A stretch of 64,000 bases of DNA, taken from the NCBI GenBank assembly GCA_964364425.1, contig CAYIMB010000002.1, positions 17,436 to 81,435 of the forward strand, read 5' to 3'. The stretch comes from an uncultured Gammaproteobacteria bacterium (GTDB taxonomy: Bacteria; Patescibacteriota; Patescibacteriia; UBA9570; JBBTWU01). Shown one piece after another: positions 1-64,000 of the stretch. A program made the translations under genes and the position numbers. Position 1 is the first letter of the stretch. The number at the start of each line of letters is the position of its first letter. Below the pieces are notes generated by a model. It had not been told where the DNA came from, did no database searches, and saw nothing but the letters and a program-made list of their open reading frames with translations.

Positions 1-227
1 TAGAAAAAATAAAAGACCTCTTACTTCAGTGGAAATCAATCATTGCGCGGGCCCAGCAAACAGAAACACCGGTGACTGGCTTTGAAGTGTTGCAAACTGA
101 GTTATCTAGCCTAGCCATTTTGTTTGCTGAGAATGCTTACATTAATGACCAGGGACTGGTGAAGTTAGAGTTGGCACCGCTGCCGGCAGGCAAGTCAGTG
201 CCGTTACCGGACAGACCTCTGGCATAA
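1..227 (+). CDS. Paralog family member (5'-truncated by window edge); C-terminus ...SVPLPDRPLA*
   Basis: Frame ending at TAA 225-227 translates cleanly. C-terminal tail and the junction DNA match the three downstream paralogs. Confidence 0.55.
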   Translation, partial: EKIKDLLLQWKSIIARAQQTETPVTGFEVLQTELSSLAILFAENAYINDQGLVKLELAPLPAGKSVPLPDRPLA

Positions 228-235
228 AAATCGAT

Positions 236-1099
236 ATGAAACTAGAACCACGACCAACACTGAGACGATCAGCTAAAGCCGCCGAGGTACTTGGAGCGCC
301 GACTGAACAACTTGATCTCTTGTTTGATGTAGAAAAAGAGGTGCCCTGTGATGAATTTGAAAAATATAAACGGTGGTTGGCTGGTAAGGAGCCAACTAGC
401 GAGCAAGAAAAGAAAAATGTGGTGGCCAGTGCTTGGTATGGTTTGTTGCATCCTGAGTACAGGGACTTGATGCGTCAGAGTCCCTGGTTAAAAGAATTTT
501 GGGTGAAGTTTTTTGCCAGTGACATGGAAAAAGCCGTTGGGGAGCGTCAAAAAGGAAATAGATATTTTCACATTAGGAATAGTTTCGAAATAGCTGCTCC
601 CTTTGGGCAAGTGTTTCCAGAAAGACGGGCAGATCTCAAGCTGACTGAACAAGCGTATGAATGGCTGCTAGAGAATTTCCCACCATCCAACGAATCCCAA
701 ATCTACAATACTGCTGTTATTTTATTGGAATTATGGCCGGAACGCCGGGAAATTATTCTGTCCACGTATTTTCCTGAAGGTGCGCCTACGGAATTAGGGA
801 AAATCACTGATAATTGGACACTAGGGACCCGCTTGTTACTTTTCCCTGAATTGAGGCCAGCAGCCAGGAGTCACCTCGCCCAAAAGCGAGAACAATATAC
901 AACTGAGATTAGTTATTGGCGGGAGCGCTTTGACAGTGGTGAGCAGGACGCAGCCGGAGCGTTCAACGACTATCTGAAGAACCTCGCTATTTTGAGTGCA
1001 GAACAAGCTTGGATTGATGAAACCGGTATGGAGCATATTGAAATGCCGAGACGGGGAATGAGGAGAGATGTACCGTTACCGGACAGACCTCACGTATAA
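236..1099 (+). CDS. Hypothetical protein, tandem paralog family (C-terminal VPLPDRPHV)
   Basis: 287-aa ORF. ATG lies inside the conserved junction TAAAAATCGATATGAAACTA. Family-typical C-terminus. Confidence 0.6.
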   Translation: MKLEPRPTLRRSAKAAEVLGAPTEQLDLLFDVEKEVPCDEFEKYKRWLAGKEPTSEQEKKNVVASAWYGLLHPEYRDLMRQSPWLKEFWVKFFASDMEKAVGERQKGNRYFHIRNSFEIAAPFGQVFPERRADLKLTEQAYEWLLENFPPSNESQIYNTAVILLELWPERREIILSTYFPEGAPTELGKITDNWTLGTRLLLFPELRPAARSHLAQKREQYTTEISYWRERFDSGEQDAAGAFNDYLKNLAILSAEQAWIDETGMEHIEMPRRGMRRDVPLPDRPHV

Positions 1100-1106
1100 A
1101 ATCGAT

Positions 1107-1976
1107 ATGAAACTACGCCACACACCAGAACGAAAATCCAAACCACGACCCGCAGAGCTTCTAGGTATGGCAGAAAGAGACTCGAGTGAAGAGCGCTTTG
1201 ATCCGTTCCGACATGGCCAACTAGAGGAATACAAACGGTTGTTCATGACCGAATTCAACGAGCAAAAAAGAACTGGCAGGTATGACCCTTTCTTCTGGGC
1301 CAACGACTTGGTTCCCACGTTGGTAGATACATCATGGGTTGAGCAACTAAGGAAAAATGCTGTGGTAAAAGTGGGGGTGGTCACTTTTGCCCAAACAGAG
1401 TTAGCGACCGAGTCAGTCAGTGACTTGTCAAATGATCATTTTCAGCTCTTGGCTAAATTAGCTCAAATATTTCCGGAAGTTAGAATTGACCCTGAAATTA
1501 GTCCGCGGGTGAGAAAGTATTATGACGGCAACGTGGACAGGTGGATTCATTTTTTAGGCGAACGTGGCCCCAAAGCTGAACGGGTGTGTCTGCCTAACTT
1601 AGCTGCGGCCATGCAGCTTGTTCCAGACCAGCAGTCACGGATTACCCAGAGGTTTTTAACCAAAGGCAAAGACAGAGTGCTGTTTTTAGTAAATACTTAT
1701 TTGCCTCAGGAACCCATTAAATCGTTATTAGTTGCAGCTAAGGCTTTACTCATTAACCCAGATATGAGAGCAGAAATTCAAGAACGGCTTGAGCCATATT
1801 GGCCGGAGATCAGAAAAGAAATCAGGGAAAAGAAAACCACTGCCTCATTTTTGGCTGGTTCAATTGTGGGCGCCAAGCAAGTTCAGGTAGACCATAAGGG
1901 AGAGCTGCATTTTGATTTTAGTCGGACAGAGGTATTGAAGGCTTCGTCTCCGTTACCGGAAAGACCTCACGTGTAA
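1107..1976 (+). CDS. Hypothetical protein, tandem paralog family (C-terminal SPLPERPHV)
   Basis: Internal ATG at 1107 (MKLRHTPE...) in the same junction context as the 236 start. Preferred over the 1068 TTG/ATG upstream start. Confidence 0.6.
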   Translation: MKLRHTPERKSKPRPAELLGMAERDSSEERFDPFRHGQLEEYKRLFMTEFNEQKRTGRYDPFFWANDLVPTLVDTSWVEQLRKNAVVKVGVVTFAQTELATESVSDLSNDHFQLLAKLAQIFPEVRIDPEISPRVRKYYDGNVDRWIHFLGERGPKAERVCLPNLAAAMQLVPDQQSRITQRFLTKGKDRVLFLVNTYLPQEPIKSLLVAAKALLINPDMRAEIQERLEPYWPEIRKEIREKKTTASFLAGSIVGAKQVQVDHKGELHFDFSRTEVLKASSPLPERPHV

Positions 1977-2007
1977 ATCGATTTTATTTTAGGGTATATT
2001 CTCATAT

Positions 2008-2202
2008 ATGACTAAAAAGAAACCAATTGTTCGCAAGTCTAAGCTCAAGCGAAAAGAGTTTGTTGATTTGTCTCAGCTCAAAATCACTGGAGGACCACAA
2101 AACCTCTCTAAAGATATAGATAAATATTTGTACGGTCGTTTGAGCCCAGATGTTGACACCCAAGCTCAATCTGGTATGATCGCGCCTGTTCCCTCGAACT
2201 GA
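2008..2202 (+). CDS. Small Lys-rich basic ORF (64 aa), unknown
   Basis: ORF only. Followed by a 7-bp hairpin plus T-run at about 2215-2245, just upstream of rpsL. Confidence 0.25.
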
Positions 2203-2261
2203 TATCGTCAGCCAAAACACCGAGTTGCATCCGTGTTTTAGCCCAACAAACTAGATTCGTT

Positions 2262-2681
2262 ATGCCAACCATGTCTCAGCTGATCCGCAAGGGTCGGAAA
2301 AGTCAGAAAACCAAGTCCAAGACCCCGGCGTTACAGAGTCGCCTCAACGCCCTCCGTCGCAAACGTTCTGAGTTGCCCATGGGCAGCCCATTTATGCGTG
2401 GTGTGTGTGTGAAGGTCACTACCATGACCCCAAAGAAACCAAACTCCGCTTTACGTAAAATTGCTCGTGTTCGTTTGTCTAACGGAATGGAAGTTACGGC
2501 TTACATTCCTGGTGAAGGACATAACTTGCAAGAACACTCTATTGTGTTGATCCGCGGCGGCAGGGTGAAAGATCTTCCAGGTGTGCGGTATCACATTGTG
2601 CGCGGTGTCTATGACACTCAAGGTGTTGACGGTCGCAAACGTGGTCGTAGTTTATATGGTGCCAAAAGCTCTAAGAAATAA
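2262..2681 (+). CDS. rpsL: 30S ribosomal protein S12
   Basis: Highly conserved S12 sequence (…KKPNSALRK…VRGG…). Confidence 0.95.
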
Positions 2682-2692
2682 CTCATACAGAT

Positions 2693-3157
2693 ATGAGAGG
2701 TAAATCAGCTCCAAAACGAAGTATTCTTCCAGATCCTCGGTACAAAAGCACATCCATGGCGAAGTTTATTAACTACATCATGGAACGGGGCAAGAAATCT
2801 GTAGCCCAAAAGATTGTCTACGGCGCGTTTGACATTATCAAAGAGAAGACCGGGAAAGAACCTATGGATGTGTATGATGCCGCTATGAAGAACATCACGC
2901 CGTCTGTGGAAGTGCGTGCCCGCCGGATTGGTGGCGCCAACTACCAAGTTCCAGTGGAAGTGAGTCCAGACCGCCGCTTCACCTTGGCCAGTCGTTGGCT
3001 CATTAACGCTGCTCGGGCGCGCAAAGGCCGCCCCATGGCAGAGAAGTTGGCCGCTGAGATTATGGATGCTCAAAACGAACAAGGTGACGCCTACAAAAAG
3101 AAAATGGATGTCCAACGCATGGCTGAAGCCAACCGTGCTTTTGCTCACTTTGCATAG
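2693..3157 (+). CDS. rpsG: 30S ribosomal protein S7
   Basis: S7 sequence. Follows rpsL as in the str operon. Confidence 0.95.
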
Positions 3158-3185
3158 GATTTAGTTCGATTTTCACAAAAAGTAG

Positions 3186-3268
3186 AGAAGGGCGACGGAA
3201 GCAGGGTCCGCGAGGCAGGGTGATTGAAGCTCCCGAACGAGCGGGCCCTGCTGAGTCGCCCTTTTGGT
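3186..3268 (+). ncRNA. Candidate structured RNA/structured repeat, copy A (homologous to 30992-31072)
   Basis: About 85% identical to copy B. Nested stems with compensatory substitutions between copies. Central loop GAAGCAGGGTGATTGAAGCTCCCG is identical in both. Confidence 0.4.
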
Positions 3269-3333
3269 TTCCATTAGTGAAAGTCGACAAAAAATGCTAT
3301 ACTCAAGGGCATAAGATCATTTATCCACAGCCT

Positions 3334-3732
3334 ATGAAAAAAGTCCTTGCTTTGGTGTCTGGTTGGGCGTTTGCTGCGTTTGCCCCAGTGGCAGCGTTAG
3401 CGCAAACAACCTCAGATTATAATTATAACTATGATTATAATTATAATTCCGGTGTGTCAGATGCCGCCGCCGCTGGCCTAGGAATTGGCCTCTTAATCTT
3501 CTGGGGCATCTTCATGATTATTGGCTTAGCCTTCTTGATCCTGTGGATCATGATGTTGGTTGATGCCATTAAACGCCAATGGCCAGAACGGACCACTTGG
3601 TTGATCATTTTGATCATCAGCTTCTTCCTGGGTTTGCACTGGTTGGCTGCTATCCTGTATTACTTCTTGGTCAAAAAGAAGAATGTGGGAACCAAATCTG
3701 GTGCCGCCGCTCCTATGGCTCCAGCAAAATAG
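3334..3732 (+). CDS. Small secreted/membrane protein (signal peptide, DYNYNYDYNYN repeat, 2-3 TM helices)
   Basis: ATG 3334 preferred over the 3220 start, which overlaps element A. Hydrophobic segments visible. Inserted between rpsG and fusA. Confidence 0.5.
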   Translation: MKKVLALVSGWAFAAFAPVAALAQTTSDYNYNYDYNYNSGVSDAAAAGLGIGLLIFWGIFMIIGLAFLILWIMMLVDAIKRQWPERTTWLIILIISFFLGLHWLAAILYYFLVKKKNVGTKSGAAAPMAPAK

Positions 3733-3864
3733 GTCGATTTTTTACAGACCACAAACACCCGGCCCCATGCCGGGTGTTTGCTTTTGTCTCATTTTGTCTA
3801 AAATGAAGAACCGACCGGAACTGCCTACAGGCAAGTCACGGTCGGTCCTCAGGGTGCAGGGGAA

Positions 3865-4404
3865 TCAGCCCCAGGGACCATTCCCGGGCTCCCAGTCGCA
3901 GGCCCGCTCCAGCCAGTTCTGGTTGTCCGGGTGGTGCCCAATCACTCCCTCCGCGGTGTGCAGCGGGGGCGGGATTTCCACACTGAGCTGCTCCGGCAGC
4001 TCGCGGTAGGCCTGGATCAGGGCGAGCCCCTGGCGCAGCTTGCCGGTCAACTCCATGGCCAGCCCCTGGCGGTAGTGGTACTGCCAGCTCGGCAAGTCCG
4101 GCATCTCTGACACCCTCCCGGACAGCTGGTCCAGGATGGTGTGGAAGCCGGCTTCCACCCGCTGGTCCTGGCAGGAGGTGCTCCCGCGGCCGTGCGTGAA
4201 GCACTCGTTGACCAGGTGCACTGAGATCTGGTGCAGGTCCACCAGGTCCAGCTCGTTGAGCATGCTGTCCACCCGCTGGGCCAGGTGGAACAGTCCGTGG
4301 GCCGCTGAGGCCCGTACTTGCATCATGTGCATCAGAACTCCTTGCCGCTTGGGAAAATAGCGGTCTAGTGCCCCTGTTTTACGCCCAATGGTATAAAAAG
4401 TCAA
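3865..4404 (-). CDS. Hypothetical protein, GC-rich foreign-looking gene (paralog of 4474-4935)
   Basis: 179-aa ORF with a TTG start directly after TAAATCGATTTA. GC-rich codon usage. Shares the W..H..L.GK...ALI.AYRELP.E block with the downstream gene. Confidence 0.5.
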   Translation of the reverse strand: MTFYTIGRKTGALDRYFPKRQGVLMHMMQVRASAAHGLFHLAQRVDSMLNELDLVDLHQISVHLVNECFTHGRGSTSCQDQRVEAGFHTILDQLSGRVSEMPDLPSWQYHYRQGLAMELTGKLRQGLALIQAYRELPEQLSVEIPPPLHTAEGVIGHHPDNQNWLERACDWEPGNGPWG

Positions 4405-4406
4405 TG

Positions 4407-4416
4407 TAAATCGATT
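4407..4416. repeat. AAATCGATTT palindrome (TAAATCGATTTA), 2 nt upstream of the minus-strand TTG start
   Basis: Exact 10-bp palindrome. Confidence 0.9.
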
Positions 4417-4424
4417 TACTCTTT

Positions 4425-4469
4425 TAAAAAAGAAGCGGCCGCTGGTCCCGAAAAGTGGAAACAGCGGCC
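4425..4469 (-). terminator. Rho-independent terminator for minus gene 4474-4935 (GGCCGCTG...CAGCGGCC + T-run)
   Basis: 8-bp inverted repeat followed on the minus strand by CTTCTTTTTT. Confidence 0.5.
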
Positions 4470-4473
4470 AACC

Positions 4474-4935
4474 TCAATGTGCGAAGGGGTCTACTGGGGC
4501 GGGGTGGAAGCCACCTCGCTGGCCTTGGCCGGGGGTTGCCATGAGGGGCCGCGGAGGACGCTTGCGCTCGGGCTCCGTTGGCAGCTCGCGGTAGGCCATG
4601 ATCAGGGCCTTGGCCTCCTTGACCTTGCCCTGGAGCTGCTCGAACTTGGCCACCCGGTGCATGCGCTCCCAGATCGCCAGGGTGGTGAATCCGGAGGAGT
4701 CCAGGTGACACTCGGTGAGCAGATGCTCCAGGCGGTTGACCTTGCTCTCCAGCGTGCCCAGCACAGACGAATCCTGCTGGAGCTGGAAGGCCAGGCTGAC
4801 CAGCTCACTGGCGAGCTGGGTGATGCCGTCCATCTCCTGCTCCCAGTTGGACAGAATGACGGTGTTGTTGACCTGCTGCAGCACCCCGGACAGAGCCAGG
4901 GCCGCGGTGAGCTTGATGTGGATGAGGCGTGCCAA
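4474..4935 (-). CDS. Hypothetical protein, GC-rich (paralog of 3865-4404)
   Basis: 153-aa ORF. GC-rich. Homologous C-terminal block to the neighbouring gene. Confidence 0.5.
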   Translation of the reverse strand: MARLIHIKLTAALALSGVLQQVNNTVILSNWEQEMDGITQLASELVSLAFQLQQDSSVLGTLESKVNRLEHLLTECHLDSSGFTTLAIWERMHRVAKFEQLQGKVKEAKALIMAYRELPTEPERKRPPRPLMATPGQGQRGGFHPAPVDPFAH

Positions 4936-4998
4936 ATGAAAACCCTCCTTATGGGCTTGCCTGTTCTACAGATTTTTTTTCGTTTCGTCAACCAGCTC

Positions 4999-5027
4999 TT
5001 GACGAACACCCTCATTTATCATATGTT
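4999..5027 (+). promoter_or_regulatory. Putative promoter TTGACG-17-TATGTT upstream of fusA
   Basis: Spacing and hexamers match the recurring promoter pattern in this window. The AAATCGATTT palindrome lies between the -10 and the fusA ATG. Confidence 0.4.
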
Positions 5028-5037
5028 CTAGGCCTGC

Positions 5038-5047
5038 AAATCGATTT
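5038..5047. repeat. AAATCGATTT palindrome, 13 nt upstream of the fusA ATG
   Basis: Exact 10-bp palindrome. Confidence 0.9.
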
Positions 5048-5059
5048 TTAATTTTTGTT

Positions 5060-7135
5060 ATGCCTCGAAAATATCCACTAGAAAAAACTCGCAACATTGG
5101 AATCATTGCGCATATTGATGCTGGGAAGACCACGGTATCTGAACGCGTGTTGTTTTACACCGGAAAAACCCACAAAATTGGTGAGGTGCATGAAGGTGAA
5201 GCCACTATGGATTGGATGGAACAAGAGCAAGAACGCGGGATTACCATCACTTCAGCGGCTACCACCTGTTTCTGGAAAGACTGCATGATCAACATCATTG
5301 ATACTCCAGGGCACGTGGATTTCACGGTGGAGGTGGAGCGGTCTTTGCGCGTGCTGGATGGTGGTGTGGTTATTTTTGATGGTGTGGCTGGGGTGGAACC
5401 TCAATCTGAAACAGTCTGGCACCAAGCGGATAAATACAACGTGCCTCGTATTTGTTTCATCAACAAAATGGATCGCACGGGTGCTGATTTTTACAAAGAC
5501 TTAGGCATGATTCATGACCGGTTGACCAAGAACGCACATCCCATTCAGTTACCAATTGGTGCTGAGGATAAATTTGAGGGGATGATTGACCTGCTCACAC
5601 GGAAAGCTTTCTACTACCGGGATGACATGGGTCAACAAGTGGAGGAGTTGGACGTGCCGGCTGACATGCAGGAGAAGGTAGAAAAGTACCGCGGACAGTT
5701 GATTGAAGCCATAGTAGAGCAAGATGAGAAAATGATGGAAGCGTACCTTGGTGGAACAGAGCCGAGTTTAGAAGAACTCAAGACAACGCTTCGTGCCGCG
5801 GTGGTGCAATTCAAAATCATTCCAGTCATGTGTGGTTCAGCTTTGAAGAACAAGGGCGTACAAAAAATGCTGGATGCTGTGGTGGATTACTTACCATCTC
5901 CGGTGGACACCCCAGCTATTGTAGGAACTGATCCAAACGACCCAGAGAAGAAAGTTGAACGTCATGCCAGTGATGAAGAACCAGTAGCCGCCTTGGCTTT
6001 CAAAGTAGCTTCTGACCCTTTTGTGGGTAAATTGACCTTCATCCGTGTGTACTCCGGTGTGTTGCAATCTGGTTCTTATGTGATGAACACCACCTCTGGT
6101 AAAAAGGAACGTATTTCCCGCTTGGTGAAATTACATGCCAACCACCGTGAAGATATTAGCGAGATCAGAGCAGGGGATATTGGCGCGGCGGTGGGTTTGA
6201 AAGAAACCAGGACTGGTGACACCTTGTGTGATGAAACCAACCCAGTGCAATTGGAAAACATTGTATTCCCAGAACCAGTTATTTCTATTGCTATTGAACC
6301 AAAGACCAAAGCTGACCAGGAAAAAATGGGTATTGCTTTGTCTAAACTATCTGAAGAAGACCCAACCTTCCGCGTACAATCTAACGAAGAAACTGGCCAG
6401 ACCTTAATCAGTGGTATGGGTGAGTTGCACCTGGAAATTATTGTGGACCGTATGAAACGTGAATTCTCTGTGGGCGCTAACGTGGGCGCTCCGCAAGTGG
6501 CGTATAAAGAAACCATTTCTCAACACGCTGAAGCTCAAGGAAAATATATCAAACAATCAGGTGGACGTGGTCAGTATGGAGACGCGTGGGTCAAGGTGGA
6601 TCCAAATCCAGGTAAGGGCTTTGAGTTTGTGGATGATGTGGTGGGCGGGGCTATCCCACGTGAATATATTCAGCCAGTGGGCAAAGGAGCCAAAGAAGCC
6701 CTGCTCAATGGTGTCTTGGCTGGCTACCCCATGGTAGATGTGATGGTGACGGTGTTTGATGGTTCTTACCATGAGGTTGACTCGTCTGAAGCGGCTTTCA
6801 AAGTAGCTGGTTCCATGGCTACTCAAGAAGCTTGTCGTAAAGCCAAGCCAGTGATTCTGGAACCGTTGATGAAAGTGGAAGTGATCACCCCAGAACAATT
6901 CATGGGTGATGTGATTGGTGACTTGAACTCCAAACGTGGACAAATTCAAGAGATGACTGACCGGGTGCAAATGAAAGTGGTGCGCGCAGAAGTGCCCTTG
7001 TCAGAAATGTTTGGCTACTCTACTTCACTCCGTTCCATGACCCAAGGCCGCGCTTCTTATTCCATGGAATTCCAAAAGTATGCCCCCGTGCCAAACAATG
7101 TAGCTACGCAGATTATAGAAGGCAAAAAGAAGTAA
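5060..7135 (+). CDS. fusA: Elongation factor G
   Basis: [17 protein letters not shown] and full-length EF-G homology (691 aa). Confidence 0.95.
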
Positions 7136-7140
7136 GGTCG

Positions 7141-7217
7141 ATTTTCACGCGCTCTGGAATGGCTCGGGACTCGCTTGCTCCGCGCTGACGCTTGTGCGCC
7201 TCGAGTCCCTGCGCCAC
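7141..7217. other. GC-rich extended imperfect inverted repeat (GCGCTCTGG...CCAGAGCGC, nested CTCGGGACTCG/CGAGTCCC) immediately after fusA
   Basis: Read directly: 9-bp perfect outer stem plus inner stems. Preceded by GTCGATTTTCAC. Confidence 0.5.
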
Positions 7218-7293
7218 CAGAGCGCTTCAATTACTCTCCTCCGCCATCTTCCGGCGCCTTTTGGTTATTTCAAACCAGTGCTAACATGCAGAC

Positions 7294-8160
7294 ATGAAAT
7301 TACGTTCAGAAGCACGCCGAACGTTCCAGAAATCAGCCGATGTTTTGCTTCCTCATGAAGAGTTGCAACCGCGGATTTTTGATCCGCGTTTAGATTTACC
7401 GGCCGGAGAATATGCAAAATTTCGTGACACTGTTAAACGAGACACCTCTTTTAAGGGACCTAAGAGATTTAAAATTCCCCATGTAGCTTGGATCAGTTGG
7501 TTTGACCCGTCTTATAGAGACGACTTGCGCGGTGTTGATAAATACAAAGAACAGCAGGTATCTGAACTGTTTATAAAAGCTAATCAAGTTCATGGCTTTG
7601 ACTCACAAATGAGAGTGTTAGAATTGAACCTTCAACTTGCCAGAGTGTTGCAACAATTTCCAGAGACTAGAAAAGAATTAAAAGAACTAACAGAAGTTTC
7701 ACGCTTAGAATATGTAATGGAATGGATTCGTGATGGCGTAGATCCACAAATGATTGTGAATTGGATTCAGATTTGGCCTGAACACAGGGCAAGAATTATG
7801 CAAGCAGCCTTTCCTAAAGGGTTGGAGGGTTTCTTGAAACAAGAAGAACAGAATTTATTTGACCCACCTAGCAATCAAGTCAATTATGCAGCCGACTTAA
7901 GTTTGCTTTTTCCAGAATCAAAAGCTTTTTTATTACAGCTGATCAAAGACGCACTCCCAAGAGAGCGAGCGAGACTAAGAGAATTGTCAAAAAGTATTAG
8001 TCCGGATGATTTTAAAACCTACCACCGTTTGATTGGAGACCTTACAATACTAGGTGCTGAGCAGGCTACCATTGATCAACACGGTCTGATTCAGGTTGAG
8101 CTACAACCTCTGCACAAACTCAGTGTCGTGCCACCATTACCGGACAGATCAACGTTATAA
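7294..8160 (+). CDS. Hypothetical protein, fourth member of the paralog family (C-terminal PPLPDRSTL)
   Basis: 288 aa. N-terminus MKLRSEARR.. and C-terminal region align with the 236 and 1107 genes. Stop lies inside TTATAAATCGATTTT. Confidence 0.6.
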   Translation: MKLRSEARRTFQKSADVLLPHEELQPRIFDPRLDLPAGEYAKFRDTVKRDTSFKGPKRFKIPHVAWISWFDPSYRDDLRGVDKYKEQQVSELFIKANQVHGFDSQMRVLELNLQLARVLQQFPETRKELKELTEVSRLEYVMEWIRDGVDPQMIVNWIQIWPEHRARIMQAAFPKGLEGFLKQEEQNLFDPPSNQVNYAADLSLLFPESKAFLLQLIKDALPRERARLRELSKSISPDDFKTYHRLIGDLTILGAEQATIDQHGLIQVELQPLHKLSVVPPLPDRSTL

Positions 8161-8168
8161 ATCGATTT
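8159..8168. repeat. AAATCGATTT palindrome between convergent genes
   Basis: Exact 10-bp palindrome. Confidence 0.9.
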
Positions 8169-8172
8169 TATT

Positions 8173-8463
8173 TCAAAATAACGGAACCGTTTGCGGGTGT
8201 TCTATTTTATTGATATGAGCATGTACTTCATTAAACCCAACGGCCACAATGCGGGCGAAATCTTCAACGCTTGTTTCAATGCGATGGTCCGTCCAATCGC
8301 GCATTGTATTGAACTCTTCTTTCACCCAAACCCTATCCTGCCGGCGGCCTTCAATAATAAATTCGCGTATTTCAGCGAAGTGTTTATTAGTAATAGACTG
8401 CTCGCCAGCTAGGCGCTGGTCAAGCAAGTCCATGAACCACTGTTTGTCTTCTTGCGTTAGCAT
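8173..8463 (-). CDS. Hypothetical protein (96 aa)
   Basis: ORF with the conserved TTGACT-16-TATGAT promoter 6 nt upstream of the ATG on the minus strand. Confidence 0.45.
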   Translation of the reverse strand: MLTQEDKQWFMDLLDQRLAGEQSITNKHFAEIREFIIEGRRQDRVWVKEEFNTMRDWTDHRIETSVEDFARIVAVGFNEVHAHINKIEHPQTVPLF

Positions 8464-8469
8464 GGATCA

Positions 8470-8498
8470 ATCATAGATCGCGGATTTGACCAGTCAAG
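8470..8498 (-). promoter_or_regulatory. Conserved promoter cassette TTGACT-16-TATGAT (copy 1), near-leaderless
   Basis: 26 of 29 nt identical to 63133-63161. -10 box ends 6 nt before the ATG. Confidence 0.5.
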
Positions 8499-8528
8499 TG
8501 GTATGTAGCGCCGTCTGTGGAAAAGTCT

Positions 8529-8601
8529 ATCTACTCACAGAATCAAATCGATTTTTACGGGATTTGATGCTCTGAGCAGAGGAGGATGGTTGGCGGTTCC
8601 A
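8529..8601 (+). repeat. Direct repeat R1 (73 nt; contains AAATCGATTT and an ATCAAATC/GATTTGAT hairpin)
   Basis: Matches 9387-9460 with one substitution and a 1-nt T indel. Confidence 0.85.
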
Positions 8602-8620
8602 TGAAAGTCAAGACCTAAAA

Positions 8621-8667
8621 ACAAAAAAATGGCTAACTTTAGCCATAAAAAACTGTGCGTACGCACA
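8621..8667 (-). terminator. Tandem hairpins downstream of the minus two-gene cassette: ATGGCTAAAGTTAGCCAT + T-run and CTGTGCGTACGCACAG
   Basis: Perfect 18-bp and 16-bp palindromes. T-run on the minus strand. Confidence 0.5.
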
Positions 8668-8682
8668 GATTTTTGTCTGAGA

Positions 8683-9000
8683 TTACACGCCTCGTTCTAG
8701 AGCCACCAATTTGGCAAATGGTTGTAAGAGTTGCCTCAGTTGACTGAGTGATACCCCGTATTCGCTTGTGTTTTGGCTCAAATCTGCAATCACTTCGTAC
8801 AACCGTCGCAGTTCTTTGCGTTGTTTTGCCGGTGCTCCACCAAAGGCGGAGAAACTGGCCAACTCCAACGCTCTAAATAGGCAGCTCTGGGCATGCTGTT
8901 GATCATTTTTTGCTTGCAAAGATTCCGCCCGCGCTAACTCACTCTCAATGTTCATGAGTTGTGTGGCCAAAGAAAACGTAGCCCAACGTTCAGCCGTCAT
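8683..9000 (-). CDS. Hypothetical helical protein (105 aa), second gene of the cassette
   Basis: ORF overlapping the upstream gene by ATGA (8997-9000). Confidence 0.45.
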   Translation of the reverse strand: MTAERWATFSLATQLMNIESELARAESLQAKNDQQHAQSCLFRALELASFSAFGGAPAKQRKELRRLYEVIADLSQNTSEYGVSLSQLRQLLQPFAKLVALERGV

Positions 9001-9344
9001 AACGCCAGCCGCTCAGTAATCACGGCCGCTACTTGCTGTTGAATAGCCGGATTTTGAATCAAGGTTTGTGTATTGCCTTGTTTGGGCCTGATGTTGATCA
9101 AAGACGTAAATTCCACCTGCTCTCCTTGAGGCCGCCCCGGAAAAATATTTGCTCCCCAGACATTTTTTTGTTTTGAACCTGAATCTAACAACACTGCCTC
9201 CGCATCTGCATGCAACTCACCACCAATGGCCAGAATTTTTTTATCAATATCCACTACCACCTTGACCATATCGCCGAAGGTGTCTTGAGCTAAGGCCAGA
9301 ACTTGTTCTTTTGGAAGTTTGTCGGTAACGATTTGAATTTCCAT
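8997..9344 (-). CDS. Hypothetical protein (115 aa; resembles conserved DUF-type small proteins, ...DMVKVVVDIDKKILAIGGELHADAE...)
   Basis: ORF. DUF-type family assignment is from memory only. Confidence 0.45.
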   Translation of the reverse strand: MEIQIVTDKLPKEQVLALAQDTFGDMVKVVVDIDKKILAIGGELHADAEAVLLDSGSKQKNVWGANIFPGRPQGEQVEFTSLINIRPKQGNTQTLIQNPAIQQQVAAVITERLAL

Positions 9345-9364
9345 GATTCCACTCTAGCAAAAAA

Positions 9365-9378
9365 GTGTGCACGTGCAC
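9365..9378. promoter_or_regulatory. TGTGCACGTGCACA palindrome upstream of the minus two-gene cassette
   Basis: Perfect palindrome. Related to CTGTGC-N4-GCACAG at 8652 and 49511. Confidence 0.4.
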
Positions 9379-9386
9379 AGGTGTAG

Positions 9387-9460
9387 TTCTACTCACAGAA
9401 TCAAATCGATTTTTACGGGATTTGATGCTCTGAGCAGAGGAGGATGGTTGGCGGTCCCAT
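9387..9460 (+). repeat. Direct repeat R2 (74 nt)
   Basis: See R1. Confidence 0.85.
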
Positions 9461-9476
9461 CACTCCCCGGAAGGTA

Positions 9477-10229
9477 CTACCGAACGGCCGTCCAGACCCC
9501 CATGTCGTCGCCGAAGGGCACGGCCAGGCCCACGTAGATCCGGCACGTGTCGCCGGAGCCGCTGCTGCTGGTCTTCTCGTAGAGGGTGACCGTGTGGTCG
9601 TCCGACGTGACGGTGAAGCCGCCGCAGTCGTCCGACCAGTTGGCGCCGGAAGACCACTCGGCCTGGATGTCCACCCACGAGTGGTCGCTCAGGTCCGTGG
9701 TGGACGGGCTGAACATCAGGGTGTCCGTGGACGCGGACACGCTGGCCGACGCGGAGCCGCCGGACCCGTACCAGGCCCAGATGGTGGCGGGGTAGGTGAG
9801 GCCGCCGCTTGCGTCGCGGGTGACCACAATCCTGAGGACCGTGGTAGCGCTGTCGCCCGTGTCCACGACCGCGGTGTCGGTCACGGAGGTGTCCGCGGTG
9901 TCGCCGGTGCCGTCGCAGTCGGTGTCCACGCCGTCGGTCGGATCCTCGGTCGCGCCGGGGTTCACCGTGGCGTCGCGGTCCGCGCAGTCGCCGCCGAACG
10001 GGGAGTACCCGCGGGGGCGCCGGGTGGCCCAGAGGTCGGAGCCGGGCGCGCCGTAGCCGTCGCGGTCGCCGTCCCACCAGTAGTGGGTGATGACGATCCG
10101 GCTGGTACGGGACAGCGCGGTGTTGCGGACTTCCATGGTCTCGGCGCGGTCGTTGGCGGGGGCCTTGGTCTCTACGACCGGGGCGGTGGAGCGGTCACAG
10201 GCCGCCAGAATCAGAAGCAGGGACGACAT
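9477..10229 (-). CDS. GC-rich lipoprotein with Asp-rich MopE-like putative metal-binding repeats
   Basis: Signal peptide plus lipobox LAAC. Motif DCADRD..VNPGATE..DG.DTDCDG. Foreign-looking GC-rich codon usage. Confidence 0.6.
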   Translation of the reverse strand: MSSLLLILAACDRSTAPVVETKAPANDRAETMEVRNTALSRTSRIVITHYWWDGDRDGYGAPGSDLWATRRPRGYSPFGGDCADRDATVNPGATEDPTDGVDTDCDGTGDTADTSVTDTAVVDTGDSATTVLRIVVTRDASGGLTYPATIWAWYGSGGSASASVSASTDTLMFSPSTTDLSDHSWVDIQAEWSSGANWSDDCGGFTVTSDDHTVTLYEKTSSSGSGDTCRIYVGLAVPFGDDMGVWTAVR

Positions 10230-10463
10230 GGGGTTCTCCCGGAGAATGAGTTTGGCCCTGAAGATGGCACCGAACTCAAGTGAAGGTCATTTCAAGCTGC
10301 GGTTGGCGTTTCTTAGGTACGTGTGAAACCTCCCCAAAAGCACTCAACACCCTTAGGGCAGGGCCAGCAAAAATACATGACAATCGAACCCTTGTCAATA
10401 ATGGGCCTTAATGCCAAAAACACTCAAAATTGGCTTGTCCTAAGGAAATCCACCCCAGTAGAC

Positions 10464-10491
10464 TTTACAAACTAAAAAATGTTGTTATAAT
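10464..10491 (+). promoter_or_regulatory. Putative tuf promoter TTTACA-16-TATAAT
   Basis: Hexamers read directly, about 60 nt upstream of the tuf ATG. Confidence 0.45.
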
Positions 10492-10550
10492 CAGCTTTGT
10501 GTTTCGAGATAATCGAAATTATTTTTACTTAATTCCTAAAGGGAACCTCA

Positions 10551-11741
10551 ATGGCTGACAAGTTTGACCGCTCAAAACCGCACGTCAACGTGGGTACCAT
10601 TGGTCACGTTGACCATGGAAAAACCACCACCACAGCTGCTATTTTAGCTGTGCTTAACGCTGTCGGCGGTAAGGCTCAACAGAAATCTGTTGACCAAATA
10701 GACGCTGCTCCAGAAGAAAAAGCACGTGGTATTACTATCAATACCGCTCACGTGGAGTATGAGACTGAAAAACGTCACTATGCTCACGTGGACTGTCCAG
10801 GTCACGCTGACTATGTGAAGAACATGATTACCGGTGCCGCCCAGATGGATGGGGCCATTTTAGTTGTGTCCGCCGCCGACGGTCCTATGCCTCAAACCCG
10901 TGAACACATCCTCTTGGCTCGCCAAGTCGGAGTGCCTTACATTGTGGTGTTCTTGAACAAAGTTGACCAAGTAGACGACCCAGAGTTGTTGGATTTAGTG
11001 GAAGTGGAAATTCGCGACTTGCTCAAGAAATATGAATTCCCAGGTGATGAAACACCAATGATCCGAGGGAGTGCCTTGAAAGCCTTGGAAAATCCAAAAG
11101 ATTCAGCGGCCAACAAGTGTATCTTGGACCTCATGAACGCCTTGGATACCTATATTCCAGAGCCAAAACGTGACGTAGACAAGCCTTTCTTAATGCCAAT
11201 TGAGGACATCTTCTCTATTGAAGGTCGTGGCACAGTGGTCACCGGACGGATTGAACGTGGCATGATCAAACTCAACGAAGAAGTGGAAATTGTGGGTTTG
11301 ACTCCAACCGCTAAAACAGTCGTGACCGGTATTGAAATGTTCAACAAACAGCTGGACGAAGGTCGTGCCGGTGATAACGCTGGTGTGTTGTTGCGTGGTA
11401 CCAAGAAAGAAGAAGTTCAACGTGGACAAGTCTTGGCAAAGACCGGAACCATCACTCCTCACACTGAATTTGAGACAGAAGTATATATTCTGTCCAAAGA
11501 AGAAGGCGGCCGTCACACTCCATTCCTAAAAGGCTATAAACCTCAATTCTACATGCGGACCACTGATGTCACAGGTGAGGTGATATTGCCAGAAGGAACT
11601 GAAATGGTGATGCCAGGTGACACCATGAAGCTCAGCGTTAAGTTGATTGCCCCAGTCGCCATGGAAGAACAACAACGCTTCGCCATCCGTGAGGGTGGTC
11701 ACACCGTAGGCGCCGGAGTTATTACTAAGATTCTCAAATAA
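10551..11741 (+). CDS. tuf: Elongation factor Tu
   Basis: GHVDHGKTT and DCPGHADY motifs. 396 aa. Confidence 0.95.
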
Positions 11742-11757
11742 CATAAGAACACTATAG

Positions 11758-11796
11758 CTTCGCCCCCGGTAGGGCAGAGAAAACCCGGGGGCGAAG
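11758..11796 (+). terminator. 12-bp GC hairpin after tuf (CTTCGCCCCCGG...CCGGGGGCGAAG), weak U-tract
   Basis: Perfect inverted repeat read from sequence. Confidence 0.4.
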
Positions 11797-11812
11797 TAGC
11801 ACTTTCAACACC

Positions 11813-12172
11813 ATGACCACTAAGACAGTCAAGAAGCCAACTGAAGTCAATGGAAATGAGGAGCCAAAGTCTCGTATTCGCGTGAAAATTCGCGCTTACG
11901 ACTCCAAGATCATTGATCAGTCCACCAAGACTATTATAGAAACGGCTTTACGCAGCGGAGCCACTATTGCAGGTCCAGTGCCGTTGCCTACAGAAAAGCA
12001 CCGCTACACTGTGCTCAAATCGACCTTTGTGCATAAGAACGCACGGGATCAGTTTGAAATGCGGGTACATAAGCGCTTGATTGATATAGTCAACCCAAAC
12101 GCCAAGACCATTGATGACCTGTCTCACCTGAACCTTCCCTCAGGTGTTGACGTGGAAATGAAAATGGTATAA
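11813..12172 (+). CDS. rpsJ: 30S ribosomal protein S10
   Basis: S10 homology. Confidence 0.9.
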   Translation: MTTKTVKKPTEVNGNEEPKSRIRVKIRAYDSKIIDQSTKTIIETALRSGATIAGPVPLPTEKHRYTVLKSTFVHKNARDQFEMRVHKRLIDIVNPNAKTIDDLSHLNLPSGVDVEMKMV

Positions 12173-12307
12173 TCTCCGTCTACTTCAGTCTGGTCCGGGA
12201 CCGGTGGTGCGGATCTAAGGGCTCTCAGCCCAAGGAAATCACCCACATGCCCAAAGCCAGAAAGGACAAATAATTACATATAAACCCAAACCATACCCCA
12301 AAAATAG

Positions 12308-12359
12308 CGGTGATCTACGTATATCAAACCATTGGCGTATGTAGACCACCGTTTTTCTT
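12308..12359 (+). terminator. Attenuator-like hairpin + GTTTTTCTTT, 10 nt upstream of rplC
   Basis: 13-bp stem with one mismatch followed by a T-run, in the 196-nt rpsJ-rplC spacer. Confidence 0.35.
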
Positions 12360-12368
12360 TACACCACT

Positions 12369-12986
12369 ATGAAAGGACTGATTGGCGAAAAATTGGACAT
12401 GACCCAGATCTTTGCGGAAGACGGCAATGCCTATGCCGTGACCCGTATTCAAGTTGGTCCATGTGTGGTGGCTCAGGTCAAAAACAAAGACAAAGATGGG
12501 TATACCGCTGTGCAGGTGGCTTGGGGGAACAGCAAAAACGTGTCAAAACCAAGAGCAGGGCAAACAAAAGACCTGAACGCTAATCGTGTTCTGCGTGAAT
12601 TTCGATTTGACGCAGACGACAAATCCTTTGGTGAAATTAAACGCGGTGACACTTGGACCGCTGAATTGTTTAAAGCGGGTGATGTGGTAGACGTGGTGGC
12701 CACTTCAAAAGGTAAAGGTTTTGCCGGTGTGATGAAACGTCACAACTTTCGGGGTGGGGCTGCTACTCATGGCCAACGGCATTCAGCTCGTGAACCTGGG
12801 TCTATTGCTTCTAAACGCCAAGGTCCAGTGGCTAAAGGGCAACGTATGGCAGGGCATATGGGCGTAGACCGCGTGACCATTAAAAATCTGAAAGTGATTC
12901 AAGTAGATGCAGCATCAAACGTGGTGTATGTCCTTGGATCAGTTCCTGGTGCCAGACACAGCGTAGTGCAAATTACTGCAGCCTAA
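12369..12986 (+). CDS. rplC: 50S ribosomal protein L3
   Basis: L3 homology. Confidence 0.9.
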   Translation: MKGLIGEKLDMTQIFAEDGNAYAVTRIQVGPCVVAQVKNKDKDGYTAVQVAWGNSKNVSKPRAGQTKDLNANRVLREFRFDADDKSFGEIKRGDTWTAELFKAGDVVDVVATSKGKGFAGVMKRHNFRGGAATHGQRHSAREPGSIASKRQGPVAKGQRMAGHMGVDRVTIKNLKVIQVDAASNVVYVLGSVPGARHSVVQITAA

Positions 12987-12990
12987 ACTT

Positions 12991-13623
12991 ATGGCAACAC
13001 TTACTGTATTCAATTTAGCTGGAAAAGAAACAGGCAAAGTGGAAGCTTCTGATAAAGTGTTTGGTGTCAAACCAAACAAAGACTTGTTGTATCAAGTGGT
13101 GTTGTGGTACCAAAACCAACGCCGCAAACCGTATGCTCATACAAAAACAAAAGGTGAGGTGCGTGGTGGTGGAGCCAAACCATGGGCCCAAAAGGGGACT
13201 GGTCGGGCCAGACACGGGTCTATCCGCGGTCCACAATGGCGCAAGGGTGGTGTTGTCCACGGTCCACGCAAAGAACGTGACTACACTTCCTCTTTATTGC
13301 CAGTGAAAATGCGGCGCAAAGCGTTGGCCATGTCCTTGTCAGACAAACTTTCCTCAGGAAATTTGGTGGTCGTAGATGATTTGAAACTTCCAGAGTTGAA
13401 AACCAAAGCTTTACTTCAGATTTTGGGTGCTCTCCCGGTGAAACATCACTCAGTCTTATTCGCTACTTCAAAGAAAGACGCAGTGGTAGAGAAAGCAGCC
13501 CGCAACTTGCCTAAAATAGACGTCTCAGTCGCCACTTCTTTAAATGCAGAGCAAGTCTTGCAAAAGAAGGTCTTGGTGTTGGATACTGCTGGTGTTGAAG
13601 CCTTAGTCAAACAACTTTCTTAA
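12991..13623 (+). CDS. rplD: 50S ribosomal protein L4
   Basis: L4 homology. Confidence 0.9.
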   Translation: MATLTVFNLAGKETGKVEASDKVFGVKPNKDLLYQVVLWYQNQRRKPYAHTKTKGEVRGGGAKPWAQKGTGRARHGSIRGPQWRKGGVVHGPRKERDYTSSLLPVKMRRKALAMSLSDKLSSGNLVVVDDLKLPELKTKALLQILGALPVKHHSVLFATSKKDAVVEKAARNLPKIDVSVATSLNAEQVLQKKVLVLDTAGVEALVKQLS

Positions 13624-13627
13624 TCAT

Positions 13628-14023
13628 ATGGCTATCAATTTTTGGAAGAGAAACAAGAAACCAGAGGTAGAAACTCCAGAGGAAACAAAGGAGAGAGCAG
13701 CTACCGCCGCTCCGGCCAAAGGAACACCAAAGGCAGCCTCTTCCACCGGCGACAGCAAAAATGCTCCTCAAGTGTTACTGCGTCCAATGTTGACTGAAAA
13801 GTCCACTCGGGCCGGGGTGTATTATTTCCAGATTCCAATTTCTGCCAACCGAGCTGAAGTGAAGAAGGCGGTGAAATCTGTATACGGTGTAACTCCAGAA
13901 AAAGTAAACATCATTAACCGCTTAGGCAAGAAAGTGACTTTTGGCGGACGTGGCGGATCTAGGTCTGACTGGAAGCGCGCCATTGTGATGCTCAAAAAAG
14001 GTGAATCAATCTCTGTAGAATAA
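13628..14023 (+). CDS. rplW: 50S ribosomal protein L23 (N-terminal ~40 aa extension)
   Basis: L23 core at the C-terminus. Position in operon. Confidence 0.85.
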   Translation: MAINFWKRNKKPEVETPEETKERAATAAPAKGTPKAASSTGDSKNAPQVLLRPMLTEKSTRAGVYYFQIPISANRAEVKKAVKSVYGVTPEKVNIINRLGKKVTFGGRGGSRSDWKRAIVMLKKGESISVE

Positions 14024-14025
14024 GT

Positions 14026-14877
14026 ATGGCTATCAAGATATTAAAACCAGTCACCGCCGGAACCCGCAACTCAAGCGTGCAGGATTTTTCTGATATCACC
14101 AAGTCCAAACCAACCAAGAGTTTGACGGTTTGGTTGAAAACCAAAGCCGGTCGCAACAACCAAGGTAAAATTACCACCCGTCATCATGGTTCTGGTGTGA
14201 AGCGCTTGTACCGCATGGTGGATTTCAAAATGCAAAAGTACGACCTACCTGCGAAGATTGAATCCGTTGAATATGACCCATACCGCAGTGCTCGCATCAT
14301 GCTGCTCAAATATCCAGACAGCTCAGTCACTTATGCACTTGCTCCTGTTGGCGTGAAGGTTGGAGAAACTATTATCTCTTTCTCTGGAGAAGGTGAAATC
14401 AAAACTGGTAACCGCTTGATGTTGAAACACATTCCAGTCGGAATGGCCGTTCACAACGTTGAGATGACTCCAGGTAAAGGTGGGGAAGTGGTTCGTTCCG
14501 CTGGTTCTCTGGCTACCATCATGGCCAAAGAGGGAACTATGGTCCAAATCAAAATGCCAAGTGGTGAAATTCGGAATTATATGGATACTTGCCGAGCATC
14601 TATTGGACAGGTTTCAAACGTAGAATGGAGAAACGTACGTTGGGGCAAGGCTGGTCGTAACCGTTTACGCGGTATCCGTCCTACCGTTCGTGGTAAAGCT
14701 CAGAATCCAGTTGACCACCCACACGGTGGAGGTGAAGGTAACCAACCAATTGGTTTGAAGCATCCAAAGACTCCATGGGGTAAACCAGCTTTGGGTGTGA
14801 TTACTCGTAAAGATCATAAGCGTTCAGATGCATTCATTGTACGTAGGCGTCCAAAACGTATTGGTAAGATTAAATAA
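14026..14877 (+). CDS. rplB: 50S ribosomal protein L2
   Basis: L2 homology. Confidence 0.95.
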
Positions 14878-14881
14878 GCAT

Positions 14882-15253
14882 ATGTCTAGATCTCTCAAAA
14901 AAGGACCATTTGTTGCAGACCATTTGTTAGCCAAGGTGAAAAAAGCCAAGGCCAGCAATTCACGTGCTCCAATTAAGACCTGGTCCCGTTCTTCTACCAT
15001 TACTCCTGACATGTTGGGCATGACCTTTGCTGTGCATAATGGACGTAAATTTTTGGACGTGTATGTGGTGGAAAATATGGTTGGTCATAAATTAGGTGAA
15101 TTTTCTCCAACCAGAACATTTAAGTCTCATGGTGGGAAGATTGCAAAAGAGCAGGCCAGTGCGGCCGCGGCTGCAGGAGCTCCAGGCGCTCCAGGCGCGG
15201 CAGCTCCCGGAGCAGCAGGCGCTGGCGCACCTGCTGTAGTAGCCAAAAAATAA
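14882..15253 (+). CDS. rpsS: 30S ribosomal protein S19 with Ala/Pro/Gly-rich C-terminal tail
   Basis: ATG 14882 ([10 protein letters not shown]..). The listed 14828 start is upstream read-through. Confidence 0.9.
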
Positions 15254-15256
15254 TCT

Positions 15257-15619
15257 ATGGAAGTAACAGTCACATTACGACATTTCCGTACCTCCCCAGA
15301 CAAAGTTCGTTTGGTGGCTGGTTTGATTCGCGGCAAAGATGCTGATGAAGCAGATGTTATCTTGACTCATACTCAAAAAGGTTCAGCTGGAGCATTACGC
15401 AAACTGTTGAAATCAGGTTTAGCGGATGCAGAGCATAACTACAAGTTGGATCCAAAAGACATGAAAGTCAAAGAAATTCGGGTAGATTCTGGTGTGACCA
15501 TGAAACGCTACCGCCCCCGGGCTTTTGGTCGGGCCGCTCCAATTCGCAAGAAAGCTTCTCATGTGACCTTAGTTTTGGCGGAGAAGACCAAAAAAGAATC
15601 AGGTAAAGACAAGAAATAA
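15257..15619 (+). CDS. rplV: 50S ribosomal protein L22
   Basis: L22 homology. Confidence 0.9.
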   Translation: MEVTVTLRHFRTSPDKVRLVAGLIRGKDADEADVILTHTQKGSAGALRKLLKSGLADAEHNYKLDPKDMKVKEIRVDSGVTMKRYRPRAFGRAAPIRKKASHVTLVLAEKTKKESGKDKK

Positions 15620-15624
15620 CCACT

Positions 15625-16419
15625 ATGGGACATAAAGTAAATCCACGTGTATACAGAATTGGAACGGTGTATCAACCCACCTCTCGTTGGTTTACCAAAA
15701 AACAAGACTTTCCAACCAAGTTGAAGGAAGACCTGGAAATTCGTGAAATTATCAAAACAAAGTTCCGTAACTCTGGGGTTGCTCGCGTAGATATAGAACG
15801 GTCTTCAGGCGCAGTCACCATTACCATGCATACCTCCAAACCGGGTGTGATTATTGGCCGTGGTGGATCTGGTATTGATGAATTGAAAAAGACCATCAAA
15901 AAAAATGTCTACGGTAGCACTAAGATTGTTATCAACATTTCTATTCAGGAAGTGGCCAAACCAGACACGAGCGCTGAGCTGATTGTGCAAAATATTGCTG
16001 AACAGTTAGAAAAACGTATCCCATTCCGTCGAGCTATGAAACGGGCTATTGAATCAAGTCGCCGCGCTGGAGCTGAAGGTGTACGCATCACTGTATCTGG
16101 ACGCTTAAACGGTGCTGAAATTGCCCGGACTGAAACACTGACGGAAGGGAGTCTGCCTTTGCACACCTTGCGCGCGAATATCGATTACTCCCGCGGGGTG
16201 GCTCGCACCATTTTTGGAGCTATTGGTATCAAAGTGTGGATCTACACCGGAGATGTGTTTGAAGGTGATGAAAAGAAAGAAGAAGCTGCTCCAGAAAAAC
16301 GTCGCACTTCATTCCGCCGTGGACCAGTTCGTAACGTGGCCGCAAAAGAGGGGACGACCGCGACTCCACGTCCACGCCGCAAAGCCAATGTTCCAACCCA
16401 ACCAGTCAAAGCTGATTAA
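15625..16419 (+). CDS. rpsC: 30S ribosomal protein S3 (C-terminal extension)
   Basis: S3 KH domain. Confidence 0.9.
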   Translation: MGHKVNPRVYRIGTVYQPTSRWFTKKQDFPTKLKEDLEIREIIKTKFRNSGVARVDIERSSGAVTITMHTSKPGVIIGRGGSGIDELKKTIKKNVYGSTKIVINISIQEVAKPDTSAELIVQNIAEQLEKRIPFRRAMKRAIESSRRAGAEGVRITVSGRLNGAEIARTETLTEGSLPLHTLRANIDYSRGVARTIFGAIGIKVWIYTGDVFEGDEKKEEAAPEKRRTSFRRGPVRNVAAKEGTTATPRPRRKANVPTQPVKAD

Positions 16420-16424
16420 CACCT

Positions 16425-16829
16425 ATGTTATTCCCAAAGAAAACCAAATACCGTAAAGGATTTAGACCACAAGTCAGAGGCAAGGCGTCACGCAAGTTGG
16501 AATTGGCCTTTGGATCTTTTGGTCTGAAGTCCTTGGAAGGTGCTTGGGTGACCTCTCGTCAACTGGAAGCTGCCAGACGCGCCATGACTCGGTTTGTAGC
16601 ACGCGGTGGAAAGATTTGGATTCGCGTGTTCCCTGACCGGCCAATCACCTTGAAAGGTGGAGAAATCCGCATGGGTGGTGGTAAGGGAGCCGTGTCTCAC
16701 TATGTAGCTGAGGTAAAAGCCGGTATGGTGTTGTTTGAGATTGATGGTGTGCCAGAGGATAAAGCCTTAGAAGCTTTACGCCTGGCTTCCCACAAGCTTC
16801 CTGTTTTAACCAGCGTTATTCGCCAATAA
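16425..16829 (+). CDS. rplP: 50S ribosomal protein L16
   Basis: L16 homology. Confidence 0.9.
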
Positions 16830-16833
16830 CAGT

Positions 16834-17025
16834 ATGGAAGTCAAAGACTTAAGAAATAAATCAGTTGAGGAGCTCCAAGCATTGTTGAAACAATGGCACG
16901 AGGATATCCGCCGCATGCGCTTTGAAGCAGCCTCAGGCTCTCTGAAATTGGTGCATCAAGTGGACATAGCCAAGAAGAATATTGCCAGAGCCCTCACCAT
17001 TTTGAACGACAAACAAGCAAAGTAA
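16834..17025 (+). CDS. rpmC: 50S ribosomal protein L29
   Basis: Size and position. Confidence 0.8.
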
Positions 17026-17029
17026 CCAT

Positions 17030-17299
17030 ATGACAGACACAACAACAAAACGCCTGACCGTTCACCGCAAACTCAGCGGTGTGGTGACGTCTGACAAAAT
17101 GGATAAAACCATTGTGGTGAAAGTAGAGCGCAGGGTACAACATCCAAAATACCGAAAGTTCTACATCCAATCTGAAAAATTCCATGTCCATGATGAAAAG
17201 AACCAGTTCAAAGTGGGGGATGTGGTGGAATTCTGTGAAACACGCCCACTGTCTAAGACCAAACGCTGGCGCGTGATCTATCCTAAGGCAACGGCATAA
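17030..17299 (+). CDS. rpsQ: 30S ribosomal protein S17
   Basis: S17 homology. Confidence 0.85.
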
Positions 17300-17304
17300 A
17301 TTAT

Positions 17305-17676
17305 ATGATTCAACTACGTAGCCGCCTCAAGGTGGCAGACAACACGGGAGCTAAGGAAGTCGAGTGCATTATGGTGCATGGCGGTTTTCAACGTCGATAT
17401 GCAGAATTAGGTGATGTGATTACCTGTGTGGTTAAAGTGGCAACACCTCACGGCATGATCAAGAAGTCTGAAGTTGGACATGCGGTGATTGTACGCCAAC
17501 GCAAAGAAGTTAGACGTAAAGACGGGACGGCTATCCGTTTTGATGACGCTGCAGTGGTGTTTGTAGACAAGAAAACTGGCGAACCACGGGGAACTCGTAT
17601 TTTTGGGCCGGTGGCCAGGGAAGTCAAAAACCGAGGATTCTCTAAGATCGCCTCATTAGCTACTGAAGTGCTGTAA
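17305..17676 (+). CDS. rplN: 50S ribosomal protein L14
   Basis: L14 homology. Confidence 0.9.
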
Positions 17677-17680
17677 ACCT

Positions 17681-18022
17681 ATGAAGACATCAACTAACAA
17701 AACAGCTATCCGCTTCCGCGTCGGTGACACCGTTAAGGTGATGACTGGCAAGGATAAAGGAAAGACCGGAAAAGTGACTCAAGTCATCCCATCTATTCAG
17801 CGCGTGGTGGTTGAAGGAGCGAATAAAATGGTGAAACACTTGCGTTCTCAGAAGGCCGGACAGGCTGGTCAACGAATTGAATTTGATGCTCCTCTTCCGG
17901 TTTCAAACTTGCAGTTGATGTGTCCAAAGTGCGGGAAAGTCACCAGAATTGGACATCAGCTGGGTAAAGAAAAAGCCGCCGGCAAAACCCGTGTGTGCGC
18001 AAAATGTAAGGAACCTATCTAA
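17681..18022 (+). CDS. rplX: 50S ribosomal protein L24 with C-terminal Cys4 zinc-ribbon-like tail
   Basis: KOW region. CPKC...CAKC tail. Confidence 0.85.
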   Translation: MKTSTNKTAIRFRVGDTVKVMTGKDKGKTGKVTQVIPSIQRVVVEGANKMVKHLRSQKAGQAGQRIEFDAPLPVSNLQLMCPKCGKVTRIGHQLGKEKAAGKTRVCAKCKEPI

Positions 18023-18032
18023 CCACACGAAC

Positions 18033-18590
18033 ATGAATAGATTACTCAAAAAATATAGAGAAGAAGTGGTACCAGAGCTGATCAAGCAAACTTGTGAGAC
18101 CAACGTGATGGCTATCCCCAAAATCGCCAAAGTGACCTTGAATGTTGGTGTAGGCAAAGCATTGCAGGCAGATCCAAAAATTGTAGAAACTGTGGTAGCT
18201 AACTTGGCTCGGGTGACTGGGCAACGTCCAGTGCAAACAAAGGCCAAGAAGAGCATTTCAAACTTTAAGAGCCGCCAAGGACAGACTATTGGTGTGGCTG
18301 TCACCCTCCGGGGGGAACGGATGTACGAATTTTTAGACAAGTTGGTTTCATCCACCCTCCCGCGTGTGCGTGATTTTCGTGGTATTTCACCCTTGAGCTT
18401 TGATGGACGCGGAAACTATTCCTTGGGCATGAATGAACACACGGTGTTTCCGGAAATCAAACATGATGAAGTGGAAAAGGTGCATGGGTTGGAAATCAAC
18501 ATTACCACTACAGCCAAAAATGATGAAGAGGGTCGTTTATTGTTGAAACTCATGGGCTTCCCATTTAATACTGATAAACTGAAGAAATAA
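18033..18590 (+). CDS. rplE: 50S ribosomal protein L5
   Basis: L5 homology from MNRLLKKY.. The listed 17949 start overlaps rplX. Confidence 0.9.
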
Positions 18591-18592
18591 GT

Positions 18593-18775
18593 ATGGCAAC
18601 AGCAGCACAAATTGCTAAATCCAAAAGGACCCCAAAGTTTTCAACGCGCAAAAACAGGCGTTGTACATTATGTGGTCGGAAAAGCCCAATTCGTGACTTT
18701 GGATTGTGCCGTATTTGTTTCAGAGAGAAGGCGACCAAAGGAGTGATCCCTGGAATTCATAAAGCAAGCTGGTAA
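18593..18775 (+). CDS. rpsN: 30S ribosomal protein S14 type Z (zinc-binding, 60 aa)
   Basis: CTLCGR...CRIC motif. Position. Confidence 0.9.
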
Positions 18776-18780
18776 ACACT

Positions 18781-19170
18781 ATGACAGACCCAATAGCAGA
18801 CATGTTAACTCGAATCCGGAACGCACAAGCTGTGCGCAAGGTTGAAGTGATCATTCCTCACTCCAAGCTAAAGTTGCGCTTGGCCGATATTTTGAAACAG
18901 GAAGGATATGTGCGTTCAGTGGATACGGTCAAAACCGGTAGCCTGAGTGAAATTAAAGTGGAATTGAAGTATGACAACAACGCTGGCGTAATCCGTGGAA
19001 TCAAACGTATTTCCAAACCAGGTCACCGTGTATACGTTGGGAGTAAAGAAATTCCACACGTGTTAAACGGATTAGGTTTGGCCGTGGTATCCACTTCTCA
19101 AGGCTTAATGACCAACAAAGAAGCACGTCAGAAAAAGTTGGGTGGAGAATTATTGTGTGAAATTTACTAA
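18781..19170 (+). CDS. rpsH: 30S ribosomal protein S8
   Basis: S8 homology. Confidence 0.9.
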   Translation: MTDPIADMLTRIRNAQAVRKVEVIIPHSKLKLRLADILKQEGYVRSVDTVKTGSLSEIKVELKYDNNAGVIRGIKRISKPGHRVYVGSKEIPHVLNGLGLAVVSTSQGLMTNKEARQKKLGGELLCEIY

Positions 19171-19176
19171 ACACCT

Positions 19177-19740
19177 ATGTCACGTATAGCAAAAAAACCA
19201 ATCGTGATACCTAGCGGAGTCACTGTAACGGTGAAGCCTGAAGGTTTGACGGTAAAAGGTCCAAAGGGAACGTTGACCAAGGTGATGCACCGGTATGTTG
19301 TTATTACTCCAGGTAAAGATGAGGCAGGGAAAGACACTCTCGCTGTAGGCGTAACTCAAACCACAGATAAATTTGCCCGTGCCATGTGGGGGACAGCTGC
19401 GTCTCACTTGAAGAACATGATCAAAGGGGTAACTGAAGGTTTCTCTAAAGAATTGAAAATTTCTGGTGTTGGTTATACTTGGACGTTAGAAGGTCAGAAG
19501 CTGACTATGAAGTTAGGGTTCTCTCACCCGGTAACCGTTACCTTGCCACAAGGGGTTGCGGGCAAAGTGGCAAAAAACAGCTTAGTTTTAGAATCTATTG
19601 ATAAAGAGCTGTTGGGCCAGACCGCCGCCAACATCCGTTCTCTGAAGAAACCCGAACCATATAAAGGAAAAGGCATTGCTTACTCAGACGAACACGTGAG
19701 GCGCAAGGCGGGTAAACAAGCTAAAGCAGCTGGAGCATAA
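19177..19740 (+). CDS. rplF: 50S ribosomal protein L6
   Basis: L6 homology. Confidence 0.9.
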
Positions 19741-19744
19741 ACCT

Positions 19745-20092
19745 ATGAATCAAAACAAGGCTAGAACAATTCGTTTGCAACGTCGGGCACAGCGCACCCG
19801 TTCTCAAATTTTTGGCACAGCTCAGCGACCTCGCTTAAGCGTGTTTCGCTCACTCAAACACGTTTCTGTTCAACTGATTGATGATGCGGCTCAAAAAACA
19901 CTGGCCGGTGCGACGGATGAAAAAATGAAAGGAACCAAGACAGAAAAGGCGCAAGCGGTCGGTAAACAAATTGCTGAGGCGGCCAAGAAATTGAAAATCG
20001 AAACAGTGGTGTTTGACCGCGGACCATACCTGTATCATGGCCGCGTGAAGGCAGTGGCTGAAGCGGCGCGTGAACAAGGATTGAAGTTTTAG
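19745..20092 (+). CDS. rplR: 50S ribosomal protein L18
   Basis: L18 homology. Confidence 0.85.
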
Positions 20093-20106
20093 AACTACAT
20101 ACCAAC

Positions 20107-20754
20107 ATGAACCCAGAAGAACAAACAAAACCAGACGTAGCTCCAACAACTGCTCCAGCAGGACTTGCACCTGAAGTACCAGCTGGCCCACGCGGGGGAG
20201 CTCGGTTCGCTGATCGTGGAAATAGAGGCTCACGCGGTGGAGGTGGCGGTGGTCGCGGCGGAAGGGACGGACGCGGTGGTCGCGGTGAAAAAGTAAAAGA
20301 TGAATTTGATTCCAAAATTGTAGATTTATCCCGCGTGACCCGCGTCATGGCCGGGGGTAAACGTATGCGTTTCCGTGCCTTAGTGGTGGTAGGGGACAAG
20401 AAAGGTCGCGTAGGCATGGCCGTGTCTAAAGGTGCTGACGTGACGTTGGCCGTGAATAAATCTACAGTCAAAGCCAAAAAGAATTTGTTACGCGTTCCAA
20501 TTGTGGAAGGTACTATTCCCCACGCGGTTGAAGTGAAGTATGGCGCCGCCCAGGTCTTGCTCAAACCAGCTCCTCAAGGTACCGGAGTTATTGCCGGCGG
20601 ACCAGTTCGTGCAGTCTTGGATTTAGCCGGAATTAAAAACGTGGTGTCTAAGATGAAAGGCTCCAAGAACAAAATAGCCAACGTCAGAGCAGTCATGCAA
20701 GCCTTGTCTCAACTCCGCACCAGAGAAGAATTAGAACGAATCCGCAAATCATAA
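20107..20754 (+). CDS. rpsE: 30S ribosomal protein S5 with Gly/Arg-rich N-terminal extension
   Basis: S5 core. RGG-rich N-terminus. Confidence 0.9.
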   Translation: MNPEEQTKPDVAPTTAPAGLAPEVPAGPRGGARFADRGNRGSRGGGGGGRGGRDGRGGRGEKVKDEFDSKIVDLSRVTRVMAGGKRMRFRALVVVGDKKGRVGMAVSKGADVTLAVNKSTVKAKKNLLRVPIVEGTIPHAVEVKYGAAQVLLKPAPQGTGVIAGGPVRAVLDLAGIKNVVSKMKGSKNKIANVRAVMQALSQLRTREELERIRKS

Positions 20755-20758
20755 GCCT

Positions 20759-21247
20759 ATGAATTTATCTCAACTACAACGCCCCAGAGTTCCTAAACCA
20801 AGAAAGCGCGTTGGTCGTGGTGCCGGATCCGGAAAAGGCACAACTGCTGCCCGCGGAACCAAAGGACAACGTGCCCGGACTGGCGGACGCGGTGGTTTGA
20901 AATTGATGGGTTTGAAAGTGACCGTGATGAAGTTACCTAAATTGGGCGGGTTCAAATCAAGGCATCCAAAAATGCAACCGGTGAATGTTGGCTTGGTAAA
21001 CAATGCGTTCAATGAAAATGATGAAGTGACCGCACGCGCTTTACACAAACGTGGTATGATTGCTGACGCTGGAGCTAAGGTCAAATTGTTAGGTGAAGGT
21101 AAATTGACCAAAAAATTACGATTTACCGTTCACGCCGCTTCCGCCTCAGCTCAAAAAGCGGTAGCTGCAGCTGGCGGAACCATCAGCTTGATTCCAAGGA
21201 GAAAAACCGGGAACCCGACTGAAGATAGAGCTCCAAAAGAGAAATAA
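20759..21247 (+). CDS. rplO: 50S ribosomal protein L15 (no L30 gene precedes it)
   Basis: L15 homology. Confidence 0.9.
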   Translation: MNLSQLQRPRVPKPRKRVGRGAGSGKGTTAARGTKGQRARTGGRGGLKLMGLKVTVMKLPKLGGFKSRHPKMQPVNVGLVNNAFNENDEVTARALHKRGMIADAGAKVKLLGEGKLTKKLRFTVHAASASAQKAVAAAGGTISLIPRRKTGNPTEDRAPKEK

Positions 21248-21258
21248 ATACACTCCAC

Positions 21259-22551
21259 ATGGAGGTTTGGAAATACATTAAGAAGATTTGGAACACGCCT
21301 GAGATCAGACGGAGTATTTTCTTTATTTTGGCTATGATGATTGTGGTGCGCGTGGCCGCTCACATTCCCATCCCCGGCATTGACGCTCAGGGATTATCCC
21401 AATTTTTTGAAAGTAACCAGTTTTTGGGATTGTTGAACGTATTTAGCGGGGGAGCGCTCTCCAACTTCTCCATTGTCATGTTGGGTCTGGGTCCCTACAT
21501 TACAGCCAGTATTATTTTTCAGTTGTTGGGCATGATTGTGCCTAAACTTGAAGAAATTCAAAAAGAAGGTGAGTCAGGACAAAAGCGTATTAACCAGTGG
21601 ACCCGCATGCTGACGGTACCTTTAGCCTTGCTTCAGGGGTTTGCCACCATTTCACTCTTACAACAATCTACCCAAGGCTTCAGCTTAGTACCTCAGCTGG
21701 ACATTTGGCACTGGGTAGTGGCGTTAGCCAGCGTGACAGCCGGCAGCATGTTCATGATGTGGCTGGGTGAGCTGATTACAGAGCGTAACTTGGGTAATGG
21801 CGTCAGCTTGTTGATTTTTGCCGGTATCATTGCAGAGTTGCCCACCAGTATCCAACAGTTCGTGGCCACGTATGATTCCAGCCAACTCCCTGTGATCATT
21901 GGCATTTTTGCGGTATCTATTGTGACCATTGCCGGTGTGGTATTTGTGACTGAAGCACAGAGAAAGATTCCGGTGTCCTATGCCAGACAAATGAGAGCCG
22001 GCGCGGCAACTGGCGGAGTAAAGTCGCACTTGCCGCTCAGGGTCAACCAGGCCGGCGTGATTCCTATCATCTTTGCTATTTCATTTGTGATTTTTCCGCC
22101 GCTGATAGCCCAATTTTTACAAGGCTACAACATTGCTTGGCTGAATCCAAGCTTGAATTTTATTATTGTTTGGTTCAACAACAACTGGGTCTACGGAGTT
22201 ATCTATTTTGTGTTAGTGGTTATTTTTACTTACTTTTATACGGCCGTGATTTTTAAACCAGATCAAGTAGCGGAAAACTTGCAAAAGAACGGTGCTTTTG
22301 TTCCAGGAATCCGTCCAGGTAAGCCAACCTCAGAATACCTACAGTTTGTATCCAGCCGTATTTTGTTAGCCGGCGCTTTGTTTTTGGGGGCTATTGCTGT
22401 GCTCCCCTTGGCCGTGCAAGGTGCTCTGGGTGGGAGCTTCCAATCCCTAGCCATTGGCGGAACCAGTTTGCTGATTGTGGTGTCTGTGGCTTTGGAAACT
22501 GTCAAACAAATTGAAGCGCAATTATCTGTGCGCGACTACGATAATTTGTAA
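21259..22551 (+). CDS. secY: Preprotein translocase SecY
   Basis: 10-TM SecY homology. Confidence 0.95.
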   Translation: MEVWKYIKKIWNTPEIRRSIFFILAMMIVVRVAAHIPIPGIDAQGLSQFFESNQFLGLLNVFSGGALSNFSIVMLGLGPYITASIIFQLLGMIVPKLEEIQKEGESGQKRINQWTRMLTVPLALLQGFATISLLQQSTQGFSLVPQLDIWHWVVALASVTAGSMFMMWLGELITERNLGNGVSLLIFAGIIAELPTSIQQFVATYDSSQLPVIIGIFAVSIVTIAGVVFVTEAQRKIPVSYARQMRAGAATGGVKSHLPLRVNQAGVIPIIFAISFVIFPPLIAQFLQGYNIAWLNPSLNFIIVWFNNNWVYGVIYFVLVVIFTYFYTAVIFKPDQVAENLQKNGAFVPGIRPGKPTSEYLQFVSSRILLAGALFLGAIAVLPLAVQGALGGSFQSLAIGGTSLLIVVSVALETVKQIEAQLSVRDYDNL

Positions 22552-22554
22552 TCC

Positions 22555-23205
22555 ATGTACAAGATTGCGTTGTTTGGTCCACAGGGCTCAGGCAAGGGAA
22601 CACAAGCTGAATTGCTGGCAGAAAAATATGGCCTGTTCCACTTTAGTCCGGGGGCACAGTACCGGACAGAAATCAAGGCCGGTAGTGCAATAGGGGAAAT
22701 TGCTGATCAGTATATAAACCGGGGCAACCTTGTTCCAGATGAAATCACCAACCAGTTGGTGGCGGATGTATTAAAACGTCCAGAAGCCCAAACAGGTTTC
22801 ATCTTGGATGGGTTCCCAAGAAACCTAGTGCAAGCAGACGCCTTGGATCAGATGAGTGAGCTCAGTCATGTGTTGTTAATTCATATACCTGAGGCAGAAT
22901 CTATTGAACGTATTTCAAACCGCCGCTCATGCCCGGTGGATGGTTCAACCTACCATTTAACATATAAACCTCCGGCCCAAGCCGCTCAGTGTGATCAATG
23001 CGGGACAGCCTTGGTGCAGCGCGAGGATGACTACCCAGAGTCAATCAAAAAACGGCTGTCCATTTACCGCGAGCAAACGTATCCGGTGTTAGAGCGCTAC
23101 AAACAACGTGGAATTTTTTTCCAGGTAGATGGACTACCCTCTATTCCTGAGGTCTTTGCCCAAGTCCAACAGATATTGACAGGAGAAAAGCACCAGGTAG
23201 CATAG
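22555..23205 (+). CDS. adk: Adenylate kinase (with zinc-lid Cys motif)
   Basis: GPQGSGKGTQ P-loop. Lid C..D....C....C. Confidence 0.9.
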   Translation: MYKIALFGPQGSGKGTQAELLAEKYGLFHFSPGAQYRTEIKAGSAIGEIADQYINRGNLVPDEITNQLVADVLKRPEAQTGFILDGFPRNLVQADALDQMSELSHVLLIHIPEAESIERISNRRSCPVDGSTYHLTYKPPAQAAQCDQCGTALVQREDDYPESIKKRLSIYREQTYPVLERYKQRGIFFQVDGLPSIPEVFAQVQQILTGEKHQVA

Positions 23206-23244
23206 GACTTCCCAGAATCTAACCCCTTTGGTATTGTAAAATCC

Positions 23245-23991
23245 ATGTCACTGGTGACCAAACCGAAAGATCTTGAAGCGCTCAAAAAGAGTGGACGAAT
23301 CTTGGCGCAAACCTTGCAAGCAGTAGCTCCATTAGTGGTTCCTGGTGTGACAACCTTGGAGTTAGATAAGGCTGTTGCCAAAATGATTAAGCAGGCCAAA
23401 GCCAAGCCGGCTTTTTTAGGCTATCAAGGTTATCCCAAGGTATTGTGTGCTTCTGTGAATGATGAGGTAGTGCATACCATCCCGTCAGACCGAGTGTTGA
23501 AAGAAGGGGATATCATAGGTTTAGATTTAGGCGTCAGTGTGGACGGAATGATCACTGATGCGGCTATCACGGTGATGGTGGGGAAAGTGAAACCAGAAGT
23601 GCAACGGTTGGTTGAGATGACAAAAATCAGTTTGGACAAGGGGATTGAAATGATTCGTCCGGACAACAGGATTGGTGATATCTCTCATGCCATTGAACAA
23701 ACCCTGGCGCCGTTTGGATACGGGATAGTCCATGCTTTAGTGGGACACGGCGTAGGGTACGCTTTACATGAAGACCCACGTATTCCAAATTATGGGCGGG
23801 CCGGAACCGGACTAAGCTTGAAACCCGGAATGGTGTTGGCGGTTGAACCCATGATTAACTTGGGTGAACCAGATGTTTTATTTGGAGATGACGGTTGGCG
23901 CGTGACCACGGCGGACGGTTCCTGGTCGGCTCATTTTGAACATACTATTTTAGTTACACAGAACGGACATGAAGTCCTTACCCGCATCTAA
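23245..23991 (+). CDS. map: Methionine aminopeptidase type I
   Basis: MAP homology. Confidence 0.9.
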   Translation: MSLVTKPKDLEALKKSGRILAQTLQAVAPLVVPGVTTLELDKAVAKMIKQAKAKPAFLGYQGYPKVLCASVNDEVVHTIPSDRVLKEGDIIGLDLGVSVDGMITDAAITVMVGKVKPEVQRLVEMTKISLDKGIEMIRPDNRIGDISHAIEQTLAPFGYGIVHALVGHGVGYALHEDPRIPNYGRAGTGLSLKPGMVLAVEPMINLGEPDVLFGDDGWRVTTADGSWSAHFEHTILVTQNGHEVLTRI

Positions 23992-23993
23992 CT

Positions 23994-24404
23994 ATGAAAA
24001 TATTAGCCATTGATTACGGTGAACAACGCTTAGGGTTAGCTGTCAGTGATGATAACCACACCATGGCCATGTCTAAAGGACTGCTGGAGGGCTTAAGTCA
24101 AACTAAGATCATTCAGAAAATTAAAGCCATAGTGAATTTGGAAAAAGTAGGCTTGCTTGTGGTGGGATTGCCCATTGGTATGGATAACCAGCCCACAGCT
24201 TGGACAGAAGAGGTCAAACGGTTTGCTGAAAAACTCCGTAGTCATCTAACTATTCCGGTCCAAATGGTGGATGAACGTCTGACTACCCAAATGGCCAAGA
24301 CGCTGCTGGCTGGTACGGGACAGACGAAACAAAAGAAAGACCAAGTGGCCGCACAGATTTTTTTGCAAGATTACTTGGATCAACAACGCAACGCTAAGAC
24401 ATAA
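23994..24404 (+). CDS. ruvX: Holliday junction resolvase-like RuvX/YqgF
   Basis: MKILAIDYGEQRLGLAVSD N-terminus. Confidence 0.8.
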   Translation: MKILAIDYGEQRLGLAVSDDNHTMAMSKGLLEGLSQTKIIQKIKAIVNLEKVGLLVVGLPIGMDNQPTAWTEEVKRFAEKLRSHLTIPVQMVDERLTTQMAKTLLAGTGQTKQKKDQVAAQIFLQDYLDQQRNAKT

Positions 24405-24406
24405 TT

Positions 24407-25507
24407 ATGAGCACGGCCTTTGTCTGGTTCCCACAACTGGCCGTTCTGACTCTGATCAGCTCAGCTGTATTGAGTTGGGCTTTGGCCGGACTGATTCGCC
24501 GTCTGGCCTTACGTCAGGGCTTTGTTGACCATCCAGAAGCAGCTCCTCAGCGCAAAGTTCACACCGCGCCGGTGCCGCTACTTGGCGGGTTAGCGCTGTT
24601 TGGCGGGTTTGCCCTGACCAGTGTATTTTTGTGGAATGTGTTAACCGCTGGGTACTTATTGCCCAAGCATTTACTCGGATTATTGTTGGCTGGAGCAGTC
24701 TTGATGATTGGCGGAGCTTGGGATGATATCAAAAACTTAAAACCGTCTCGGCAAATTTTGTTCCCTCTGCTCGCTTGTGTAATTGTAGTCGCTTCGGGGG
24801 TCGATATTCACGAGATCACCAACCCATTTGGGGATACTCTTTCACTGGAGACCATTTCCTGGATCATCTTTACTTGGCAGGACATCCCCTACCGTTTGGT
24901 CCTGTGGGCTGACCTGTTTGGTATCCTGTGGCTGCTTGCCACCACTTATGCCACCAAGTTTTTAGATGGCTTAGACGGCTTAGTTGCCGGCGTCACCGCC
25001 ATTGGAGCCAGTGCCATAGCTGTGTTGTCTTACCGGGCACCGGTTCTTCAACCGGAGACTGCTTTAGTCGCACTGTGTTTAGCTGGGGCAGCTGTAGGAT
25101 TTTTAATCTGGAACCGTCATCCGGCCAAAATATTTTTAGGCGAAAGTGGCAGTTTATTTTGCGGTTTTGCTCTGGGAGTTCTGGCCATTATCTCTGGAGG
25201 GAAAATAGCCATTGCTTTACTGGTGTTGGGTGTCCCACTGCTTGACGCGGCCTGGGTGATTTTTAAACGTCTCCGGTCCGGACACTCCCCGTTTGTAGGG
25301 GATAGTGAACACCTGCATCAACGTTTATTTAAACTGGGACTGACCCAACGCCAAGTGGCTTGGATACTCTACCTAGTTACTGCTGGTTTTGGATATGTGG
25401 GGTTATTTTTACAGGGCAAAGAAAAAGTTTGGGCTTTGGCAGTGCTTCTGCTTGTCCTCTTGCTGTTAGGTTGGATTGCTTTCAGATGGCAGCAAAAAAA
25501 AGTATGA
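24407..25507 (+). CDS. Glycosyltransferase family 4 polyprenyl-phosphate sugar-1-phosphate transferase (MraY/WecA-like)
   Basis: Multi-TM protein. GAWDD..NL motif. 366 aa. Confidence 0.6.
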   Translation: MSTAFVWFPQLAVLTLISSAVLSWALAGLIRRLALRQGFVDHPEAAPQRKVHTAPVPLLGGLALFGGFALTSVFLWNVLTAGYLLPKHLLGLLLAGAVLMIGGAWDDIKNLKPSRQILFPLLACVIVVASGVDIHEITNPFGDTLSLETISWIIFTWQDIPYRLVLWADLFGILWLLATTYATKFLDGLDGLVAGVTAIGASAIAVLSYRAPVLQPETALVALCLAGAAVGFLIWNRHPAKIFLGESGSLFCGFALGVLAIISGGKIAIALLVLGVPLLDAAWVIFKRLRSGHSPFVGDSEHLHQRLFKLGLTQRQVAWILYLVTAGFGYVGLFLQGKEKVWALAVLLLVLLLLGWIAFRWQQKKV

Positions 25508-25992
25508 AATGGCTGAAGCAGATTTCAGCCTGGCAGGTCGTTTTGGCGGCCAGCATGACGCTGGCGGTTGCCGCCACTATTTTTTTTTCAGCGCTGTGGG
25601 GGCCAGTAGATTTTGAGACGGGAACCATCACGTTTCCGGACGGATCAGTGGTGCCGGTTGAGGTGGCGGATAGTCCGGCTGAACAACGTCAGGGGTTGAT
25701 GAACCGTGAGCACATGGACCCGGAGAGCGGAATGTTGTTTGTGTTTTCAACCCCGGGCATATATGTATTTTGGATGAAGAATACGCAAGTAGATTTAGAT
25801 TTTATTTGGCTGTCTCAGGGCCGGGTGGTGGATCTCAGAATTCAAGTTCCGGCTGGCGCGGGGCTGCCCAGTGACCAGATTGCCCGCATTCAACCGTCAG
25901 TCACTGTGGATGCCGTGTTAGAAGTGCCCGCAGGCTTTGTAGACAGGCACCAGATTCAAATGGGCGACCAACTGGTCTACCATCTGCCCTAA
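25504..25992 (+). CDS. DUF192-family protein (secreted)
   Basis: ATG 25504 overlaps the previous stop. VFWMKNT..DLDFIW motif. Confidence 0.55.
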   Translation: MKWLKQISAWQVVLAASMTLAVAATIFFSALWGPVDFETGTITFPDGSVVPVEVADSPAEQRQGLMNREHMDPESGMLFVFSTPGIYVFWMKNTQVDLDFIWLSQGRVVDLRIQVPAGAGLPSDQIARIQPSVTVDAVLEVPAGFVDRHQIQMGDQLVYHLP

Positions 25993-26010
25993 ATGTGCTA
26001 TTCTGCAAGC

Positions 26011-26441
26011 ATGAAACGACTGGCGAGTGCCTTTTCCCTTGGCTCGTTTGTCCTGGCGGGTTGTACCCCCAGCAGTTTTGTCTCGGTTCAAAGTCCAGAA
26101 GCGGAATGGGTGTTGCAAACTCCTGACCTTTCCGCTACATTCTGGGAAGACCAGGGGAGCTGACGTTAAACGGGGGAGGTGCTGCGCCGTTGCAAATCGT
26201 TTTAGACACGCCAAACGGAGATTTGAATCTCATGCAGTCAGGGGGAGGCAACAGCTACGTGTCTACTATTCCGAACCAATTTTTAGGAATCCAATTTGAT
26301 CCAGTGGCCCAAGCAACCGTAGTGTTTTCTGGCACGGCCCAAACTTGGGGCCTGTTTCAAACTTCCATGTTTGGCCATCTGATGATGCAGGGGAGTAACG
26401 GTTGCGGTCTGTCTGTCCCGTTTACCTTAACTCATGTGTAG
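26011..26441 (+). pseudogene. Lipoprotein gene interrupted by an apparent -1 frameshift at a G-run (~26154-26162)
   Basis: Frame 1 (MKRLASAFSLGSFVLAGC..WEDQGS*) stops at 26161-63. Frame 0 continues ..GELTLNGGG.. through 26441. Confidence 0.4.
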
Positions 26442-26488
26442 CCCAAAAGCTTGACGAAAACAGCCTATTCTTTTAAGCTTCGGCCACT

Positions 26489-26797
26489 ATGATTGCTATT
26501 ATAAAAACCGGCGGGAAGCAGTATCTCGTCAAACCAAACCAGACCATCCAGATTGAAAAGATCCCGGGTAAAGAAGGGGAGGCTGTTGAATTTGAAGCGT
26601 TGTTGGTGGCAGAAGATGACGGGAAATCTGTAGAGATTGGCGCCCCCAGCGTGAAGGGAAAGAAGGTCAAAGGCAAAATCACTTCTCAGGGATTAGCTAA
26701 AAAAGTAGACGTGATCAAGTTCAAATCTAAAATTCGATATTCACGTAAATACGGACACCGTCAACCATTTACCAATGTTCTGATTGAATCCATTTAA
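26489..26797 (+). CDS. rplU: 50S ribosomal protein L21
   Basis: L21 homology. Confidence 0.9.
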   Translation: MIAIIKTGGKQYLVKPNQTIQIEKIPGKEGEAVEFEALLVAEDDGKSVEIGAPSVKGKKVKGKITSQGLAKKVDVIKFKSKIRYSRKYGHRQPFTNVLIESI

Positions 26798-26851
26798 GGT
26801 TCGGGGTGGTGGTCGACCACCATCCCTCACCTTCATTGTTTAACAAATCAA

Positions 26852-26878
26852 AACACCGGCCAAGCGCCGGTGTTTTTG
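26852..26878. terminator. Bidirectional rho-independent terminator (AACACCGGC-CAAGC-GCCGGTGTT + T-run) between rplU and recR
   Basis: 9-bp perfect stem. T-run on plus, A-run on the other side. Confidence 0.7.
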
Positions 26879-26893
26879 TGTCTCGGGAATAAA

Positions 26894-27496
26894 TTATTTT
26901 ATGTTGGTCCGGCCTTTGAGGGCGTTACTTAAGGTGACACTGTCCGCATACTCCACATCTCCACCCATGGGTAGTCCGCGGGCTATGCGAGTGATATGTA
27001 TTGGTACGCTACTCAAGGCTTGGGTGATAATCATGGCGGTGGTTTCACCCTCAACATCAGGATTAGTAGCCAAGATGACTTCTTTGACCACTCCGTCACT
27101 TGCTCTACGCACTAATTCTTCAATCCTTAATTCACTTGGTCCCACACCTTCAATCTGGTTCACTACGCCACCTAAGACGTGGTACAAGCCACTGTATTCA
27201 CCAGTTTGTTCTATAGCCCAAACCTCCGGCGCTTCAGCTGCCACACAAACCAAAGCCTGATCACGTCTAGGGTCAGAACAAATTCCGCACACGGCCGACT
27301 CACTAAAGTTATAACAACGGGAACACACCTGTACGGTATCCCTCAGTTGGCTGAAGCCTTGCATAAATTCAGTCATGATCTCTTTGGGTTGTTTGAGTAG
27401 CCAAAACACAAATCGTTCGCTGGTTTTGGTTCCAATTCCAGGTAAGCGATTAAATTGTTCCACCATCTGCTGTAAGCTGGCTGGGAATTTGGCCAT
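26894..27496 (-). CDS. recR: Recombination protein RecR
   Basis: C4 zinc finger plus Toprim homology. Confidence 0.9.
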   Translation of the reverse strand: MAKFPASLQQMVEQFNRLPGIGTKTSERFVFWLLKQPKEIMTEFMQGFSQLRDTVQVCSRCYNFSESAVCGICSDPRRDQALVCVAAEAPEVWAIEQTGEYSGLYHVLGGVVNQIEGVGPSELRIEELVRRASDGVVKEVILATNPDVEGETTAMIITQALSSVPIHITRIARGLPMGGDVEYADSVTLSNALKGRTNIK

Positions 27497-27504
27497 ACGC
27501 GAGG

Positions 27505-27810
27505 TTATTTTTTGCCCGGAAAATCCGGAACTTGAATTTCACCCTTTTGGATTTTTTGGGCCACTGATCTCTGCACTTTTTTCACACCTTCGCCCACTGC
27601 TTCTTTGATGGATTCTTCCAACTTTTGCTTGTTCTCCGGTTTCAAAACGTCCGCCTTTATATCCAAGGCCATAACGGCTTGGTTGCCGTCCATAATCATG
27701 GACACGTTCCCGCCCCAGGTTTCCACGTGGAAGGTTTCCGCGGATAGTTGTGTTTGCAGCTTTTTTGCTGAATCCCGCAAATCTTTGTACTGTTTGAGTT
27801 TTTGAAACAT
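27505..27810 (-). CDS. ybaB: Nucleoid-associated protein YbaB/EbfC
   Basis: Homology. Conserved recR neighbourhood. Confidence 0.8.
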   Translation of the reverse strand: MFQKLKQYKDLRDSAKKLQTQLSAETFHVETWGGNVSMIMDGNQAVMALDIKADVLKPENKQKLEESIKEAVGEGVKKVQRSVAQKIQKGEIQVPDFPGKK

Positions 27811-27871
27811 AACATTAATAAAGGATTACCCACTCACCTTACTCAAGTCGGACCGTTTTTGCAAATCCGAC

Positions 27872-29263
27872 TTACCCCTGACCCATCCCTGCGCTGGCAA
27901 AGGCCGGCGGAGGTAGAATACTAGAGTGTTTTTTATCCAAGTTGCGGAAGGAGGCCTTTTCAATATCAAAAAACATTTCCACTTGCCCGGTTGGACCGTT
28001 TCTGTGTTTGGCAATCAGAATATCTGAAATACCTTTACGCTCAGAATCTTTTTTATAGTACTCCTCACGGTAAATGAATAGAACTAAGTCAGAATCTTGC
28101 TCAATGCTGCCACTTTCGCGTAAGTGACTCAAACGCGGAATGGGAGGTTGTTGCATTTCCACCGCGCGGGAGAGCTGAGACAGGGCTAAGACCGGAATGT
28201 TCAACTCACGAGCCAAGCCTTTGAGCGAACGGGAGATCTCAGAAATTTCCTGCACCCGGTTGTCTGAGTTAGAAGAACGTCCTTCCATTAATTGCAAGTA
28301 GTCTAGAATCAAGAGACTCAAGCCGTGCTCCATCTGTAAACGCCGCGCCTTGGTCCTGATTTCCATAATGTTGGCGGACGGAGAGTCATCAATATAAATA
28401 GGTGCTTCAGCCAGTTGCCCCATGGCGTGACCAATACTGGTGAAGTCATGGTCGTTGGTGAGTTTCCCTGTGCGCATTTTCCATAAGTCTACATTGGCTT
28501 CTGCGCAGAGCAGACGGTCAACCAATTGATCTTTAGACATTTCTAAGCTGATAATGCCCACCGGATGTTTACTTTTGACCGCTACGTTACGGGCAATATC
28601 CAGAGCTAAGGACGTTTTACCCATGGAAGGACGTGCAGCCAAAATGATCAAATCTGATTTTTGTAATCCCCCTAGCTTATTATCCAAATCAGTGAAGCCA
28701 GTTGGAATGCCGCGCAGCTTGCCAGACTCCCGGTGCAATTCGTCTATGCGGTCAAAGGCCGCAGTCATAATGTCCTGCACTGGAACAAAGTTTTGTTTTA
28801 AGTAGGTGTGTGACACGGAGTACAGAGCTTTCTCTGCCCGGTCTAAACTGGTGGTTAAATCTTCATCCTCGTTATAGCCCTCGCGCACAATATCTTGTCC
28901 CGCCACAATTAAGCGCCGTAAGGTAGATTTCTTTTTTACAATCTCCGCATAGGACACAATGTTAGACGCCGTAGGGACGGTGTTGGCTAAAGACACCAAA
29001 TATGACCGGCCGCCAATCTGATCCAGCTGTCCTTTTTCTATCAAGCGGTTGGCTAGGGAGAGAATATCGATTGGCTCATGCTGGGCATACAAATCTAATA
29101 CGGACTCAAAAATCAACTGATGCTTGTTGACATAAAAATCATCAGCCTTCACTACATCTGCAATTTTAATCAAAGCATCCTTGTTAATGAGTAAACTGCC
29201 CAAAGTAGCCTGCTCAGCTTCTATGTTATGTGGGGGAATAACGCCTTTCGGGAGGGTGTCCAT
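27872..29263 (-). CDS. dnaB: Replicative DNA helicase DnaB
   Basis: Walker A GKTSLAL and DnaB N-domain. Confidence 0.9.
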   Translation of the reverse strand: MDTLPKGVIPPHNIEAEQATLGSLLINKDALIKIADVVKADDFYVNKHQLIFESVLDLYAQHEPIDILSLANRLIEKGQLDQIGGRSYLVSLANTVPTASNIVSYAEIVKKKSTLRRLIVAGQDIVREGYNEDEDLTTSLDRAEKALYSVSHTYLKQNFVPVQDIMTAAFDRIDELHRESGKLRGIPTGFTDLDNKLGGLQKSDLIILAARPSMGKTSLALDIARNVAVKSKHPVGIISLEMSKDQLVDRLLCAEANVDLWKMRTGKLTNDHDFTSIGHAMGQLAEAPIYIDDSPSANIMEIRTKARRLQMEHGLSLLILDYLQLMEGRSSNSDNRVQEISEISRSLKGLARELNIPVLALSQLSRAVEMQQPPIPRLSHLRESGSIEQDSDLVLFIYREEYYKKDSERKGISDILIAKHRNGPTGQVEMFFDIEKASFRNLDKKHSSILPPPAFASAGMGQG

Positions 29264-29300
29264 AGTCCGAGTATTTTACGCTGCTCCGCTGAAATTTGAT

Positions 29301-29310
29301 ATATCGATTT
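29301..29310. repeat. AAATCGATAT variant of the palindrome on the minus strand, 35 nt upstream of the dnaB ATG
   Basis: Same 10-mer as at the paralog junctions. Confidence 0.6.
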
Positions 29311-29340
29311 GCCCACAGGTTTTCCACCCCGGCAAAGTGA

Positions 29341-29369
29341 TTGACAGTCCCACTTAAAATCGGTATGTT
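29341..29369 (+). promoter_or_regulatory. Putative promoter TTGACA-17-TATGTT for tRNA-Lys
   Basis: Consensus hexamers 26 nt upstream of the tRNA. Confidence 0.5.
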
Positions 29370-29395
29370 ATTTTCGTTTTCCACGCTACCTCAAC

Positions 29396-29468
29396 GGGGC
29401 GGTAGCTCAGTCGGTAGAGCAGCAGCCTTTTAAGCTGATGGTCACAGGTTCGATCCCTGTCCGCCCCA
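29396..29468 (+). tRNA. tRNA-Lys (anticodon TTT)
   Basis: Cloverleaf derived by hand. Anticodon loop CTTTTAA. GTTCGATCC T-loop. No encoded CCA. Confidence 0.8.
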
Positions 29469-29469
29469 C

Positions 29470-29787
29470 ATGCTGAGTCTTTCAAATGGTTTGCTTGGAC
29501 TTCACCTGTTAGGGGCTGCCATCAGCTTTGGTCTGGTGCTTGGTGCCGGAGTTGCCTTAGTGCGCAGAGCAACCCAGCAGTATTTGTTTTGGATCCGCTC
29601 CATTGCCTTGGCCGCTGTATATCAGATAGTCACTGGAGTGGGATTGGCTTTGCTCATGGCGTTCCAAACCTCTGTACTTTCTGTCTGCGTTAGGCTGGCG
29701 GTTTATCTGGTTATAGTCTGCGGCGTTGAAACAGTTTTGGTGTACCGTTTGAAAAAAACGGAAGTCATTATACGACCTCGTACGTAG
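29470..29787 (+). CDS. Small membrane protein (3-4 TM)
   Basis: Hydrophobic ORF. Confidence 0.4.
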   Translation: MLSLSNGLLGLHLLGAAISFGLVLGAGVALVRRATQQYLFWIRSIALAAVYQIVTGVGLALLMAFQTSVLSVCVRLAVYLVIVCGVETVLVYRLKKTEVIIRPRT

Positions 29788-29886
29788 ACGTCCGCACCTT
29801 AGCCCATTTAGACCAGGAAAGTAAAAAGTCCCAGGTAGATTAATTTACACCTTGAATCCGACCAAAACGCATGGTACAGTCCAGCT

Positions 29887-30687
29887 ATGCCAGAAGGGAG
29901 AGATCCGCAAACTCAGGATTTGAAAGCGAAGGCTTTGGCCGAAGGTGTTTTTTGTTTGGTGGAAGAGTTGACCAGAAAAATAGCCCGCAATAGAAACACG
30001 GTGGCCCAGGATGGGCTAAGACAACAAACTGCGTTCCATTTAGAAAAAGTCCGGAAATATGCAATTGGTCCGGAGCGGGAGAAACTCAGCCCTGGAACAG
30101 CACGCCGCTTAACCGGGGAATACATGATGCGGGCTAACCAGTTGGAGGAAGCGTTGCTTGAGGCCGCAGTAGAAGAGAGTCCGGTGACTGGCAAGCTAGC
30201 TACACTCAAAGAAGCCTTCATGCCCATACCACGGAATAAGTTAGTTGAGTTCCAGTCACGGGTGTCCAGGCAGTTATCCAGGTTGCACGGCATAGATGAA
30301 GCCAGGGGAGAGGTGACAGATCCTGCTTTGACTATATTTTTTTATGCTGCAGCCATGAAATACTTGTCCATACCAAACTTTAACGGAGATGAATGGTACG
30401 GTGAAGTGATGAGTCAACGTGCACCCTTGCTGCGTAAGTTGGCTTTGCCGTTGGTGGCGCATGACATGCTTGAGCGGGCCGCTCAAGAACGGGCACGACC
30501 TATGCCCAACTCGGAAGTATTGGACAGCCACCACCACCGAGCAGTCAACGCCTTAGCTGAGCTGATTGAAGTGTGGGGCAAAGACATGCCGGCTGTGGCG
30601 GATAAATATCAGGCGGTGAAAGACACTCTTGACCAAGCACTCAGGAGTCTGACAGAATACTATCGTCAAGAAACCAGACTTCATTAG
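29887..30687 (+). CDS. Hypothetical protein
   Basis: ORF with typical codon usage. Confidence 0.45.
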   Translation: MPEGRDPQTQDLKAKALAEGVFCLVEELTRKIARNRNTVAQDGLRQQTAFHLEKVRKYAIGPEREKLSPGTARRLTGEYMMRANQLEEALLEAAVEESPVTGKLATLKEAFMPIPRNKLVEFQSRVSRQLSRLHGIDEARGEVTDPALTIFFYAAAMKYLSIPNFNGDEWYGEVMSQRAPLLRKLALPLVAHDMLERAAQERARPMPNSEVLDSHHHRAVNALAELIEVWGKDMPAVADKYQAVKDTLDQALRSLTEYYRQETRLH

Positions 30688-30688
30688 T

Positions 30689-30976
30689 ATGCCAAAATTA
30701 AAATTACCAGCAGATAATCTAGAACTTGATGTGCCAGAGGGCACTAACTTCCGTGAAGCCGTGCAAAACGGCGGCGGAACTATTTTGTTTGGCTGCGAAC
30801 AAGGGGTGTGCGGAACGTGTGTAGTCACGGTTGAAGAGGGGATTACGAATATTACGGATAAAACGGAACAAGAGGAACAGACATTACAAGTATTTTCAGC
30901 TGAAGACAATCAACGCCTGACGTGCCAATGCGCCATGAAAGGCCCGGGAGATGTGAGTATTCGGCCGGCACGCTAG
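30689..30976 (+). CDS. 2Fe-2S ferredoxin-like protein
   Basis: C....C..C...C pattern (CEQGVCGTC ... CQC). Confidence 0.55.
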   Translation: MPKLKLPADNLELDVPEGTNFREAVQNGGGTILFGCEQGVCGTCVVTVEEGITNITDKTEQEEQTLQVFSAEDNQRLTCQCAMKGPGDVSIRPAR

Positions 30977-30991
30977 GTGACTGCGTGAAGA

Positions 30992-31072
30992 AAGAGTGAC
31001 GGAAGCGGGGTCTGCGAAGCAGGGTGATTGAAGCTCCCGTATGAGCAGACCCCCGCTGAGTCACTATTTGGT
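30992..31072 (+). ncRNA. Candidate structured RNA/structured repeat, copy B (homologous to 3186-3268)
   Basis: See copy A. Lies between the ferredoxin stop and the TTGCAA-16-TATGTT box (31076-31103). Confidence 0.4.
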
Positions 31073-31111
31073 AATTTGCAAATCGGACTAAATGTGGTAT
31101 GTTCTTTGAGC

Positions 31112-32884
31112 ATGAAACCAAATCATTTGCGTTGGAAAATTGGCGGACAGGCCGGTTACGGCATCATGTCTATAGGTCAAACTATCAGCCGGGCGTTTAG
31201 CCGCGGCGGTTTTTTTGTGGTGGGGTATCCGGAGTATCCTTCCTTGATTCGTGGCGGACACAACACCACGGCCGTACGTATTTCTGAGGACCCAGTGTTT
31301 TCTGTTGACCACAAAGTTGAAGTCTTAGTTGCTTTAAATAAAGAAACAGTTGAGGTGGACTTACCCGAGGTGATTCCAGGTGGTGCAGTGATTTACGACC
31401 CAAGTGACTATACAGAAGATCCAATTAAATTACGTAGTGATGTGTTGTGGGTAGCTATACCAATGACGCAAATTGTGAAAGAACATACAGGTGAGCGCGT
31501 GATGCGGAATATGATTGCTACTGGTGCGACTATGGGTTTGGTGCACTACCCTTTTGAACGTTTGGAAACAGCTATTCGTGAAGGGTTTGCCAAAAAGGGT
31601 GAAGAAGTGATAGCTAAAAATGTGGAGATTGCCCGAATTGGATATGAGACCGCAAAGGAAAGTGCTATTGCCGGAAAATTTCCGTTGACCATGACGCCGG
31701 TTGAAAAGCCGCGGTCACATCTGTTCTTGGGTGGAAACTCTGCTATTGCTTTGGGTGCCTTGTCCGCTGGTGTGCAATTTGTGGCTGGGTACCCCATGAC
31801 ACCTTCTTCTTCTATTTTGATGGACATGGCCAAGGTAGAACAAAGGTATGGAGTGATTTTCAAACAAACTGAAGATGAGTTAGCTGCTATGAACATGATT
31901 TGTGGCGCCGCCTTTGCCGGTGCACGTGCCTTAACCGCCACAAGTGGTGGAGGTTTTAGTTTGATGGTAGAAGCGTTGGGTATGGCCGGCATTATGGAGT
32001 TACCGGTGGTGGTAGTGGAAGGACAACGGCCAGGACCATCAACTGGATTACCTACTTGGACGTCTCAAGGCGACTTACTGTTTGTTATTTCGGCCTCTCA
32101 GGGTGAGTCCCCACGCTTGGTCTTGGCCCCAGGTGATGTCAACGAATGTTACTATGAAACAGCTAAGGTATTTAACTTAGCTGACAAGTATCAGTTGCCG
32201 GTAATTCTGTTGATGGATAAACATATTGGTGAAACGTATGTGTCTGTTGAACCATTTGATCAAAATAAAGTACAGATTGAACGAGGACAACTGCTCAGTC
32301 CGGAACAGGCCTCCAAAATGATGCAGGACAAAGGCTGGACACAGTTTAAGCGGCATGAAGTCACGGATAGTGGAGTTTCTCCGCGGGTGATTCCGGGAAC
32401 ACCCGGTTCTCCGTATATCTGTTCTTCATATGAACATGATGAAACCGGTTGGACTACGGAAGAATCCGACAAAGTGAAAGCGCAATATGATAAACGCATG
32501 CGTAAACTGGAAGGTCTGTTACATGACATCCCGGGTCCAACATGGTTTGGTCCGGAAGATGCGCCACTCACTGTGGTGTGTTGGGGCTCTACTCGTACTG
32601 CGGCTTTGCAGGCTATGGAAGATTTAGCCGCTGATGGAATTATGCTGAATGTTCTTCATTTTACCTACCTCTTTCCGTTTAAAGCCGCGGAAACTATTAC
32701 TGCGCTACAGAAAACCCAGCAGGTGCTAAATGTGGAAGGAAACGCCACGGCGCAATTTGCACAACTCGTACGGACACACACCGGTATAGAATTTGAACAG
32801 CATTTGCTGAAATATGATGGTCGGCCGTTTTTTCCTGAGGATATAGTAAACAAGGTGAAAGACTTGTTGATTAAATCGAAATAA
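31112..32884 (+). CDS. korA: 2-oxoacid:ferredoxin oxidoreductase alpha subunit (fused gamma-alpha)
   Basis: Homology. ATG 31112 preferred because the 31028 start overlaps the structured element. Confidence 0.8.
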   Translation: MKPNHLRWKIGGQAGYGIMSIGQTISRAFSRGGFFVVGYPEYPSLIRGGHNTTAVRISEDPVFSVDHKVEVLVALNKETVEVDLPEVIPGGAVIYDPSDYTEDPIKLRSDVLWVAIPMTQIVKEHTGERVMRNMIATGATMGLVHYPFERLETAIREGFAKKGEEVIAKNVEIARIGYETAKESAIAGKFPLTMTPVEKPRSHLFLGGNSAIALGALSAGVQFVAGYPMTPSSSILMDMAKVEQRYGVIFKQTEDELAAMNMICGAAFAGARALTATSGGGFSLMVEALGMAGIMELPVVVVEGQRPGPSTGLPTWTSQGDLLFVISASQGESPRLVLAPGDVNECYYETAKVFNLADKYQLPVILLMDKHIGETYVSVEPFDQNKVQIERGQLLSPEQASKMMQDKGWTQFKRHEVTDSGVSPRVIPGTPGSPYICSSYEHDETGWTTEESDKVKAQYDKRMRKLEGLLHDIPGPTWFGPEDAPLTVVCWGSTRTAALQAMEDLAADGIMLNVLHFTYLFPFKAAETITALQKTQQVLNVEGNATAQFAQLVRTHTGIEFEQHLLKYDGRPFFPEDIVNKVKDLLIKSK

Positions 32885-32891
32885 AACAGAT

Positions 32892-33749
32892 ATGAAACCT
32901 TTAGATTACAACCAATCAGAACATGAGATCCAGTGGTGCCCGGGGTGCGGGGATTTTGGAATTTTGCTTGCGGCCAAAAATGCGTATGCCAATCTAGGCT
33001 TGAAACCGGAAAATATTGTGATGGTTTCAGGCATTGGATGTTCTGGAAAAATTCCACACTATGTGAAGACGTATGGGTTTGAGGGATTGCATGGGCGCGC
33101 TCTCCCGCCGGCGCAGGCCATAAAGTTGGTGAATAATGAATTAGAGGTTGTAGTGTTTGCCGGAGATGGTGATGGCTATGGTATTGGCATGGGGCACTTC
33201 ATCCACTCTATGCGCCGGAATATGGATATGTTGTACGTGGTGCATAACAACCAAGTGTATGGATTAACTAAGGGGCAAGCTTCGCCAACCACAGAAGTTG
33301 GCGCCAAAACAAGCTCTACGCCAAAAGGAGTGATTGAAGCACCTATCAATCCATTGCTCTTGGCTCTCTCCAGTAATGCCACCTGGATTGGTCGGGGATT
33401 TGCCGGAGACATTAAACACCTCACGTCTTTGATTGAGCAGGGGATTGCGCATAAAGGCTTTGCCTTGCTGGATGTGTTTCAGCCCTGTGTCACGTATAAC
33501 AAAATAAACACTTTCCAGTTTTTTCAACAGCGGGTGTATAAATTAGAGGAAGAGAAAGCATACGACCCAACCAACAAGTTGATGGCGTTTGAACGTATGC
33601 AGGAATGGGGAGAGAAAATACCAATTGGTGTCTTGTATAAAGAAGACAGACCTACGTATGAAGACCAGTTACCTCAACTCGCAAGCGGTCCCCTGATCAA
33701 ACAAAATCCAAAACGTGATATTTCTGAACTACTAAAAGCCTTTGCTTAA
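32892..33749 (+). CDS. korB: 2-oxoacid:ferredoxin oxidoreductase beta subunit (TPP-binding)
   Basis: CPGCGDF and GDGD..G.G motifs. Confidence 0.85.
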   Translation: MKPLDYNQSEHEIQWCPGCGDFGILLAAKNAYANLGLKPENIVMVSGIGCSGKIPHYVKTYGFEGLHGRALPPAQAIKLVNNELEVVVFAGDGDGYGIGMGHFIHSMRRNMDMLYVVHNNQVYGLTKGQASPTTEVGAKTSSTPKGVIEAPINPLLLALSSNATWIGRGFAGDIKHLTSLIEQGIAHKGFALLDVFQPCVTYNKINTFQFFQQRVYKLEEEKAYDPTNKLMAFERMQEWGEKIPIGVLYKEDRPTYEDQLPQLASGPLIKQNPKRDISELLKAFA

Positions 33750-33753
33750 ACAT

Positions 33754-35010
33754 ATGGCTGGTGGACAAGAAAGAACCATTCCTATGCCAAAAAAGTCGGC
33801 AACAAGCTCCGGTGAACAGGCGGTCATGCCAGTTATACGGAAGCCGTCACCACCGCCTGAACCATCACCCAGTCCGCGGAGTATAGAAGCAAGAAGGCAA
33901 ATGACCTCAGAAGAAGTGGAGGCGCTCAATCTGTTTGTGTCACGCTTAACGGAAAGTTCTGCAGCTGTTGAATCTGTGCGTGATCAAAGACGTTTGTTAT
34001 TTGATATAGGCAACGAATTAAAACGGCTAAAACCTGATAGCGCACAAGCTGCGGAGGCGTTGACGCAGATGAAAGGATTTCAAATCGAACTAGGTGGTCA
34101 TATGTATGTGGTTGAAGAATATTTGACCCGAGGCGCATTTGGAGCGACCTTTGTGGTGAGTGACTCTACAACGCAAGAAAAAGATGTGTTGAAGCTGTCA
34201 TTACCGTTTGACCGGACAGAAATGTTCGTTAAACCAGGCGCTTCTGTTAGAGATGTCCAGAAGGCTGAGGGGGTTCGTAATACCATTATGGAAGCCGCAG
34301 CCTTATCTCGTTTGTCACAGTATGACGTTCCTCCAGGTAAACCCAGACAGTGGCTTGAGCGCAAAGGCCCATTTCCTCCTTTTCCACTATTGAAGGCCGC
34401 TCAGTTTATTCCTCATCCGGATGATCCAGACAGAAGGAATCCAAGTCTACGGATTCAAGCCTTAGTGATGGAACGGATTGAAGGCAAAAGGTTGGATCAG
34501 TTTGTCCAACGACAGAATTTGGCCGCAGATGCTGAAGTCTTGAAACGGTTTGTGCGTGAGTTGCTGCAAGCTCTTCAGTATCTGCACCGCAGAGGAATTT
34601 TCCATAGTGACCTCAAACTTTCCAACATTATGGTAGATCAAGACTTGCACCCATATTTGATTGATTTTGGTTCAGCTACAGTGGCGGTTATAGAGGCTAA
34701 ACAACGTAAAAGCGGAACTGGAAAAGTCGTCTACGGTATAGTTGACAACATCTTTGCATCCAAAGACTACACTACCGGTTTTGAATACCCTTCAGCCCCA
34801 AGAGATGTGTATGCCTTAGGCGTGACTTTGAGAAAGATTATCCAAGGAAATCGTCTGAGAAGAAAGACGGATGAGTCTGAAAAAAGACACACAATTATAC
34901 CTTTGGTGGCTCAGCGGATAGGTGAAATGGCTGAGTTGATGGTGAAAACTGACCCAGCTGAACGTCCTACCATTGGGCAGCTGTTGAAGCAGCTTGAGTC
35001 TCTTGATTGA
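33754..35010 (+). CDS. Ser/Thr protein kinase-like protein
   Basis: HSDLKLSN catalytic loop and DFG. Confidence 0.65.
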   Translation: MAGGQERTIPMPKKSATSSGEQAVMPVIRKPSPPPEPSPSPRSIEARRQMTSEEVEALNLFVSRLTESSAAVESVRDQRRLLFDIGNELKRLKPDSAQAAEALTQMKGFQIELGGHMYVVEEYLTRGAFGATFVVSDSTTQEKDVLKLSLPFDRTEMFVKPGASVRDVQKAEGVRNTIMEAAALSRLSQYDVPPGKPRQWLERKGPFPPFPLLKAAQFIPHPDDPDRRNPSLRIQALVMERIEGKRLDQFVQRQNLAADAEVLKRFVRELLQALQYLHRRGIFHSDLKLSNIMVDQDLHPYLIDFGSATVAVIEAKQRKSGTGKVVYGIVDNIFASKDYTTGFEYPSAPRDVYALGVTLRKIIQGNRLRRKTDESEKRHTIIPLVAQRIGEMAELMVKTDPAERPTIGQLLKQLESLD

Positions 35011-35166
35011 TGTACGCCCGTTGCCTTTTTCTGGTATACTAAAGTGGTATGAAAGTAGTGCAACTGACGGTATGGCGCATAGCAAAACTAGCTACAGGAA
35101 CCATTCTGGGCATGGTTATCTTTGCCATTTTGCTACTCATTGGATTTGTCGTCTGGACTTTGTAGT

Positions 35167-37761
35167 ATGGAAAAGCTGACAGGCTTAACGCAGGCTGAGG
35201 CTGAGGGCAGGTTGTTGACGTATGGAAGGAACCGGCTGCCGGAAGAAAAAAAGGATCACTGGTGGTTGATTTTGTTGCGCCAGATCAACAGCGCCATGGT
35301 GTACGTATTGTTAGTGGCTTCAGTCGTGTCATTTGCCTTGGGGGATACGGTTGACGCCGGAGTGATCTTAGCTGCGGTGATTCTGAATGTGGGCGTGGGT
35401 TTTGCTCAGGAGTTTAAGGCTGAGCAGTCTTTGAATCGCCTGAAGACCCTGGTGGCAAAGATGGCCTTGGTGCTCAGACAGGGTAAGGAGAAATTGGTTA
35501 TTGCAGAAGAAATTGTTCCGGGGGATGTGTTGTTGCTCCGGGCTGGTGACCACGTGTCGGCTGATGCGCAGGTGATGTGGGCTGAGGCTTTTGAAGTTTT
35601 GGAGTCAGCGCTCACCGGTGAGTCTGAAGCCGTAGAAAAAAATACCAACCCAGTGGCTGAGACTGCCCCCCTGGGTGATAGGACCAATATGCTGTTTGCC
35701 GGCACAAGCGTAGTGAATGGACAGGGGAGGGCGCTAGTTACGGCTACGGGCGCTCAGACTGAACTAGGTAAGATTGCCAGCGCTTTACGTGAAACTTCTG
35801 AACGTCCAACTCCGTTGCAAAAACAGTTAAATCGATTTTCCCGCTTCTTGGCCGCCGTGATTGGGTTGTTAACCCTAGTTTTGTTTATTGTTGGCATAGT
35901 GGTTGGCCGGCCGTTGATAGAAACATTTACTTTAGCCGTAGCTATTGCCGTCAGCGCTTTGCCTGAAGGGTTGATTATAGGAGTCACGGTTATTTTAGCC
36001 ATAGGCATGAAGCGTATCTTGCAACACAAGGGCTTGGTACGCCGACTAGCTTCAGCTGAGACGCTTGGTTCCGTGACCGTGATTTGTACAGATAAAACCG
36101 GAACATTGACTGAAGGGAAAATGCGCGTAGACCATTGGGTTACTTGGGATCATGCCCTAAAGTTTCACCGTGAACATCCGGAGAAAGAGCTAGCTGAACT
36201 GTTCATGGTTATCACCATTGGTTTGCTCAATAATGATGCCAAGGTATTAAACCCTGAAGAAGAAGCGGAACATTGGGAAATTACTGGTAACTTAACTGAG
36301 CGGGCGTTATTGTTTGCCGGAGCAACGCTTGGGCTAGATCACCAGAAATTACAGGAGGAACATCCACGCGTGCATGCCGTCCCGTTCAACTCCACCAGTA
36401 AAATTATGGCTACGCTCCATACTACACCGGAGCATAAACGGAAGTTGTACGTCAAAGGAGCGCCGGAGCGAGTGTTGGACATGTGCAGCAATATCTATGT
36501 GAATGGAAAGTCAGTGGTGATGACCAAACAGCATAGAACACGTTTGACGGAAGATTTTTCCAACATGAGCATGCAAGGGTTGCGCGTGTTGGCCTTGGCT
36601 TATGCAGACCTACCTAAATCCGTTGAAAAGGTCACAGATGAAACTTTTGCTGATTTGGTGTTTGCCGGATTTTTAGGCATTAAAGACGGCTTACGTCCAG
36701 AAGCAAAATCCGCTCTGCAAGCGTGTGAAAAAGCTGGAATTACAGTCAAAATGATCACCGGAGACCACAGACTCACCGCTCAGGCCATAGCCCAAGAGCT
36801 AGGACTTCCCGCCGGCCAATCCCAGATCATTGACGGGGCTGAACTGGCTCAACTGAGTGAACCAAATTTGGTCAAACGAATTTTAGGTATTTCAGTCTTT
36901 GCCCGCGTCTCTCCGCAAGATAAGTTTCGGATTGTGAAAGCTTTGCAAAAGGCCGGCCAGGTGGTGGCCATGACCGGTGATGGCGTGAATGACGCTCCGG
37001 CGCTGAAAGCTTCTGATATAGGCGTGGCCTTGGGCAGCGGAACGGACGTAGCTAAAGATGCGGCTGATTTGATTATTTTGGATGATAATTTTCAAACTAT
37101 TGTCACCGCCGTCAGAGAAGGTCGGGTGATTTTTGATAACATCAAAAAGTCAGTCTTATATTTGGTCTCAGCTTCCTTTAGTGAAATTGTATTAGTCGCT
37201 TTGTCTATTCTGGTTGGACTTCCAGTCCCTTTAACAGCGGTTCAAATTTTATGGATTAACTTGGTGACGGATACCTTCCCTAATTTAGCCCTGACTCAAG
37301 AACCGCAGGAAAGCCAAGTCATGAATGAACCACCTCGTTCACCCAAAACTCGGATTGTGAACAAAGACTTAGCCAAAATGACTGCCCTTGTCTCCGGTGT
37401 GAGTGGTTTATCCTGCCTAGGTCTGTTTGTGCTGGCACTGTATAGTAGTGATTCAACTGATTACGCCCGCACCATTACCTTCGCTGCATTAAGTCTGGAA
37501 TCTTTACTCTTTGCGTTTTCCGTGAAGTCGCTCAGACTGCCCATTTGGAAATCGTCCTTTTTTAATAATAAGAGCCTACTGCTAGCTGTCGGTGTGGGCG
37601 TTCTCATTATTGTTTTGGCCACCACACTTGTTCCGTTGCAACGCATCCTGCATACTACCTCCATAGGAGCAGTGGAATGGGGGATGATTGCGGGTATTTC
37701 AATTCTAGCCCTAGGTTTAATAGAGGCACTCAAAATGATTTTTATTAAAAGACGCACATGA
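35167..37761 (+). CDS. Cation-transporting P-type ATPase (P2-type, Ca/Mg-like)
   Basis: CTDKTGTLT and MTGDGVNDAPAL. ATG 35167. Confidence 0.85.
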   Translation: MEKLTGLTQAEAEGRLLTYGRNRLPEEKKDHWWLILLRQINSAMVYVLLVASVVSFALGDTVDAGVILAAVILNVGVGFAQEFKAEQSLNRLKTLVAKMALVLRQGKEKLVIAEEIVPGDVLLLRAGDHVSADAQVMWAEAFEVLESALTGESEAVEKNTNPVAETAPLGDRTNMLFAGTSVVNGQGRALVTATGAQTELGKIASALRETSERPTPLQKQLNRFSRFLAAVIGLLTLVLFIVGIVVGRPLIETFTLAVAIAVSALPEGLIIGVTVILAIGMKRILQHKGLVRRLASAETLGSVTVICTDKTGTLTEGKMRVDHWVTWDHALKFHREHPEKELAELFMVITIGLLNNDAKVLNPEEEAEHWEITGNLTERALLFAGATLGLDHQKLQEEHPRVHAVPFNSTSKIMATLHTTPEHKRKLYVKGAPERVLDMCSNIYVNGKSVVMTKQHRTRLTEDFSNMSMQGLRVLALAYADLPKSVEKVTDETFADLVFAGFLGIKDGLRPEAKSALQACEKAGITVKMITGDHRLTAQAIAQELGLPAGQSQIIDGAELAQLSEPNLVKRILGISVFARVSPQDKFRIVKALQKAGQVVAMTGDGVNDAPALKASDIGVALGSGTDVAKDAADLIILDDNFQTIVTAVREGRVIFDNIKKSVLYLVSASFSEIVLVALSILVGLPVPLTAVQILWINLVTDTFPNLALTQEPQESQVMNEPPRSPKTRIVNKDLAKMTALVSGVSGLSCLGLFVLALYSSDSTDYARTITFAALSLESLLFAFSVKSLRLPIWKSSFFNNKSLLLAVGVGVLIIVLATTLVPLQRILHTTSIGAVEWGMIAGISILALGLIEALKMIFIKRRT

Positions 37762-38483
37762 CTCCGGAACAATTAATCAAAATGAAGACCCAGCTGCAAA
37801 CTGAAGTGGAAGAATGGGAGAAAAAGTTGCATGGGGTGATTCAAAAACAAAAAGAAGAAAAGCATGCGGAGAAGTTGGCACAGCTCATTTTACAGTATGA
37901 TCAGATTGAGCGAGAGATTGAAGACCGCTCGCATGTGTTTTCTGTGTTGAGTCAGCCGGAAGAGGCGCTGAATAGTCCTTACATAAAATCAGAATGGTAT
38001 TCATATATTGAAGCGGCGGAAACTGCTTCCCCAGAATTAGTGGATGCGGTGATGGACAGATTTGCCGTGGCCATCCGCCAAAGCATCACGTCTGGTGAAG
38101 ATGACACAGTCGATTTGATTCAGGCGGAGTATAAAGAATATTTGTTTCTAGGGCAGATTTTGTCCGGTCACTTTGAACGTGTGGATGGTCTGGTGATGGA
38201 GATGAATGCGGCTATTCTGAAGTTAGATCCGGCCTATGATGCTAAGCAATCTTCCGCTGCCGTGTTTTACGCTTTTCAAAAAGCTATTGATTCAAATGTA
38301 CGCATAGAACCTATTGCCGAAGCGGTGAAAGCGGGCACAGTGAAAAATTTGACGGTTGATCAGCGTAACCAACTTCTAGATAAATTAGAAGAACGAGCTG
38401 CGGTATTACGTTTTGAAATTACACGAAAACAAAACGTGGCTATGGAAAAGGCTGTGGAAAGATTAGAGAGCCAAGAGAAGTAA
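37758..38483 (+). CDS. Hypothetical coiled-coil protein
   Basis: ORF. Confidence 0.45.
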   Translation: MTPEQLIKMKTQLQTEVEEWEKKLHGVIQKQKEEKHAEKLAQLILQYDQIEREIEDRSHVFSVLSQPEEALNSPYIKSEWYSYIEAAETASPELVDAVMDRFAVAIRQSITSGEDDTVDLIQAEYKEYLFLGQILSGHFERVDGLVMEMNAAILKLDPAYDAKQSSAAVFYAFQKAIDSNVRIEPIAEAVKAGTVKNLTVDQRNQLLDKLEERAAVLRFEITRKQNVAMEKAVERLESQEK

Positions 38484-38646
38484 CATTTTAATACCAAGCT
38501 ACCTGTACACGCCCTTGCTTTTTTCCCTAAAAATAGAGTATATTTCTGTGTTCCCAAAGCCCTTTTGTTTGATGTAGCCATAAGTGCAGGATTAAAGTTA
38601 ATTTCCTGCCTTTCTGGCTACACCCATCACAAAAAGGAGGTGAGCG

Positions 38647-39093
38647 ATGCTGGCGACTGCACTGCCAACTGTGACCCTGAAGCCCCCCGCGGGTTTCGTC
38701 CACGATCAGCGTTCCCAGGGCTGGGAGCTCCTAGAAGAAGGCCCGAAGGTCGAAGGAGAGCCCATCCTGGACTTTCTAGGCTTCCTGCGGGAAGGCGAGA
38801 CCTACATCAACGGTGAGACCGTCCTTGCCCGCGCCCTCGAGATGGAAGGGACCGAGAGCGGTCAGCACCACCTCGAGCGGCTGCTCGCCCAGGCCGCCAG
38901 CATCCCCGCGGAGCTGCGCTCGTTCTACCTCGTCGCCACCGGCACCAAGTGGCGGTACCCCGACGGTTACGTGTGCGTCCCGTACCTGCGCTTCGTCGGC
39001 GGCCAGTGGGTCCTGCTCTTCTACGGGGTCGGCAACGACCGCTGGAGCGTCGGCGATCGGGTCGTCCGCGTCTGCAAGCAGCCTGGGTCCTAG
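38647..39093 (+). CDS. GC-rich small protein, cassette copy A (paralog of 50966-51400)
   Basis: Aligns along its whole length with copy B (…GW.L…GEP.L.F..FL..GET…MEG…H.ER.L…IP.ELR.FYLV..GT.WR…VP.L…). Consensus SD AAGGAGGTG. Confidence 0.6.
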   Translation: MLATALPTVTLKPPAGFVHDQRSQGWELLEEGPKVEGEPILDFLGFLREGETYINGETVLARALEMEGTESGQHHLERLLAQAASIPAELRSFYLVATGTKWRYPDGYVCVPYLRFVGGQWVLLFYGVGNDRWSVGDRVVRVCKQPGS

Positions 39094-39176
39094 GGTCTTC
39101 GGAGCCATGGAACTTTTGTTCCCTTTGGCTGCACGGGTCCCTTGGGTCCGTTCCGGCCGTTTTGCACATTCAACGC

Positions 39177-39244
39177 CCCTGTTTCGGAGGAACCTCTCCT
39201 GCGAGGTTCTTCTGGACAGGGGTGTTGTGTTTTCAGGGGGGCTT
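39177..39244 (+). terminator. Hairpin CCCCTGT...ACAGGGG + TGTTGTGTTTT in the conserved 3' tail of cassette A
   Basis: Tail 39094-39260 is homologous to 51401-51560. Confidence 0.45.
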
Positions 39245-39298
39245 TGCTACTTGGTGCAACAGACTGGTGGTGATACTGATGGGGAATCCCGCCTTGGT

Positions 39299-39308
39299 AA
39301 ATCGATTT
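39299..39308. repeat. AAATCGATTT palindrome (TAAATCGATTTA) between cassette A and asnS
   Basis: Exact palindrome. Confidence 0.9.
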
Positions 39309-39368
39309 ACAAGTAAGGAAACGGCTTTAACTAGACAAACTACGGCAAAATAGGCAGAATATGCAGGT

Positions 39369-40691
39369 ATGAACACAACTATTTCCGCTCTCCCAGAGTT
39401 GACTGGGAAAAGCGTTACTCTCCAAGGCTGGGTGTATAACTTCCGGAGTTCCGGTAAGATTTTTTTCTTGCAAGTGAGAGATGGGTCAGGTTTTGTGCAG
39501 GCTGTGGCCAGCAAGGCGGATATTTCTGCAGAATCCTGGGCGGCCTGTGAACAAGTCAGTATAGAAAGCTCAGTTGAAGTGACTGGTGTGGTGAAAGAAG
39601 ACACGCGCAGTGCTTCTGGTGTGGAGTTGGGCGTAACAGAAGTGAAGTTGATTCACGCCGGCCCAGAATGGCCCATTGGAAAAAAAGAACACGGGCCAGA
39701 ATTTTTGTTTGATAATCGAGATTTGTATTTGAGGTCTAAAACGCCCTGGGCTATCTTGCGCATTCGCGACCGAATATTTTTTTCTATAGAGCATTTTTTC
39801 CACGAAGAAGGATTTATCAGGTTTGATTCACCCATCATCCAACCCACGAGTTGTGAAGACACCACGCAACTCTTCACCGTGGACTATTACGGAACTCCTT
39901 CCTACTTATCCCAATCTGGTCAGCTCTACAGTGAAGCGGGGATTATGTCGTTTGGAAAAGTGTATGACTTTGGACCAGTCTTCCGCGCAGAAAAAAGTAA
40001 AACACGTCATCATTTGTCAGAATTGTGGATGATGGATGCTGAGATGGCATTCTTTGACCAACAGATGAACATGGATTTACAAGAAAAGATGGTGAAACGG
40101 ATTGTGAAAGATGTACTGGATCACTACAAAGTTGAACTGGCCATTCTAGAACGAGACACCACTATTCTGGAACGCCTAGTCAAAGAACCATTTGTACGCC
40201 TGACTCATGCAGAGGTCAAAAAGATGTTGAAAGACGAAGGGTTGGTTTCAGAGGTTGAACATACCGATGAAAATTACTGGGCAGATGATATGTCAACGGA
40301 AGCTGAGGTTGCTTTGGGCAACAAATATAAGCTTCCAGTGTTCATTCAAGATTATCCAGCCGCGGTCAAGTCGTTCTACATGAAAAAATACACAGATTCA
40401 GATGGAATGTTACGCGTTCGTTGTGCTGACTTGATAGCACCAGAAGAGGGGAGAGAAATCATTGGTGGCAGTCAACGTGAAGAAAGTTATGAACTGCTGA
40501 AACAAGAAATAATTGACCGCAAATATCCATTGAAAGAATACGAGTGGTACCTGAACACGCGCAAATTTGGAAGTGTCCCACACAGCGGATTCGGTATAGG
40601 ACTTGAGCGCACCGTTCGCTGGATCACCGGAACTCATCACATTCGTGAAACTATTCCGTTTCCTCGTATGCTTAACCGGATGAAACCCTAA
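39369..40691 (+). CDS. asnS: Asparagine--tRNA ligase
   Basis: FRAEKSKTRHHLSELWMMDAEMAF class II motif. 440 aa. Confidence 0.85.
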   Translation: MNTTISALPELTGKSVTLQGWVYNFRSSGKIFFLQVRDGSGFVQAVASKADISAESWAACEQVSIESSVEVTGVVKEDTRSASGVELGVTEVKLIHAGPEWPIGKKEHGPEFLFDNRDLYLRSKTPWAILRIRDRIFFSIEHFFHEEGFIRFDSPIIQPTSCEDTTQLFTVDYYGTPSYLSQSGQLYSEAGIMSFGKVYDFGPVFRAEKSKTRHHLSELWMMDAEMAFFDQQMNMDLQEKMVKRIVKDVLDHYKVELAILERDTTILERLVKEPFVRLTHAEVKKMLKDEGLVSEVEHTDENYWADDMSTEAEVALGNKYKLPVFIQDYPAAVKSFYMKKYTDSDGMLRVRCADLIAPEEGREIIGGSQREESYELLKQEIIDRKYPLKEYEWYLNTRKFGSVPHSGFGIGLERTVRWITGTHHIRETIPFPRMLNRMKP

Positions 40692-40695
40692 ACTT

Positions 40696-42441
40696 ATGCT
40701 CCGGACTCACACCTGTGGTGAATTAAGAAAAACACACCTTGGAAAAACCGTTCAACTTTCTGGCTGGGTCAACCGCGTCCGCAACTTAGGCGGCGTGTTG
40801 TTTTTGGAATTGCGTGACCGGTACGGTGAAACCCAAGTCTTGATTTCTCCAGAAAGAGATGAGGTTATGCACAAATTAGTTTTGGGCTTGTCACCAGAAT
40901 CTGTGATCCACGTTACCGGCACGGTAAAAGCCCGTGAAAAGCATGTGATAAATAAAGACATACCAACCGGTGAGATTGAAGTGGTTCCAGACCAGATAGA
41001 AGTGTTGAACTCCGCTAAGCCTATGCCGTTTGAAGTGAACGTGGAACGTGAACAGAGTGAAGATTTACGGTTGAAATATAGATATATTGATCTGCGTAGG
41101 CCTTCCATCCAGCGCAACATGATTGTGCGCTCTAACTTTATTAAAGCTATTCGTGATTTCATGCACGGCGAAGACTTTATAGAGGTGCAGACGCCTATCC
41201 TTACCGCGTCATCCCCAGAAGGCGCGCGTGACTTTGTAGTCCCTTCACGCATTCACCCAGGAAAATTTTACGCTTTGCCCCAAGCCCCACAGCAATACAA
41301 ACAACTCTTGATGGTGGCTGGGTTTGATAAGTACTACCAAATTGCTCCGTGCATGCGGGATGAAGACCCACGAGCTGACCGTTCACCCGGAGAGTTTTAT
41401 CAGCTGGATTTGGAAATGTCGTTTGTGGATGAAGAAGATGTGTGGGAAGTGGTTGAGCGCATGTCCCAATACGTAGTCAAAGAAGTGACGGATAAAAAAA
41501 TCTGGAAATTTCCGTTCCCTCGCTATTCATATGACGAAGTCATGTTGAAATATGGTTCAGATAAACCAGATTTGCGCTATGGTGTGGAAATTACAGATGT
41601 TACAGAGTTAGCCAAACAATCTGAATTTAAGATTTTCACCGCAGCAGAATGTATCCGTGCGTTGTCTGTCCCGGCAGAGTTAAGTCGTAAAGATGTTTCA
41701 GATTTAGAGTTAGTGGCCAAAGCCAACCACGCCAAAGGTTTGGCGTATGGAGTTCTCAAAGGAAAGACGTTTGAATCCAGTATTTCAAAATTCTTTACCC
41801 CAGGTCAGCAAGCTGAATTGATAGAAGTAGTAGGCGCCAAAGCAGGGGACACCCTGGTGTTTGTAGCAGATACTCCGGCTGTGTGCGCTAAAGCCTTGGG
41901 CGCAGTGCGTTTGGCTGTAGGCAAAAAATACCAGCTAGCTGATCCAAACGTTTTAGCCTTTGCTTGGGTGACAGACTTTCCATTCTTTGAATGGGGTGAC
42001 AGCGAAAACAAATTAGATTTCATGCACAATCCATTCTCAGCACCAGTTGGCGGTTTGCAAGCACTAAAAGAACAAGACCCGCTCACCATCAAAGCCAGGC
42101 AATATGACTGGATTTGTAACGGTTTAGAGTTGGCTTCTGGTGCTATCCGTAACCATGATCCAAAAGCATTGCTTAAAGCTTTTGAAATGGTGGGATATCC
42201 AGAGAAAGAAGTGCGAGCTAAGTTTGGTCATATGATGGAAGCCTTTGAGTTGGGTGCCCCTCCCCACGGCGGAATTGCCCCAGGCATAGACAGATTCCTC
42301 ATGGTTTGCTTTGGTTTTGAATACATTAGAGATGTGGTGCCATTCCCTAAGAATCAAAAAGCAGAAGATCCTATGATGGGAGCTCCGTCTGAGTTGAATG
42401 ACAAGCAGTTGAAAGACCTTCACATCAAACTGGAAAAATAA
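40696..42441 (+). CDS. aspS: Aspartate--tRNA ligase
   Basis: 581 aa AspRS homology. Confidence 0.9.
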   Translation: MLRTHTCGELRKTHLGKTVQLSGWVNRVRNLGGVLFLELRDRYGETQVLISPERDEVMHKLVLGLSPESVIHVTGTVKAREKHVINKDIPTGEIEVVPDQIEVLNSAKPMPFEVNVEREQSEDLRLKYRYIDLRRPSIQRNMIVRSNFIKAIRDFMHGEDFIEVQTPILTASSPEGARDFVVPSRIHPGKFYALPQAPQQYKQLLMVAGFDKYYQIAPCMRDEDPRADRSPGEFYQLDLEMSFVDEEDVWEVVERMSQYVVKEVTDKKIWKFPFPRYSYDEVMLKYGSDKPDLRYGVEITDVTELAKQSEFKIFTAAECIRALSVPAELSRKDVSDLELVAKANHAKGLAYGVLKGKTFESSISKFFTPGQQAELIEVVGAKAGDTLVFVADTPAVCAKALGAVRLAVGKKYQLADPNVLAFAWVTDFPFFEWGDSENKLDFMHNPFSAPVGGLQALKEQDPLTIKARQYDWICNGLELASGAIRNHDPKALLKAFEMVGYPEKEVRAKFGHMMEAFELGAPPHGGIAPGIDRFLMVCFGFEYIRDVVPFPKNQKAEDPMMGAPSELNDKQLKDLHIKLEK

Positions 42442-43145
42442 TGGGCGTAAGTTACAAACTGCAACAATTTGAAGGGCCCTTAGACGTGTTGTTGCGTTTG
42501 ATTGAAGATGAACAACTTACCATTACGGACGTAAGCCTGGCTCAAGTCACGGAACAGTTCATGCAATATCTCCAACAAATAGAACAAAGATACCCAGAAG
42601 AGCTGGCAGACTTTTTGGTGGTAGCGACCCGGCTCCTCCTGCTCAAATCCCAGGCTCTCCTGCCGTACTTAGTCATAGAAGAGGAAGAAGACCCAAACCA
42701 GCTCACGCGCCAACTCAAAATATACAAAGCCTACGTGGATGCCATGAAGTATGTAGCAGCCCGTCTAGCGTCTAAAGCGTTTTTGTATCAACGGACGTCC
42801 TCATTACTTTCTGGTATTGGTCCGGTATTTGCTCCACCGCCTGACACCAGCGCAGACGTTTTGCGCGAAGTATTTGAGCAAGTCCTAGACGAACTTGCTC
42901 CGGTGGTGCGTATTCCTAAAGCCGCCATAGAAAAAGTCGTCTCTCTGAGAGAAAAAATTTGTCATATCACCGACTTGATTGAAAAAGAAGCGCAACTCTC
43001 CTTCAAACATCTCATGTCCACGGCCGGATCTAAAACAGAGGTTGTGATAACCTTCCTAGCTCTGCTAGAATTGATCAAACAGCGCGTGGTCTGTGTGTCT
43101 CAAGATAAACCATTTTCCGACATAGTGATTCAAAAACCCGTATGA
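42441..43145 (+). CDS. scpA: Segregation and condensation protein A
   Basis: FEGPLDVLLRLI N-terminus. Confidence 0.8.
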   Translation: MGVSYKLQQFEGPLDVLLRLIEDEQLTITDVSLAQVTEQFMQYLQQIEQRYPEELADFLVVATRLLLLKSQALLPYLVIEEEEDPNQLTRQLKIYKAYVDAMKYVAARLASKAFLYQRTSSLLSGIGPVFAPPPDTSADVLREVFEQVLDELAPVVRIPKAAIEKVVSLREKICHITDLIEKEAQLSFKHLMSTAGSKTEVVITFLALLELIKQRVVCVSQDKPFSDIVIQKPV

Positions 43146-43732
43146 ACAATTTAACTCAAACCATAGAAAGTTTGCTCTTGGTGGAACCCAAAGGCTTCAG
43201 CTTAAAACGATTAGCAGGTTTAACTCAAGCCTCTGCAGATGAGGTGAGTGAAGCCGTAGCCGCTTTAGCCCAGCGTTACACGGAAATTCAATCCGGCTTG
43301 CGGTTAGTCCAAGACGGAAACCAAGTGCAACTGACCACCGGACCTGAATCCGCCGTTACCATTCAAGCCTATGTCAAAGATGAAACCTCAGGTGAGCTGA
43401 CCCGTCCATCACTTGAGACACTGACCATTATTGCCTACCGTGGCCCCATTCCAAAATCTGAACTTGAGCTGATCCGCGGGATTAACTGTTCACTGATCCT
43501 GCGCAATCTGTTGATCCGTGGGTTAGTTAGAGAAGAGGCGCAAAAGACCACAGGAGAATCCATCTACAGCGTCACCGTTGACTTCCTTCGTCTGCTGGGA
43601 CTCTCCTCTACCGCTGAGTTGCCAGAATTTGAGAAACTCAACCAAAATGTAGATCTGCAAACTCTGTTGGGTGAATCAGAACAAGAAAAAGATTTTTTCC
43701 TGGCCGGAAAACACCAGTCCAAACCAGAGTAA
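43142..43732 (+). CDS. scpB: Segregation and condensation protein B
   Basis: ScpB winged-helix homology. Operon with scpA. Confidence 0.75.
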   Translation: MNNLTQTIESLLLVEPKGFSLKRLAGLTQASADEVSEAVAALAQRYTEIQSGLRLVQDGNQVQLTTGPESAVTIQAYVKDETSGELTRPSLETLTIIAYRGPIPKSELELIRGINCSLILRNLLIRGLVREEAQKTTGESIYSVTVDFLRLLGLSSTAELPEFEKLNQNVDLQTLLGESEQEKDFFLAGKHQSKPE

Positions 43733-43754
43733 ATAAGTCTGTCTACCACCACGC

Positions 43755-44771
43755 ATGCTCAATCAATTTCTCATTAGTCTTACTTTGGCCGCGCATGTAT
43801 TAGGTTTAACTTTGCCCCAGGTTATTGAGGAAGGGGTGTATGTGGTACCTTCGCTCCTGACTCCAGCCACTGGTGATGTGACGGAACTCAGGGTATTACC
43901 CGCTGTGGTAGACGCCGTTTCACGTCAAGCAGAGCCAATTTCTTCGGTGGAATATCGATTTCTGCCGGTAAGCACCAACCGTCCACAACCTCCATACAAG
44001 GTAGGGACTTCCACCGGGCCTTTAGTGACTGCCAAGTCTGCCGTGTTGCTGGACCAGGCAACCGGAATGGTGCTGTGGCAAAAAAATCCCGACAGCGTGA
44101 GGCCCATTGCCTCCCTGACTAAATTAATGACGGCTGTGGTGTACTTGAAACACCAGCCCTTAGATGGAATGAATCATATTCACACCTTGGCTCCGGAAGA
44201 AAATGCCGTGATTGGGTACAACCTCACCTTTCCTTCCGGAACGCAACTCACCACCGGGTCTTTATTTGGCGCCATGTTGGTGGGCTCCTTAAATAACACC
44301 GCTCTGGCCTTGAATGGCGCGACTGGTTTATCTACAACAGAATTTATAGCCCAGATGAATCAGTTGGCAGAGGAGTTTGGAATGAGACGTACCACGTTTG
44401 TGGATCAGACTGGAGTGAATAACAAAAATGTGGCTACGGCCGGAGATGTGGCTGTGCTCGCTAAGCAAGCCTTTGCCGAGTCGGATATTAATCAGTTTGC
44501 GGATCAGACTTCACTTGAAGTGCGTGACGTGAGTGGTGAGAAGGTCCGCACCGTGCAAGCCACTAACCAGTTGGCCGGAAATACTGATGTTGAGTTGCAA
44601 GGGGCTAAGACTGGAACCACTGCAGAGGCCGGGTACTGTTATGTATTTCAGGTGGTGATAGAAGGTCATTCGGTGATAGGGGTGATTTTGGGTGCGACCT
44701 CGGATGAAAGTCGATTTTCAGATGCCATTAAGCTGATAGATTGGACTAGCCAACAATTTGATTGGAAATAA
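43755..44771 (+). CDS. D-alanyl-D-alanine carboxypeptidase (serine-type, S11 family)
   Basis: Signal peptide. SLTKLMT SxxK motif. Confidence 0.6.
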   Translation: MLNQFLISLTLAAHVLGLTLPQVIEEGVYVVPSLLTPATGDVTELRVLPAVVDAVSRQAEPISSVEYRFLPVSTNRPQPPYKVGTSTGPLVTAKSAVLLDQATGMVLWQKNPDSVRPIASLTKLMTAVVYLKHQPLDGMNHIHTLAPEENAVIGYNLTFPSGTQLTTGSLFGAMLVGSLNNTALALNGATGLSTTEFIAQMNQLAEEFGMRRTTFVDQTGVNNKNVATAGDVAVLAKQAFAESDINQFADQTSLEVRDVSGEKVRTVQATNQLAGNTDVELQGAKTGTTAEAGYCYVFQVVIEGHSVIGVILGATSDESRFSDAIKLIDWTSQQFDWK

Positions 44772-44815
44772 GTCCGTGAGCGGAGTATACTAGATGGAGA
44801 TTAATATTTTTTTAT

Positions 44816-45853
44816 ATGGCAAAAAAGATTCGCATTGCAATTAACGGGTTTGGACGAATTGGACGCACCACCTTTAAGGCGGCTTTGGAACATGAAAATG
44901 AAGTGGAAGTAGTAGCCTTGAATGATTTGGGTTCAGCGGAAAACATGGCCTACTTGTTGAAGTACGACACCAACTACGGGATATATGGACGTGAGATAGG
45001 ATTTGGTACAAATTTTTTGAGTGTGGACGGAAAAAAGTTTAGTTTGTACGCGGAGAAGGATCCTAAGAGGTTGCCCTGGAAAAAGCTCCAGGTGGATGTG
45101 GTGTTGGAATGTACCGGACGTTTTACCAACAAGGATGACGCCGGGAGGCATCTGACTGCCGGAGCTAAACAGGTGATTATTTCTGCGCCGGCTAAATCCG
45201 GAGGACCAATTGGTACGTTTGTGTTGGGCGTAAACGCTCACGCAGGCCGGGCTTGGAAAAAGGCCAAGGGAACAGAGGTGATCTCTAACGCCTCATGTAC
45301 CACTAACTGCATTGCTCCGGTGATGGCGGTGTTGGAGAGTGCCTTTGGAGTGAAGAAAGCACTCATGACCACGGTACATTCGTACACGGCGGATCAAAAC
45401 CTGGTAGATGGCCCACATACAGATTTCCGTCGCGGCCGTTCTGCCGGAGCCAACATAGTTCCTACTTCTACCGGGGCGGCTCTGGCCACTACAGAAACCA
45501 TCCCCAGCCTGAAAGGAAAATTTGATGGGATAGCCATTCGCGTTCCGTCCACTACAGGCTCTCTATCTGATATTACCGCCGTGGTGAAAAAGAAAGTGAC
45601 CGTTCAGTCAGTCAACGCTGCGTTCAAGAAAGCAGCTAAGAATCCGCTATTCAAAGGCATCTTAGCGGTGAGTGAAGAAGAGCTGGTGTCCAAAGATATT
45701 GTGGGTCGTCCGGAATCAGCGATTGTGGATTTGGCCTTGACCATGGTAGTAGGAGATGACCTGGTGAAAGTGTTTGCTTGGTATGATAACGAATGGGCGT
45801 ATTCGTTACGTTTGGTTGAAGAAGCCATCTTGGTGGGTAAGGCGGTTGCCTAA
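44816..45853 (+). CDS. gap: Glyceraldehyde-3-phosphate dehydrogenase
   Basis: NGFGRIGR and SCTTNC. Confidence 0.9.
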   Translation: MAKKIRIAINGFGRIGRTTFKAALEHENEVEVVALNDLGSAENMAYLLKYDTNYGIYGREIGFGTNFLSVDGKKFSLYAEKDPKRLPWKKLQVDVVLECTGRFTNKDDAGRHLTAGAKQVIISAPAKSGGPIGTFVLGVNAHAGRAWKKAKGTEVISNASCTTNCIAPVMAVLESAFGVKKALMTTVHSYTADQNLVDGPHTDFRRGRSAGANIVPTSTGAALATTETIPSLKGKFDGIAIRVPSTTGSLSDITAVVKKKVTVQSVNAAFKKAAKNPLFKGILAVSEEELVSKDIVGRPESAIVDLALTMVVGDDLVKVFAWYDNEWAYSLRLVEEAILVGKAVA

Positions 45854-45881
45854 TTTAGACAGGAGAGTACACTGGCGCGTT

Positions 45882-47489
45882 ATGGAAACTGAATTATCTA
45901 GACCCGGTATACCTAGACACAAACCCCAAGAGTTTGAGCATGTAGTCATGGTTGTGGTTCCAGAGGGAGCCATCCAAGCAGATTTGCAACAATTGGAGAA
46001 GCGCGGGGTGAAGGTGCGTGATCAAGTAGTCACGGTTGAATATGAATACGGAGATAACGACATGGCCCTGGCTGATTATCAGTTTTCAGACGGAGCGTTT
46101 TGTTTGGTGAAAAAGTATGATAGCAATGTGCATTGGCCGGATGTTGTGGCTGAAAAGAGCAAGGCACAAGAATGGGCCGGTGATGTTCCTTTTTTGGTCA
46201 AAAAGAAACCTGAGAGCATTTCAACTATCCCGTCTGAAGGCTCACGTTCGCCTGAACCGCCACCCCCTAGTCCGCCTCCAGCGCCGCCTCCTGAAACTCC
46301 ACCGGCCTCTCCCACCCCGCCTGAGTGGCCATCTTTTGAATCCGAGAGAGAGTGGGAGTTATTGCAAAGGTATTGGAGGTTAGTGGCTCAAATTGAAGAT
46401 GCCCAACTGAAGATAGAACAGGCAAAGATTACCGAACGGAGACAGGAAATTCCTATTCAAACACGACGTTTAGAGATTGGACAAAAAAATTTACAACAAT
46501 TTCTAGTTCATCATCCGGAGTACACAAACCTTCCCAAGCCTTTGGAGGTTGCCAGTATAGATTTAGCGAGCGTAGAGGGCAGGAGGCGAGCCAAGGCGTT
46601 GTTGTTAGATAGTGATTTATCTCCAGTCGAAGCGGGCAAGCGCATCATAGCCATTGAGAAGGCGGGAGCTAAAATCGAATTACATCATCCAAAGTTGGAA
46701 CAGGGAGTTGGCACCAGTGCTGTGCGGCCTCCGCTCAAAACGGTCATGACTGACTTGAAGGAGGCACAGTACCGTGTTGGCCGTTTGAATAGTTTAGGGT
46801 TGTTGAGTCAACTCCAACATGGGGACACCCGGCATAATAATTTGCTGCGCTTAAAATCCACACGCCAGAGTTTAGAATATATTTTAAAACGATTTTCACC
46901 TCCCCCTCACGCCGACTCCTCCCTTAGCCGAGATTTTTTAGCTTTGCTGCATGGAGTGGTGGACGCCGTGAAGAAGGTTGAACAAGGGACCCAAAAAAAC
47001 TTTTTGTCTCGCTGGTGGTCACAGAATGAACTGATTCAACAACACAGAAAAATTGGTCAGGGCTTAAAAAAGTTAGAACAATTTACCCAGGAACACAGGG
47101 AGTTTGTGTACGCTTGCGCCCAGATCGAATTTCAACTAAGGTGGGCCAACACTTGGAGTTTTCATGTTCTCCGTCACCGTCCAGCAGTTCTCCGCCTGGA
47201 ACATCCTGTACCTGTTCATGATCCTGCTCGGCACCCTGATCCTGCTGTCCGCGCTGGTCATCCAAGACTGGCTCTGGATGAACAGGGAGACCGGTGTCTC
47301 GGCAGGAACGGCAGTCATGAACTTGCGCTTCTGGCAGTTAGCCTCCTGCTTGGTGGGGATCTCCTCCGCCTACGGAGCAGTCCCGCCGGTGCTGTTTGTG
47401 ACCGTCCCGACCTGGTTCCTCCTGACCCGCATGGTCGGGATGCCCCTGAGCGCGGCCATGATCGCTGCGGCGTGGTATGTGGCGTGTAG
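45882..47489 (+). CDS. Hypothetical Pro-rich protein
   Basis: ATG 45882. After ~47160 the frame runs into GC-rich DNA and translates to Arg/Pro junk until a chance stop. Confidence 0.45.
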   Translation: METELSRPGIPRHKPQEFEHVVMVVVPEGAIQADLQQLEKRGVKVRDQVVTVEYEYGDNDMALADYQFSDGAFCLVKKYDSNVHWPDVVAEKSKAQEWAGDVPFLVKKKPESISTIPSEGSRSPEPPPPSPPPAPPPETPPASPTPPEWPSFESEREWELLQRYWRLVAQIEDAQLKIEQAKITERRQEIPIQTRRLEIGQKNLQQFLVHHPEYTNLPKPLEVASIDLASVEGRRRAKALLLDSDLSPVEAGKRIIAIEKAGAKIELHHPKLEQGVGTSAVRPPLKTVMTDLKEAQYRVGRLNSLGLLSQLQHGDTRHNNLLRLKSTRQSLEYILKRFSPPPHADSSLSRDFLALLHGVVDAVKKVEQGTQKNFLSRWWSQNELIQQHRKIGQGLKKLEQFTQEHREFVYACAQIEFQLRWANTWSFHVLRHRPAVLRLEHPVPVHDPARHPDPAVRAGHPRLALDEQGDRCLGRNGSHELALLAVSLLLGGDLLRLRSSPAGAVCDRPDLVPPDPHGRDAPERGHDRCGVVCGV

Positions 47490-47541
47490 CTTCGGCTACT
47501 TCTACTGCATCTACGCCCCGCGCAAGCTGCAGACTTTCTAG
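47164..47541 (+). CDS. GC-rich small membrane protein (4 TM)
   Basis: Convincing TM ORF in a different frame inside the GC-rich segment ~47160-47600. Confidence 0.5.
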   Translation: MFSVTVQQFSAWNILYLFMILLGTLILLSALVIQDWLWMNRETGVSAGTAVMNLRFWQLASCLVGISSAYGAVPPVLFVTVPTWFLLTRMVGMPLSAAMIAAAWYVACSFGYFYCIYAPRKLQTF

Positions 47542-47671
47542 GTCCGGGGAGCAGTTCGCACGTTTGAACGCGCCGAGATAGTAGGCAGTCAGCCTCTCTC
47601 GGTGCGTTCTTCAGTTTCAAAGTTTTTATGTTCACCAATCACCAGATTGGCCAGGTCCAAAAGTTATCCAT

Positions 47672-47695
47672 AAGACCGCGAAACGGTCTTTTTAC
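47672..47695 (+). terminator. Rho-independent terminator AAGACCG-CGAAA-CGGTCTT + TTT
   Basis: Read directly. Confidence 0.6.
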
Positions 47696-47707
47696 GTTTT
47701 TACCATG

Positions 47708-47717
47708 GTGACCCCAC
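47708..47717. repeat. GTGACCCCAC, 10-bp direct repeat of the tRNA-Glu 3' end (49368-49377)
   Basis: Exact 10-mer. Brackets the lower-GC AAA-ATPase segment. Confidence 0.4.
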
Positions 47718-47810
47718 TGCATGGTTTCCAGAACTAGTTAATCAAAGAGAGTATATATGGAGTTTGATTGAAAATCTACAGTCTGCGATGGTTGGAGGTA
47801 GTCAATAGTC

Positions 47811-47934
47811 CTATACAAAAAATACACTACTTTTATGCCTAAATTAGGCATTTTTATTGTGTAAATTATCTTTTGTATACTAGACTATACAAAAGATAAC
47901 ACTATCTGTATACTCTGTAGTATAAGGATAAAAT
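47811..47934. promoter_or_regulatory. AT-rich region with nested palindromes (TTATCTTTTGTATA-CTAGAC-TATACAAAAGATAA; GCCTAAATTAGGC; TATACT..AGTATA) upstream of the AAA ATPase gene
   Basis: Inverted repeats read directly. Operator-like. Confidence 0.45.
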
Positions 47935-49371
47935 ATGAATCAAATTCTACTGCAATATGTCCAAAACCAATTAGTTCGTGCCGGGCAGCGACTTAACGCG
48001 AATACTATTGATGCTCAGGGTAAAAAGTACCCACAACGCAATATCTACATCAAAATAAAAAAACACGTTGATGATTTTATAAGCGGAAAGTCATTAACGC
48101 GCTGGATAGTTATTCCGGGCCTGAGAGGTGTAGGGAAGACTACGGCTGTGTCTCAAATTTATTTTTACCTTACCCAAGATCAAAAAGTAAAAAGTAATAA
48201 TATCCTCTACACCTCACTAGATGAAGTCACAGATTTAGGTGGAAACCTACGAGAAGTTTTGGGAACATATGAGAAGGTACTTGGAAAGAGTTACGAGCAG
48301 CAGAATGAGCTCATTTTTATTTTACTTGATGAAGTGCAAGTTGACCCTAAGTGGGCATCAATACTTAAAATTCTTCACGAGAAATCAAAAAAAGTCTTTA
48401 TTATTTGTACTGGATCCTCTGCTGTAGAATTACAATCAAACGCCGATGCAGAACGACGAGCAATTTTTGAACGGTTATTTCCCATGAGTTTTACCGAATT
48501 TCAGATGGTGCAACGCGGCATATACCCCACAAAGGGACTGAAGTATGATTTACAACAAGCTTTGTATCAAGCATCTTCTGTAGAAGTAGCCTTTCAGAAA
48601 CTACAGGCATTAAACCAAGTAATCTTATCATACTGGTCAAAGGTTGATGAATTATCAGTTTCTGAATTTCTTAAAGTGGGGACACTCCCATTTGCGTTGA
48701 GCTATTCTGATGAATATCAGGTCTACCAAGCTATCAATCGTTTACTTGAACAGGTCATTGATAAAGATATCCGAGCACTTGGCAGTTTTAGTAATGAAAC
48801 GTTAAGTAAAATTAAACAGCTACTTTTTTTACTAGCAGATAGCAACGGTTCACTCGCTTTTTCAACCATCGCTAAGACTTTGGATATGCAACGACCAACT
48901 CTGAATAGCATCTTTGATGCCCTTGAAAAAACAGAGTTACTGATAAGAGCTTTACCACAAGGAGCAAACAATAAGCGAGTTACAAAACCATCTAAGTTTT
49001 TATTTATGAGCCCTGCTCTACGGTTAGCATTATTGAGTATTTCTGGACTCAAACAGACATTCGATACTCAACAAGGAGCTTTACTAGAAGATGTAGTAGC
49101 ATTGCATTACTATCGAGAGTTTGTAACAAAGCGTAAGGCTTCACTCATGTATGATGCAACTGAGGGTGGTGCAGACTTTATTGTGAATTTTATCCAACAC
49201 CGTAGGATTGTTGTTGAGGTTGGGATGGGGAGCAAAGATTCAAAACAAGTAGTGAAAACAATGAGTAAAGTTCAGAGTGATTATGGAGTAGTAATTAGCT
49301 CTACAGAACTAGGGGTTGATGAAATAAACAGAATAGTTTTTCTACCTATTAAGTTCTTTTTATTGATGTGA
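47935..49371 (+). CDS. AAA+ ATPase, COG1373/DUF4143-like
   Basis: Walker A GLRGVGKTT and Walker B LLDEVQ. Visibly AT-richer than its neighbours. Confidence 0.6.
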   Translation: MNQILLQYVQNQLVRAGQRLNANTIDAQGKKYPQRNIYIKIKKHVDDFISGKSLTRWIVIPGLRGVGKTTAVSQIYFYLTQDQKVKSNNILYTSLDEVTDLGGNLREVLGTYEKVLGKSYEQQNELIFILLDEVQVDPKWASILKILHEKSKKVFIICTGSSAVELQSNADAERRAIFERLFPMSFTEFQMVQRGIYPTKGLKYDLQQALYQASSVEVAFQKLQALNQVILSYWSKVDELSVSEFLKVGTLPFALSYSDEYQVYQAINRLLEQVIDKDIRALGSFSNETLSKIKQLLFLLADSNGSLAFSTIAKTLDMQRPTLNSIFDALEKTELLIRALPQGANNKRVTKPSKFLFMSPALRLALLSISGLKQTFDTQQGALLEDVVALHYYREFVTKRKASLMYDATEGGADFIVNFIQHRRIVVEVGMGSKDSKQVVKTMSKVQSDYGVVISSTELGVDEINRIVFLPIKFFLLM

Positions 49372-49440
49372 CCCCACCGGGAATCGAACCCGGATTTCAG
49401 CGTTGAGAACGCCGCGTCCTAACCGTTAGACGATAGGGCC
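49369..49440 (-). tRNA. tRNA-Glu (anticodon CTC)
   Basis: Cloverleaf folded by hand on the reverse complement. Anticodon loop TTCTCAA. T-arm CCGGGTTCGATTCCCGG. Confidence 0.75.
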
Positions 49441-49510
49441 ATGCCGCGCTAGACTATCCAAAAAGCTACCAACCGTCAAACCTGAACACTTAAATTCCTT
49501 AAGGATTTAG

Positions 49511-49526
49511 CTGTGCATACGCACAG
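49511..49526. promoter_or_regulatory. CTGTGCATACGCACAG palindrome (CTGT-N8-ACAG) upstream of rlmH
   Basis: Shares 22 nt with 8652-8670. Confidence 0.4.
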
Positions 49527-49544
49527 ATTACAACCAACAACTTT

Positions 49545-50018
49545 GTGTACTCATTTACCCTTCTCGTTGTCTCCGCTAGCAAGCCCGGTCCCTGGAAAGA
49601 CCTGGCGCAGGAATACCAGACGCGGCTGACTCCGTATGCCAAATGCAAATTGATTGAAATACCTCAAGCGGTTTTTTCTTCTGCAGCAGAGCGCCAGAAA
49701 GTGCAGGCGCAGGAGGCTGAGGTCTTAAGAAAATCGATCTCCAAGGGAGCATATACCGTAGCCTGTGATGAACGGGGGAAATTTTTCACCTCCACCCAGT
49801 TTGCGCAGCAACTCAAGACGTGGTCAGAACAAGAAACCAGAAACATCACGTTCCTCTTGGGCGGCCCGCTGGGCCTGCAACCTGCGTTGGTGCAAACGGT
49901 ACAGGCTAAGCTGGCCCTCTCCAGCTTTACTTTTCCACATGACCTGGCCCGGGTGGTTCTCCTAGAGCAACTCTACCGCGCTATGACCATCCTCAAAGGC
50001 AAAACCTATCATTACTAG
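49545..50018 (+). CDS. rlmH: 23S rRNA (pseudouridine1915-N3)-methyltransferase RlmH
   Basis: SPOUT family. C-terminal ...LEQLYRAMTILKGKTYH. Confidence 0.8.
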   Translation: MYSFTLLVVSASKPGPWKDLAQEYQTRLTPYAKCKLIEIPQAVFSSAAERQKVQAQEAEVLRKSISKGAYTVACDERGKFFTSTQFAQQLKTWSEQETRNITFLLGGPLGLQPALVQTVQAKLALSSFTFPHDLARVVLLEQLYRAMTILKGKTYHY

Positions 50019-50128
50019 CGGCGACTACGGTTGCGTTTGACAAAACAAAAAATAGAGAGCAGAACAAGCTTGGCGCAAACCTCTGCGCTCCTGGTCACAA
50101 GCCAGATTCTTACAACCCGGATCAACAG

Positions 50129-50653
50129 ATGTTGGCCCTGCTCCTGTCCGCCTGTTCCAAACTAGCGCTGGAGGACTGCACTGACCGCCACCACGAGCCC
50201 CGCAACTCCGACACGCACAGCACCTCCGACGGCATCTCGACCAACTCCACTCCGGCCGAGCAGGGTGCCCCCTGCCCTCAGCGCACTGACCAGCGCACGG
50301 GCAACGGGGCCATCACCCTGACCTTGGAGCTGGACAAGCCGGAAACCTTCACCCTGCGTCCGGTCACTGGCCTCACGGTGGAGGATACCTACACCGTCCC
50401 CAACACACACGTCCTGGGCTACAACCCGGAGACCGGGGCTGAGCTGTTCGTGGGGGAGCAGGCAGTGCTCTACTACTGCGACACTGACTTCTGGTTCTAC
50501 TGGGGCGATCTGGACGTGAACCACGTCATGGACTCGCGGGGGAGCGGCCTCTACCACAGCTCACAGCGGATGTACAACGAGGACAGCACCCTGCGTGAGA
50601 CCCGTCAGGTGGACTTCCGGATCCGCGTCACGGGCCTGGTGTTTCGCCAGTAG
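50129..50653 (+). CDS. GC-rich lipoprotein (lipobox LLSAC), unknown function
   Basis: Signal peptide plus Cys. GC-rich. Confidence 0.5.
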   Translation: MLALLLSACSKLALEDCTDRHHEPRNSDTHSTSDGISTNSTPAEQGAPCPQRTDQRTGNGAITLTLELDKPETFTLRPVTGLTVEDTYTVPNTHVLGYNPETGAELFVGEQAVLYYCDTDFWFYWGDLDVNHVMDSRGSGLYHSSQRMYNEDSTLRETRQVDFRIRVTGLVFRQ

Positions 50654-50965
50654 TTGCACCTTTGAGAGGACCTCCACTCTCAGTTCCATGTCGATTTTCA
50701 TGCGCAGAAAAATCGCCATAGAACTGTTCACCACTTGCTGGTGAATTACCGCCCAACGCTGAGTCTGCTGGATTGTGGTGCATGTAGTTTAGAATGTACG
50801 GTGATGCCCAAACTATGGACATTTCCTTCTGAACCTGCTATTATCCGGTGTCGCACTTTGATATTAAGCTATTTACAGTTGATTGCAGGCCTAAGGCCAT
50901 ATTTAACCCTATATAAGGGTTTTATGTGTATTTAGATCTGCAATCAAGCAGAAGGAGGTGTCCCC

Positions 50966-51400
50966 ATGAGCAGCCCCTTGGCGCTCCCTGGCATGAAGCT
51001 GAAGGCCCCCAAGGGCCTGATCTACGACAAGCGGAAGGAGGGATGGGCCCTCACCAAGGAGGGCGACCAGATCGAAGGTGAGCCCGACCTGGAGTTCGTG
51101 CCCTTCCTCCAAGGCGGCGAGACCGCCATCGTGGGAACCACCATGGTGGAACGCGCCGTCGCCATGGAGGGCCTCACCAGCCAGTACCACGCTGAGAGGA
51201 TGCTCCAGCAGCAGGACCAGATCCCGCCGGAGCTGCGGCCGTTCTACCTGGTCTTCGCCGGTACGGAATGGCGGGACTCCGACGGCGACCTCTGCGTCCC
51301 GTGCCTCTTCTGGTACGGCGACGAGTGGATCCTGTACTTCGACTGGCTCGCCCGCGGGAGCTGGGGCTCCCGCGCTCGGCTGGTTCGTCTCCGCAAGTAG
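50966..51400 (+). CDS. GC-rich small protein, cassette copy B (paralog of 38647-39093)
   Basis: See copy A. SD AAGGAGGTG. Homologous 3' tail 51401-51560. Confidence 0.6.
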   Translation: MSSPLALPGMKLKAPKGLIYDKRKEGWALTKEGDQIEGEPDLEFVPFLQGGETAIVGTTMVERAVAMEGLTSQYHAERMLQQQDQIPPELRPFYLVFAGTEWRDSDGDLCVPCLFWYGDEWILYFDWLARGSWGSRARLVRLRK

Positions 51401-51636
51401 CTTCGGCCCTTGGATCCTTTGGGAGTTGGCCCTTTTGGCTCCCTTGGATTCTTGGTCCGTTTTGTTCGCTTGCACCTTGGCTGTGCCCCCGTATGGACAG
51501 ATCTCACAAGGATCAGTTCAGCGGGGGTGTTGTCTTTTATATGAATATTGATACATAGGTGGGACTCCAACGATCGGCTGGTTTGTCTCCGCAACTCACT
51601 TCATTCTTCCGCCTCCATGGGCGGAGGTTTCAGGCG

Positions 51637-51666
51637 CTTGACACCGGGCAGGGGAGTTTTTATACT
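51637..51666 (+). promoter_or_regulatory. hrcA promoter TTGACA-18-TATACT
   Basis: Perfect -35. Immediately upstream of CIRCE. Confidence 0.55.
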
Positions 51667-51670
51667 GCAA

Positions 51671-51697
51671 TTAGCAGTCTCAAGCAGAGAGTGCTAA
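51671..51697 (+). promoter_or_regulatory. CIRCE operator TTAGCAGTC-N9-GAGTGCTAA
   Basis: 8/9 + 9/9 match to the HrcA-binding inverted repeat TTAGCACTC-N9-GAGTGCTAA. Confidence 0.8.
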
Positions 51698-51707
51698 CCA
51701 GAACACC

Positions 51708-52415
51708 ATGAATCCGCTTACAGACCGTCAAAAACAGCTATTTGGAGCCATTGTGGATGAATACGTATCCACAGCGCGGCCTATTGCCTCAGGGACCTTG
51801 GCTAAAGCGTATGGCTTGGATGTGAGTTCTGCCACGGTGCGGAATGATATGGCGGTGTTAGAAGACCAAGGTCTGATCCACCAGCCACATACCAGCGCAG
51901 GCAGAATTCCAACCGAGCAAGGGTACCAGTTTTATGTTGAGACTTTTGTGTCAGAGACTACTCTGTCAGCCGCTCAATTCAAAAAGTTAAGCGCATCTCT
52001 AGATGCTGAGGTAGAAGCCACCATCAAGCATATGGCTAAGACGGCTGCGGATTTATCCATGGAAGCGGTGTTCATGAGCGTTAAAACCGAATATACTTTT
52101 TATACTGGAATTTCAAATGTGTTGAAGCAACCGGAATTTATGGATAGAGCGCTATTGTTGTCGATTAGTTCAATTGTAGATTCCTTAGATGATGTGGTGT
52201 CTCAAATGGTGAGCAAAGTAACAAGTCATGTAGATGTGTTGATTGGTCGGGAAAACCCTTTTTCACCAGAGCTCTCAGTTATTATGACTGAGTATGAAAC
52301 AAAATCGGGTGCTACCGGCCTGATTGGACTCTTGGGTCCTATGCGAATGGAATATAAGCAAAATATAGCGGTCGTTAAATCTGTGCAAAAACTTTTAAAC
52401 ACTTATGAACAATAA
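51708..52415 (+). CDS. hrcA: Heat-inducible repressor HrcA (short form, 235 aa)
   Basis: N-terminal winged-helix homology. Confidence 0.8.
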   Translation: MNPLTDRQKQLFGAIVDEYVSTARPIASGTLAKAYGLDVSSATVRNDMAVLEDQGLIHQPHTSAGRIPTEQGYQFYVETFVSETTLSAAQFKKLSASLDAEVEATIKHMAKTAADLSMEAVFMSVKTEYTFYTGISNVLKQPEFMDRALLLSISSIVDSLDDVVSQMVSKVTSHVDVLIGRENPFSPELSVIMTEYETKSGATGLIGLLGPMRMEYKQNIAVVKSVQKLLNTYEQ

Positions 52416-52980
52416 ACCAGAACCGTTTGATGAGATGGACCAGGCTGCCAAAGGGCCAGTGGAAGAGCCGTCCAAGGCCGAACCAACAAAAGCCGAGCCA
52501 ACCCCTTCACCGTTTGGTGGGACTGACCAGCCGGACGCCTGGAAAGCTAAGGCTGCTGAATACTTAGCTGGTTGGAAGCGCGCACAAGCTGATTACCAGA
52601 ACTTGAGACGGTCAGTGGAGCAAGAGAAAGTTGGTATGGTGAAATACGCCAATGAAGCGTTGTTGCAAGACCTGCTCCCTCTGGTAGATCATTTCAACAT
52701 GGCGTTTAAAGCCGTTCCAGAAAAAGACAGAACATCTTCTTGGCTCAAAGGTGTGGAGCACATTTCAACCAACTTGAAACAGGTTTTGCAGGAATACGGA
52801 GTGACGGTCATGAATACCGTTGGACAGAAGTTTGATCCAACACAACATGAGTCAGTCGGGGAGATGCCAAGTGAACAACCAGAAGGTACGGTGGCAGAAG
52901 AAATGTCAGCCGGATTCCTCTTGCATGGAAAGGTGGTTCAACCCGCCAAAGTGAAGATCTCAACGGGAAAATCGAAATAA
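52405..52980 (+). CDS. grpE: Nucleotide exchange factor GrpE
   Basis: GrpE homology. Confidence 0.85.
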   Translation: MNNKPEPFDEMDQAAKGPVEEPSKAEPTKAEPTPSPFGGTDQPDAWKAKAAEYLAGWKRAQADYQNLRRSVEQEKVGMVKYANEALLQDLLPLVDHFNMAFKAVPEKDRTSSWLKGVEHISTNLKQVLQEYGVTVMNTVGQKFDPTQHESVGEMPSEQPEGTVAEEMSAGFLLHGKVVQPAKVKISTGKSK

Positions 52981-52997
52981 ATAATTAACATAAACGT

Positions 52998-53408
52998 ATG
53001 TCAATTATCAAATGGGTTCCAGATTCCGAACCAATTGATTTAGAAAAATGGTTTTTTGGTGAAGCGCCCATGCGTGCCATGACTCCGGCGGTGGATGTGT
53101 ATGAGAAGGATGGAGCTGTGGTTGTGGAAGCGCCAATTCCAGGCTTTGATCCGGAGAAGGTGAACATTCAGTTTGAAGATGGTGTGTTGATGATTTCAGG
53201 TGAGTCAGAGAAGCGGAAAGAGGTGGATGACAAAAACTATTATCGCAAGGAAGTGCGCACAGGTAAGTTTGCTCGCACAGTAACCTTGCCGGTAGCAGTG
53301 GATGGAGGACGCGCTGAGGCTGAGTATCACAACGGCGTGTTGAAAATCACCATTCCAAAGAGGGAGGAAAAGAAAGCTAAGTCCATTAAAATTAATGTTA
53401 AGAGGTAA
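52998..53408 (+). CDS. Hsp20/alpha-crystallin small heat shock protein
   Basis: ACD homology (AVDVYE.., GVL.I.IPK). Confidence 0.85.
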   Translation: MSIIKWVPDSEPIDLEKWFFGEAPMRAMTPAVDVYEKDGAVVVEAPIPGFDPEKVNIQFEDGVLMISGESEKRKEVDDKNYYRKEVRTGKFARTVTLPVAVDGGRAEAEYHNGVLKITIPKREEKKAKSIKINVKR

Positions 53409-53420
53409 CTCAAGAACACC

Positions 53421-55382
53421 ATGGGAAAAATATTAGGTATAGATTTAGGAACAACCAACTCTTGTATGGCCGTGTTTGAAGGCGGTCAGCCACGTGTGTT
53501 GGAAAATAAAGAAGGGGCACGAACCACGCCATCTATGGTGGCTATGTCCAAAACAGGGGAGCGCCTAGTTGGCGCTCTGGCCAAACGTCAAGCCATTACC
53601 AACCCCAAGAGCACGTTATTCAGCATTAAGCGGTTAATGGGACGCCGGTTTGAGGATGCGGAAGTGCAGCGTGATGTGAAAATCATGCCATATGAGATTA
53701 TTCGTGATGGAGACCGGGTCAAAGTGAAGATGGGTGACAAAGAACACACTCCACAGGAAATTTCGGCCATGATTTTGCAAAAGTTGAAAGCTGATGCAGA
53801 GGAGAAATTAGGAGAGAAGATTACAGAAGCAGTGATTACGGTGCCGGCTTACTTTGATGATGCTCAACGCCAAGCCACTAAAGATGCGGGAAGGATTGCC
53901 GGGTTGGATGTGAAACGGATCATTAACGAACCAACTGCCGCTGCGTTAGCTTATGGGTTTGATAAAAAGAAAGAACAGAAAATTTTGGTTTACGACTTAG
54001 GCGGCGGAACGTTTGATGTGTCTGTGTTGGAAATTAGCGGAGACACGGTGGAAGTGAAAGCCACTAGCGGTGATACGCACTTGGGTGGTGATGACTTTGA
54101 TCAGATCATTATCAAATGGATGTTGGATGAATTCAAGAAATCTGAAGGCATGGATTTGAGCAAAGACGTGTTGGCTTTGCAGCGCTTTAAAGATGCTGCA
54201 GAAAAAGCCAAGATTGAGTTGTCCACGGCTCAAGAAACAGAAATCAACCAACCATTTATTGCCAATGATCCTTCAAGCGGGCCAAAGCACATGGTGGTGA
54301 AGTTGACTCGTTCCAAGTTGGAAGAGTTGATAGGTGGTTTAGTGGAAAAGACCATTGGACCGGTGAAGCAAGCCTTGGCAGATGCTAAGTTGCAGCCAGG
54401 TGACATTAACGAGATTGTGATGGTGGGCGGTATGACTCGTATGCCGTTGGTCATTTCTACGGTTGAGAAATACTTTGGAAAGAAACTAAACGCTTCTGTG
54501 AACCCAGATGAAGTGGTGGCCATAGGTGCCGCGGTGCAAGCTGGTGTTCTAGGTGGAGAAGCTAAGGACATTCTGTTGTTGGATGTGATCCCTCTGTCTT
54601 TGGGCTTGGAAACCTTGGGCGGCGTGGGTACCAAGCTCATCACCAAAAATACCACCATCCCTACCTCAAAATCACAGATCTTCTCTACGGCTTCAGACAA
54701 CCAAACTTCTGTGGAGATTCATGTGGTGCAAGGTGAACGTGAAATGGCGTCTGATAACAAATCTTTGGGTCGATTTATCTTAAGTGGTCTTCCACCAGCT
54801 CCCCGCGGCATGCCGCAAGTGGAAGTGACCTTTGACATAGATGCCAACGGTATCTTAAACGTGAAGGCGCGCGATAAAGCCACGGGCAAAGAACAGTCTA
54901 TCCGTATAGAAGCTTCTAGCGGTTTGAGCGAAGAAGAAATCAAGCGTATGGAAGCTGATGCCGCGGCGCACGCAGAGGATGACCGCAAGAAGAAAGAATT
55001 AATTGAAGCTAGGAACGTGGGTGAGACGTTGATCTACACCACGGAGAAGGCTCTCAAGGACGCTGGAGACAAAGTGAATGCTGAACAAAAGAAACCAATT
55101 GAAGAAGCTGTGGAAGGGTTGAAGAAAGTCAAAGACGGTGAGGACTTGGAGTCTATCAAGAAGGCTAGCGAGGCGTTGAGCCAAGCGGTGCAGAAGATTG
55201 GGGAGATCTTGTATAAAACGGCGGAGCAAAGCGGAGCCGGAACTGTCGGCACACAAGGCGCGGCTGCTGGGGCGGAAGGAGGAGCTACAGGGGCCGAAGG
55301 TGCTCAGGGTGAGACGAAGGCAGGGGAAGAGAAAAAGGAAGAGGAGAAGAAGCCGGAAGAGCCTGAAGGGGAGAAGAAATAA
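53421..55382 (+). CDS. dnaK: Chaperone DnaK
   Basis: Hsp70 signatures. 653 aa. Confidence 0.95.
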
Positions 55383-55391
55383 ACAGTATTA

Positions 55392-55423
55392 AGTTGGCGG
55401 GCGGTTTAGGCCGTCCGCCAACT
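55392..55423 (+). terminator. 13-bp hairpin after dnaK (AGTTGGCGGGCGG...CCGTCCGCCAACT), no strong U-tract
   Basis: Read directly. Confidence 0.4.
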
Positions 55424-55439
55424 TCTAGGTCAAACTAAA

Positions 55440-55865
55440 ATGTCTAAAAATCAACTGGGATTTGATAGGTATAAGAATGTAGTCTTCACATTTTTGGTTT
55501 TTAACCAAATGCTAGAAAATTCGATCGATGATTTTTGTGAAGAAATTTTTTCTAAGGCTGAATCAGATAAAATCAAAACAATGTCACTCGGAGGAAAGCT
55601 ATTTTTTTTGGATAAGAAAAAAATTATTCTTAAATCCAAGAATAAAAAACTTATCAAATATATTGACAGTAGGAATGAAGTGCTACACGAAGACGTTTTC
55701 AATACTTGGAAAGTTTTTGCAGCAGGAACTGATAATCCGAACACAAGTGGAAGGTTAGAGCAGAGAATTTTGTTTATTCGTGATCTTTGGAAGGAAGCGC
55801 AGGTGTTTATTGGAACATTTCAGATGTTGCATGCCGAAGCTTACTCTAAGAAATTAGGAAATTAA
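55440..55865 (+). CDS. Hypothetical AT-rich gene inserted between dnaK and dnaJ
   Basis: 141-aa ORF, clearly AT-richer than the flanks. Stop abuts the dnaJ ATG. Confidence 0.45.
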   Translation: MSKNQLGFDRYKNVVFTFLVFNQMLENSIDDFCEEIFSKAESDKIKTMSLGGKLFFLDKKKIILKSKNKKLIKYIDSRNEVLHEDVFNTWKVFAAGTDNPNTSGRLEQRILFIRDLWKEAQVFIGTFQMLHAEAYSKKLGN

Positions 55866-57005
55866 ATGCCCAAAGACTACTACTCACTCCTCGGCGTCTC
55901 CAAGTCCGCATCTCAAGATGAGATCAAGCAGGCGTTTCGTAAATTGGCGCATCAATACCACCCGGACAAAAAGTCTGGAGATGAGGCTAAATTCAAAGAA
56001 ATCAACCAGGCGTACCAAGTCTTAGGCGACGCACAAAAACGCCAACAGTACGACCAGTTTGGTAGTGCAGACGGTCCGCAAGGCTTTGGTGGTGGTCACG
56101 GCCACGGCGGCGGGATGGGCGGTATGAGTTGGGAAGACATCATGCGCCAAACCCAAGCCCAGGGTGGGGGATTCCAGCAAGGTGGTGTGGAATTTGATAT
56201 GGGTGACTTGGGTGATATGTTTTCTGGTATGTTTGGTGGCGGCAGGCAACGCACGCGCGTCAAAAAAGGTGCCAACTTGGCTACGGACATGAAGATCGAA
56301 TTTAAAGAAGCCGCAACCGGTGTTAACAAGGATCTTAACTTATACAAAACCGTGGCGTGCAGTGAGTGCTCCGGCAAAGGCGCTAAGTCAGACTCAGATG
56401 TGAGCAAGTGCACCACGTGTAACGGTTCTGGTTCTGTGGAGTCCATTCAGCGCACCATCTTGGGTGCCATGCGCACGCGGTCCACCTGTCAGACGTGTGA
56501 TGGGCAGGGACAGATGATTAAACATCCATGTGGCAAGTGTAAGGGCATGGGTGTGGTCAAAGACAACACCACCATTTCCGTGCACGTGCCGGCGGGCATA
56601 GAAGACGGCATGACCATGCGCGTAGAAGGCGGGGGAGAGCAGGGGTTGCGCGGCGCCCCGGCCGGTGATTTGTTGATCACCATTCATATCAACGCAGATA
56701 ATCGATTTTCACGCGAAGGCGACAACGTGCATTTCCGCCAAGAGATTTCCTTTTCTCAAGCCGCGCTGGGCACCAAAGTCACTGTACCAACGCTTTTAGG
56801 TGAAGAGTTGCTGAAAATTCCAGCCGGCACACAAAGCGGAACGGTGTTTACGTTACGTTCAAAAGGGTTTCCACACTTACAACAACGCGGAACAGGGGAC
56901 CAGTTGGTGGAAGTGGTGGTGAAAACACCCCACAAGGTGAGCGGCAAGGTGAAGTCTTTGTTGAAAGAGTTGTCACAACTTGAGGGGTCGGAGACGGACG
57001 AATAA
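55866..57005 (+). CDS. dnaJ: Chaperone DnaJ
   Basis: J domain HPD. Four CxxCxGxG repeats. Confidence 0.95.
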   Translation: MPKDYYSLLGVSKSASQDEIKQAFRKLAHQYHPDKKSGDEAKFKEINQAYQVLGDAQKRQQYDQFGSADGPQGFGGGHGHGGGMGGMSWEDIMRQTQAQGGGFQQGGVEFDMGDLGDMFSGMFGGGRQRTRVKKGANLATDMKIEFKEAATGVNKDLNLYKTVACSECSGKGAKSDSDVSKCTTCNGSGSVESIQRTILGAMRTRSTCQTCDGQGQMIKHPCGKCKGMGVVKDNTTISVHVPAGIEDGMTMRVEGGGEQGLRGAPAGDLLITIHINADNRFSREGDNVHFRQEISFSQAALGTKVTVPTLLGEELLKIPAGTQSGTVFTLRSKGFPHLQQRGTGDQLVEVVVKTPHKVSGKVKSLLKELSQLEGSETDE

Positions 57006-57304
57006 CTACATAGCCAATGACCGTTCAGGTAGGGGATGGTTGGTAAACTTTTTTGGTTTCGCAATTTGTATTTCTCCGTTGGGTGTAAACTCCACCGTTT
57101 CCGCCAGCATGATTTTGAAGGCAGCATAGCAGGCGAGTTTGAATCTGGGCTCTGATACGTCAGCTATTCGTAGTTTGATCCGGGATTCAGCTGCCAGGAC
57201 CTTCTGGTGCAAGGCCTCATATTTGGTTGGGTCGTATCTTGAGTACCAGTAAGCCCGGGTATAGTAGCATATTCTTCTGGCATATGGTATAATTTTTCCT
57301 GTCT

Positions 57305-57994
57305 ATGGAGGACGCATCAACACATTCCTTTGTGGCAGTTGAATATAAGATTGCTGTCAAGGAAAAAAAGAACAAGAAACAGGAGCAAACGACTGGTACC
57401 ACAGATACTACAGCTACTGATACTACTGTCACCACCACTGATCCGGCCGCGGTGGCCACGCAAGCTCTCTCCGCCGCTCCCCCAGCGGTTCAACAATATA
57501 TCAACTTCCAAAATCCCACTTGGGACACCTTTTTGTTTGTCTTTTTCTTGGTGGCCGCACTCCTTTACGGCGTTTCCCTGGGTCGCGACCGGATCATAGT
57601 CATCTTGATTAGTATCTACATGGCCTTGGCTGTAGTGCAGGCCATTCCTGATTTTGTCCTCAGCATTACCATCAATCAAAACTTTGCTTTTCAAATGACG
57701 GCCTTCATTGCGTTGTTTGTGGTGTTGTTTTTCTTGTTTTCACGTTCCGCTTTAATCAACACGTTGGGCGAGGGGCGTCACCGCGGCGGGATTATGGAAG
57801 TGGTGGTGTTTAGTTTCCTCCATGTGGGTTTGCTCATTTCCATTGCCATGGGTTTCTTGCCCGCAGACTTTGTCTCCAAATTTTCACCCCTCACCATAAC
57901 AATCTTCACCAACGAATGGGCCAAGCTCATTTGGATTGTAGCGCCTATAGCTGCCATGATTGTGCTGGGCAGGAGAGACGAAGACGACGACTAG
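57305..57994 (+). CDS. Membrane protein with Thr-rich N-terminal region
   Basis: TGGTATAAT extended -10 at 57283-57291. Hydrophobic ORF. Confidence 0.5.
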   Translation: MEDASTHSFVAVEYKIAVKEKKNKKQEQTTGTTDTTATDTTVTTTDPAAVATQALSAAPPAVQQYINFQNPTWDTFLFVFFLVAALLYGVSLGRDRIIVILISIYMALAVVQAIPDFVLSITINQNFAFQMTAFIALFVVLFFLFSRSALINTLGEGRHRGGIMEVVVFSFLHVGLLISIAMGFLPADFVSKFSPLTITIFTNEWAKLIWIVAPIAAMIVLGRRDEDDD

Positions 57995-59385
57995 GCTATT
58001 TTCCTCAACCGTGTTCCCTCTGGTGTATCCATAATGTTGAACCCGGTGTGTTTAATTTCATCCCGTAAGGAATCTGCCACGGCAAATCGTTTTTCAGTCC
58101 GGGCTAAGTCACGTTCTTTTACCAAACCCACCACTTTTTCAGGAATATGTTTGCGCTCTTGTCTAATCCGTTCAGCTTGGCGCGCAATATCTAACCCCAA
58201 GACCTCATCAAATTTTAACAAAGATTCAAGCTTGGCTGAATCAGGGTAATCAGATTTCACCAACTTCCACACCACCGCCAAAGCTTGTGGCATATTTAAG
58301 TCATCATTCACGGCGTCCATAAACTGTTGCTCAAATTCAGCGCAACCTATTTTTGGTTCATCCCAGTCAGCGGCCAGTTCCAACAATCGGTCATAGGCAG
58401 ATTGCGCCGCTTGCAACGCTTCCCAAGAAAAAGATAACTTACTCCGCCAGTGCGCAGAGAAGGTGAAATACCGGTAACCAAGAGGGGAGACCTGATGTTC
58501 TGCCAAGTTCTTCAAGGTAATAAACCCGCCACTACTTTTAGCCATCTTGCCACCATCCATCAGCAAAAACTCCCCATGACACCACATCTGGGCAAATGGT
58601 TTGCCAGTCGCTGTCTCACTTTGCGCAATTTCATTCGTGTGATGAATGGGCGCATGATCCACGCCACCACAGTGAATATCAAACGTCTTACCCAAATATT
58701 TCATGGCCATGGCCGAACATTCCAAATGCCATCCCGGAAAGCCAACTCCCCAAGGTGATTCCCATTCCATATCTCGCTTGCTTCCCTCTGGTGAAAATTT
58801 CCACAGCGCAAAATCCGTTGGATGCTTTTTTCCTTTGACCATGTCTACTCGCGCACCGGCCTTCAAGCCTTTGGCTTTGAGTCCCACCAACTTGCCGTAG
58901 TCTTTGACTTTGCTGGTGTCCATGTAAACTCCATCCGCAATTTTGTAGGTGACACCTTTTTTCTCTAACGCCTGAATCAGATCGATCTGCTCTTGAATAT
59001 GCTCCGTTGCGCGCACTAATTTGGAAGCCGGCAGAATATTCAACACCACTAAATCCTGTTTGAACGCCTGCGTATAAAACTCAGCCACCTCCCATGCCGT
59101 CTTGCCTTCACGCCGGGCACCCTTTTCCAGCTTATCTTCACCCTCGTCTGCATCTGAAACCAAATGCCCAACATCAGTGATGTTCATCACGTGGTTCACC
59201 TGGTAGCCATCAGCCAACAGAACACGTTTCAAAATATCTTCAAACAGAAATGTGCGGTAATTTCCAATGTGTTGAAAGTCATACACGGTTGGACCACAGG
59301 TATATAACCCCACTTGCTTGGTCTTCAGGGGGACAAATGGTTCTACTTTCCGCGTGAGTGTGTTGTACAGGTGAAGTTGGTTCAT
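57991..59385 (-). CDS. cysS: Cysteine--tRNA ligase
   Basis: HIGN and KMAKS motifs. Confidence 0.9.
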   Translation of the reverse strand: MNQLHLYNTLTRKVEPFVPLKTKQVGLYTCGPTVYDFQHIGNYRTFLFEDILKRVLLADGYQVNHVMNITDVGHLVSDADEGEDKLEKGARREGKTAWEVAEFYTQAFKQDLVVLNILPASKLVRATEHIQEQIDLIQALEKKGVTYKIADGVYMDTSKVKDYGKLVGLKAKGLKAGARVDMVKGKKHPTDFALWKFSPEGSKRDMEWESPWGVGFPGWHLECSAMAMKYLGKTFDIHCGGVDHAPIHHTNEIAQSETATGKPFAQMWCHGEFLLMDGGKMAKSSGGFITLKNLAEHQVSPLGYRYFTFSAHWRSKLSFSWEALQAAQSAYDRLLELAADWDEPKIGCAEFEQQFMDAVNDDLNMPQALAVVWKLVKSDYPDSAKLESLLKFDEVLGLDIARQAERIRQERKHIPEKVVGLVKERDLARTEKRFAVADSLRDEIKHTGFNIMDTPEGTRLRKIA

Positions 59386-59452
59386 AGGGACATTGTATCT
59401 GGGTCGGAGGCGCGTTGCAAGAAAGTCAAAAAAATGCTATATTCATAGAATC

Positions 59453-60247
59453 ATGAACGCCAACCAACCAAATATAAAACCGTTAGAGCCGGTGAGTTTT
59501 GATGATCTGGAACCGGAGGTGCTTGAAGTGCCTGCTGAGTTACCCACACCTGAAGGAGGCTCGCTCAAAGACAGAATCCTGGAGCAAGCAAAAAAAGAAG
59601 AGGCAGATGCCGCAGCCATAGAGGCGGCTAAGGAGGAGGTGACGGTGGATAAGTCACTGGATCAGCCGGTGGCTGTTCCGGCTCAACCGGAGACAGCGCC
59701 AGCCGTACCTGTTGTAGCACCTGAAACAGCGGCCCTGCCTGAAGCAGTATCGGCTGAAGCCACGCCGGCTGAAGCACCTGCCCCTCTGCCGGAATTACCC
59801 CCAGTGCCGGAACTTCCGCCTGTACCTGAGGCTGCGCCTACGGAAACCGAACAACCAAAACCAAGCAAACCACAAGCGCAAGTGCCGGCTCAACCGGTTA
59901 CACCTCCTCCTGCTGAGGCGCTGGTGCAGACTCAAACAGAGAAGACGGAGACGCGCAAGCAAATCGAATCAATTCTGCAAGAAGGGTTGGCACCCATGTT
60001 TTTACAAATGGATCAACAGGAACGGCAGGTATTTACAGCCGCAGCTAATGAGACCGCTTCCAAGTTGGAGTTGTTGGTGACACAATTTAAGGCGTCAGCC
60101 AAAGAGGTGTTGCGTTTGATCAAGGCTTGGCTGACAAAAATTCCAAAGATCAACAAGTATTTCTTGGAACAAGCAAGCAAAATAAAGACGGATGAAATTT
60201 TACTGATGCAAACGCAAAAGAAAAAGGAATCACGTTTACTTCATTAG
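59453..60247 (+). CDS. Pro/Ala-rich hypothetical protein
   Basis: ATG 59453 (MNANQPNIK). The upstream 59393 start is poor. Confidence 0.45.
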   Translation: MNANQPNIKPLEPVSFDDLEPEVLEVPAELPTPEGGSLKDRILEQAKKEEADAAAIEAAKEEVTVDKSLDQPVAVPAQPETAPAVPVVAPETAALPEAVSAEATPAEAPAPLPELPPVPELPPVPEAAPTETEQPKPSKPQAQVPAQPVTPPPAEALVQTQTEKTETRKQIESILQEGLAPMFLQMDQQERQVFTAAANETASKLELLVTQFKASAKEVLRLIKAWLTKIPKINKYFLEQASKIKTDEILLMQTQKKKESRLLH

Positions 60248-60252
60248 TAAGT

Positions 60253-62769
60253 ATGTTGTTTAACTACATCATTTACATTGCTGCCTACGTACTCAGTTCT
60301 TTTGCTGTCGTCTGGTTGGGTGTACATATTGTCCGCAAGATGTTGCGCACGCATGCTGAGAAAAGTGAGTCATTCAAGAAAATTATTTTGATGATCACTG
60401 TTCCAAAAGGGGAGAAGGCGGATGAATCTCAAAATATAGACTCCATAGACGCTATCCGTGAAAAGATTTCAGTGGCCAACACCTTTTTCTCTACTTTGGG
60501 TGGCATGAAGGCGCAAAAAGGCTGGCGGGCCTTTTGGTTTGGCCGCAACGACGACTTTAGCTTGGAGATTGTGGCAGATAAGGACCAGTTGATTTCTTTT
60601 TACGCCGCGGTGCCAAGAGCCATGCACCGCTACTTTGAACAACAGCTGCATGCTCAGTTTAAAGATGCACAAATTCATGAGGTAGAGGATTACAATATTT
60701 TTGAACCAAACGGAGTGACCGTGGCTGCAGTCTTGAGTTTAAAGCGCAAATACCTATTTCCTATCCAGACGTATGACAAGATTGAAGGGGATCCGTTGAA
60801 TGCCATTACTAACGCTCTGTCCAAGATGGAGAAGAATGAAGGCGCGGCTATTCAGTACGTTCTGCGTTCTGCTACTCCGGAATGGCACCGCACTCCGGCC
60901 CAAGTGGCGCAAACCATGCAACAAGGGAAAAAGTTAGAGCGCGCCATGAAAGAAGTGACGGGAAATATATTTACCAAAACATTTATTTTTTTAGGACGGA
61001 TGTGGGGGAAGAAGAGGAAAGCAGGTCAAGGGATTGATGCGGTGACTGAACGTGAATATCGTTTAAGTCCCATGGAAGAAGAGGTGGTAAAGTCCTTGGA
61101 AGATAAAACCTCACATGCCGGATTTAATGTGAGTATTCGTGTGGTGGTGGATGCACCAACCAAAGAGCAGGCCATGCGCAAAGCGGATAATGTTTTACAT
61201 GCCTTCACGCAGTATGCCACCTACCAATTTGGCAACAGTTTTAGTTTTTCTAAACCCAAACAGGATGCGCATGAGATAGAAAAGTTTATTTACCGCCAAT
61301 TTGATGTGAAGCACCAGATGTTGTTGAACTCCAAGGAAATGGCTTCTTTGTGGCATCCGCCGTTGCGCATTACAGAAACACCAAACATTCGTTGGCTACT
61401 GGCTAAGAAAGCCGTCCCTCCGGCTAATATGCCTAAAGACGGAATTATTTTGGGTGAAGTGGAATACCGCGGGGTCAAACAGTTGGTGCGGATTAAAGCG
61501 GAAGACAGGTTTAGACATATGTACATTATTGGTAAGTCTGGTTCCGGTAAGTCCGTGTTGCTGACTCAGATGGCCATTCAAGATATTCAGAATGGTGAAG
61601 GGGTGGCTGTGATAGATCCGCATGGAGACCTGATTGACGACATTTTGCCCCATATTCCTAAGGAGCGGGCGGATGATGTGGTTATTTTCAACCCAGCTGA
61701 TACTGATAGGCCACTGGGACTGAACATGTTGGAATTTGAAACAGACGAGCAAAAAGATTTTGCCGCCCAGGAAATGATAGCCATTTTTTACAAGTTATTT
61801 GGACAGGAGATGATTGGTCCTATGTTTGAGCATTATATGCGTAATGCCATGTTGGCTTTGATGGATGATAAGGAGGCGGGTGCAACTATTATAGAAATTC
61901 CGCGTATGTTTACGGATGAAAAATTCCGCAAAGACAAATTGAAAAAGGTACGTAACTTGATTGTGAAAAACTTTTGGGAACAAGAGTATGAGCAAAGTCA
62001 GGCCGGACAACAGGCGGCTGATATGTTGTCTTACGTTATTTCCAAGATTGGCCGTTTCCTGACTAACGACATGATGCGCAACATCATGGGCCAACAGAAA
62101 TCCGGTTTTGATTTCAAGGATGTCATGAACAACCGCAAGATCTTGTTGTGTAATTTGTCCAAAGGTACCACAGGTGAAGTGAACTCTAGCTTGTTGGGTT
62201 TGATTATTGTGAGCAAACTCCAAATGGCCGCCATGGCTCGCGCTTCCATGCCAAAATCTGAACGGAAGAACTTCTACCTATACGCTGATGAGTTCCAAAA
62301 TTTTATTACAGACTCCATTGCTACTATTTTGTCTGAAGCCCGTAAATATCGATTTTCCATGGTGATGGCTCACCAATATGTCACTCAGTTAGTGGTCAAC
62401 AATGACACTAAGGTGCGTGACGCTGTGTTTGGTAACGTTGGTACCATGATTGCTTTCCGGATTGGTGTGGAAGATGCTGAAGTGATTGCTAAGGAGTTTG
62501 CCCCGGTGTTTGACCAAAATGATGTGGTCAACGTGGAACAATTTACTGCCAACATCAAATTGTTGATAGACAACACGGCTTGTAAAGCGTTCAACATGAA
62601 GACTATCATGCCGCCACAGGGGAATCTGAAGATGGCCTCAACCTTGAAACAGTTATCTCGTCTGAAATATGGCCGTGACCGCGCTTTAGTGGAGGCTGAA
62701 ATTAAAGAACGTGCTCGTTTGGGTGAGCTAGGTGGCGGAGGACAGACCGCGCCAGATAGCTTCTTCTAA
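60253..62769 (+). CDS. Membrane-anchored P-loop ATPase, VirB4/TraC/HerA (DUF87)-like
   Basis: N-terminal TM helix. Walker A GKSGSGKS followed by VIDPHGD. 838 aa. Confidence 0.45.
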   Translation: MLFNYIIYIAAYVLSSFAVVWLGVHIVRKMLRTHAEKSESFKKIILMITVPKGEKADESQNIDSIDAIREKISVANTFFSTLGGMKAQKGWRAFWFGRNDDFSLEIVADKDQLISFYAAVPRAMHRYFEQQLHAQFKDAQIHEVEDYNIFEPNGVTVAAVLSLKRKYLFPIQTYDKIEGDPLNAITNALSKMEKNEGAAIQYVLRSATPEWHRTPAQVAQTMQQGKKLERAMKEVTGNIFTKTFIFLGRMWGKKRKAGQGIDAVTEREYRLSPMEEEVVKSLEDKTSHAGFNVSIRVVVDAPTKEQAMRKADNVLHAFTQYATYQFGNSFSFSKPKQDAHEIEKFIYRQFDVKHQMLLNSKEMASLWHPPLRITETPNIRWLLAKKAVPPANMPKDGIILGEVEYRGVKQLVRIKAEDRFRHMYIIGKSGSGKSVLLTQMAIQDIQNGEGVAVIDPHGDLIDDILPHIPKERADDVVIFNPADTDRPLGLNMLEFETDEQKDFAAQEMIAIFYKLFGQEMIGPMFEHYMRNAMLALMDDKEAGATIIEIPRMFTDEKFRKDKLKKVRNLIVKNFWEQEYEQSQAGQQAADMLSYVISKIGRFLTNDMMRNIMGQQKSGFDFKDVMNNRKILLCNLSKGTTGEVNSSLLGLIIVSKLQMAAMARASMPKSERKNFYLYADEFQNFITDSIATILSEARKYRFSMVMAHQYVTQLVVNNDTKVRDAVFGNVGTMIAFRIGVEDAEVIAKEFAPVFDQNDVVNVEQFTANIKLLIDNTACKAFNMKTIMPPQGNLKMASTLKQLSRLKYGRDRALVEAEIKERARLGELGGGGQTAPDSFF

Positions 62770-62773
62770 AGGA

Positions 62774-63124
62774 TTATTTGTTTGGTAAGACTACTTCTTC
62801 TAATTTAGTTGTTCTAGATTCCAGATTATTATAGTTGAAATGAATTGAGGCGGATTCAGCCATAAAGGTTTCATAGCTTTTAGTGACTTTATCCGCCATA
62901 CCTTGAATGATATTGATGGTTTTATCTAGTTTATCGTCCATGGTGTCAAAGCGCTCGTCATGTTCCATGAGCTTTTTGAATACAAATTCAAAGTTTTTAT
63001 TGTAATGTTTGAATTTTTGGCGAAGCTCTGAACAAAAGGTATCAAATTCATGCTTAAAAACTCCTAATTCTTGGTTTAAATATCCTTTAGTCACCAATTC
63101 ACCTTGATGTTGCTTGTTTTTCAT
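62774..63124 (-). CDS. Hypothetical AT-rich small protein
   Basis: ATG at 63124. Conserved TTGACC-16-TATGAT promoter 8 nt upstream. Confidence 0.45.
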   Translation of the reverse strand: MKNKQHQGELVTKGYLNQELGVFKHEFDTFCSELRQKFKHYNKNFEFVFKKLMEHDERFDTMDDKLDKTINIIQGMADKVTKSYETFMAESASIHFNYNNLESRTTKLEEVVLPNK

Positions 63125-63132
63125 ACACAGCA

Positions 63133-63161
63133 ATCATAGATCGCGGATTTCACAGGTCAAG
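63133..63161 (-). promoter_or_regulatory. Conserved promoter cassette (copy 2) TTGACC-16-TATGAT
   Basis: 26/29 identity with 8470-8498. Confidence 0.5.
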
Positions 63162-63309
63162 AGCACACTTCAGCGCCCCCTGTGGATAATTCTTGCCCGG
63201 GCAGGAGTTTTCCACCCCCCCAATGCTTAAACGATCTGATCTTCTCAACCCCGTTTTATTCGTGTATACTACAGTGAGTAGTCAAAAAGTCGTTAAAACA
63301 AACAACAAC

Positions 63310-64000
63310 ATGCAAGACAAAATCCAAGAACTCAGCGCGCTTATTGAATCCATGCAAACTCAGATTGCACGGGCTAGATTGTTGTTAACAGACATGGGTG
63401 CAGCCCGTGAAGCTATTTTGTCTGGTGGTCCATCCGTTCTCCCAACAGCTAACCCAGTGGCCTCGCCGGTGGTTGCACCGGTGGCCGTTCCAAGTATGGA
63501 TACACCAGCTGCTACGGAACCCATTCCGTATGCACAGGTCGCTATTCCGCCATTGCACTCTGGTGTGCCGGTGATTCAAGAGGCGGGCGGCCAGGTGGTG
63601 GAAGGATTGTTTGATGGACAAAACATGGCGGGCCCAGACGGTAAGGTGTACAACGTACCTGCGAACTACGCGAGTAAATCGAAATTAGTGGAGGGAGATC
63701 AGATGAAGCTGACCATTTCACGTGACGGTTCATTTTTGTATAAACAAATTGGTCCAGTGGAACGCACGCGCGTGAAGGGAACACTCACGCGGGAAGATGG
63801 CGGCAACGGATATGTGATGAAGACGGAGAGCGGTCGGGCGTACAAAGTGTTGCTGGCGAGCGTGACGTATTTTAAAGGACAGGTGGGAGATATGGCGGTG
63901 GCGTTTATGCCGGAGCATGGACAAAGTGCTTGGGCGGCTGTGGAACATATTATTCCTAAGGATCAAGTCACACCTGAACTCATGTCAGAAATGATGGAAG
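63310..64000 (+). CDS. Hypothetical protein, 3'-truncated by window edge
   Basis: Open frame from ATG 63310 to the end (230 codons). Not in the ORF track because no stop falls in the window. Confidence 0.4.
   Translation, partial: MQDKIQELSALIESMQTQIARARLLLTDMGAAREAILSGGPSVLPTANPVASPVVAPVAVPSMDTPAATEPIPYAQVAIPPLHSGVPVIQEAGGQVVEGLFDGQNMAGPDGKVYNVPANYASKSKLVEGDQMKLTISRDGSFLYKQIGPVERTRVKGTLTREDGGNGYVMKTESGRAYKVLLASVTYFKGQVGDMAVAFMPEHGQSAWAAVEHIIPKDQVTPELMSEMME

Follow-up and report, generated by a model that had tools for sequence, protein, structure and literature searches.

The window, the whole 64,000-nucleotide stretch analysed, carries rpsL (2262-2681; Pfam S12, 1.5e-37), rpsG (2693-3157; Pfam S7, 4e-63), fusA, encoding EF-G (5060-7135; five EF-G domains in Pfam), and tuf, encoding EF-Tu (10551-11741; Pfam, EF-Tu domains 1-3), all on the plus strand. 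The plus-strand rpsJ (11813-12172; Pfam) lies downstream of tuf. The Pfam matches bear out the names given to the first four genes in the original prediction. The rpsL and rpsG sequences are 97-99% identical to those of contigs L089 and L093. The four genes have the order and orientation of the canonical str operon (rpsL-rpsG-fusA-tufA) of E. coli and most bacteria, and the S10 operon (rpsJ, rplC onward) likewise comes next. In contrast to the canonical operon, 1902 bp (3158-5059) separate rpsG from fusA and 3415 bp (7136-10550) separate fusA from tuf. The same gaps are mostly 20-200 bp at about 60 non-CPR loci, as had been assumed, and the accessory genes predicted there (1.9 kb and 3.4 kb) are present at the coordinates given, so that the cluster is physically split. 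The window also differs in the terminator-like hairpin after rpsG, in the separate conserved promoters of fusA and tuf, and in five minus-strand genes within the cluster. In Brandis, Cao and Hughes (2019; PMC6735719), highly conserved translation-gene clusters are interrupted in the course of evolution by lineage-specific gene blocks, as in the window. The insertions described in the abstract of that paper lie between concatenated translation operons, whereas those of the window interrupt the str operon itself, where every downstream gene has a promoter of its own, either acquired or retained.

In the first gap, rpsG is followed by a long GC-rich plus-strand hairpin and then TTTTGGTTT (3186-3275; -66.9 kcal/mol, fold z = -7.0), a putative terminator or attenuator. 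At this place, the related contig L093 has a hairpin of other sequence but the same structure with a U-run. A sister copy of the window's hairpin lies at 30995-31065. The next gene encodes a 131-aa membrane protein (3337-3732, plus strand) of host-like composition (GC3 0.54), for which a Pfam search returned no family above cutoff. It is preceded by an extended -10 box, TGcTATACT (3295-3303, plus strand), read from the sequence and kept in L093, and is followed by an intrinsic terminator with a 12-bp stem and a T-run (3752-3780, plus strand). The L093 ortholog is 85% identical and has the equal position.

The remainder of this gap is occupied by two GC-rich minus-strand genes. Their predicted paralogy is confirmed by BLASTP (2e-6) and a common ALI(Q/M)AYRELP motif. 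They share a 29-nt stretch with 93% identity and are otherwise 27% identical. GC-rich paralog 1 (3865-4332; GC3 0.91) encodes 155 aa from an ATG at 4332 that is preceded by an AAGGAG Shine-Dalgarno sequence; the ORF extends to 4404. Its promoter-like site, TTGACT-17-TAAAAC (4376-4404, minus strand), is conserved in L084 and L093 and is adjoined on its upstream side by the palindrome AAATCGATTT (4408-4417). The gene ends in a minus-strand hairpin and T-run (3800-3847; stem 3810-3817 / 3840-3847, followed by minus-strand TCTTCATTTT). Orthologs with GC3 of 0.88-0.91 are present in L084 (52%) and L093 (44%). GC-rich paralog 2 (4474-4935; GC3 0.86) encodes 153 aa with a TTG start and a GGAGGG Shine-Dalgarno sequence. 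A confident structure model predicts a four-helix bundle, and the sequence contains a terminal hairpin and T-run (4424-4472, minus strand). Its orthologs in L082 (69-77%) and L084 (48%) have GC3 of 0.94-0.95, and it is absent from L093. The promoter-like site of paralog 2, TTGACG-17-TAGAAC (4963-4991, minus strand), is back to back with the fusA promoter, TTGACG-17-TATGTT (4999-5027, plus strand), found in a promoter scan. The AAATCGATTT palindrome recurs in the fusA leader (5038-5047, plus strand).

In the second gap, fusA is followed by a GC-rich plus-strand hairpin (7149-7225; z = -4.7). At this position L085 has another hairpin with a T-run and L086 has none. A plus-strand gene with GC3 of 0.34 (7294-8160, the PL gene) encodes a 288-aa all-alpha repeat protein with the C-terminus PLPDR. 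It is paralogous to two genes further upstream (236-1099 and 1068-1976) and belongs to a family of five, the other four of which are arrayed upstream of rpsL; its orthologs in L085 and L086 are 42-45% identical. Three small minus-strand genes follow, encoding a 96-aa protein (s96; 8173-8463; orthologs in L085, L086 and L090), a 105-aa helical protein (s105; 8683-9000) and, overlapping s105, a DUF5674 protein (8997-9344; Pfam PF18924, 1e-33). The s96 gene has a promoter-like TTGACT-16-TATGAT (8470-8497, minus strand) 6 nt ahead of its ATG. Orthologs of the s105 and DUF5674 genes are 73-84% identical in L085, L090 and L092. These three genes had been described as a repeat-flanked cassette. A 73-nt direct repeat is present, with copies 99% identical to each other, and it flanks two of the genes; s96 lies outside. 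Copy 1 (8530-8602) forms a hairpin with AAATCGATTT in the loop and is a lineage-specific duplicate, missing from the corresponding position in L085 and L090. Copy 2 (9388-9460), between the DUF5674 and lipoprotein genes, is the ancestral copy and is 78-82% conserved in the same two contigs.

The last gene before tuf is on the minus strand (9477-10229; GC 0.71, GC3 0.95) and encodes a 250-aa lipoprotein with one MopE motif. The MopE-like assignment is supported by PF11617 (4e-8). Orthologs (39-67%) with GC3 of 0.93-0.97 immediately precede tuf in L085, L090, L091 and L092. A promoter-like TTGACA-17-TATTTT (10370-10398, minus strand) implies that the 5' leader of this gene is about 140 nt long, and its TTGACA is conserved in 4/4 aligned sequences. 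The tuf promoter, TTTACA-16-TATAAT with a TG (10464-10491, plus strand), has 11/12 matches.

Across the 70 ORFs of the window, median GC3 is 0.47 (MAD 0.036). The distribution is bimodal, and normal genes never exceed 0.61. The GC contrast claimed for the three minus-strand genes is real (GC3 0.84-0.95); an opposite strand is not a general trait of such genes, as the window has four more of them on the plus strand. The GC-rich genes of the gaps belong to a genome-wide class of fast-evolving genes, with at least 8 members in about 74 kb. Many of the class encode lipoproteins or membrane proteins, and only the coding sequence has the high GC3 of 0.8-0.97. The GC-richness is confined to coding sequences, along which GC3 is uniform; GC is 0.38-0.56 in the leaders and in the intergenic DNA within 30-140 bp. 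One example has GC1/GC2/GC3 of 0.58/0.59/0.95. The codons GCC, GGC, ACC and CTG are preferred, and the proteins have Arg over Lys and low FYMINK. Frame-specific 3-base periodicity is strong and is kept in orthologs. The orthologs have GC3 of 0.81-0.97 throughout, versus 0.35-0.55 in neighbouring genes.

The close relatives compared are seven short contigs (1-6 kb) from a few groundwater read sets; a complete sister-lineage genome without the gap genes is not among them. Their fusA proteins are 95-98% identical, host-gene dS is about 0.7-1.25, and four-fold-site identity of host genes is 0.50-0.64. They carry the window's genes at both str junctions, and likewise the GC contrast. The gene order of L085 is that of the window (fusA, PL gene, s96, s105, DUF5674, MopE), and one or more GC-rich paralogs adjoin fusA in L082, L084 and L093. 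Gene number at the junctions differs among relatives. Since the seven relatives share genes, junctions and GC contrast, the split is ancestral to the clade and not recent. The synteny comparison suggested with the original prediction thus gave a divided outcome, in that the same content is found at these positions but the compositional contrast, expected to be gone in an old arrangement, persists. At this divergence, a reading of the gap contents as accessory insertions of recent date, marked out by foreign GC, is not supported. In line with the hotspot proposed, the fusA-tuf junction is a variable spot across CPR bacteria, spanning 123-5069 bp with unrelated contents, and more distant CPR relatives have other contents in place of the window's gap genes. 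Later changes in content probably came about by local duplication and loss. They would include variation in the number of four-helix-bundle paralogs and of GC-rich lipoproteins (one or two of each), duplication of the 73-nt element and, upstream of rpsL, the loss of a VapBC pair.

The promoter-like boxes proposed for fusA and tuf are present in the promoter scan, and a further site, TTGACA-16-TATGAT with a TG (2153-2180, plus strand; 11/12 matches), lies upstream of rpsL. In 3-4 relatives, the promoters of fusA and tuf have hardly changed, whereas their surroundings have diverged. For fusA, the stretch between the -10 box and the ATG, both included, is invariant in L082, L084 and L093; for tuf, almost no changes are seen in the -10 box and leader of L090, L091 and L092, and the sequence upstream diverges. 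Because of these promoters and the conserved hairpin after rpsG, also seen in L093, the operon is apparently broken functionally too. Judged from sequence, a transcriptional break is very likely, and rpsL-rpsG, fusA and tuf are probably transcribed separately, with the caveat that the hairpin after fusA has no clean U-run. In the common ancestor, rpsL-rpsG would already have been a separate unit ending at a long terminator-like hairpin, fusA a unit under its own promoter, and tuf a unit with its own promoter running on into the rpsJ/S10 genes. The gap genes would be small, lineage-restricted and independently transcribed: all have a promoter-like site, most a Shine-Dalgarno sequence and several a terminator hairpin. 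From back-to-back promoters, GC-rich gene 2 would be transcribed divergently from fusA, and the MopE lipoprotein gene divergently from tuf.

At four-fold sites, the ratio of S/W to S/S differences is 88:233 in GC-rich genes and 447:73 in host-like genes (Fisher p = 1e-67; pairwise counts that are phylogenetically non-independent). With a strict alignment filter the ratios are 15:53 and 168:27. The fraction of four-fold sites that differ is 0.41 and 0.45, respectively, and two-fold sites differ at 7-10% versus 22-30%. Because four-fold turnover is almost only between C and G, a gene-specific G/C fixation bias seems to be at work, and the high GC3 looks actively maintained and not merely un-ameliorated. 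Fast evolution alone does not yield GC-richness, since the PL gene evolves equally fast and stays at GC3 0.34-0.46. In the closest pair, GC-rich gene 2 of the window and of L082, S/W differences (7) exceed S/S (4), and the window copy has 4 S>W and 0 W>S changes, so some GC decay may be under way in the window's lineage. Overall, it is likely that remodelling of the str cluster is old and specific to this clade of ultra-small groundwater Patescibacteria (CPR), with some resident genes held at high GC3 by a G/C fixation bias, and that recent foreign insertions are not its cause.

The same ancestral arrangement could have acquired its high GC3 by GC-biased gene conversion, if these variable genes for surface proteins were hot spots of recombination, either between strains or among paralogs, and mismatch repair favoured G/C. 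Lassalle et al. (2015; PMC4450053) give this process literature support: within-genome GC3 heterogeneity arises there through G/C fixation bias, as it may here, and is not explained by optimal-codon selection. The GC-rich genes are fast-evolving, variable in copy number and often paralogous, the 29-nt stretch joins two otherwise dissimilar paralogs, and the amino acid usage fits a force on all sites. However, the window's contrast is extreme, bimodal and gene-specific, and it is bounded by start and stop codons, where conversion tracts should ignore such boundaries unless promoter selection masks them. The PL family is equally variable and paralog-rich, yet not GC-rich. The bias needed is about 3 in population-scaled units, estimated from GC3 of 0.95 versus 0.47. 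To our knowledge this is far above the values reported for bacteria. We therefore regard gene conversion as an improbable source of the bias. Selection on the coding sequence or mRNA is favoured because the composition switches at start and stop codons, and atypical codon usage might then be retained because it controls expression or stabilises the mRNA. The bldA/TTA system of Streptomyces, a case of gene-specific rare-codon regulation, offers an analogy in that a subset of genes has genome-atypical codons. There single codons are involved, whereas here whole coding sequences are shifted to G/C-ending codons, and the analysis identified no dedicated tRNA or regulator for the GC-rich genes. By this analogy, atypical codons could tie the expression of these genes to particular tRNAs or conditions.

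Less probable still is the foreign origin first proposed, two recent horizontal insertions of high-GC DNA at an insertion hotspot, with the contrast as un-ameliorated donor GC. The codon-position pattern and preferred codons resemble those of an organism of about 70% GC, the MopE motif is most frequent among high-GC lineages (Myxococcota-type proteins), and distant CPR relatives lack these genes. Acquired islets in the model of Lawrence and Ochman are, as here, small orphan blocks of host-unlike GC at a variable locus. In the window, however, mobility genes, donor homologs and amelioration are missing, synteny is conserved, and atypical GC is found only in coding sequences, with flanks, promoters and leaders host-like. 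Full-length relatives of the inserted families number 6, 12 and 6 among 5.8e9 proteins, with no donor-lineage homologs, and of the 10 matches among 1.84e9 representatives, 8 truly belong to the families and 2 are spurious matches to repeat proteins. No integrase, transposase or tRNA target was found near the inserted genes, no mobility, phage or defence families in Pfam and further family searches, and no viral relatives or viral contigs with these genes. Seven related populations share the genes and junctions, and their synonymous sites have turned over, yet only between C and G; simple amelioration, as estimated from dS, predicts GC3 of about 0.65-0.75. Bacterial ORFans and acquired genes are usually AT-richer than their host, not GC-richer. 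Insertion as a recent event is largely refuted, and a high-GC donor may have contributed in the distant past.

An artefact, whether assembly chimeras or spurious ORFs in GC-rich non-coding DNA, is highly improbable: such DNA does give long ORFs in several frames (9444-10283, plus strand, and 9460-10077, minus strand, overlap the lipoprotein gene) and apparent dN/dS is high, but the junctions recur in assemblies made independently from separate read sets (ENA, NCBI, Logan), contig L083 is 100% identical, the periodicity is frame-specific and kept in orthologs, conservation extends to Shine-Dalgarno sequences and start codons as well as to the lipobox and protein motifs, PF11617 matches, and the four-helix bundle is confidently predicted. 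The apparent dN/dS of the GC-rich genes is 0.5-0.77, high for functional genes, and dS is underestimated if only C and G are allowed.

The window is part of the metagenome-assembled genome of a Patescibacteria (CPR) bacterium in Hainich groundwater; NCBI has identical proteins under 'Patescibacteria group bacterium' (locus tags AAB558_*), and so do the ENA contigs Hain_*. The genes rpsL (2262-2681), rpsG (2693-3157), fusA (5060-7135), tuf (10551-11741) and rpsJ (11813-12172) were identified with Pfam and lie on the plus strand. The canonical str order, rpsL-rpsG-fusA-tuf on one strand, is kept. The str genes are not contiguous and are separated by a gap of 1902 bp with three genes (rpsG-fusA) and a gap of 3415 bp with five genes (fusA-tuf). 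The split str cluster of the original prediction is thus borne out in its gene identities, gap contents and promoter-like boxes.

The first gap contains a long GC-rich hairpin (3186-3266, plus strand; fold z = -7.0) followed by TTTTGGTTT. A 131-aa membrane protein gene (3337-3732, plus strand) is equipped with an extended -10 box of its own and ends at a clean intrinsic terminator, and two GC-rich genes, mutual paralogs, are on the minus strand (gene 1, 3865-4332; gene 2, 4474-4935). The second gap contains another hairpin after fusA (fold z = -4.7) and the PL gene (7294-8160, plus strand), which encodes a 288-aa all-alpha repeat protein ending in PLPDR and is the fifth member of a family with four more members arrayed just upstream of rpsL. 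On the minus strand are a 96-aa gene (8173-8463), a 105-aa gene overlapping a DUF5674 gene (8683-9344) and a 250-aa lipoprotein gene (9477-10229). The DUF5674 protein has a full-length match to PF18924 (116 bits, profile positions 2-107 of 109). Residues 81-110 of the lipoprotein match the MopE motif in Pfam (PF11617; 33.7 bits versus a cutoff of 27); this Cys/Asp-rich motif of ~30 residues occurs once, and the remainder of the protein is clade-specific. A 73-nt direct repeat with 99% identical copies (8530-8602 and 9388-9460) is present, as had been noted for a three-gene cassette, but it brackets only the 105-aa/DUF5674 pair. The long rpsG hairpin has a sister copy at 30995-31065 (93% over 42 nt), upstream of an ORF at 31028, and its CTTCAATTACTCT modules recur in the fusA hairpin and in the related contig L093 (1380-1480). 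From sequence, the rpsG-type hairpins look like a small family of terminator-like hairpin repeats.

Seven short contigs of related populations (L082, L084, L085, L090, L091, L092 and L093) were recovered by exact look-ups of homologs. Their EF-G, S7 and S12 proteins are 95-99% identical to those of the window. Between window and relatives, host genes have a four-fold-site identity of 0.50-0.64 and an NG86 dS of 0.7-1.25. The inserted genes are present at the same locus in all seven. In L082, L084 and L093, one or more GC-rich paralogs are directly upstream of fusA. L093 contains rpsL, rpsG, the membrane protein gene and GC-rich gene 1, divergent from fusA, and lacks gene 2; L084 contains both paralogs and an extra small GC-rich ORF. 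L085 has the window's order of fusA, PL gene, 96-aa gene, 105-aa gene, DUF5674 gene and lipoprotein gene. The lipoprotein gene is divergent from tuf in L090, L091 and L092, and L090 and L091 contain a second GC-rich lipoprotein gene that is missing from the window. Another contig, L086, has other content beyond the 96-aa gene.

The presence of the same genes at the same junctions in seven relatives indicates that the str split is older than the divergence of these lineages, and this synteny speaks against reading the accessory insertions originally proposed as recent ones. The differences among the contigs suggest that the gap blocks are still changing through small gains, losses and duplications. 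The 73-nt element is the sole flanking direct repeat in the str gaps. It is single-copy in the relatives, at a conserved intergenic position between the lipoprotein and DUF5674 genes, so the second copy in the window is a local duplication and not a cassette boundary. A mobile repeat-flanked cassette is therefore ruled out.

Promoter-like boxes for fusA and tuf were found as named in the original prediction; the tuf box scores 11/12 and has an extended -10. The fusA promoter and whole leader, from the -10 box to the ATG, are invariant in L082, L084 and L093, and the leader contains a 10-bp palindrome, AAATCGATTT. In L090, L091 and L092, the tuf -35 box, extended -10 box and leader are nearly unchanged, unlike the diverged sequence just upstream. 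At the position of the rpsG hairpin, L093 has a hairpin that differs in sequence and has a textbook U-run. GC-rich gene 2 and the lipoprotein gene are divergent from fusA and tuf, respectively, with promoter-like sites back to back. Every GC-rich gene checked is preceded by a good Shine-Dalgarno sequence. A sigma-70-like promoter sequence is also present for the three in the str gaps, and genes 1 and 2 each have a hairpin-plus-T-run terminator. Given the phylogenetic footprints and the hairpin after rpsG, rpsL-rpsG, fusA and tuf-rpsJ are most likely transcribed separately. The rpsG hairpin with its U-run, the convergent terminators and the conserved fusA and tuf promoters argue against co-transcription from one promoter upstream of rpsL.

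With one mismatch allowed, the AAATCGATTT palindrome occurs 20 times in the window versus 3 expected. Its positions include 228, 1099, 1975, 4408, 5038, 8159, 8545 and 9403, and the sites are at PL paralog stop codons, within the fusA leader, ahead of the promoter of GC-rich gene 1 and in the 73-nt repeat, where the palindrome is part of the loop. The related TCGATTTTCAC directly follows the rpsG and fusA stop codons, and TCGATTTTCAT is within the putative lipoprotein promoter. A regulator may bind at the palindrome. The promoter region of the 96-aa gene (8464-8527) contains TTGACT-16-TATGAT, 6 nt and then ATG; it is repeated at 63131-63193, upstream of an ORF at 62774-63133, and its conservation extends to L085, L086 and L090. 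At the PL gene (7279-7294), TGcTAACAT ends 6 nt ahead of the ATG. The mRNAs of both genes look leaderless. The putative 140-nt 5' leader of the lipoprotein gene (10230-10370, minus strand) contains blocks conserved in L090 and L091, and less so in L092 (for example CAGCTTGAAA, GGTTTCAC and AGGGTGTTG), and may be regulatory. This leader has no Rfam match; across the whole window at gathering thresholds Rfam recovers two tRNAs only, and no hairpin or leader matches any RNA family. Scans of JGI metagenomes with the conserved fusA-leader and tuf-promoter patterns returned zero matches.

The median GC3 of 70 non-overlapping ORFs is 0.47 (MAD 0.036), and no 'normal' gene exceeds 0.61. Seven genes in the window and one in the 10 kb upstream (contig L087) have a GC3 of 0.84-0.95. 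Outside the str region, the GC3-rich genes are at 38647-39093, 47164-47541, 50129-50653 and 50966-51400 (all plus strand) and at L087:52-801 (minus strand), with a GC3 of 0.85-0.91 and host-like flanks. The class is genome-wide and not str-specific. The GC-rich genes are on the opposite strand in the str gaps, as claimed, but this placement is not a general property, since four other GC3-rich genes of the window are on the plus strand; a strand or antisense cause is ruled out on the same grounds. The five GC3-rich genes outside the str region comprise two 49%-identical paralogs, one membrane protein and two lipoproteins.

The GC1/GC2/GC3 periodicity of the GC3-rich genes fixes their coding frame, and all eight share a C3-over-G3 codon style (GCC, GGC, ACC, CTG). 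GC-richness ends at CDS boundaries, and the flanking intergenic DNA, promoters and leaders, which are short and functionally constrained, have a GC of 0.38-0.56. Along the lipoprotein gene GC3 is uniformly 0.8-1.0. Amino acid composition is mildly shifted too: Arg is preferred to Lys, and FYMINK is low.

Orthologs of the GC-rich genes have a GC3 of 0.81-0.97 in every relative, with neighbours at 0.35-0.55. By our own estimate from a simple amelioration model, a gene starting at a GC3 of ~0.97 would be expected at roughly 0.65-0.75 today, given a host dS of ~1. Substitutions were counted pairwise at four-fold degenerate sites in conserved codons and classed as S/W (S, G or C; W, A or T) or S/S (C<->G). 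Host-like genes have 447 S/W and 73 S/S differences (fraction of sites differing 0.45), and GC-rich genes have 88 and 233 (0.41), a contrast with a Fisher's exact p = 1e-67, although the pairwise counts are not mutually independent. Under a strict filter of identical flanking residues, S/W:S/S is 168:27 in host-like versus 15:53 in GC-rich genes. At two-fold sites, where only transitions are synonymous, 22-30% of sites differ in host-like genes and 7-10% in GC-rich genes. The GC-rich genes do not have the substitution pattern of amelioration towards host composition (88:233 versus 447:73). Their silent sites have undergone extensive turnover yet are kept as G or C, and the high GC3 therefore seems to be the result of a fixation bias and not of a lack of time. 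In the closest pair, GC-rich gene 2 has some weak S>W decay, in the window copy only.

The apparent dN/dS of the GC-rich genes is high (0.5-0.77), with dS underestimated in a two-letter alphabet. The PL gene evolves as fast (42-45% identity between the same relatives) and has a GC3 of 0.34-0.46. Fast protein evolution is therefore ruled out as the cause of GC-richness.

The most likely explanation of these patterns is that the str cluster was broken ancestrally and clade-specifically into three units with resident orphan genes, and that some of these orphans form part of a class whose silent sites are under gene-specific pressure towards G/C. The favoured source of this pressure is selection acting on the coding sequence or mRNA, because composition switches at start and stop codons. 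A tentative extension is that this CPR lineage has a distinct, fast-evolving, clade-restricted gene class, often of lipoproteins or membrane proteins likely facing the host or environment, in which selection holds the synonymous sites of the coding sequences at ~90-97% G/C (genome GC3 ~47%) as gene-specific, codon-level recoding for expression control. Such recoding might serve dependence on particular tRNAs, or produce mRNAs that resist AU-directed RNases or toxins. The fusA and tuf promoters would each have one member of the class wired to them divergently.

A plausible but less likely source of the high GC3 is GC-biased gene conversion, if these surface genes are prone to recombination, as higher GC3 in recombining bacterial genes was shown by Lassalle et al. 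2015 (PMC4450053). The only hint of excess recombination here is a near-identical 29-nt stretch between the GC-rich paralogs; the process appears to fit the sharp GC boundaries at the CDS poorly, and it does not account for the lack of GC-richness in the PL family. The shared stretch (3995-4023 versus 4580-4608) is 93% identical between the two paralogs, which otherwise have 27% protein identity, and encodes ALI(Q/M)AYRELP; either gene conversion over a short tract or restricted codon choice would account for it.

Less probable still is recent horizontal insertion of foreign DNA. It would explain a base composition atypical for the host (GC3 0.84-0.95 versus a median of 0.47), but not the same synteny in relatives, the substitution pattern of silent sites or the lack of donors and mobility genes. 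The inserted genes are all orphans. Among 5.8 billion proteins, 6 belong to the GC-rich paralog family; 1.84 billion representatives, searched exhaustively with a profile, yielded 8 genuine members and two extra matches that are spurious repeat or coiled-coil proteins. The PL family has 12 members. The lipoprotein has 6 full-length relatives, beyond which only the 30-residue MopE motif matches. Full-length homologs of the GC-rich genes are present only on contigs of the same clade, and viral contigs contain no relatives of the GC-rich family or the lipoprotein. Pfam, NCBIfam, PHROGs and PADLOC searches of all gap proteins found only DUF5674 and the MopE motif. There is no integrase or transposase among the gap genes and no tRNA target in the region. 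Integron cassettes are promoterless, whereas the gap genes have their own predicted promoters; the gap ORFs contain no IntI integrase domain, and the 73-nt repeat, inspected by eye, has no recognisable R'/R'' attC core sites. An assembly or ORF artefact is highly improbable, as the junctions occur in independent assemblies and the genes have codon periodicity and conserved translation signals and motifs.

The AlphaFold model of GC-rich gene 2 is a four-helix bundle (pLDDT 77) without a Foldseek match in the PDB at E < 0.08. The best matches, Avd-like and '23S rRNA-intervening sequence' proteins among them, are generic bundles and were not accepted as evidence. The PL protein model is an all-alpha solenoid without a specific structural match.

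Acquired genes and orphans usually have a higher AT content than their host, and the GC-richer orphans are therefore the unusual part of this locus. The interest of the finding lies mainly in the maintained GC3 class. The literature search found no small bacterial genome reported to have a persistent, CDS-bounded, bimodal GC3 regime, and we know of no description of a maintained bimodal codon regime inside one. Atypical GC is routinely taken as recent horizontal transfer. It is no proof of it, because here the contrast is large, CDS-bounded and persists across lineages with near-saturated silent sites through C<->G changes only. The pattern also suggests that a strong force, specific to these genes, acts on the synonymous sites of a tiny genome. 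Were this selection, symbiotic ultra-small bacteria would have an unusual way of regulating genes or protecting mRNA; were it biased conversion, this would be, to our knowledge, the strongest such case in a bacterium.

A total of 80 str loci found via EF-G were compared. In the non-CPR bacteria among them, both junctions are mostly 20-200 bp, which confirms the expected contiguity of the str genes. In distant CPR relatives (EF-G 60-72% identical), the rpsG-fusA gap is 29-2054 bp and the fusA-tuf gap is 123-5069 bp, or tuf is not nearby; tuf is detached from fusA in several comparison genomes. The junction contents (pilin-like proteins, a 1251-aa surface protein and others) are unrelated to those of the window, and none of these loci contains GC3-rich genes. 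The idea of an insertion hotspot holds in the broad sense that the fusA-tuf junction is variable across CPR, but not for the window's genes as recent foreign insertions. The original reading is thus partly supported, in its broken operon and variable locus. The literature search found nothing specific on GC-rich islands in Patescibacteria or split str operons in CPR. In Gammaproteobacteria, clusters of translation genes are known to be interrupted between operons by insertions specific to a lineage (PMC6735719). Since such interruptions are known and tuf is detached elsewhere, the split cluster is a variant of a known phenomenon, and the maintained GC3 class is what is unusual. In CPR, even the most conserved of translation operons can come apart permanently, with fusA and tuf gaining or keeping their own promoters, which matters for operon-based annotation and for neighbourhoods used as markers.

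In distant CPR (Falkowbacteria, Moranbacteria, Saccharibacteria and others), a conserved small ORF is between fusA and tuf (L002:3897-4319, L003:12087-12419, L004:15511-15795, L005:13414-13707, L006:5729-6010, L007:12750-13124 and L059:12742-13098) and adjoins tuf on the upstream side wherever the contig includes tuf. Its consensus start is M..QLKK.I.L.KKTGDRII.FD....V.M.L..YE.L, it was looked for in the window and is absent there, and it may belong, so far unrecognised, to the CPR str cluster. Type IV pilin-like proteins (N-terminal FTLIELL) are encoded in the fusA-tuf gap of two of these contigs (L005:12204-13343 and L006:2726-5519) and in the rpsG-fusA gap of another contig (L070:9077-9925). 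Upstream of rpsL in the window, a 64-aa ORF (2008-2202, plus strand) is a C-terminal remnant of a ribbon-helix-helix antitoxin. L093 (2504-3182) and the contig L089 (2723-3500) have the intact antitoxin, together with a PIN (VapC) toxin, in the interval from the PL array to rpsL; gene calling merged PIN with rpsL in L089.

Follow-up and report, generated by a model that had tools for sequence, protein, structure and literature searches.

What kind of element is the long hairpin that follows both rpsG and a ferredoxin gene in the window (the whole 64-kb stretch of DNA analyzed here), and what maintains its fold? An earlier note had described two look-alike copies at 3186-3268 and 30992-31072, and both are present there (copies A and B; Table 1). 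The copies are homologous and share a common fold, that of a long bulged hairpin. We favor, at a probability of roughly 0.55, a family of hairpin repeats, duplicative (mobile) and lineage-specific, in a groundwater Patescibacteria-like clade, the repeats most likely serving as oversized intrinsic terminators or insulators for the upstream gene.

The element is a GC-rich imperfect palindrome of ~85 nt, with ~26 bp in three stem segments and a 29-nt apical region. In copy A, an outer stem (GGGCGAC/GTCGCCC) is followed by a 3x2 purine internal loop (GGA/GA) and by the middle and inner stems; inward of the inner stem lie a tandem G-A loop and then the apical stem-loop. Predicted RNA folds reach -53.1 kcal/mol for copy A (z -6.4 versus shuffles) and -38.0 kcal/mol for copy B (z -4.8 versus shuffles), and z-scores of all intact copies range from -4.8 to -8.3. 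Identity between copies A and B, put at ~85% in the earlier note, is 79% (66 of 84 aligned columns, with 16 substitutions and 2 indel columns). Their invariant center is 21 nt rather than the 24 nt first proposed, because copy A has GAGG where copy B has GAAG; this G/A difference is itself one side of a compensated pair. The three compensated stems already listed all proved correct, and two further compensated changes were found, both G-C to A-T, one in the outer stem and one beside the apex. Overall, copies A and B differ by five double compensated changes and two one-sided changes that keep pairing, with 26 of 26 pairs intact in both. When the same 16 substitutions, 13 of them transitions, were placed at random 200,000 times, at least five compensated pairs arose at a frequency of 1e-5.

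Extra copies strengthen the earlier proposal that selection acts on pairing. In an alignment of four full copies, 12 of 26 pairs have changed on both sides and 99% of cells are paired; none of 500 shuffles paired as well as this alignment, and slid controls fell to 36-55% paired. The termini and outer arms are the most variable part of the element, with ends that read G(C/T)G(A/G)C ... G(T/C)C(G/A)C. Between copies, arms are 56-74% identical versus 76-90% for the apex. Four-fold site divergence among these genomes is 0.42-0.60, and the rate of change in the arms is close to that of four-fold synonymous sites, whereas the apex stays conserved. The conserved apex of ~29 nt contains ATTGAAGCTC, which does not vary among the six intact or partial copies, and two tandem G-A loops. 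Conserved non-Watson-Crick purine loops read CGGAAG/CTGAG and GCGA./.GAGC. The outer internal loop (5'-C GGA AG / 5'-CU GA G) bears at most a resemblance to a kink-turn, in which a canonical stem is followed by a 3-nt bulge and then by tandem sheared G-A pairs on the bulged strand: by reading, its non-bulged strand fits, with GA beside the stem, but its bulged strand would have a bulge of only 1 nt before GA. In the arms, copy A is closer to copy B, in the same genome, than copy B is to the copy at its own locus in a relative (L019). That is, copies in one genome are more alike than same-locus copies of different genomes.

A third, degenerate and remodeled copy (copy C) appears to lie downstream of fusA. 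It retains GCGCC-GGAAG, GGAGAGTAATTGAAGC and an outer stem, GCGCC/GGCGC, has lost the middle stem, and overlaps a second long hairpin at 7149-7225. Its CM R2 match has an E value of 0.0017 within 221 nt, but 0.5 over the whole window. Copy C is probably a relic and is the weakest of the three. A complete lack of further copies, which the earlier note would have taken as a refutation, is not what was found.

Table 1. Coordinates of the hairpin element copies and associated features in the window.
Feature	Position	Strand	Remarks
Copy A, intact hairpin element	3186..3268	+	CM R1 107.5 bits
Copy B, intact hairpin element	30990..31073	+	CM R1 106.6 bits
Copy C, probable relic, degenerate and remodeled	7196..7257	-	CM R2 13.9 bits; downstream of fusA
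21-nt core GCAGGGTGATTGAAGCTCCCG, exact in copies A and B	3215-3235 and 31019-31039	+	2 matches, 0 expected
T-run TTTTGGTTT	3262..3270	+	Immediately 3' of copy A hairpin
T-run TATTTGGTAATTT	31065-31077	+	After copy B; weaker than copy A's
Promoter of small membrane-protein gene	3277..3303	+	GTGAAAGTCGA at -35 position plus extended -10 TGCTATACT; kept in relatives
korA promoter	31076..31103	+	TTGCAA-16 nt-TGGTATGTT; retained in relatives whether or not they carry the element
Post-stop motif TCGATTTTCAC upstream of copy A	3166..3176	+	Recurs at 7138-7148, upstream of copy C
rpsG (S7)	2693..3157	+	Pfam Ribosomal_S7; copy A at 3' end
2Fe-2S ferredoxin gene (Fer2)	30689..30976	+	Copy B at 3' end
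fusA (EF-G)	5060..7135	+	Copy C at 3' end

Copies A and B occupy the position claimed for them, with a stop codon upstream and a promoter-like box downstream. Copy A lies between the rpsG stop codon (3157) and the extended -10 of the membrane-protein gene (3295-3303), which has its ATG at 3334; copy B is flanked by the stop codon of the ferredoxin gene (30976) and the korA promoter. The korA ATG (31112) is merely 8 nt past the -10. Each intact copy falls shortly past a stop codon, shortly ahead of a T-run and upstream of the promoter of the next gene. In copy A, TTTTGGTTT comes directly after the hairpin, whose end is at 3261-3265. T-runs are found also at element-free sites of relatives.

The relatives, identified via neighboring proteins, are groundwater Patescibacteria-like genomes. 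In four of them (L004-L007, with KorA 91, 78, 76 and 71% identical), the spacer between the ferredoxin gene and korA is 38-52 nt long and without the element, and the korA promoter adjoining this empty site is conserved; in L019 (88%) the site is filled. Relative to related genomes, copy B is an insertion or gain, placed past the stop codon of the ferredoxin gene and ahead of a promoter that is conserved. No target-site duplication was visible at korA when filled and empty sites were compared. One korA gene call has been artificially lengthened by 21 residues through running into the element. At the rpsG locus, the element is on the plus strand in the window and L011, on the minus strand in L009 (80.6 bits) and L008, and absent from L010, L023 and L024. 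A decayed minus-type copy occurs in L020-22, where the apex is deleted and the outer hairpin persists. In L010, the exact position of the element in other genomes is taken by a plain terminator (CCCCATGAACGTGGGG plus T6). On the gene-sense strand of L009, a strong T-run (T6) follows the hairpin despite the inverted element, and in L011 the element is nested in an extra stem that is followed by T5. The element has been gained at korA, is found in both orientations at rpsG, and can decay. Inversion between inverted repeats may have caused the plus and minus states at rpsG; independent re-insertion is equally possible. Three copies occur in the window, and none was found elsewhere in ~110 kb of the relatives' syntenic DNA.

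Placed in the stop-to-promoter gap before a T-run, the hairpin would act as a terminator or insulator stem-loop for the upstream gene. Given a nearly palindromic hairpin and a T-run that is part of the locus, termination would be expected in either orientation. The defining arrangement of an intrinsic terminator, a GC-rich hairpin and then a T-run past the stop codon, is present, with a weak run at copy B; the typical size (stem ~5-14 bp, loop 3-8 nt) is not that of a hairpin with ~26 bp and a 29-nt apex. A consensus terminator scan flags neither copy A nor copy B, because their loop and bulges fall outside its rules, but does flag 3752-3780. Spread of the element and conservation of its apex could both reflect recognition of a folded single strand by a putative trans-acting factor; ectopic gene conversion is the alternative. 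A more specific proposal, which we regard as tentative and unlikely, is that the apical module (two tandem G-A loops, an invariant AUUGAAGCUC loop and a covarying stem) is the recognition site of a structure-specific protein of Patescibacteria. It would define either a new hairpin-borne mobile or invertible unit, kept by its apex rather than its termini, targeting terminator positions and flipping in place, or a new protein-binding RNA module on terminators.

Two of the four functions offered in the earlier note, terminator-insulator and structured mobile repeat, agree with these data. A third, cis-regulatory RNA, does not: a riboswitch or other regulator of the downstream genes is not supported, given the element's position upstream of their conserved promoters, its absence from the same korA promoter region in four relatives, and its occurrence in both orientations at rpsG, ahead of the membrane-protein gene. 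The fourth, a stand-alone small RNA, currently has no support, given that no promoter was identified by eye, that orientation flips and that one copy is decayed. Searches with Rfam 15 across the whole window matched no family to the element and returned only two tRNAs; around copies A and B and the L009 copy, matches at E up to 10 were only to generic long hairpins (miRNA precursors), at 13-22 bits against gathering thresholds of 50-100. The 64-kb window contains no IS, and its scanned ORFs yielded no transposase, recombinase or HUH nuclease domain. The element was not found in GTDB representative genomes, JGI metagenomes, IMG/VR, or phage or plasmid collections. The missing enzyme domains and the empty database searches count against our favored reading, as do the lack of a visible target-site duplication at korA, termini that are poorly conserved in contrast to those of a classical MITE, the small number of copies seen, the weak T-run of copy B, the failure of the terminator scan to flag copies A and B, and a conserved apex with G-A motifs that exceeds what a terminator needs.

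We doubt that the copies are simply ordinary, locus-bound intrinsic terminators of unusual length that evolve by compensation, with copies A, B and C made alike by a few segmental copy or gene-conversion events and orientation changed by hairpin-mediated inversion in place. Position and T-runs fit such terminators, as do collinear flanks of plus and minus copies at rpsG and the lack of both a mobilizing enzyme in scanned window ORFs and a target-site duplication at korA. There is also precedent in the compensatory evolution of Bacillus cereus terminators (PMC5381666) and the recurrent palindrome-linked inversions of plastid spacers (PMC2903610). However, ~90 nt with homology to a distant locus have been gained at korA, where relatives are hairpin-free, and therefore some copying mechanism is required. 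Moreover, the apex and two purine loops are conserved although synonymous sites are near saturation, which termination does not explain. The plain terminators that this genome also has, such as that at 3752-3780, are far from a stem of 26 bp topped by a 29-nt apex.

The same conservation could point to a functional structured RNA, in the form of a 3'-UTR module that binds protein, a small RNA derived from the 3' end, or a processing site for RNase III or another enzyme, with the apex and G-A motifs as its ligand- or target-recognition surface. Strong covariation, retention of the purine loops and an invariant ATTGAAGCTC loop between species whose synonymous sites are saturated, and an element-sense strand that outfolds its complement by 4-12 kcal/mol in every intact copy are all consistent with this role. 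Close relatives nevertheless carry opposite orientations with respect to the sole evident direction of transcription, no promoter for the element-sense strand was identified by eye, and L020-22 have lost the apex yet keep the outer hairpin. Together with patchy presence, unrelated neighboring genes and the lack of an Rfam family even at relaxed E values, these features make a functional RNA distinctly improbable. Conservation of the element does not depend on orientation, as would be expected of a DNA-level site, at which a folded single strand or cruciform is recognized by a chromosomal DNA enzyme (replication/primosome, recombination, restriction-modification or partition) independent of transcription direction. 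Arm pairing is kept in both orientations, and both strands of the element fold well as single-stranded DNA. Such a site is highly improbable all the same: no associated enzyme gene was found in scanned window ORFs, several relatives dispense with the element, the apex is non-palindromic, in contrast to many double-stranded DNA binding sites, and positive evidence is absent.

Small palindromic repeats with a second role as terminators have been described in a few well-studied bacteria. Patescibacteria (candidate phyla radiation) have reduced genomes, in which intergenic bases are scarce and mobile DNA is considered rare. A limited full-text literature search found no report of a terminator-type palindromic repeat in Patescibacteria. 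As a mobile repeat with terminator function, the element family would be a compact case of gene-end remodeling, with hairpins gained, inverted and lost at the same stop-to-promoter gaps. The element also interrupts short-read assemblies; two Logan contigs from relatives break off within it and retain 30 nt of the apex each. Annotation of these genomes would benefit from a covariance model for the element. Should the apex prove to be a protein-recognition site, it would point to a new mobilizing or RNA-binding activity in the lineage.

REP and REPIN sequences are GC-rich extragenic palindromes at gene ends with hairpins that can act as terminators or mRNA stabilizers; their stems are conserved and their loops vary, and they occur in tens to hundreds of copies with a cognate RAYT (Y1 HUH) gene. 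The Patescibacteria element resembles them as a GC-rich gene-end hairpin, but with conservation reversed (apex above arms), and no RAYT-like gene or HUH domain was seen among ORFs of the 64-kb window. Integron attC sites are structure-defined, sequence-variable hairpins with unpaired bases at the 3' end of genes, marked by R''/L''/L'/R' boxes. This assignment was rejected, as the element has no RYYYAAC/GTTRRRY core sites, the window has no integrase domain or cassette array, and the apex is conserved rather than variable. As expected of a MITE, the element is present or absent at orthologous sites (korA and rpsG) and has dispersed copies (three window loci); conserved terminal inverted repeats matching a parent IS and a target-site duplication were not found within the window.

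For ordinary intrinsic terminators, evolution through compensatory substitutions has been described (Safina et al. 2017, PMC5381666). The element shares with them a hairpin and T-run past a stop codon and Watson-Crick switches via G-U intermediates, in keeping with the predominance of transitions between copies A and B, but ordinary terminators lack its length, internal loops, conserved apex, duplication elsewhere and orientation flips. Plastid spacers such as trnH-psbA show recurrent, hairpin-associated small inversions among close relatives (PMC2903610); these affect organelle DNA and usually flip the loop alone, whereas the rpsG-locus element reverses a whole asymmetric hairpin. In repeats of the Bacillus cereus group, including bcr1, compensatory base changes preserve the fold (Delihas 2011, PMC3184786). 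Like bcr1 and ERIC/Correia-type repeats, which are dispersed, intergenic, transcribed palindromes with a distribution not conserved between close relatives (PMC3184786), the element shows compensatory changes; these known repeats, however, end in recognizable inverted repeats and duplicate a short stretch of target (5 bp in bcr1), while in the Patescibacteria element the termini are least conserved and a duplication was not seen. Pneumococcal SPRITE is a terminator-like small interspersed repeat near CDS 3' ends, with ~30 copies per genome (2011, PMC3049150); no transposase or target-site duplication is known for it, and it occurs in one species group only (PMC3049150). Common to SPRITE and the Patescibacteria element are the appearance of an oversized terminator, placement near CDS 3' ends and restriction to a lineage. 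The two share no similarity in sequence: SPRITE, which is AT-rich, pairs 18 bp and includes a long U-rich tract in the element itself, whereas the Patescibacteria element is GC-rich, pairs ~26 bp in three segments with two purine internal loops, has a conserved 29-nt apex, and apparently uses the T-run of its host locus.

Copies A and B of the element, lying 3' of rpsG and 5' of korA, respectively, are identical at 66 of 84 aligned columns; the remainder are 16 substitutions, 13 of which are transitions, and two indel columns. They have in common an exact 21-nt run, GCAGGGTGATTGAAGCTCCCG, that occurs twice in the window against zero occurrences expected; the 24-nt invariant centre described in the earlier note was slightly too long, with GAGG in copy A replaced by GAAG in copy B. 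Each folds as a single long hairpin: the outer stem leads through a 3x2 purine internal loop (GGA/GA) to 12 bp of middle and inner stem, beyond which come a tandem G-A loop and a short apical stem-loop. As RNA, copy A folds at -53.1 kcal/mol (z -6.4) and copy B at -38.0 kcal/mol (z -4.8). Neither copy breaks any of the 26 model pairs, and between the two there are five compensated double changes and two one-sided changes that still pair. At least five compensated pairs arise at a frequency of 1e-5 under random placement of the same substitutions. The same note's proposal of a two-copy structured element with compensatory changes is thus borne out, far above chance.

Pairing also extends to copies from relatives, contigs reached via KorA or S7 homology. 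In an alignment of the four full copies, both partners have changed in 12 of the 26 pairs and 99% of cells are paired, a level matched by none of 500 shuffles; the fitting of this alignment to the model somewhat favours the pairing score. Sliding the partner strand lowers pairing to 36-55%. Collectively, these data show a hairpin under selection. Template-switch correction in quasi-palindromes is a mutational process and another possible source of compensation; it could have produced the compensated changes instead of selection, and the copies are too few to separate the two. Conservation is stronger in the 29-nt apex (76-90% identity between copies) than in the arms, which at 56-74% are near the identity of four-fold sites. 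ATTGAAGCTC with the 3' TGAG, and the GCGA and GAGC that form the tandem G-A motif, do not vary among the six copies, intact or partial, while the apical stem GGG/CCC covaries to GAG/CTC.

The element also behaves as a repeat family. Copies A and B, from the same genome, have arm sequences in common, whereas between copy B and its same-locus counterpart in L019 the likeness is confined to the apex and inner stem, the 3' arm being essentially unalignable in its middle and outer parts. Closer likeness within one genome than at one locus across genomes is typical of repeat families, and would stem from recent copying or gene conversion. Independent Logan contigs L008 and L019 both stop within the element, each keeping 30 nt of the apical core. 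With an assembly k of 31, which we take to be the Logan setting, 30 nt would equal k-1, hinting at other copies with a common core of at least 31 nt in these two genomes; the contig ends could be explained just as simply by poor sequencing coverage over a strong hairpin. The element disturbs gene calling as well as assembly: the korA call in L019 runs 21 residues into it.

Short contigs from Hainich groundwater (ENA ERZ1292636 and ERZ1292631) are identical to the window, itself part of an 83.8-kb NCBI contig, across copy A and represent the same population. Close KorA and S7 homologues number a handful, all in Logan assemblies; the runs behind the related contigs are SRR22388013, SRR22388050, SRR22388101, SRR22388335, SRR22387938, SRR22388048 and SRR22387757. 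Because identity beyond this set falls to ~50% (KorA) and ~71% (S7), with next-best homologues named Kerfeldbacteria or Patescibacteria, the host probably belongs to a poorly sampled Patescibacteria-like lineage. The so-called close relatives are themselves far apart at the DNA level, with four-fold degenerate site divergence of 0.42-0.44 (L009, L008) or about 0.6 (L011, L019, L004).

Comparison of korA loci revealed the gain of copy B. The interval from ferredoxin stop to korA start is 38-52 nt and devoid of the element in L004, L005, L006 and L007 (KorA 91, 78, 76 and 71% identical to that of the window, respectively). These contigs keep the promoter adjoining the empty site (TTTGCAAATCG ... 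TGTGGTATGGT), and the covariance model found no match over 61 kb of their sequence. The element is present at this site in L019 (KorA 88%). KorA identity pairs the window with element-free L004 and places L019 outside that pair; two gains, or a gain together with a loss, are therefore needed to account for the distribution. Both histories involve the addition of ~90 nt, homologous to the element at rpsG, between the stop codon and a pre-existing T-rich spacer, and show that a new locus acquired a copy. As a separate observation, the korA ATG lies only 8-9 nt past the -10 hexamer without a Shine-Dalgarno sequence, and this short spacing is kept at the same place in L004-L007 and L019, which suggests that korA mRNA is leaderless or nearly so.

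The rpsG copy is old, and it flips and decays. S7 identity sorts the loci into {window, L009, L008}, {L011, L020} and {L010, L023}, so that orientation differs inside each of the two element-bearing groups. Decay is evident in L020-22, where a perfect 21-bp outer stem is left. Sample identity suggests that L008 and L004 may be one genome with the rpsG copy only, and that L010 with L007, and L023 with L005, may each be one genome with neither copy. In this region rpsG and fusA, normally contiguous, are separated by ~1.9 kb holding a small membrane-protein gene, kept at this position in relatives, and two paralogous ORFs that both encode ALI.AYRELP and have no Pfam match.

Coordinates and states of element copies and of other features in the window and in related contigs
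Feature	Source	Position	Strand	Remark
Copy A, rpsG 3' site	window	3186-3268	plus	S7 100%
Copy B, korA site	window	30990-31073	plus	
Copy C, 3' of fusA	window	7196-7257	minus	GCGCC-GGAAG-AUGGCGG-AGGAGAGUAAUUGAAGCGCUCU...GAG-GCGC
Element, rpsG 3' site	L011		plus	S7 89%; 60-78 bits
Element, rpsG 3' site	L009		minus	S7 97%; 80-99 bits
Element, rpsG 3' site	L008	10519-10546	minus	S7 97%; loop is contig end
Element, rpsG 3' site	L020-22		minus-type	S7 90%; loop TTGAA and inner stem gone
rpsG 3' site	L010, L023, L024			S7 86-88%; without element
Element, korA site	L019	1-30		contig start falls inside loop
Long hairpin, 3' of fusA	window	7149-7225		
Long hairpin, convergent genes	window	3806-3851		
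Counterpart of 3806-3851	L009	5302-5376		
Ordinary small terminator	window	3752-3780		
rpsG-fusA interval	window	3157-5060		
Small membrane-protein gene	window	3334-3732		
Paralogous ORFs	window	3865-4404, 4474-4935	minus	
korA -10 to start	window	31098-31114		
Motif TCGATTTT(Y)AC	window	1978, 3166, 3734, 7138, 8162	plus	
Motif TCGATTTT(Y)AC, further sites	window	5041, 8548, 9406, 50691		
Motif TCGATTTT(Y)AC, inverted copy	window	3277-3287		
73-nt direct repeat	window	8530-8602, 9388-9460		
ORFan between repeats	window	8683-9000	minus	
DUF5674 gene between repeats	window	8997-9344	minus	
ORFan array	window	72-1976		
ORFan array	L009	333-2945		
ORFan array	L011	2-3614		
ORFan array	L023	13-2673		
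dnaB	window	27872-29263		463 aa, without intein
dnaB	L005	1016-3652		878 aa, with intein
838-aa protein	window	60253-62769		

Copy C has lost its middle stem and retains 16 nt of the apex along with the GGAAG/GAG loop and the outer stem; a second long hairpin (7149-7225) overlaps it. With a model score of 13.9 bits (E 0.5 over the whole window, 0.0017 locally), it is weak by score and, judged on its sequence, a convincing candidate. Further unusually long GC-rich hairpins of unrelated sequence stand at gene ends: the one 3' of fusA, and another between the convergent membrane-protein gene and the first paralogous ORF.

Each intact copy stands after a stop codon, directly before a T-run and upstream of the next promoter. 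The T-run is part of the locus, not of the element. Empty korA sites carry (G)ATTTT, and L010 has a plain terminator hairpin with T6 exactly where relatives have the element. In L009, T6 on the gene-sense strand still follows the inverted element; in L011 the element sits inside an extra stem, CAGCGCC/GGCGCTG, followed by T5. Given this placement and a T-run that is the locus's own, we infer that the element supplies or replaces the hairpin of an intrinsic terminator/insulator. Being nearly a palindrome, the hairpin would do this in either orientation. Ordinary small terminators are also used by this genome. A leader or riboswitch of korA or the membrane-protein gene, a form of the cis-regulatory RNA considered in the earlier note, is contradicted by an element that lies upstream of the promoters, is dispensable and is free in orientation. 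Orientation flips and the L020 decay likewise argue against a role of the apex within flanking mRNAs. Nonetheless, the conserved apex is more than a terminator requires and is the main unexplained feature; that it marks something more novel we regard as unlikely. Spread of the terminator-like hairpin may proceed via a trans-acting factor recognising the folded strand, or via ectopic recombination.

Additional features were observed in the window and its relatives. The window is strongly enriched in the motif TCGATTTT(Y)AC, which has the palindromic core AATCGATT (18 matches at up to one mismatch versus 2.8 expected). On the plus strand, 9 of 13 exact TCGATTTT sites are intergenic versus an intergenic share of 11%, five of them 1-8 nt past a plus-strand gene's stop codon. 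In its reverse form, GAAAATCGA, the motif lies 8-10 nt upstream of the extended -10 of the membrane-protein and korA promoters in window and relatives. Copies of a 73-nt direct repeat (99% identity, 858 nt apart) each contain a hairpin, AATCAAATC...GATTTGAT, built round the same ATCGAT motif, and flank two small genes. Upstream of rpsL is a tandem array of 2-4 paralogous ~290-aa ORFans that end in PLPDRPHV or PLPERPHV and lack a Pfam family, with a PIN-domain gene next in relatives. The L005 DnaB intein has a LAGLIDADG endonuclease domain. A protein with TrwB/TraG-type coupling-protein and HerA-like ATPase domains is encoded amid housekeeping genes.

At the sensitivity used, no homologue of the element was found in GTDB representatives, JGI metagenomes, IMG/VR, or phage and plasmid collections. 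The exact 21-mer core had no match in GTDB representative genomes, nor a 17-mer in IMG/VR, and blastn against phage and plasmid collections returned none. Among the matches listed, the JGI metagenome locus L001 matched the 21-mer by chance; the match falls within a coding sequence, lacks stems on either side and does not resemble the window. The degenerate apex pattern GANGNANNNTRATTGAAGCTNNNGNANGA gave no match in IMG/VR and seven in the genome collection, where ~8 are expected by chance (hand estimate); these are scattered taxonomically and none scores with the model. Rfam searches with copies A and B and the L009 copy, at gathering and loose thresholds, yielded nothing specific. Likeness of GGAAGCAG to 4.5S RNA domain IV raised SRP RNA as a candidate, rejected because no SRP model scored at E up to 10 and GGAAGCAG is not kept in L009 or L011. 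Likenesses to hammerhead and hairpin ribozymes and to box C/D (CUGA, GUGAUUGA) failed for want of a branched junction, box misfit and no Rfam score, and a promoter within the apex (TTGAAG as -35) for want of a -10 at the right spacing. The loop is complementary to the T-loop of each of the window's two tRNAs with one mismatch. Pfam searches of unannotated and some housekeeping ORFs of the window detected no domain of a transposase, integrase, HUH enzyme or reverse transcriptase.

Judged by their defining features, attC sites and classical TIR-type MITEs are excluded and a REP element is unlikely; we class the element with small palindromic, terminator-like interspersed repeats. In behaviour it most resembles the pneumococcal SPRITE (PMC3049150), an interspersed, terminator-like repeat that lies close to the 3' ends of CDSs and for which neither a transposase nor a target-site duplication is known. 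Next closest are bcr1-type repeats, which carry compensatory changes (PMC3184786). Compensatory evolution is also documented for ordinary terminators (PMC5381666). The element has no sequence in common with any of the three and is set apart from them by a conserved apex on variable arms.

Follow-up and report, generated by a model that had tools for sequence, protein, structure and literature searches.

Seven open reading frames (ORFs) in the 64,000-nt stretch of DNA analyzed here (the window) have third codon positions far richer in G and C than those of the surrounding genes. We consider it about an even call that they are genuine accessory genes, each transcribed on its own, of a Patescibacteria (CPR) bacterium from groundwater, and that they belong to a lineage-wide class with high third-position GC (GC3) that is actively maintained beside a backbone with a GC3 of 0.47. 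Their products are a small membrane protein, two lipoproteins, of which one carries a MopE motif, two paralogues predicted to have a C-type-lectin-like fold, and a tandem pair of helical orphans. With similar confidence, their G/C-ending codons appear to have been kept while synonymous sites diverged to saturation. Genes of atypical composition are routinely taken for recent transfers that are due to ameliorate, whereas the GC-rich class described here is discrete, limited to coding sequence, syntenic and stable past synonymous saturation. This points either to an unrecognized force, selective or mechanistic, that acts on the codon choice of a tiny genome, or to a gene pool that persists with a composition of its own, and it means that composition-based detection and dating of horizontal transfer can go badly wrong in these lineages. 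GC3 also offers a simple way to recognize, in uncultured CPR bacteria, the lipoproteins and lectin-like proteins that evolve fast and probably mediate contact between cells.

Two composition classes in one window

The mean GC of the window is 0.479. Its 68 backbone ORFs have a GC3 of 0.466 ± 0.060, with a maximum of 0.61, and seven ORFs lie at 0.84-0.95 (z = 6.2-8.0 against the backbone); the interval from 0.62 to 0.84 is empty, and the distribution is thus bimodal. Sliding-window GC rises to 0.62 at 3784-4964, 0.68 at 9402-10303, 0.63 at 38600-39255, 0.605 at 47140-47615, ca. 0.64 at 50129-50653 and 0.635 at 50928-51497. These values bear out the sequence-only reading of this DNA, which had described GC-rich, foreign-looking genes in a mid-GC backbone, and the reading frames it chose for them are the real ones; its remark that all six frames are open across them does not hold, because per-gene analysis typically finds two or three that are stop-free or nearly so. 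Comparable islands were absent from ca. 50 fusA-centred loci (up to ca. 22 kb) of other bacteria, including other Patescibacteria.

Per-gene analysis places most of the GC excess at third codon positions. GC1 is raised too and GC2 less so, the latter remaining near the backbone at 0.41-0.45 except in the gene at 9477-10229 (0.59), and Lys and Ile are depleted. A and T are equally depleted at third positions (A3 0.01-0.09, T3 0.04-0.09), and C3 exceeds G3 on the coding strand in six of the seven genes, in either gene orientation. Both codon usage (CTG, GCC, GGC, ACC, ATC, AAG, GAG) and amino-acid usage resemble those of a genome of 65-70% GC. The most highly expressed genes, tuf and those for ribosomal proteins, have a GC3 of 0.41-0.48 and show no preference for G/C-ending codons. 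Another GC-rich segment, at 59578-59938, is a different phenomenon: it encodes a Pro/Ala-rich linker with a GC1 of 0.83 and a normal GC3 of 0.43.

The compositional shift is restricted to the coding sequence and ca. 60 nt of terminator hairpin. When 22 GC-rich genes are combined in a meta-profile, GC stands at 0.45 from -150 to -30, at 0.65-0.69 within the coding sequence, and at 0.61 and 0.57 across the initial 60 nt of the 3' hairpin, after which it returns to 0.44-0.47. The 5' UTRs are at backbone GC, and a GC3 gradient is absent from eight of ten genes flanking the islands; GC3 is raised at the island-proximal end of the other two. Each GC-rich gene resembles a moron in being self-contained: it brings a terminator and either a Shine-Dalgarno sequence or a promoter of its own. 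No island-specific flanking repeats were found in the window, nor any integrase or transposase in its Pfam-annotated parts (3524-20229 and 29981-49093). A tRNA-Glu(CTC) gene lies at 49368-49440, inside the cluster of GC-rich genes at 47-51 kb, a region that also holds an AT-rich, foreign-looking gene.

The seven genes and their flanking elements

The tandem orphans are encoded on the minus strand. The first (3865..4332) specifies 155 amino acids from an ATG at 4332, from which GC is 0.67 and GC3 0.91; this ATG, which stands behind AAGGAG, is most likely the start, rather than the TTG at 4404 of the mechanical ORF, and it displaces the 3865-4404 span proposed earlier. Its product had nothing above threshold in Pfam, NCBIfam, PADLOC or PHROGs. 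The second gene (4474..4935; 153 amino acids, GC 0.649, GC3 0.86) has a terminator hairpin 3' of its stop codon. That the two are paralogous, as first suggested from a common ALI.AYRELP block, is borne out by an alignment at 25% identity (E = 1e-8). Despite this low protein identity, 29-nt stretches at 4580-4608 and 3995-4023 match at 27 of 29 nucleotides (93%).

The gene at 9477..10229, also on the minus strand, encodes a 250-amino acid lipoprotein (GC 0.709, GC3 0.95) in which a single Asp-rich motif of the MopE type and a short linker rich in Asp and Thr are combined with a conserved all-beta domain at the C-terminus. The motif, already noticed by eye, matches PF11617 (Cu-binding_MopE) at residues 81-110 with 33.7 bits against a gathering cut-off of 27, and PF11617 matches were precomputed for all homologues. 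Thus, the protein resembles other MopE-motif proteins in carrying one copy above the Pfam threshold, whereas its lipobox, linker and C-terminal domain are lineage-specific. An AlphaFold model had a pLDDT of only 41.9 and was set aside. Upstream, 10340..10398 (minus strand) holds a sigma-70-like promoter (TTGACA-17-TATTTT) and the first part of a conserved 5' leader, at backbone GC; this sequence is conserved upstream of the MopE orthologues in the window and in relatives L009 and L010. Downstream, at 9388..9460 (minus strand), is a 73-nt module consisting of a hairpin, CTCTGCTCAGAG and a AAATCGATTT palindrome, with a second, 99% identical copy at 8530-8602. The same architecture follows the MopE orthologues of L009 and L010 and an extra lipoprotein gene in L009.

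The second lipoprotein (50129..50653, plus strand; 174 amino acids, GC 0.644, GC3 0.88) has a GCACCTTTGAGAGG hairpin 3' of its stop codon and no family match in Pfam, NCBIfam, PADLOC or PHROGs. Lipoboxes were read from the translations by eye as an N-terminal signal peptide ending in [LVI][ASTVI][GAS]C, a pattern that fits the putative signals of both proteins, MSSLLLILAAC (9477-10229) and MLALLLSAC (50129-50653). With ILAAC and LLSAC in place and the lipobox Cys invariant in alignment, the earlier assignment of two lipoproteins stands. The small membrane protein (47164..47541, plus strand) has 125 amino acids with three to four hydrophobic segments, a GC of 0.611 and a GC3 of 0.90. The ORF upstream of it (45774-47489) has no stop before this gene and runs 326 nt into it in a different frame.

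The two remaining genes, cassettes A and B, are paralogues with 48% identity, both on the plus strand. Cassette A (38647..39093) encodes a 148-amino acid protein with a predicted C-type-lectin-like fold. It is preceded by a conserved 5' UTR hairpin (38574..38621, plus strand), which is kept in L006 and L096 despite differing flanking genes, and then by a strong GGAGGTG Shine-Dalgarno sequence. Its 3' tail (39094-39255, ca. 0.57 GC) contains a long intrinsic terminator hairpin with a U-tract (39171..39235, plus strand); the 210 nt at 39091-39300 that include it fold at -96.6 kcal/mol (z = -4.5). The 5' half of the terminator stretch is conserved in L004, L005 and L096, whose contigs break there. 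Cassette B (50966..51400) encodes 144 amino acids (GC 0.664, GC3 0.91), again behind GGAGGTG, and is followed by a terminator hairpin and U-tract (51485..51542, plus strand). GC3 is elevated in all eight members of the cassette family, which occupy eight different contexts: it is 0.85-0.91 in backbones of ca. 0.47 GC and 0.70-0.75 in L007, L008 and L097. Among homologues, the variability is concentrated in the C-terminal ca. 40 residues. An integron gene cassette was considered and rejected: the 3' elements have the fold and U-tract of an intrinsic terminator rather than the structure of an attC site, no integrase was seen in the annotated parts, every gene comes with a promoter or Shine-Dalgarno sequence of its own, and one 3' element is also used after a backbone operon.

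Synteny and retained bias in relatives

The order tuf-MopE-DUF5674 is common to the window, L009 and L010. The three MopE orthologues share 49-63% amino-acid identity, and all have a GC3 of 0.94-0.95. Similarly, the topA-relA slot of three relatives (L004, L091 and L093) holds a GC-rich nucleoside phosphorylase (PNP) gene, accompanied in L004 and L091 by orph146. Further GC-rich genes occupy the same variable slots in relatives, and such genes are gained and lost within these slots. In both the MopE and the PNP families, the pairings by identity are those of the flanking backbone DNA. The GC-rich class is thus inherited vertically and syntenically with its bias retained, as seen in only three taxa per family, where a congruent topology would arise by chance with p ~1/3 in each family.

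At fourfold sites, Jukes-Cantor distances between the backbone genes of these relatives are 1.1-1.3 for topA (ca. 250 sites) and 1.4-1.8 for relA, and the majority of backbone differences are S<->W. The GC-rich genes show 29-36 differences of the C<->G kind and 4-30 of the S<->W kind, and G/C occupies 0.86-0.89 of fourfold sites in PNP and 0.93-0.99 in MopE. Jukes-Cantor-type relaxation from 0.87 is calculated to leave ca. 0.61-0.67. Because the GC-rich genes keep 0.86-0.99 G/C despite a backbone divergence of 1.1-1.8 substitutions per site, un-ameliorated recent imports do not account for this pattern, and the bias must be maintained.

Forces that could maintain the bias

The most likely candidate for the maintaining force is selection acting on codon choice or on the coding mRNA, an assignment that we hold at somewhat less than even confidence. 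We favor it mainly because the shift does not extend past the start codon or the terminator, and second because C3 exceeds G3 on the coding strand in either orientation. Such selection would amount to a directional fixation bias towards G/C on these coding sequences, and a population-scaled strength of ca. 2-3 would suffice to move the equilibrium GC3 from 0.45 to 0.9. It might take the form of conditional translation or of mRNA stability in a regulon whose proteins serve the envelope and contact with the host. Three observations speak against it: the raised GC1 and GC2 and the depletion of Lys and Ile look like all-site pressure or foreign origin rather than pure codon choice; tuf and the ribosomal protein genes, the highest expressed, do not share the preference; and two of the ten flanking genes have raised GC3 near an island. 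We know of no rationale for such selection.

More tentatively still, this minimal CPR genome and those of its relatives may keep two codon-usage regimes, of which the one at ca. 0.9 GC3 marks flexible genes for envelope, ligand-binding and nutrient-salvage functions and is held by selection on coding mRNA. Possible drivers would be a tRNA or tRNA-modification state that makes translation conditional, or the survival of mRNA through dormancy or attachment. In that case, base composition would by itself pick out a host-interaction regulon of uncultured Patescibacteria, and the two regimes would form a clear prokaryotic exception to amelioration. The arrangement is reminiscent of the GC3 classes of grasses and of vertebrate isochores (PMC2895627, PMC4316631), where two discrete classes are likewise stable in one genome and the GC3-rich class is likewise enriched in variable and responsive genes. 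The present case differs in that the organism is prokaryotic, has a tiny genome and lacks meiosis, and in that the shift is limited to coding sequence and concerns ca. 9% of the window's genes.

Repeated horizontal acquisition from high-GC donors, which the sequence-only reading had proposed, is in our view unlikely. The donors might be Myxococcota, Actinomycetota or higher-GC Patescibacteria of the same aquifer, and the genes would either predate amelioration or have their alleles continually replaced from that pool. The foreign-looking composition and the MopE motif on which the proposal drew are real. The match of codon and amino-acid usage to a genome of ca. 65-70% GC favors it, as do the moron-like independence of each gene, which has a terminator and a Shine-Dalgarno sequence or promoter to itself, the AT-rich foreign-looking gene and tRNA-Glu gene at 47-51 kb, and the MopE motif itself, which is typical of high-GC lineages. 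Parcubacteria of ca. 58% GC are present at the same field site, Hainich CZE (PMC11188291), and transfer among Patescibacteria is reported to be common (PMC12455944), both of which we count in its favor. Against it, a search for donors among ca. 5.8 billion protein clusters, GTDB species representatives, JGI metagenomes, phages and plasmids returned no homologue in a high-GC context, and the close relatives whose contexts were examined all lie in mid- or low-GC Patescibacteria backbones. The orthologues are syntenic, have conserved mid-GC promoters and leaders, and keep their GC3 despite saturated synonymous divergence; the tandem paralogues, only 25% identical, both have a GC3 of at least 0.86. 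Judged as islands, the genes thus have atypical composition and codon usage (GC3 z again 6.2-8.0), but relatives carry syntenic orthologues rather than empty sites, donor lineages yielded no homologues, and composition does not decay with divergence (fourfold G/C 0.86-0.99 at 1.1-1.8 backbone substitutions per site). The ultimate origin of the GC-rich genes may still be foreign.

The 1997 amelioration model of Lawrence and Ochman reportedly takes atypical composition to mark foreign genes, whose GC3 then decays towards the resident value. The atypical composition seen here is as that model expects of foreign genes, whereas the calculated decay to ca. 0.61-0.67 contrasts with the 0.86-0.99 observed. 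The genes also resemble genomic islets and phage 'morons', being small, self-contained units of atypical GC between conserved genes, variably present and in some cases near a tRNA gene. They differ in being chromosomal and outside any prophage, in being syntenic and un-ameliorated despite saturated synonymous divergence, and in being GC-rich, whereas acquired genes are usually AT-rich.

We find GC-biased gene conversion or repair more doubtful than acquisition. In such a scheme, frequent recombination of variable surface and ligand-binding genes at flexible loci would drive W->S fixation. It would fit the shift at all three codon positions, the conversion-like tracts (27/29 nt between the tandem paralogues and the 99% identical 73-nt repeat), the two of ten neighbors with GC3 raised at their island-near ends, and the location in slots with gene gain and loss. 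We also count in its favor that higher GC3 has been reported for bacterial genes that recombine (Lassalle et al. 2015, PMC4450053), a similarity in the direction of the bias and in its link to recombining, flexible genes. The magnitude here is much larger (+0.4 GC3, far above the bacterial effects known to us) and the edges are sharp along the coding sequence, with the 5' UTRs and eight of ten neighbors at backbone GC. If alleles were replaced by way of conserved flanks, enrichment would be expected in those flanks rather than in a divergent interior, and a GC rise that runs into the flanks regardless of coding boundary and strand is not what we see. A strand-symmetric process does not predict C3 > G3 on the coding strand in either orientation, and no shared hotspot motif was found.

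A targeted mutational mechanism, such as a diversity-generating retroelement (DGR) acting in trans, is very improbable as the shaper of this composition. Like the DGR variable proteins Mtd and TvpA, the products of cassettes A and B are predicted to be C-type-lectin-like, and among homologues their most variable positions, in the C-terminal ca. 40 residues, sit on a conserved W/L/F/G scaffold. DGRs are reported to be frequent in CPR bacteria. Arguing against this mechanism, A3 and T3 are depleted alike rather than adenine specifically, and the bias spans whole genes of unrelated families. The cassette genes of L004 and L005 (98.65% identical overall) differ at only ca. 2-3 positions in an alignment inspected by eye. 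Scanning both strands of the window revealed no template repeat, the sole match being the paralogous cassette, and the Pfam-annotated segments 3524-20229 and 29981-49093 contain no reverse transcriptase (RVT family).

Finally, we give almost no weight to a mid-GC contig that is chimeric or contaminated with reads of a high-GC organism, a concern raised by the metagenomic source and the low coverage in the contig names (cov_5, cov_2): contigs from other Hainich groundwater Patescibacteria assemblies (ENA ERZ1292631, ENA ERZ1292636 and NCBI GCA_038062635.1) cross the same junctions with 0-2 mismatches for five of the seven genes, all but 50129-50653 and 50966-51400, which excludes chimerism at those five. 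The same architecture recurs in related genomes from other samples, and its boundaries fall on start codons and terminators.

Composition of the GC-rich genes and recurrence of their junctions

Sliding-window analysis of the window, whose GC content is 47.9%, revealed six conspicuous segments of 0.60-0.68 GC: 3784-4964, 9402-10303, 38600-39255, 47140-47615, 50928-51497, and one carrying the 50129-50653 gene, which lies inside a broader GC-elevated stretch (49787-50709). Frame-by-frame analysis found a single coding frame per segment and placed most of the GC excess of the seven genes at third codon positions, where their GC content (GC3) is 0.84-0.95, compared with 0.31-0.54 in backbone genes. 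GC1 is moderately raised over a backbone of ~0.5-0.6, and GC2 is 0.41-0.45 (0.59 in 9477-10229) against ~0.30-0.47. When 75 ORFs were chosen greedily so that none overlapped, 68 were backbone ORFs, whose GC3 was 0.466 ± 0.060 and never exceeded 0.61; the remaining seven, the GC-rich genes, stand at z = 6.2-8.0, and the range 0.62-0.84 is empty. Thus, the segments rise far above their surroundings, as the sequence-only reading had it, and the coding frames it named are those recovered here. Its remark that all six frames are open was overstated, however: usually two or three are stop-free or nearly so, a by-product of GC3 near 0.9 that explains the spurious overlapping ORFs.

The GC-rich genes favor CTG, GCC, GGC, ACC, ATC, AAG, and GAG codons and encode fewer Lys and Ile, the pattern expected of a 65-70% GC genome. 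A and T are depleted to an equal extent at third positions, and C exceeds G there on the coding strand in six of the seven genes, irrespective of the strand on which they lie. Comparable islands were found in none of ~50 fusA-centered loci, up to ~22 kb long, from other bacteria including several Patescibacteria. A further GC-rich stretch, 59578-59938 within ORF 59393-60247, was rejected as a class member, having a GC1 of 0.83 and a GC3 of 0.43; it encodes a Pro/Ala/Glu-rich repeat linker, and its GC is driven by amino-acid composition.

Chimeric assembly had been raised as a possible source of the islands, but for five of the seven genes the junctions recur in other assemblies with 0-2 mismatches. 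Identical proteins trace the window to groundwater metagenomes from Hainich and to an NCBI MAG (GCA_038062635.1, "Patescibacteria group bacterium"). A 35-kb contig of ENA ERZ1292631 matches 29981-49093 at 100% identity, a 1.2-kb contig of ENA ERZ1292636 matches cassette A with one mismatch, and a contig of that MAG matches 3524-20229 with two; these contigs cover every GC-rich gene but the two at 50129-51400. The lineage is poorly represented among GTDB species representatives, since the closest EF-G there is only 72% identical (Falkowbacteria), followed by 68% (Moraniibacteriota). Four Logan contigs from relatives (L004, L005, L006, and L096) stop 19-101 nt past a cassette-family gene, and the two from one sample, L004 and L096, both end in TGCACCTTCAACGCCCCTGCTCCGGTAGAT, the 5' arm of a terminator hairpin common to paralogous cassettes. 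Suspicion over such contig ends was dropped, because a hairpin shared by same-sample paralogs explains them.

Conservation of the bias among relatives

The bias accompanies the gene families across related genomes. All eight members of the cassette family, in eight different genomic contexts, have a GC3 above that of their own backbone: 0.85-0.91 in cassettes A and B, L004, L006, and L096 (backbone ~0.47 GC), 0.75 in L007 (backbone ~0.35 GC), 0.74 in L097 (backbone GC3 ~0.5), and 0.70 in L008, a contig of only 1.1 kb with flanks of ~0.37-0.53 GC. Orthologs of the MopE-motif lipoprotein gene (9477-10229) occupy the identical slot, between tuf and DUF5674, in L009 and L010, with a conserved, mid-GC promoter and leader. 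Their proteins share 63% (window-L009), 49% (window-L010), and 48% (L009-L010) identity, and GC3 is 0.94-0.95 in all three. In L004, L091, and L093, a PNP_UDP_1 nucleoside phosphorylase (PNP) with 65-86% identity and a GC3 of 0.85-0.88 sits between topA and relA; the closest outgroup PNP (43% identity) comes from a 0.38-GC genome and has a GC3 of 0.54, versus ~0.3 in its neighbors. A syntenic GC3-rich orphan of 146-149 aa is present in both L004 and L091. Relatives also carry a BT1 transporter with a GC3 of 0.93, a response regulator with 0.82, a GC3-rich secreted protein that matches MopE weakly, and additional GC3-rich orphans, which vary from one relative to the next although the slots are shared.

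Fourfold sites were compared under identical amino acids only, using Jukes-Cantor (JC) distances. Between L004, L091, and L093, the backbone genes topA and relA reach JC 1.1-1.3 and 1.4-1.8, with fourfold G/C of ~0.44-0.56 and ~0.48-0.66, respectively, and differ mostly by exchanges between G/C and A/T. PNP in the same genomes shows JC 0.68-1.00 at 0.86-0.89 G/C, with 33-36 C<->G differences and 22-30 between G/C and A/T; the three MopE genes show JC 0.53-0.85 at 0.93-0.99 G/C, with 29-32 and 4-8. Fourfold identity in MopE is 0.49-0.62, compared with 0.45-0.48 expected at saturation; thus, these sites have turned over yet stayed G/C. By our calculation, 0.6-0.9 substitutions per site per lineage of JC-type relaxation toward the backbone equilibrium would have lowered an initial 0.87 to ~0.61-0.67. 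Observed G/C is far higher, which excludes an un-ameliorated recent import for the PNP and MopE families.

A meta-profile of 22 GC-rich genes located the bias along the sequence. Mean GC is 0.42-0.46 from -150 to -30, 0.55 in the initial 30 nt of the CDS, and 0.64-0.69 in the remainder; it falls from 0.61 to 0.57 over the 60 nt after the stop, which hold the terminator hairpin, and is 0.44-0.47 beyond. Together, these data establish that the accessory genes are a discrete, CDS-limited, evolutionarily stable, GC3-rich class.

Forces that may maintain the bias

We rank first, albeit tentatively, selection on coding mRNA or codon choice, because it accounts best for a bias that follows the CDS boundaries, favors C over G on the coding strand, and is intrinsic to each family. 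Under a standard mutation-fixation balance, moving the equilibrium from ~0.45 to ~0.9 would need a population-scaled bias of only ~2-3. The weak side of selection is that it has no known rationale and that the preference is absent from ribosomal-protein genes and tuf; the raised GC1 and GC2 also argue for a pressure broader than codon choice.

Enrichment driven by gBGC has some support from conversion-like tracts and from two flanking genes, 3220-3732 and 49545-50018, whose GC3 rises to ~0.7 in the 50 codons closest to the island. It is at odds with boundaries this sharp and with a strand-asymmetric bias, and a GC3 gradient is absent from the other eight of ten flanking genes. Nor do the GC-rich genes share an uptake-sequence or Chi-like DNA motif, 8-10-mer counts being no higher than in synonymous-codon shuffles.

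Repeated import from high-GC donors, as proposed in the sequence-only reading, accounts for the codon table, and higher-GC Parcubacteria are known from the same field site (PMC11188291). The import model is contradicted both by the synteny of orthologs, whose leaders are mid-GC and conserved, and by very large searches, which turned up no high-GC carrier. The cassette protein had no tblastn match in phages and plasmids, and its family was found at no locus in GTDB species representatives and at one in JGI metagenome contigs. A DGR-type mechanism, suggested solely by the fold of the cassette protein, is not supported in the window, where a template-repeat scan was negative and A and T are equally depleted at third positions.

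Two known phenomena come close. Acquired genomic islets or morons resemble these genes, which differ in persisting without amelioration; bimodal GC3, as in grasses and vertebrates, is likewise similar, but the case here is prokaryotic and CDS-limited. Horizontal transfer in groundwater Patescibacteria has been surveyed (PMC12455944), and our literature search found no description of such a GC3-rich gene class in this group.

Gene products, transcription signals, and repeats

Only the MopE motif scored in Pfam, NCBIfam, PADLOC, and PHROGs, the other six proteins having no match. The lipoprotein 9477-10229 (lipobox ILAAC) has one PF11617 motif above the Pfam threshold, confirming the MopE likeness noted earlier; homolog alignment shows a variable-length Asp/Thr-rich linker and a conserved C-terminal domain, which is probably all-beta, the structure model being too poor for use (pLDDT 41.9). 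The others are a second lipoprotein (50129-50653, lipobox LLSAC), a small protein with 3-4 hydrophobic segments (47164-47541), tandem paralogs of 25% identity (3865-4332 and 4474-4935), and the cassette A and B paralogs of 48% identity (38647-39093 and 50966-51400). The cassette protein model is confident (pLDDT 86.5). A profile search found 1538 representative clusters in this large family, which has no Pfam model; when ten of the clusters were looked up, the sole named member came from Patescibacteria.

Each of the seven GC-rich genes forms a predicted transcription unit of its own, led by either a sigma-70-like promoter or a strong Shine-Dalgarno sequence and closed by an intrinsic terminator hairpin. 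The cassette 5' UTR hairpin (GTAGCCA...CAGGA...TCCTG...TGGCTAC, 38574-38621) and ~150 nt upstream are conserved in L006 and L096 despite different flanking genes; thus, the mobile cassette unit would include its own promoter and leader. The only mobility gene noted near any of these genes is a low-GC large serine recombinase in L096 (3816-5492, Resolvase family, 558 aa), 4.5 kb from the cassette-family gene.

Several apparent island signals were discarded. GGGTGTTG is the 3' arm of the cassette terminators. GCACCTT, seen by eye after the stops of many GC-rich genes, occurs 12 times window-wide versus 10.9 expected, also behind the backbone ORF at 29794, and is unproven as a signal of the class. 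The AAATCGATTT palindrome and a 73-nt module are probably genome-wide intergenic elements, found outside the islands as well. The palindrome has eight exact copies (1975, 4408, 5038, 8159, 8545, 9403, 35829, and 39299) and 20 at up to one mismatch, versus 3 expected in the window; seven exact copies are intergenic or at gene ends and one (35829) lies within ORF 35122-37761. It is probably a regulatory or terminator-associated site unspecific to GC-rich genes. The 73-nt direct repeat (8530-8602 and 9388-9460, 99% identity) is the terminator module of the MopE gene, reused after the DUF5674/105-aa operon, and suggests that gene conversion has recently occurred between intergenic elements.

Rfam detected only two tRNAs in the window, and permissive RNA-family searches within the cassette flanks and a 61-nt direct repeat yielded only chance-level matches. 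This repeat (3188-3248 and 30992-31052, 85% identity), which lacks an Rfam match, lies in 5' UTR-like positions upstream of a secreted/membrane protein ORF and between ferredoxin and pyruvate:ferredoxin oxidoreductase genes, and is a candidate cis-regulatory RNA. A 32-40-nt repeat, CCGTTACCGGACAGACCTC...TAAATCGAT, occurs at 198-229, 1070-1101, 1947-1978, and 8131-8162, at or shortly before the ends of ORFs 236-1099, 1068-1976, and 7294-8160, which are probably paralogs with a common C-terminus and 3' signal.

The 571-aa ORF 45774-47489 meets no stop ahead of the membrane-protein gene 47164-47541 and runs 326 nt into it in another frame, in which coding periodicity is absent from the overlap; its product has either a junk tail or lost its original end to an insertion. 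An AT-rich gene for an AAA_14 and DUF4143 ATPase (47935-49371; GC 0.376, GC3 0.31) adjoins tRNA-Glu(CTC) at 49368-49440 amid the GC-rich genes, making 47-51 kb a mosaic variable region with both kinds of atypical gene.
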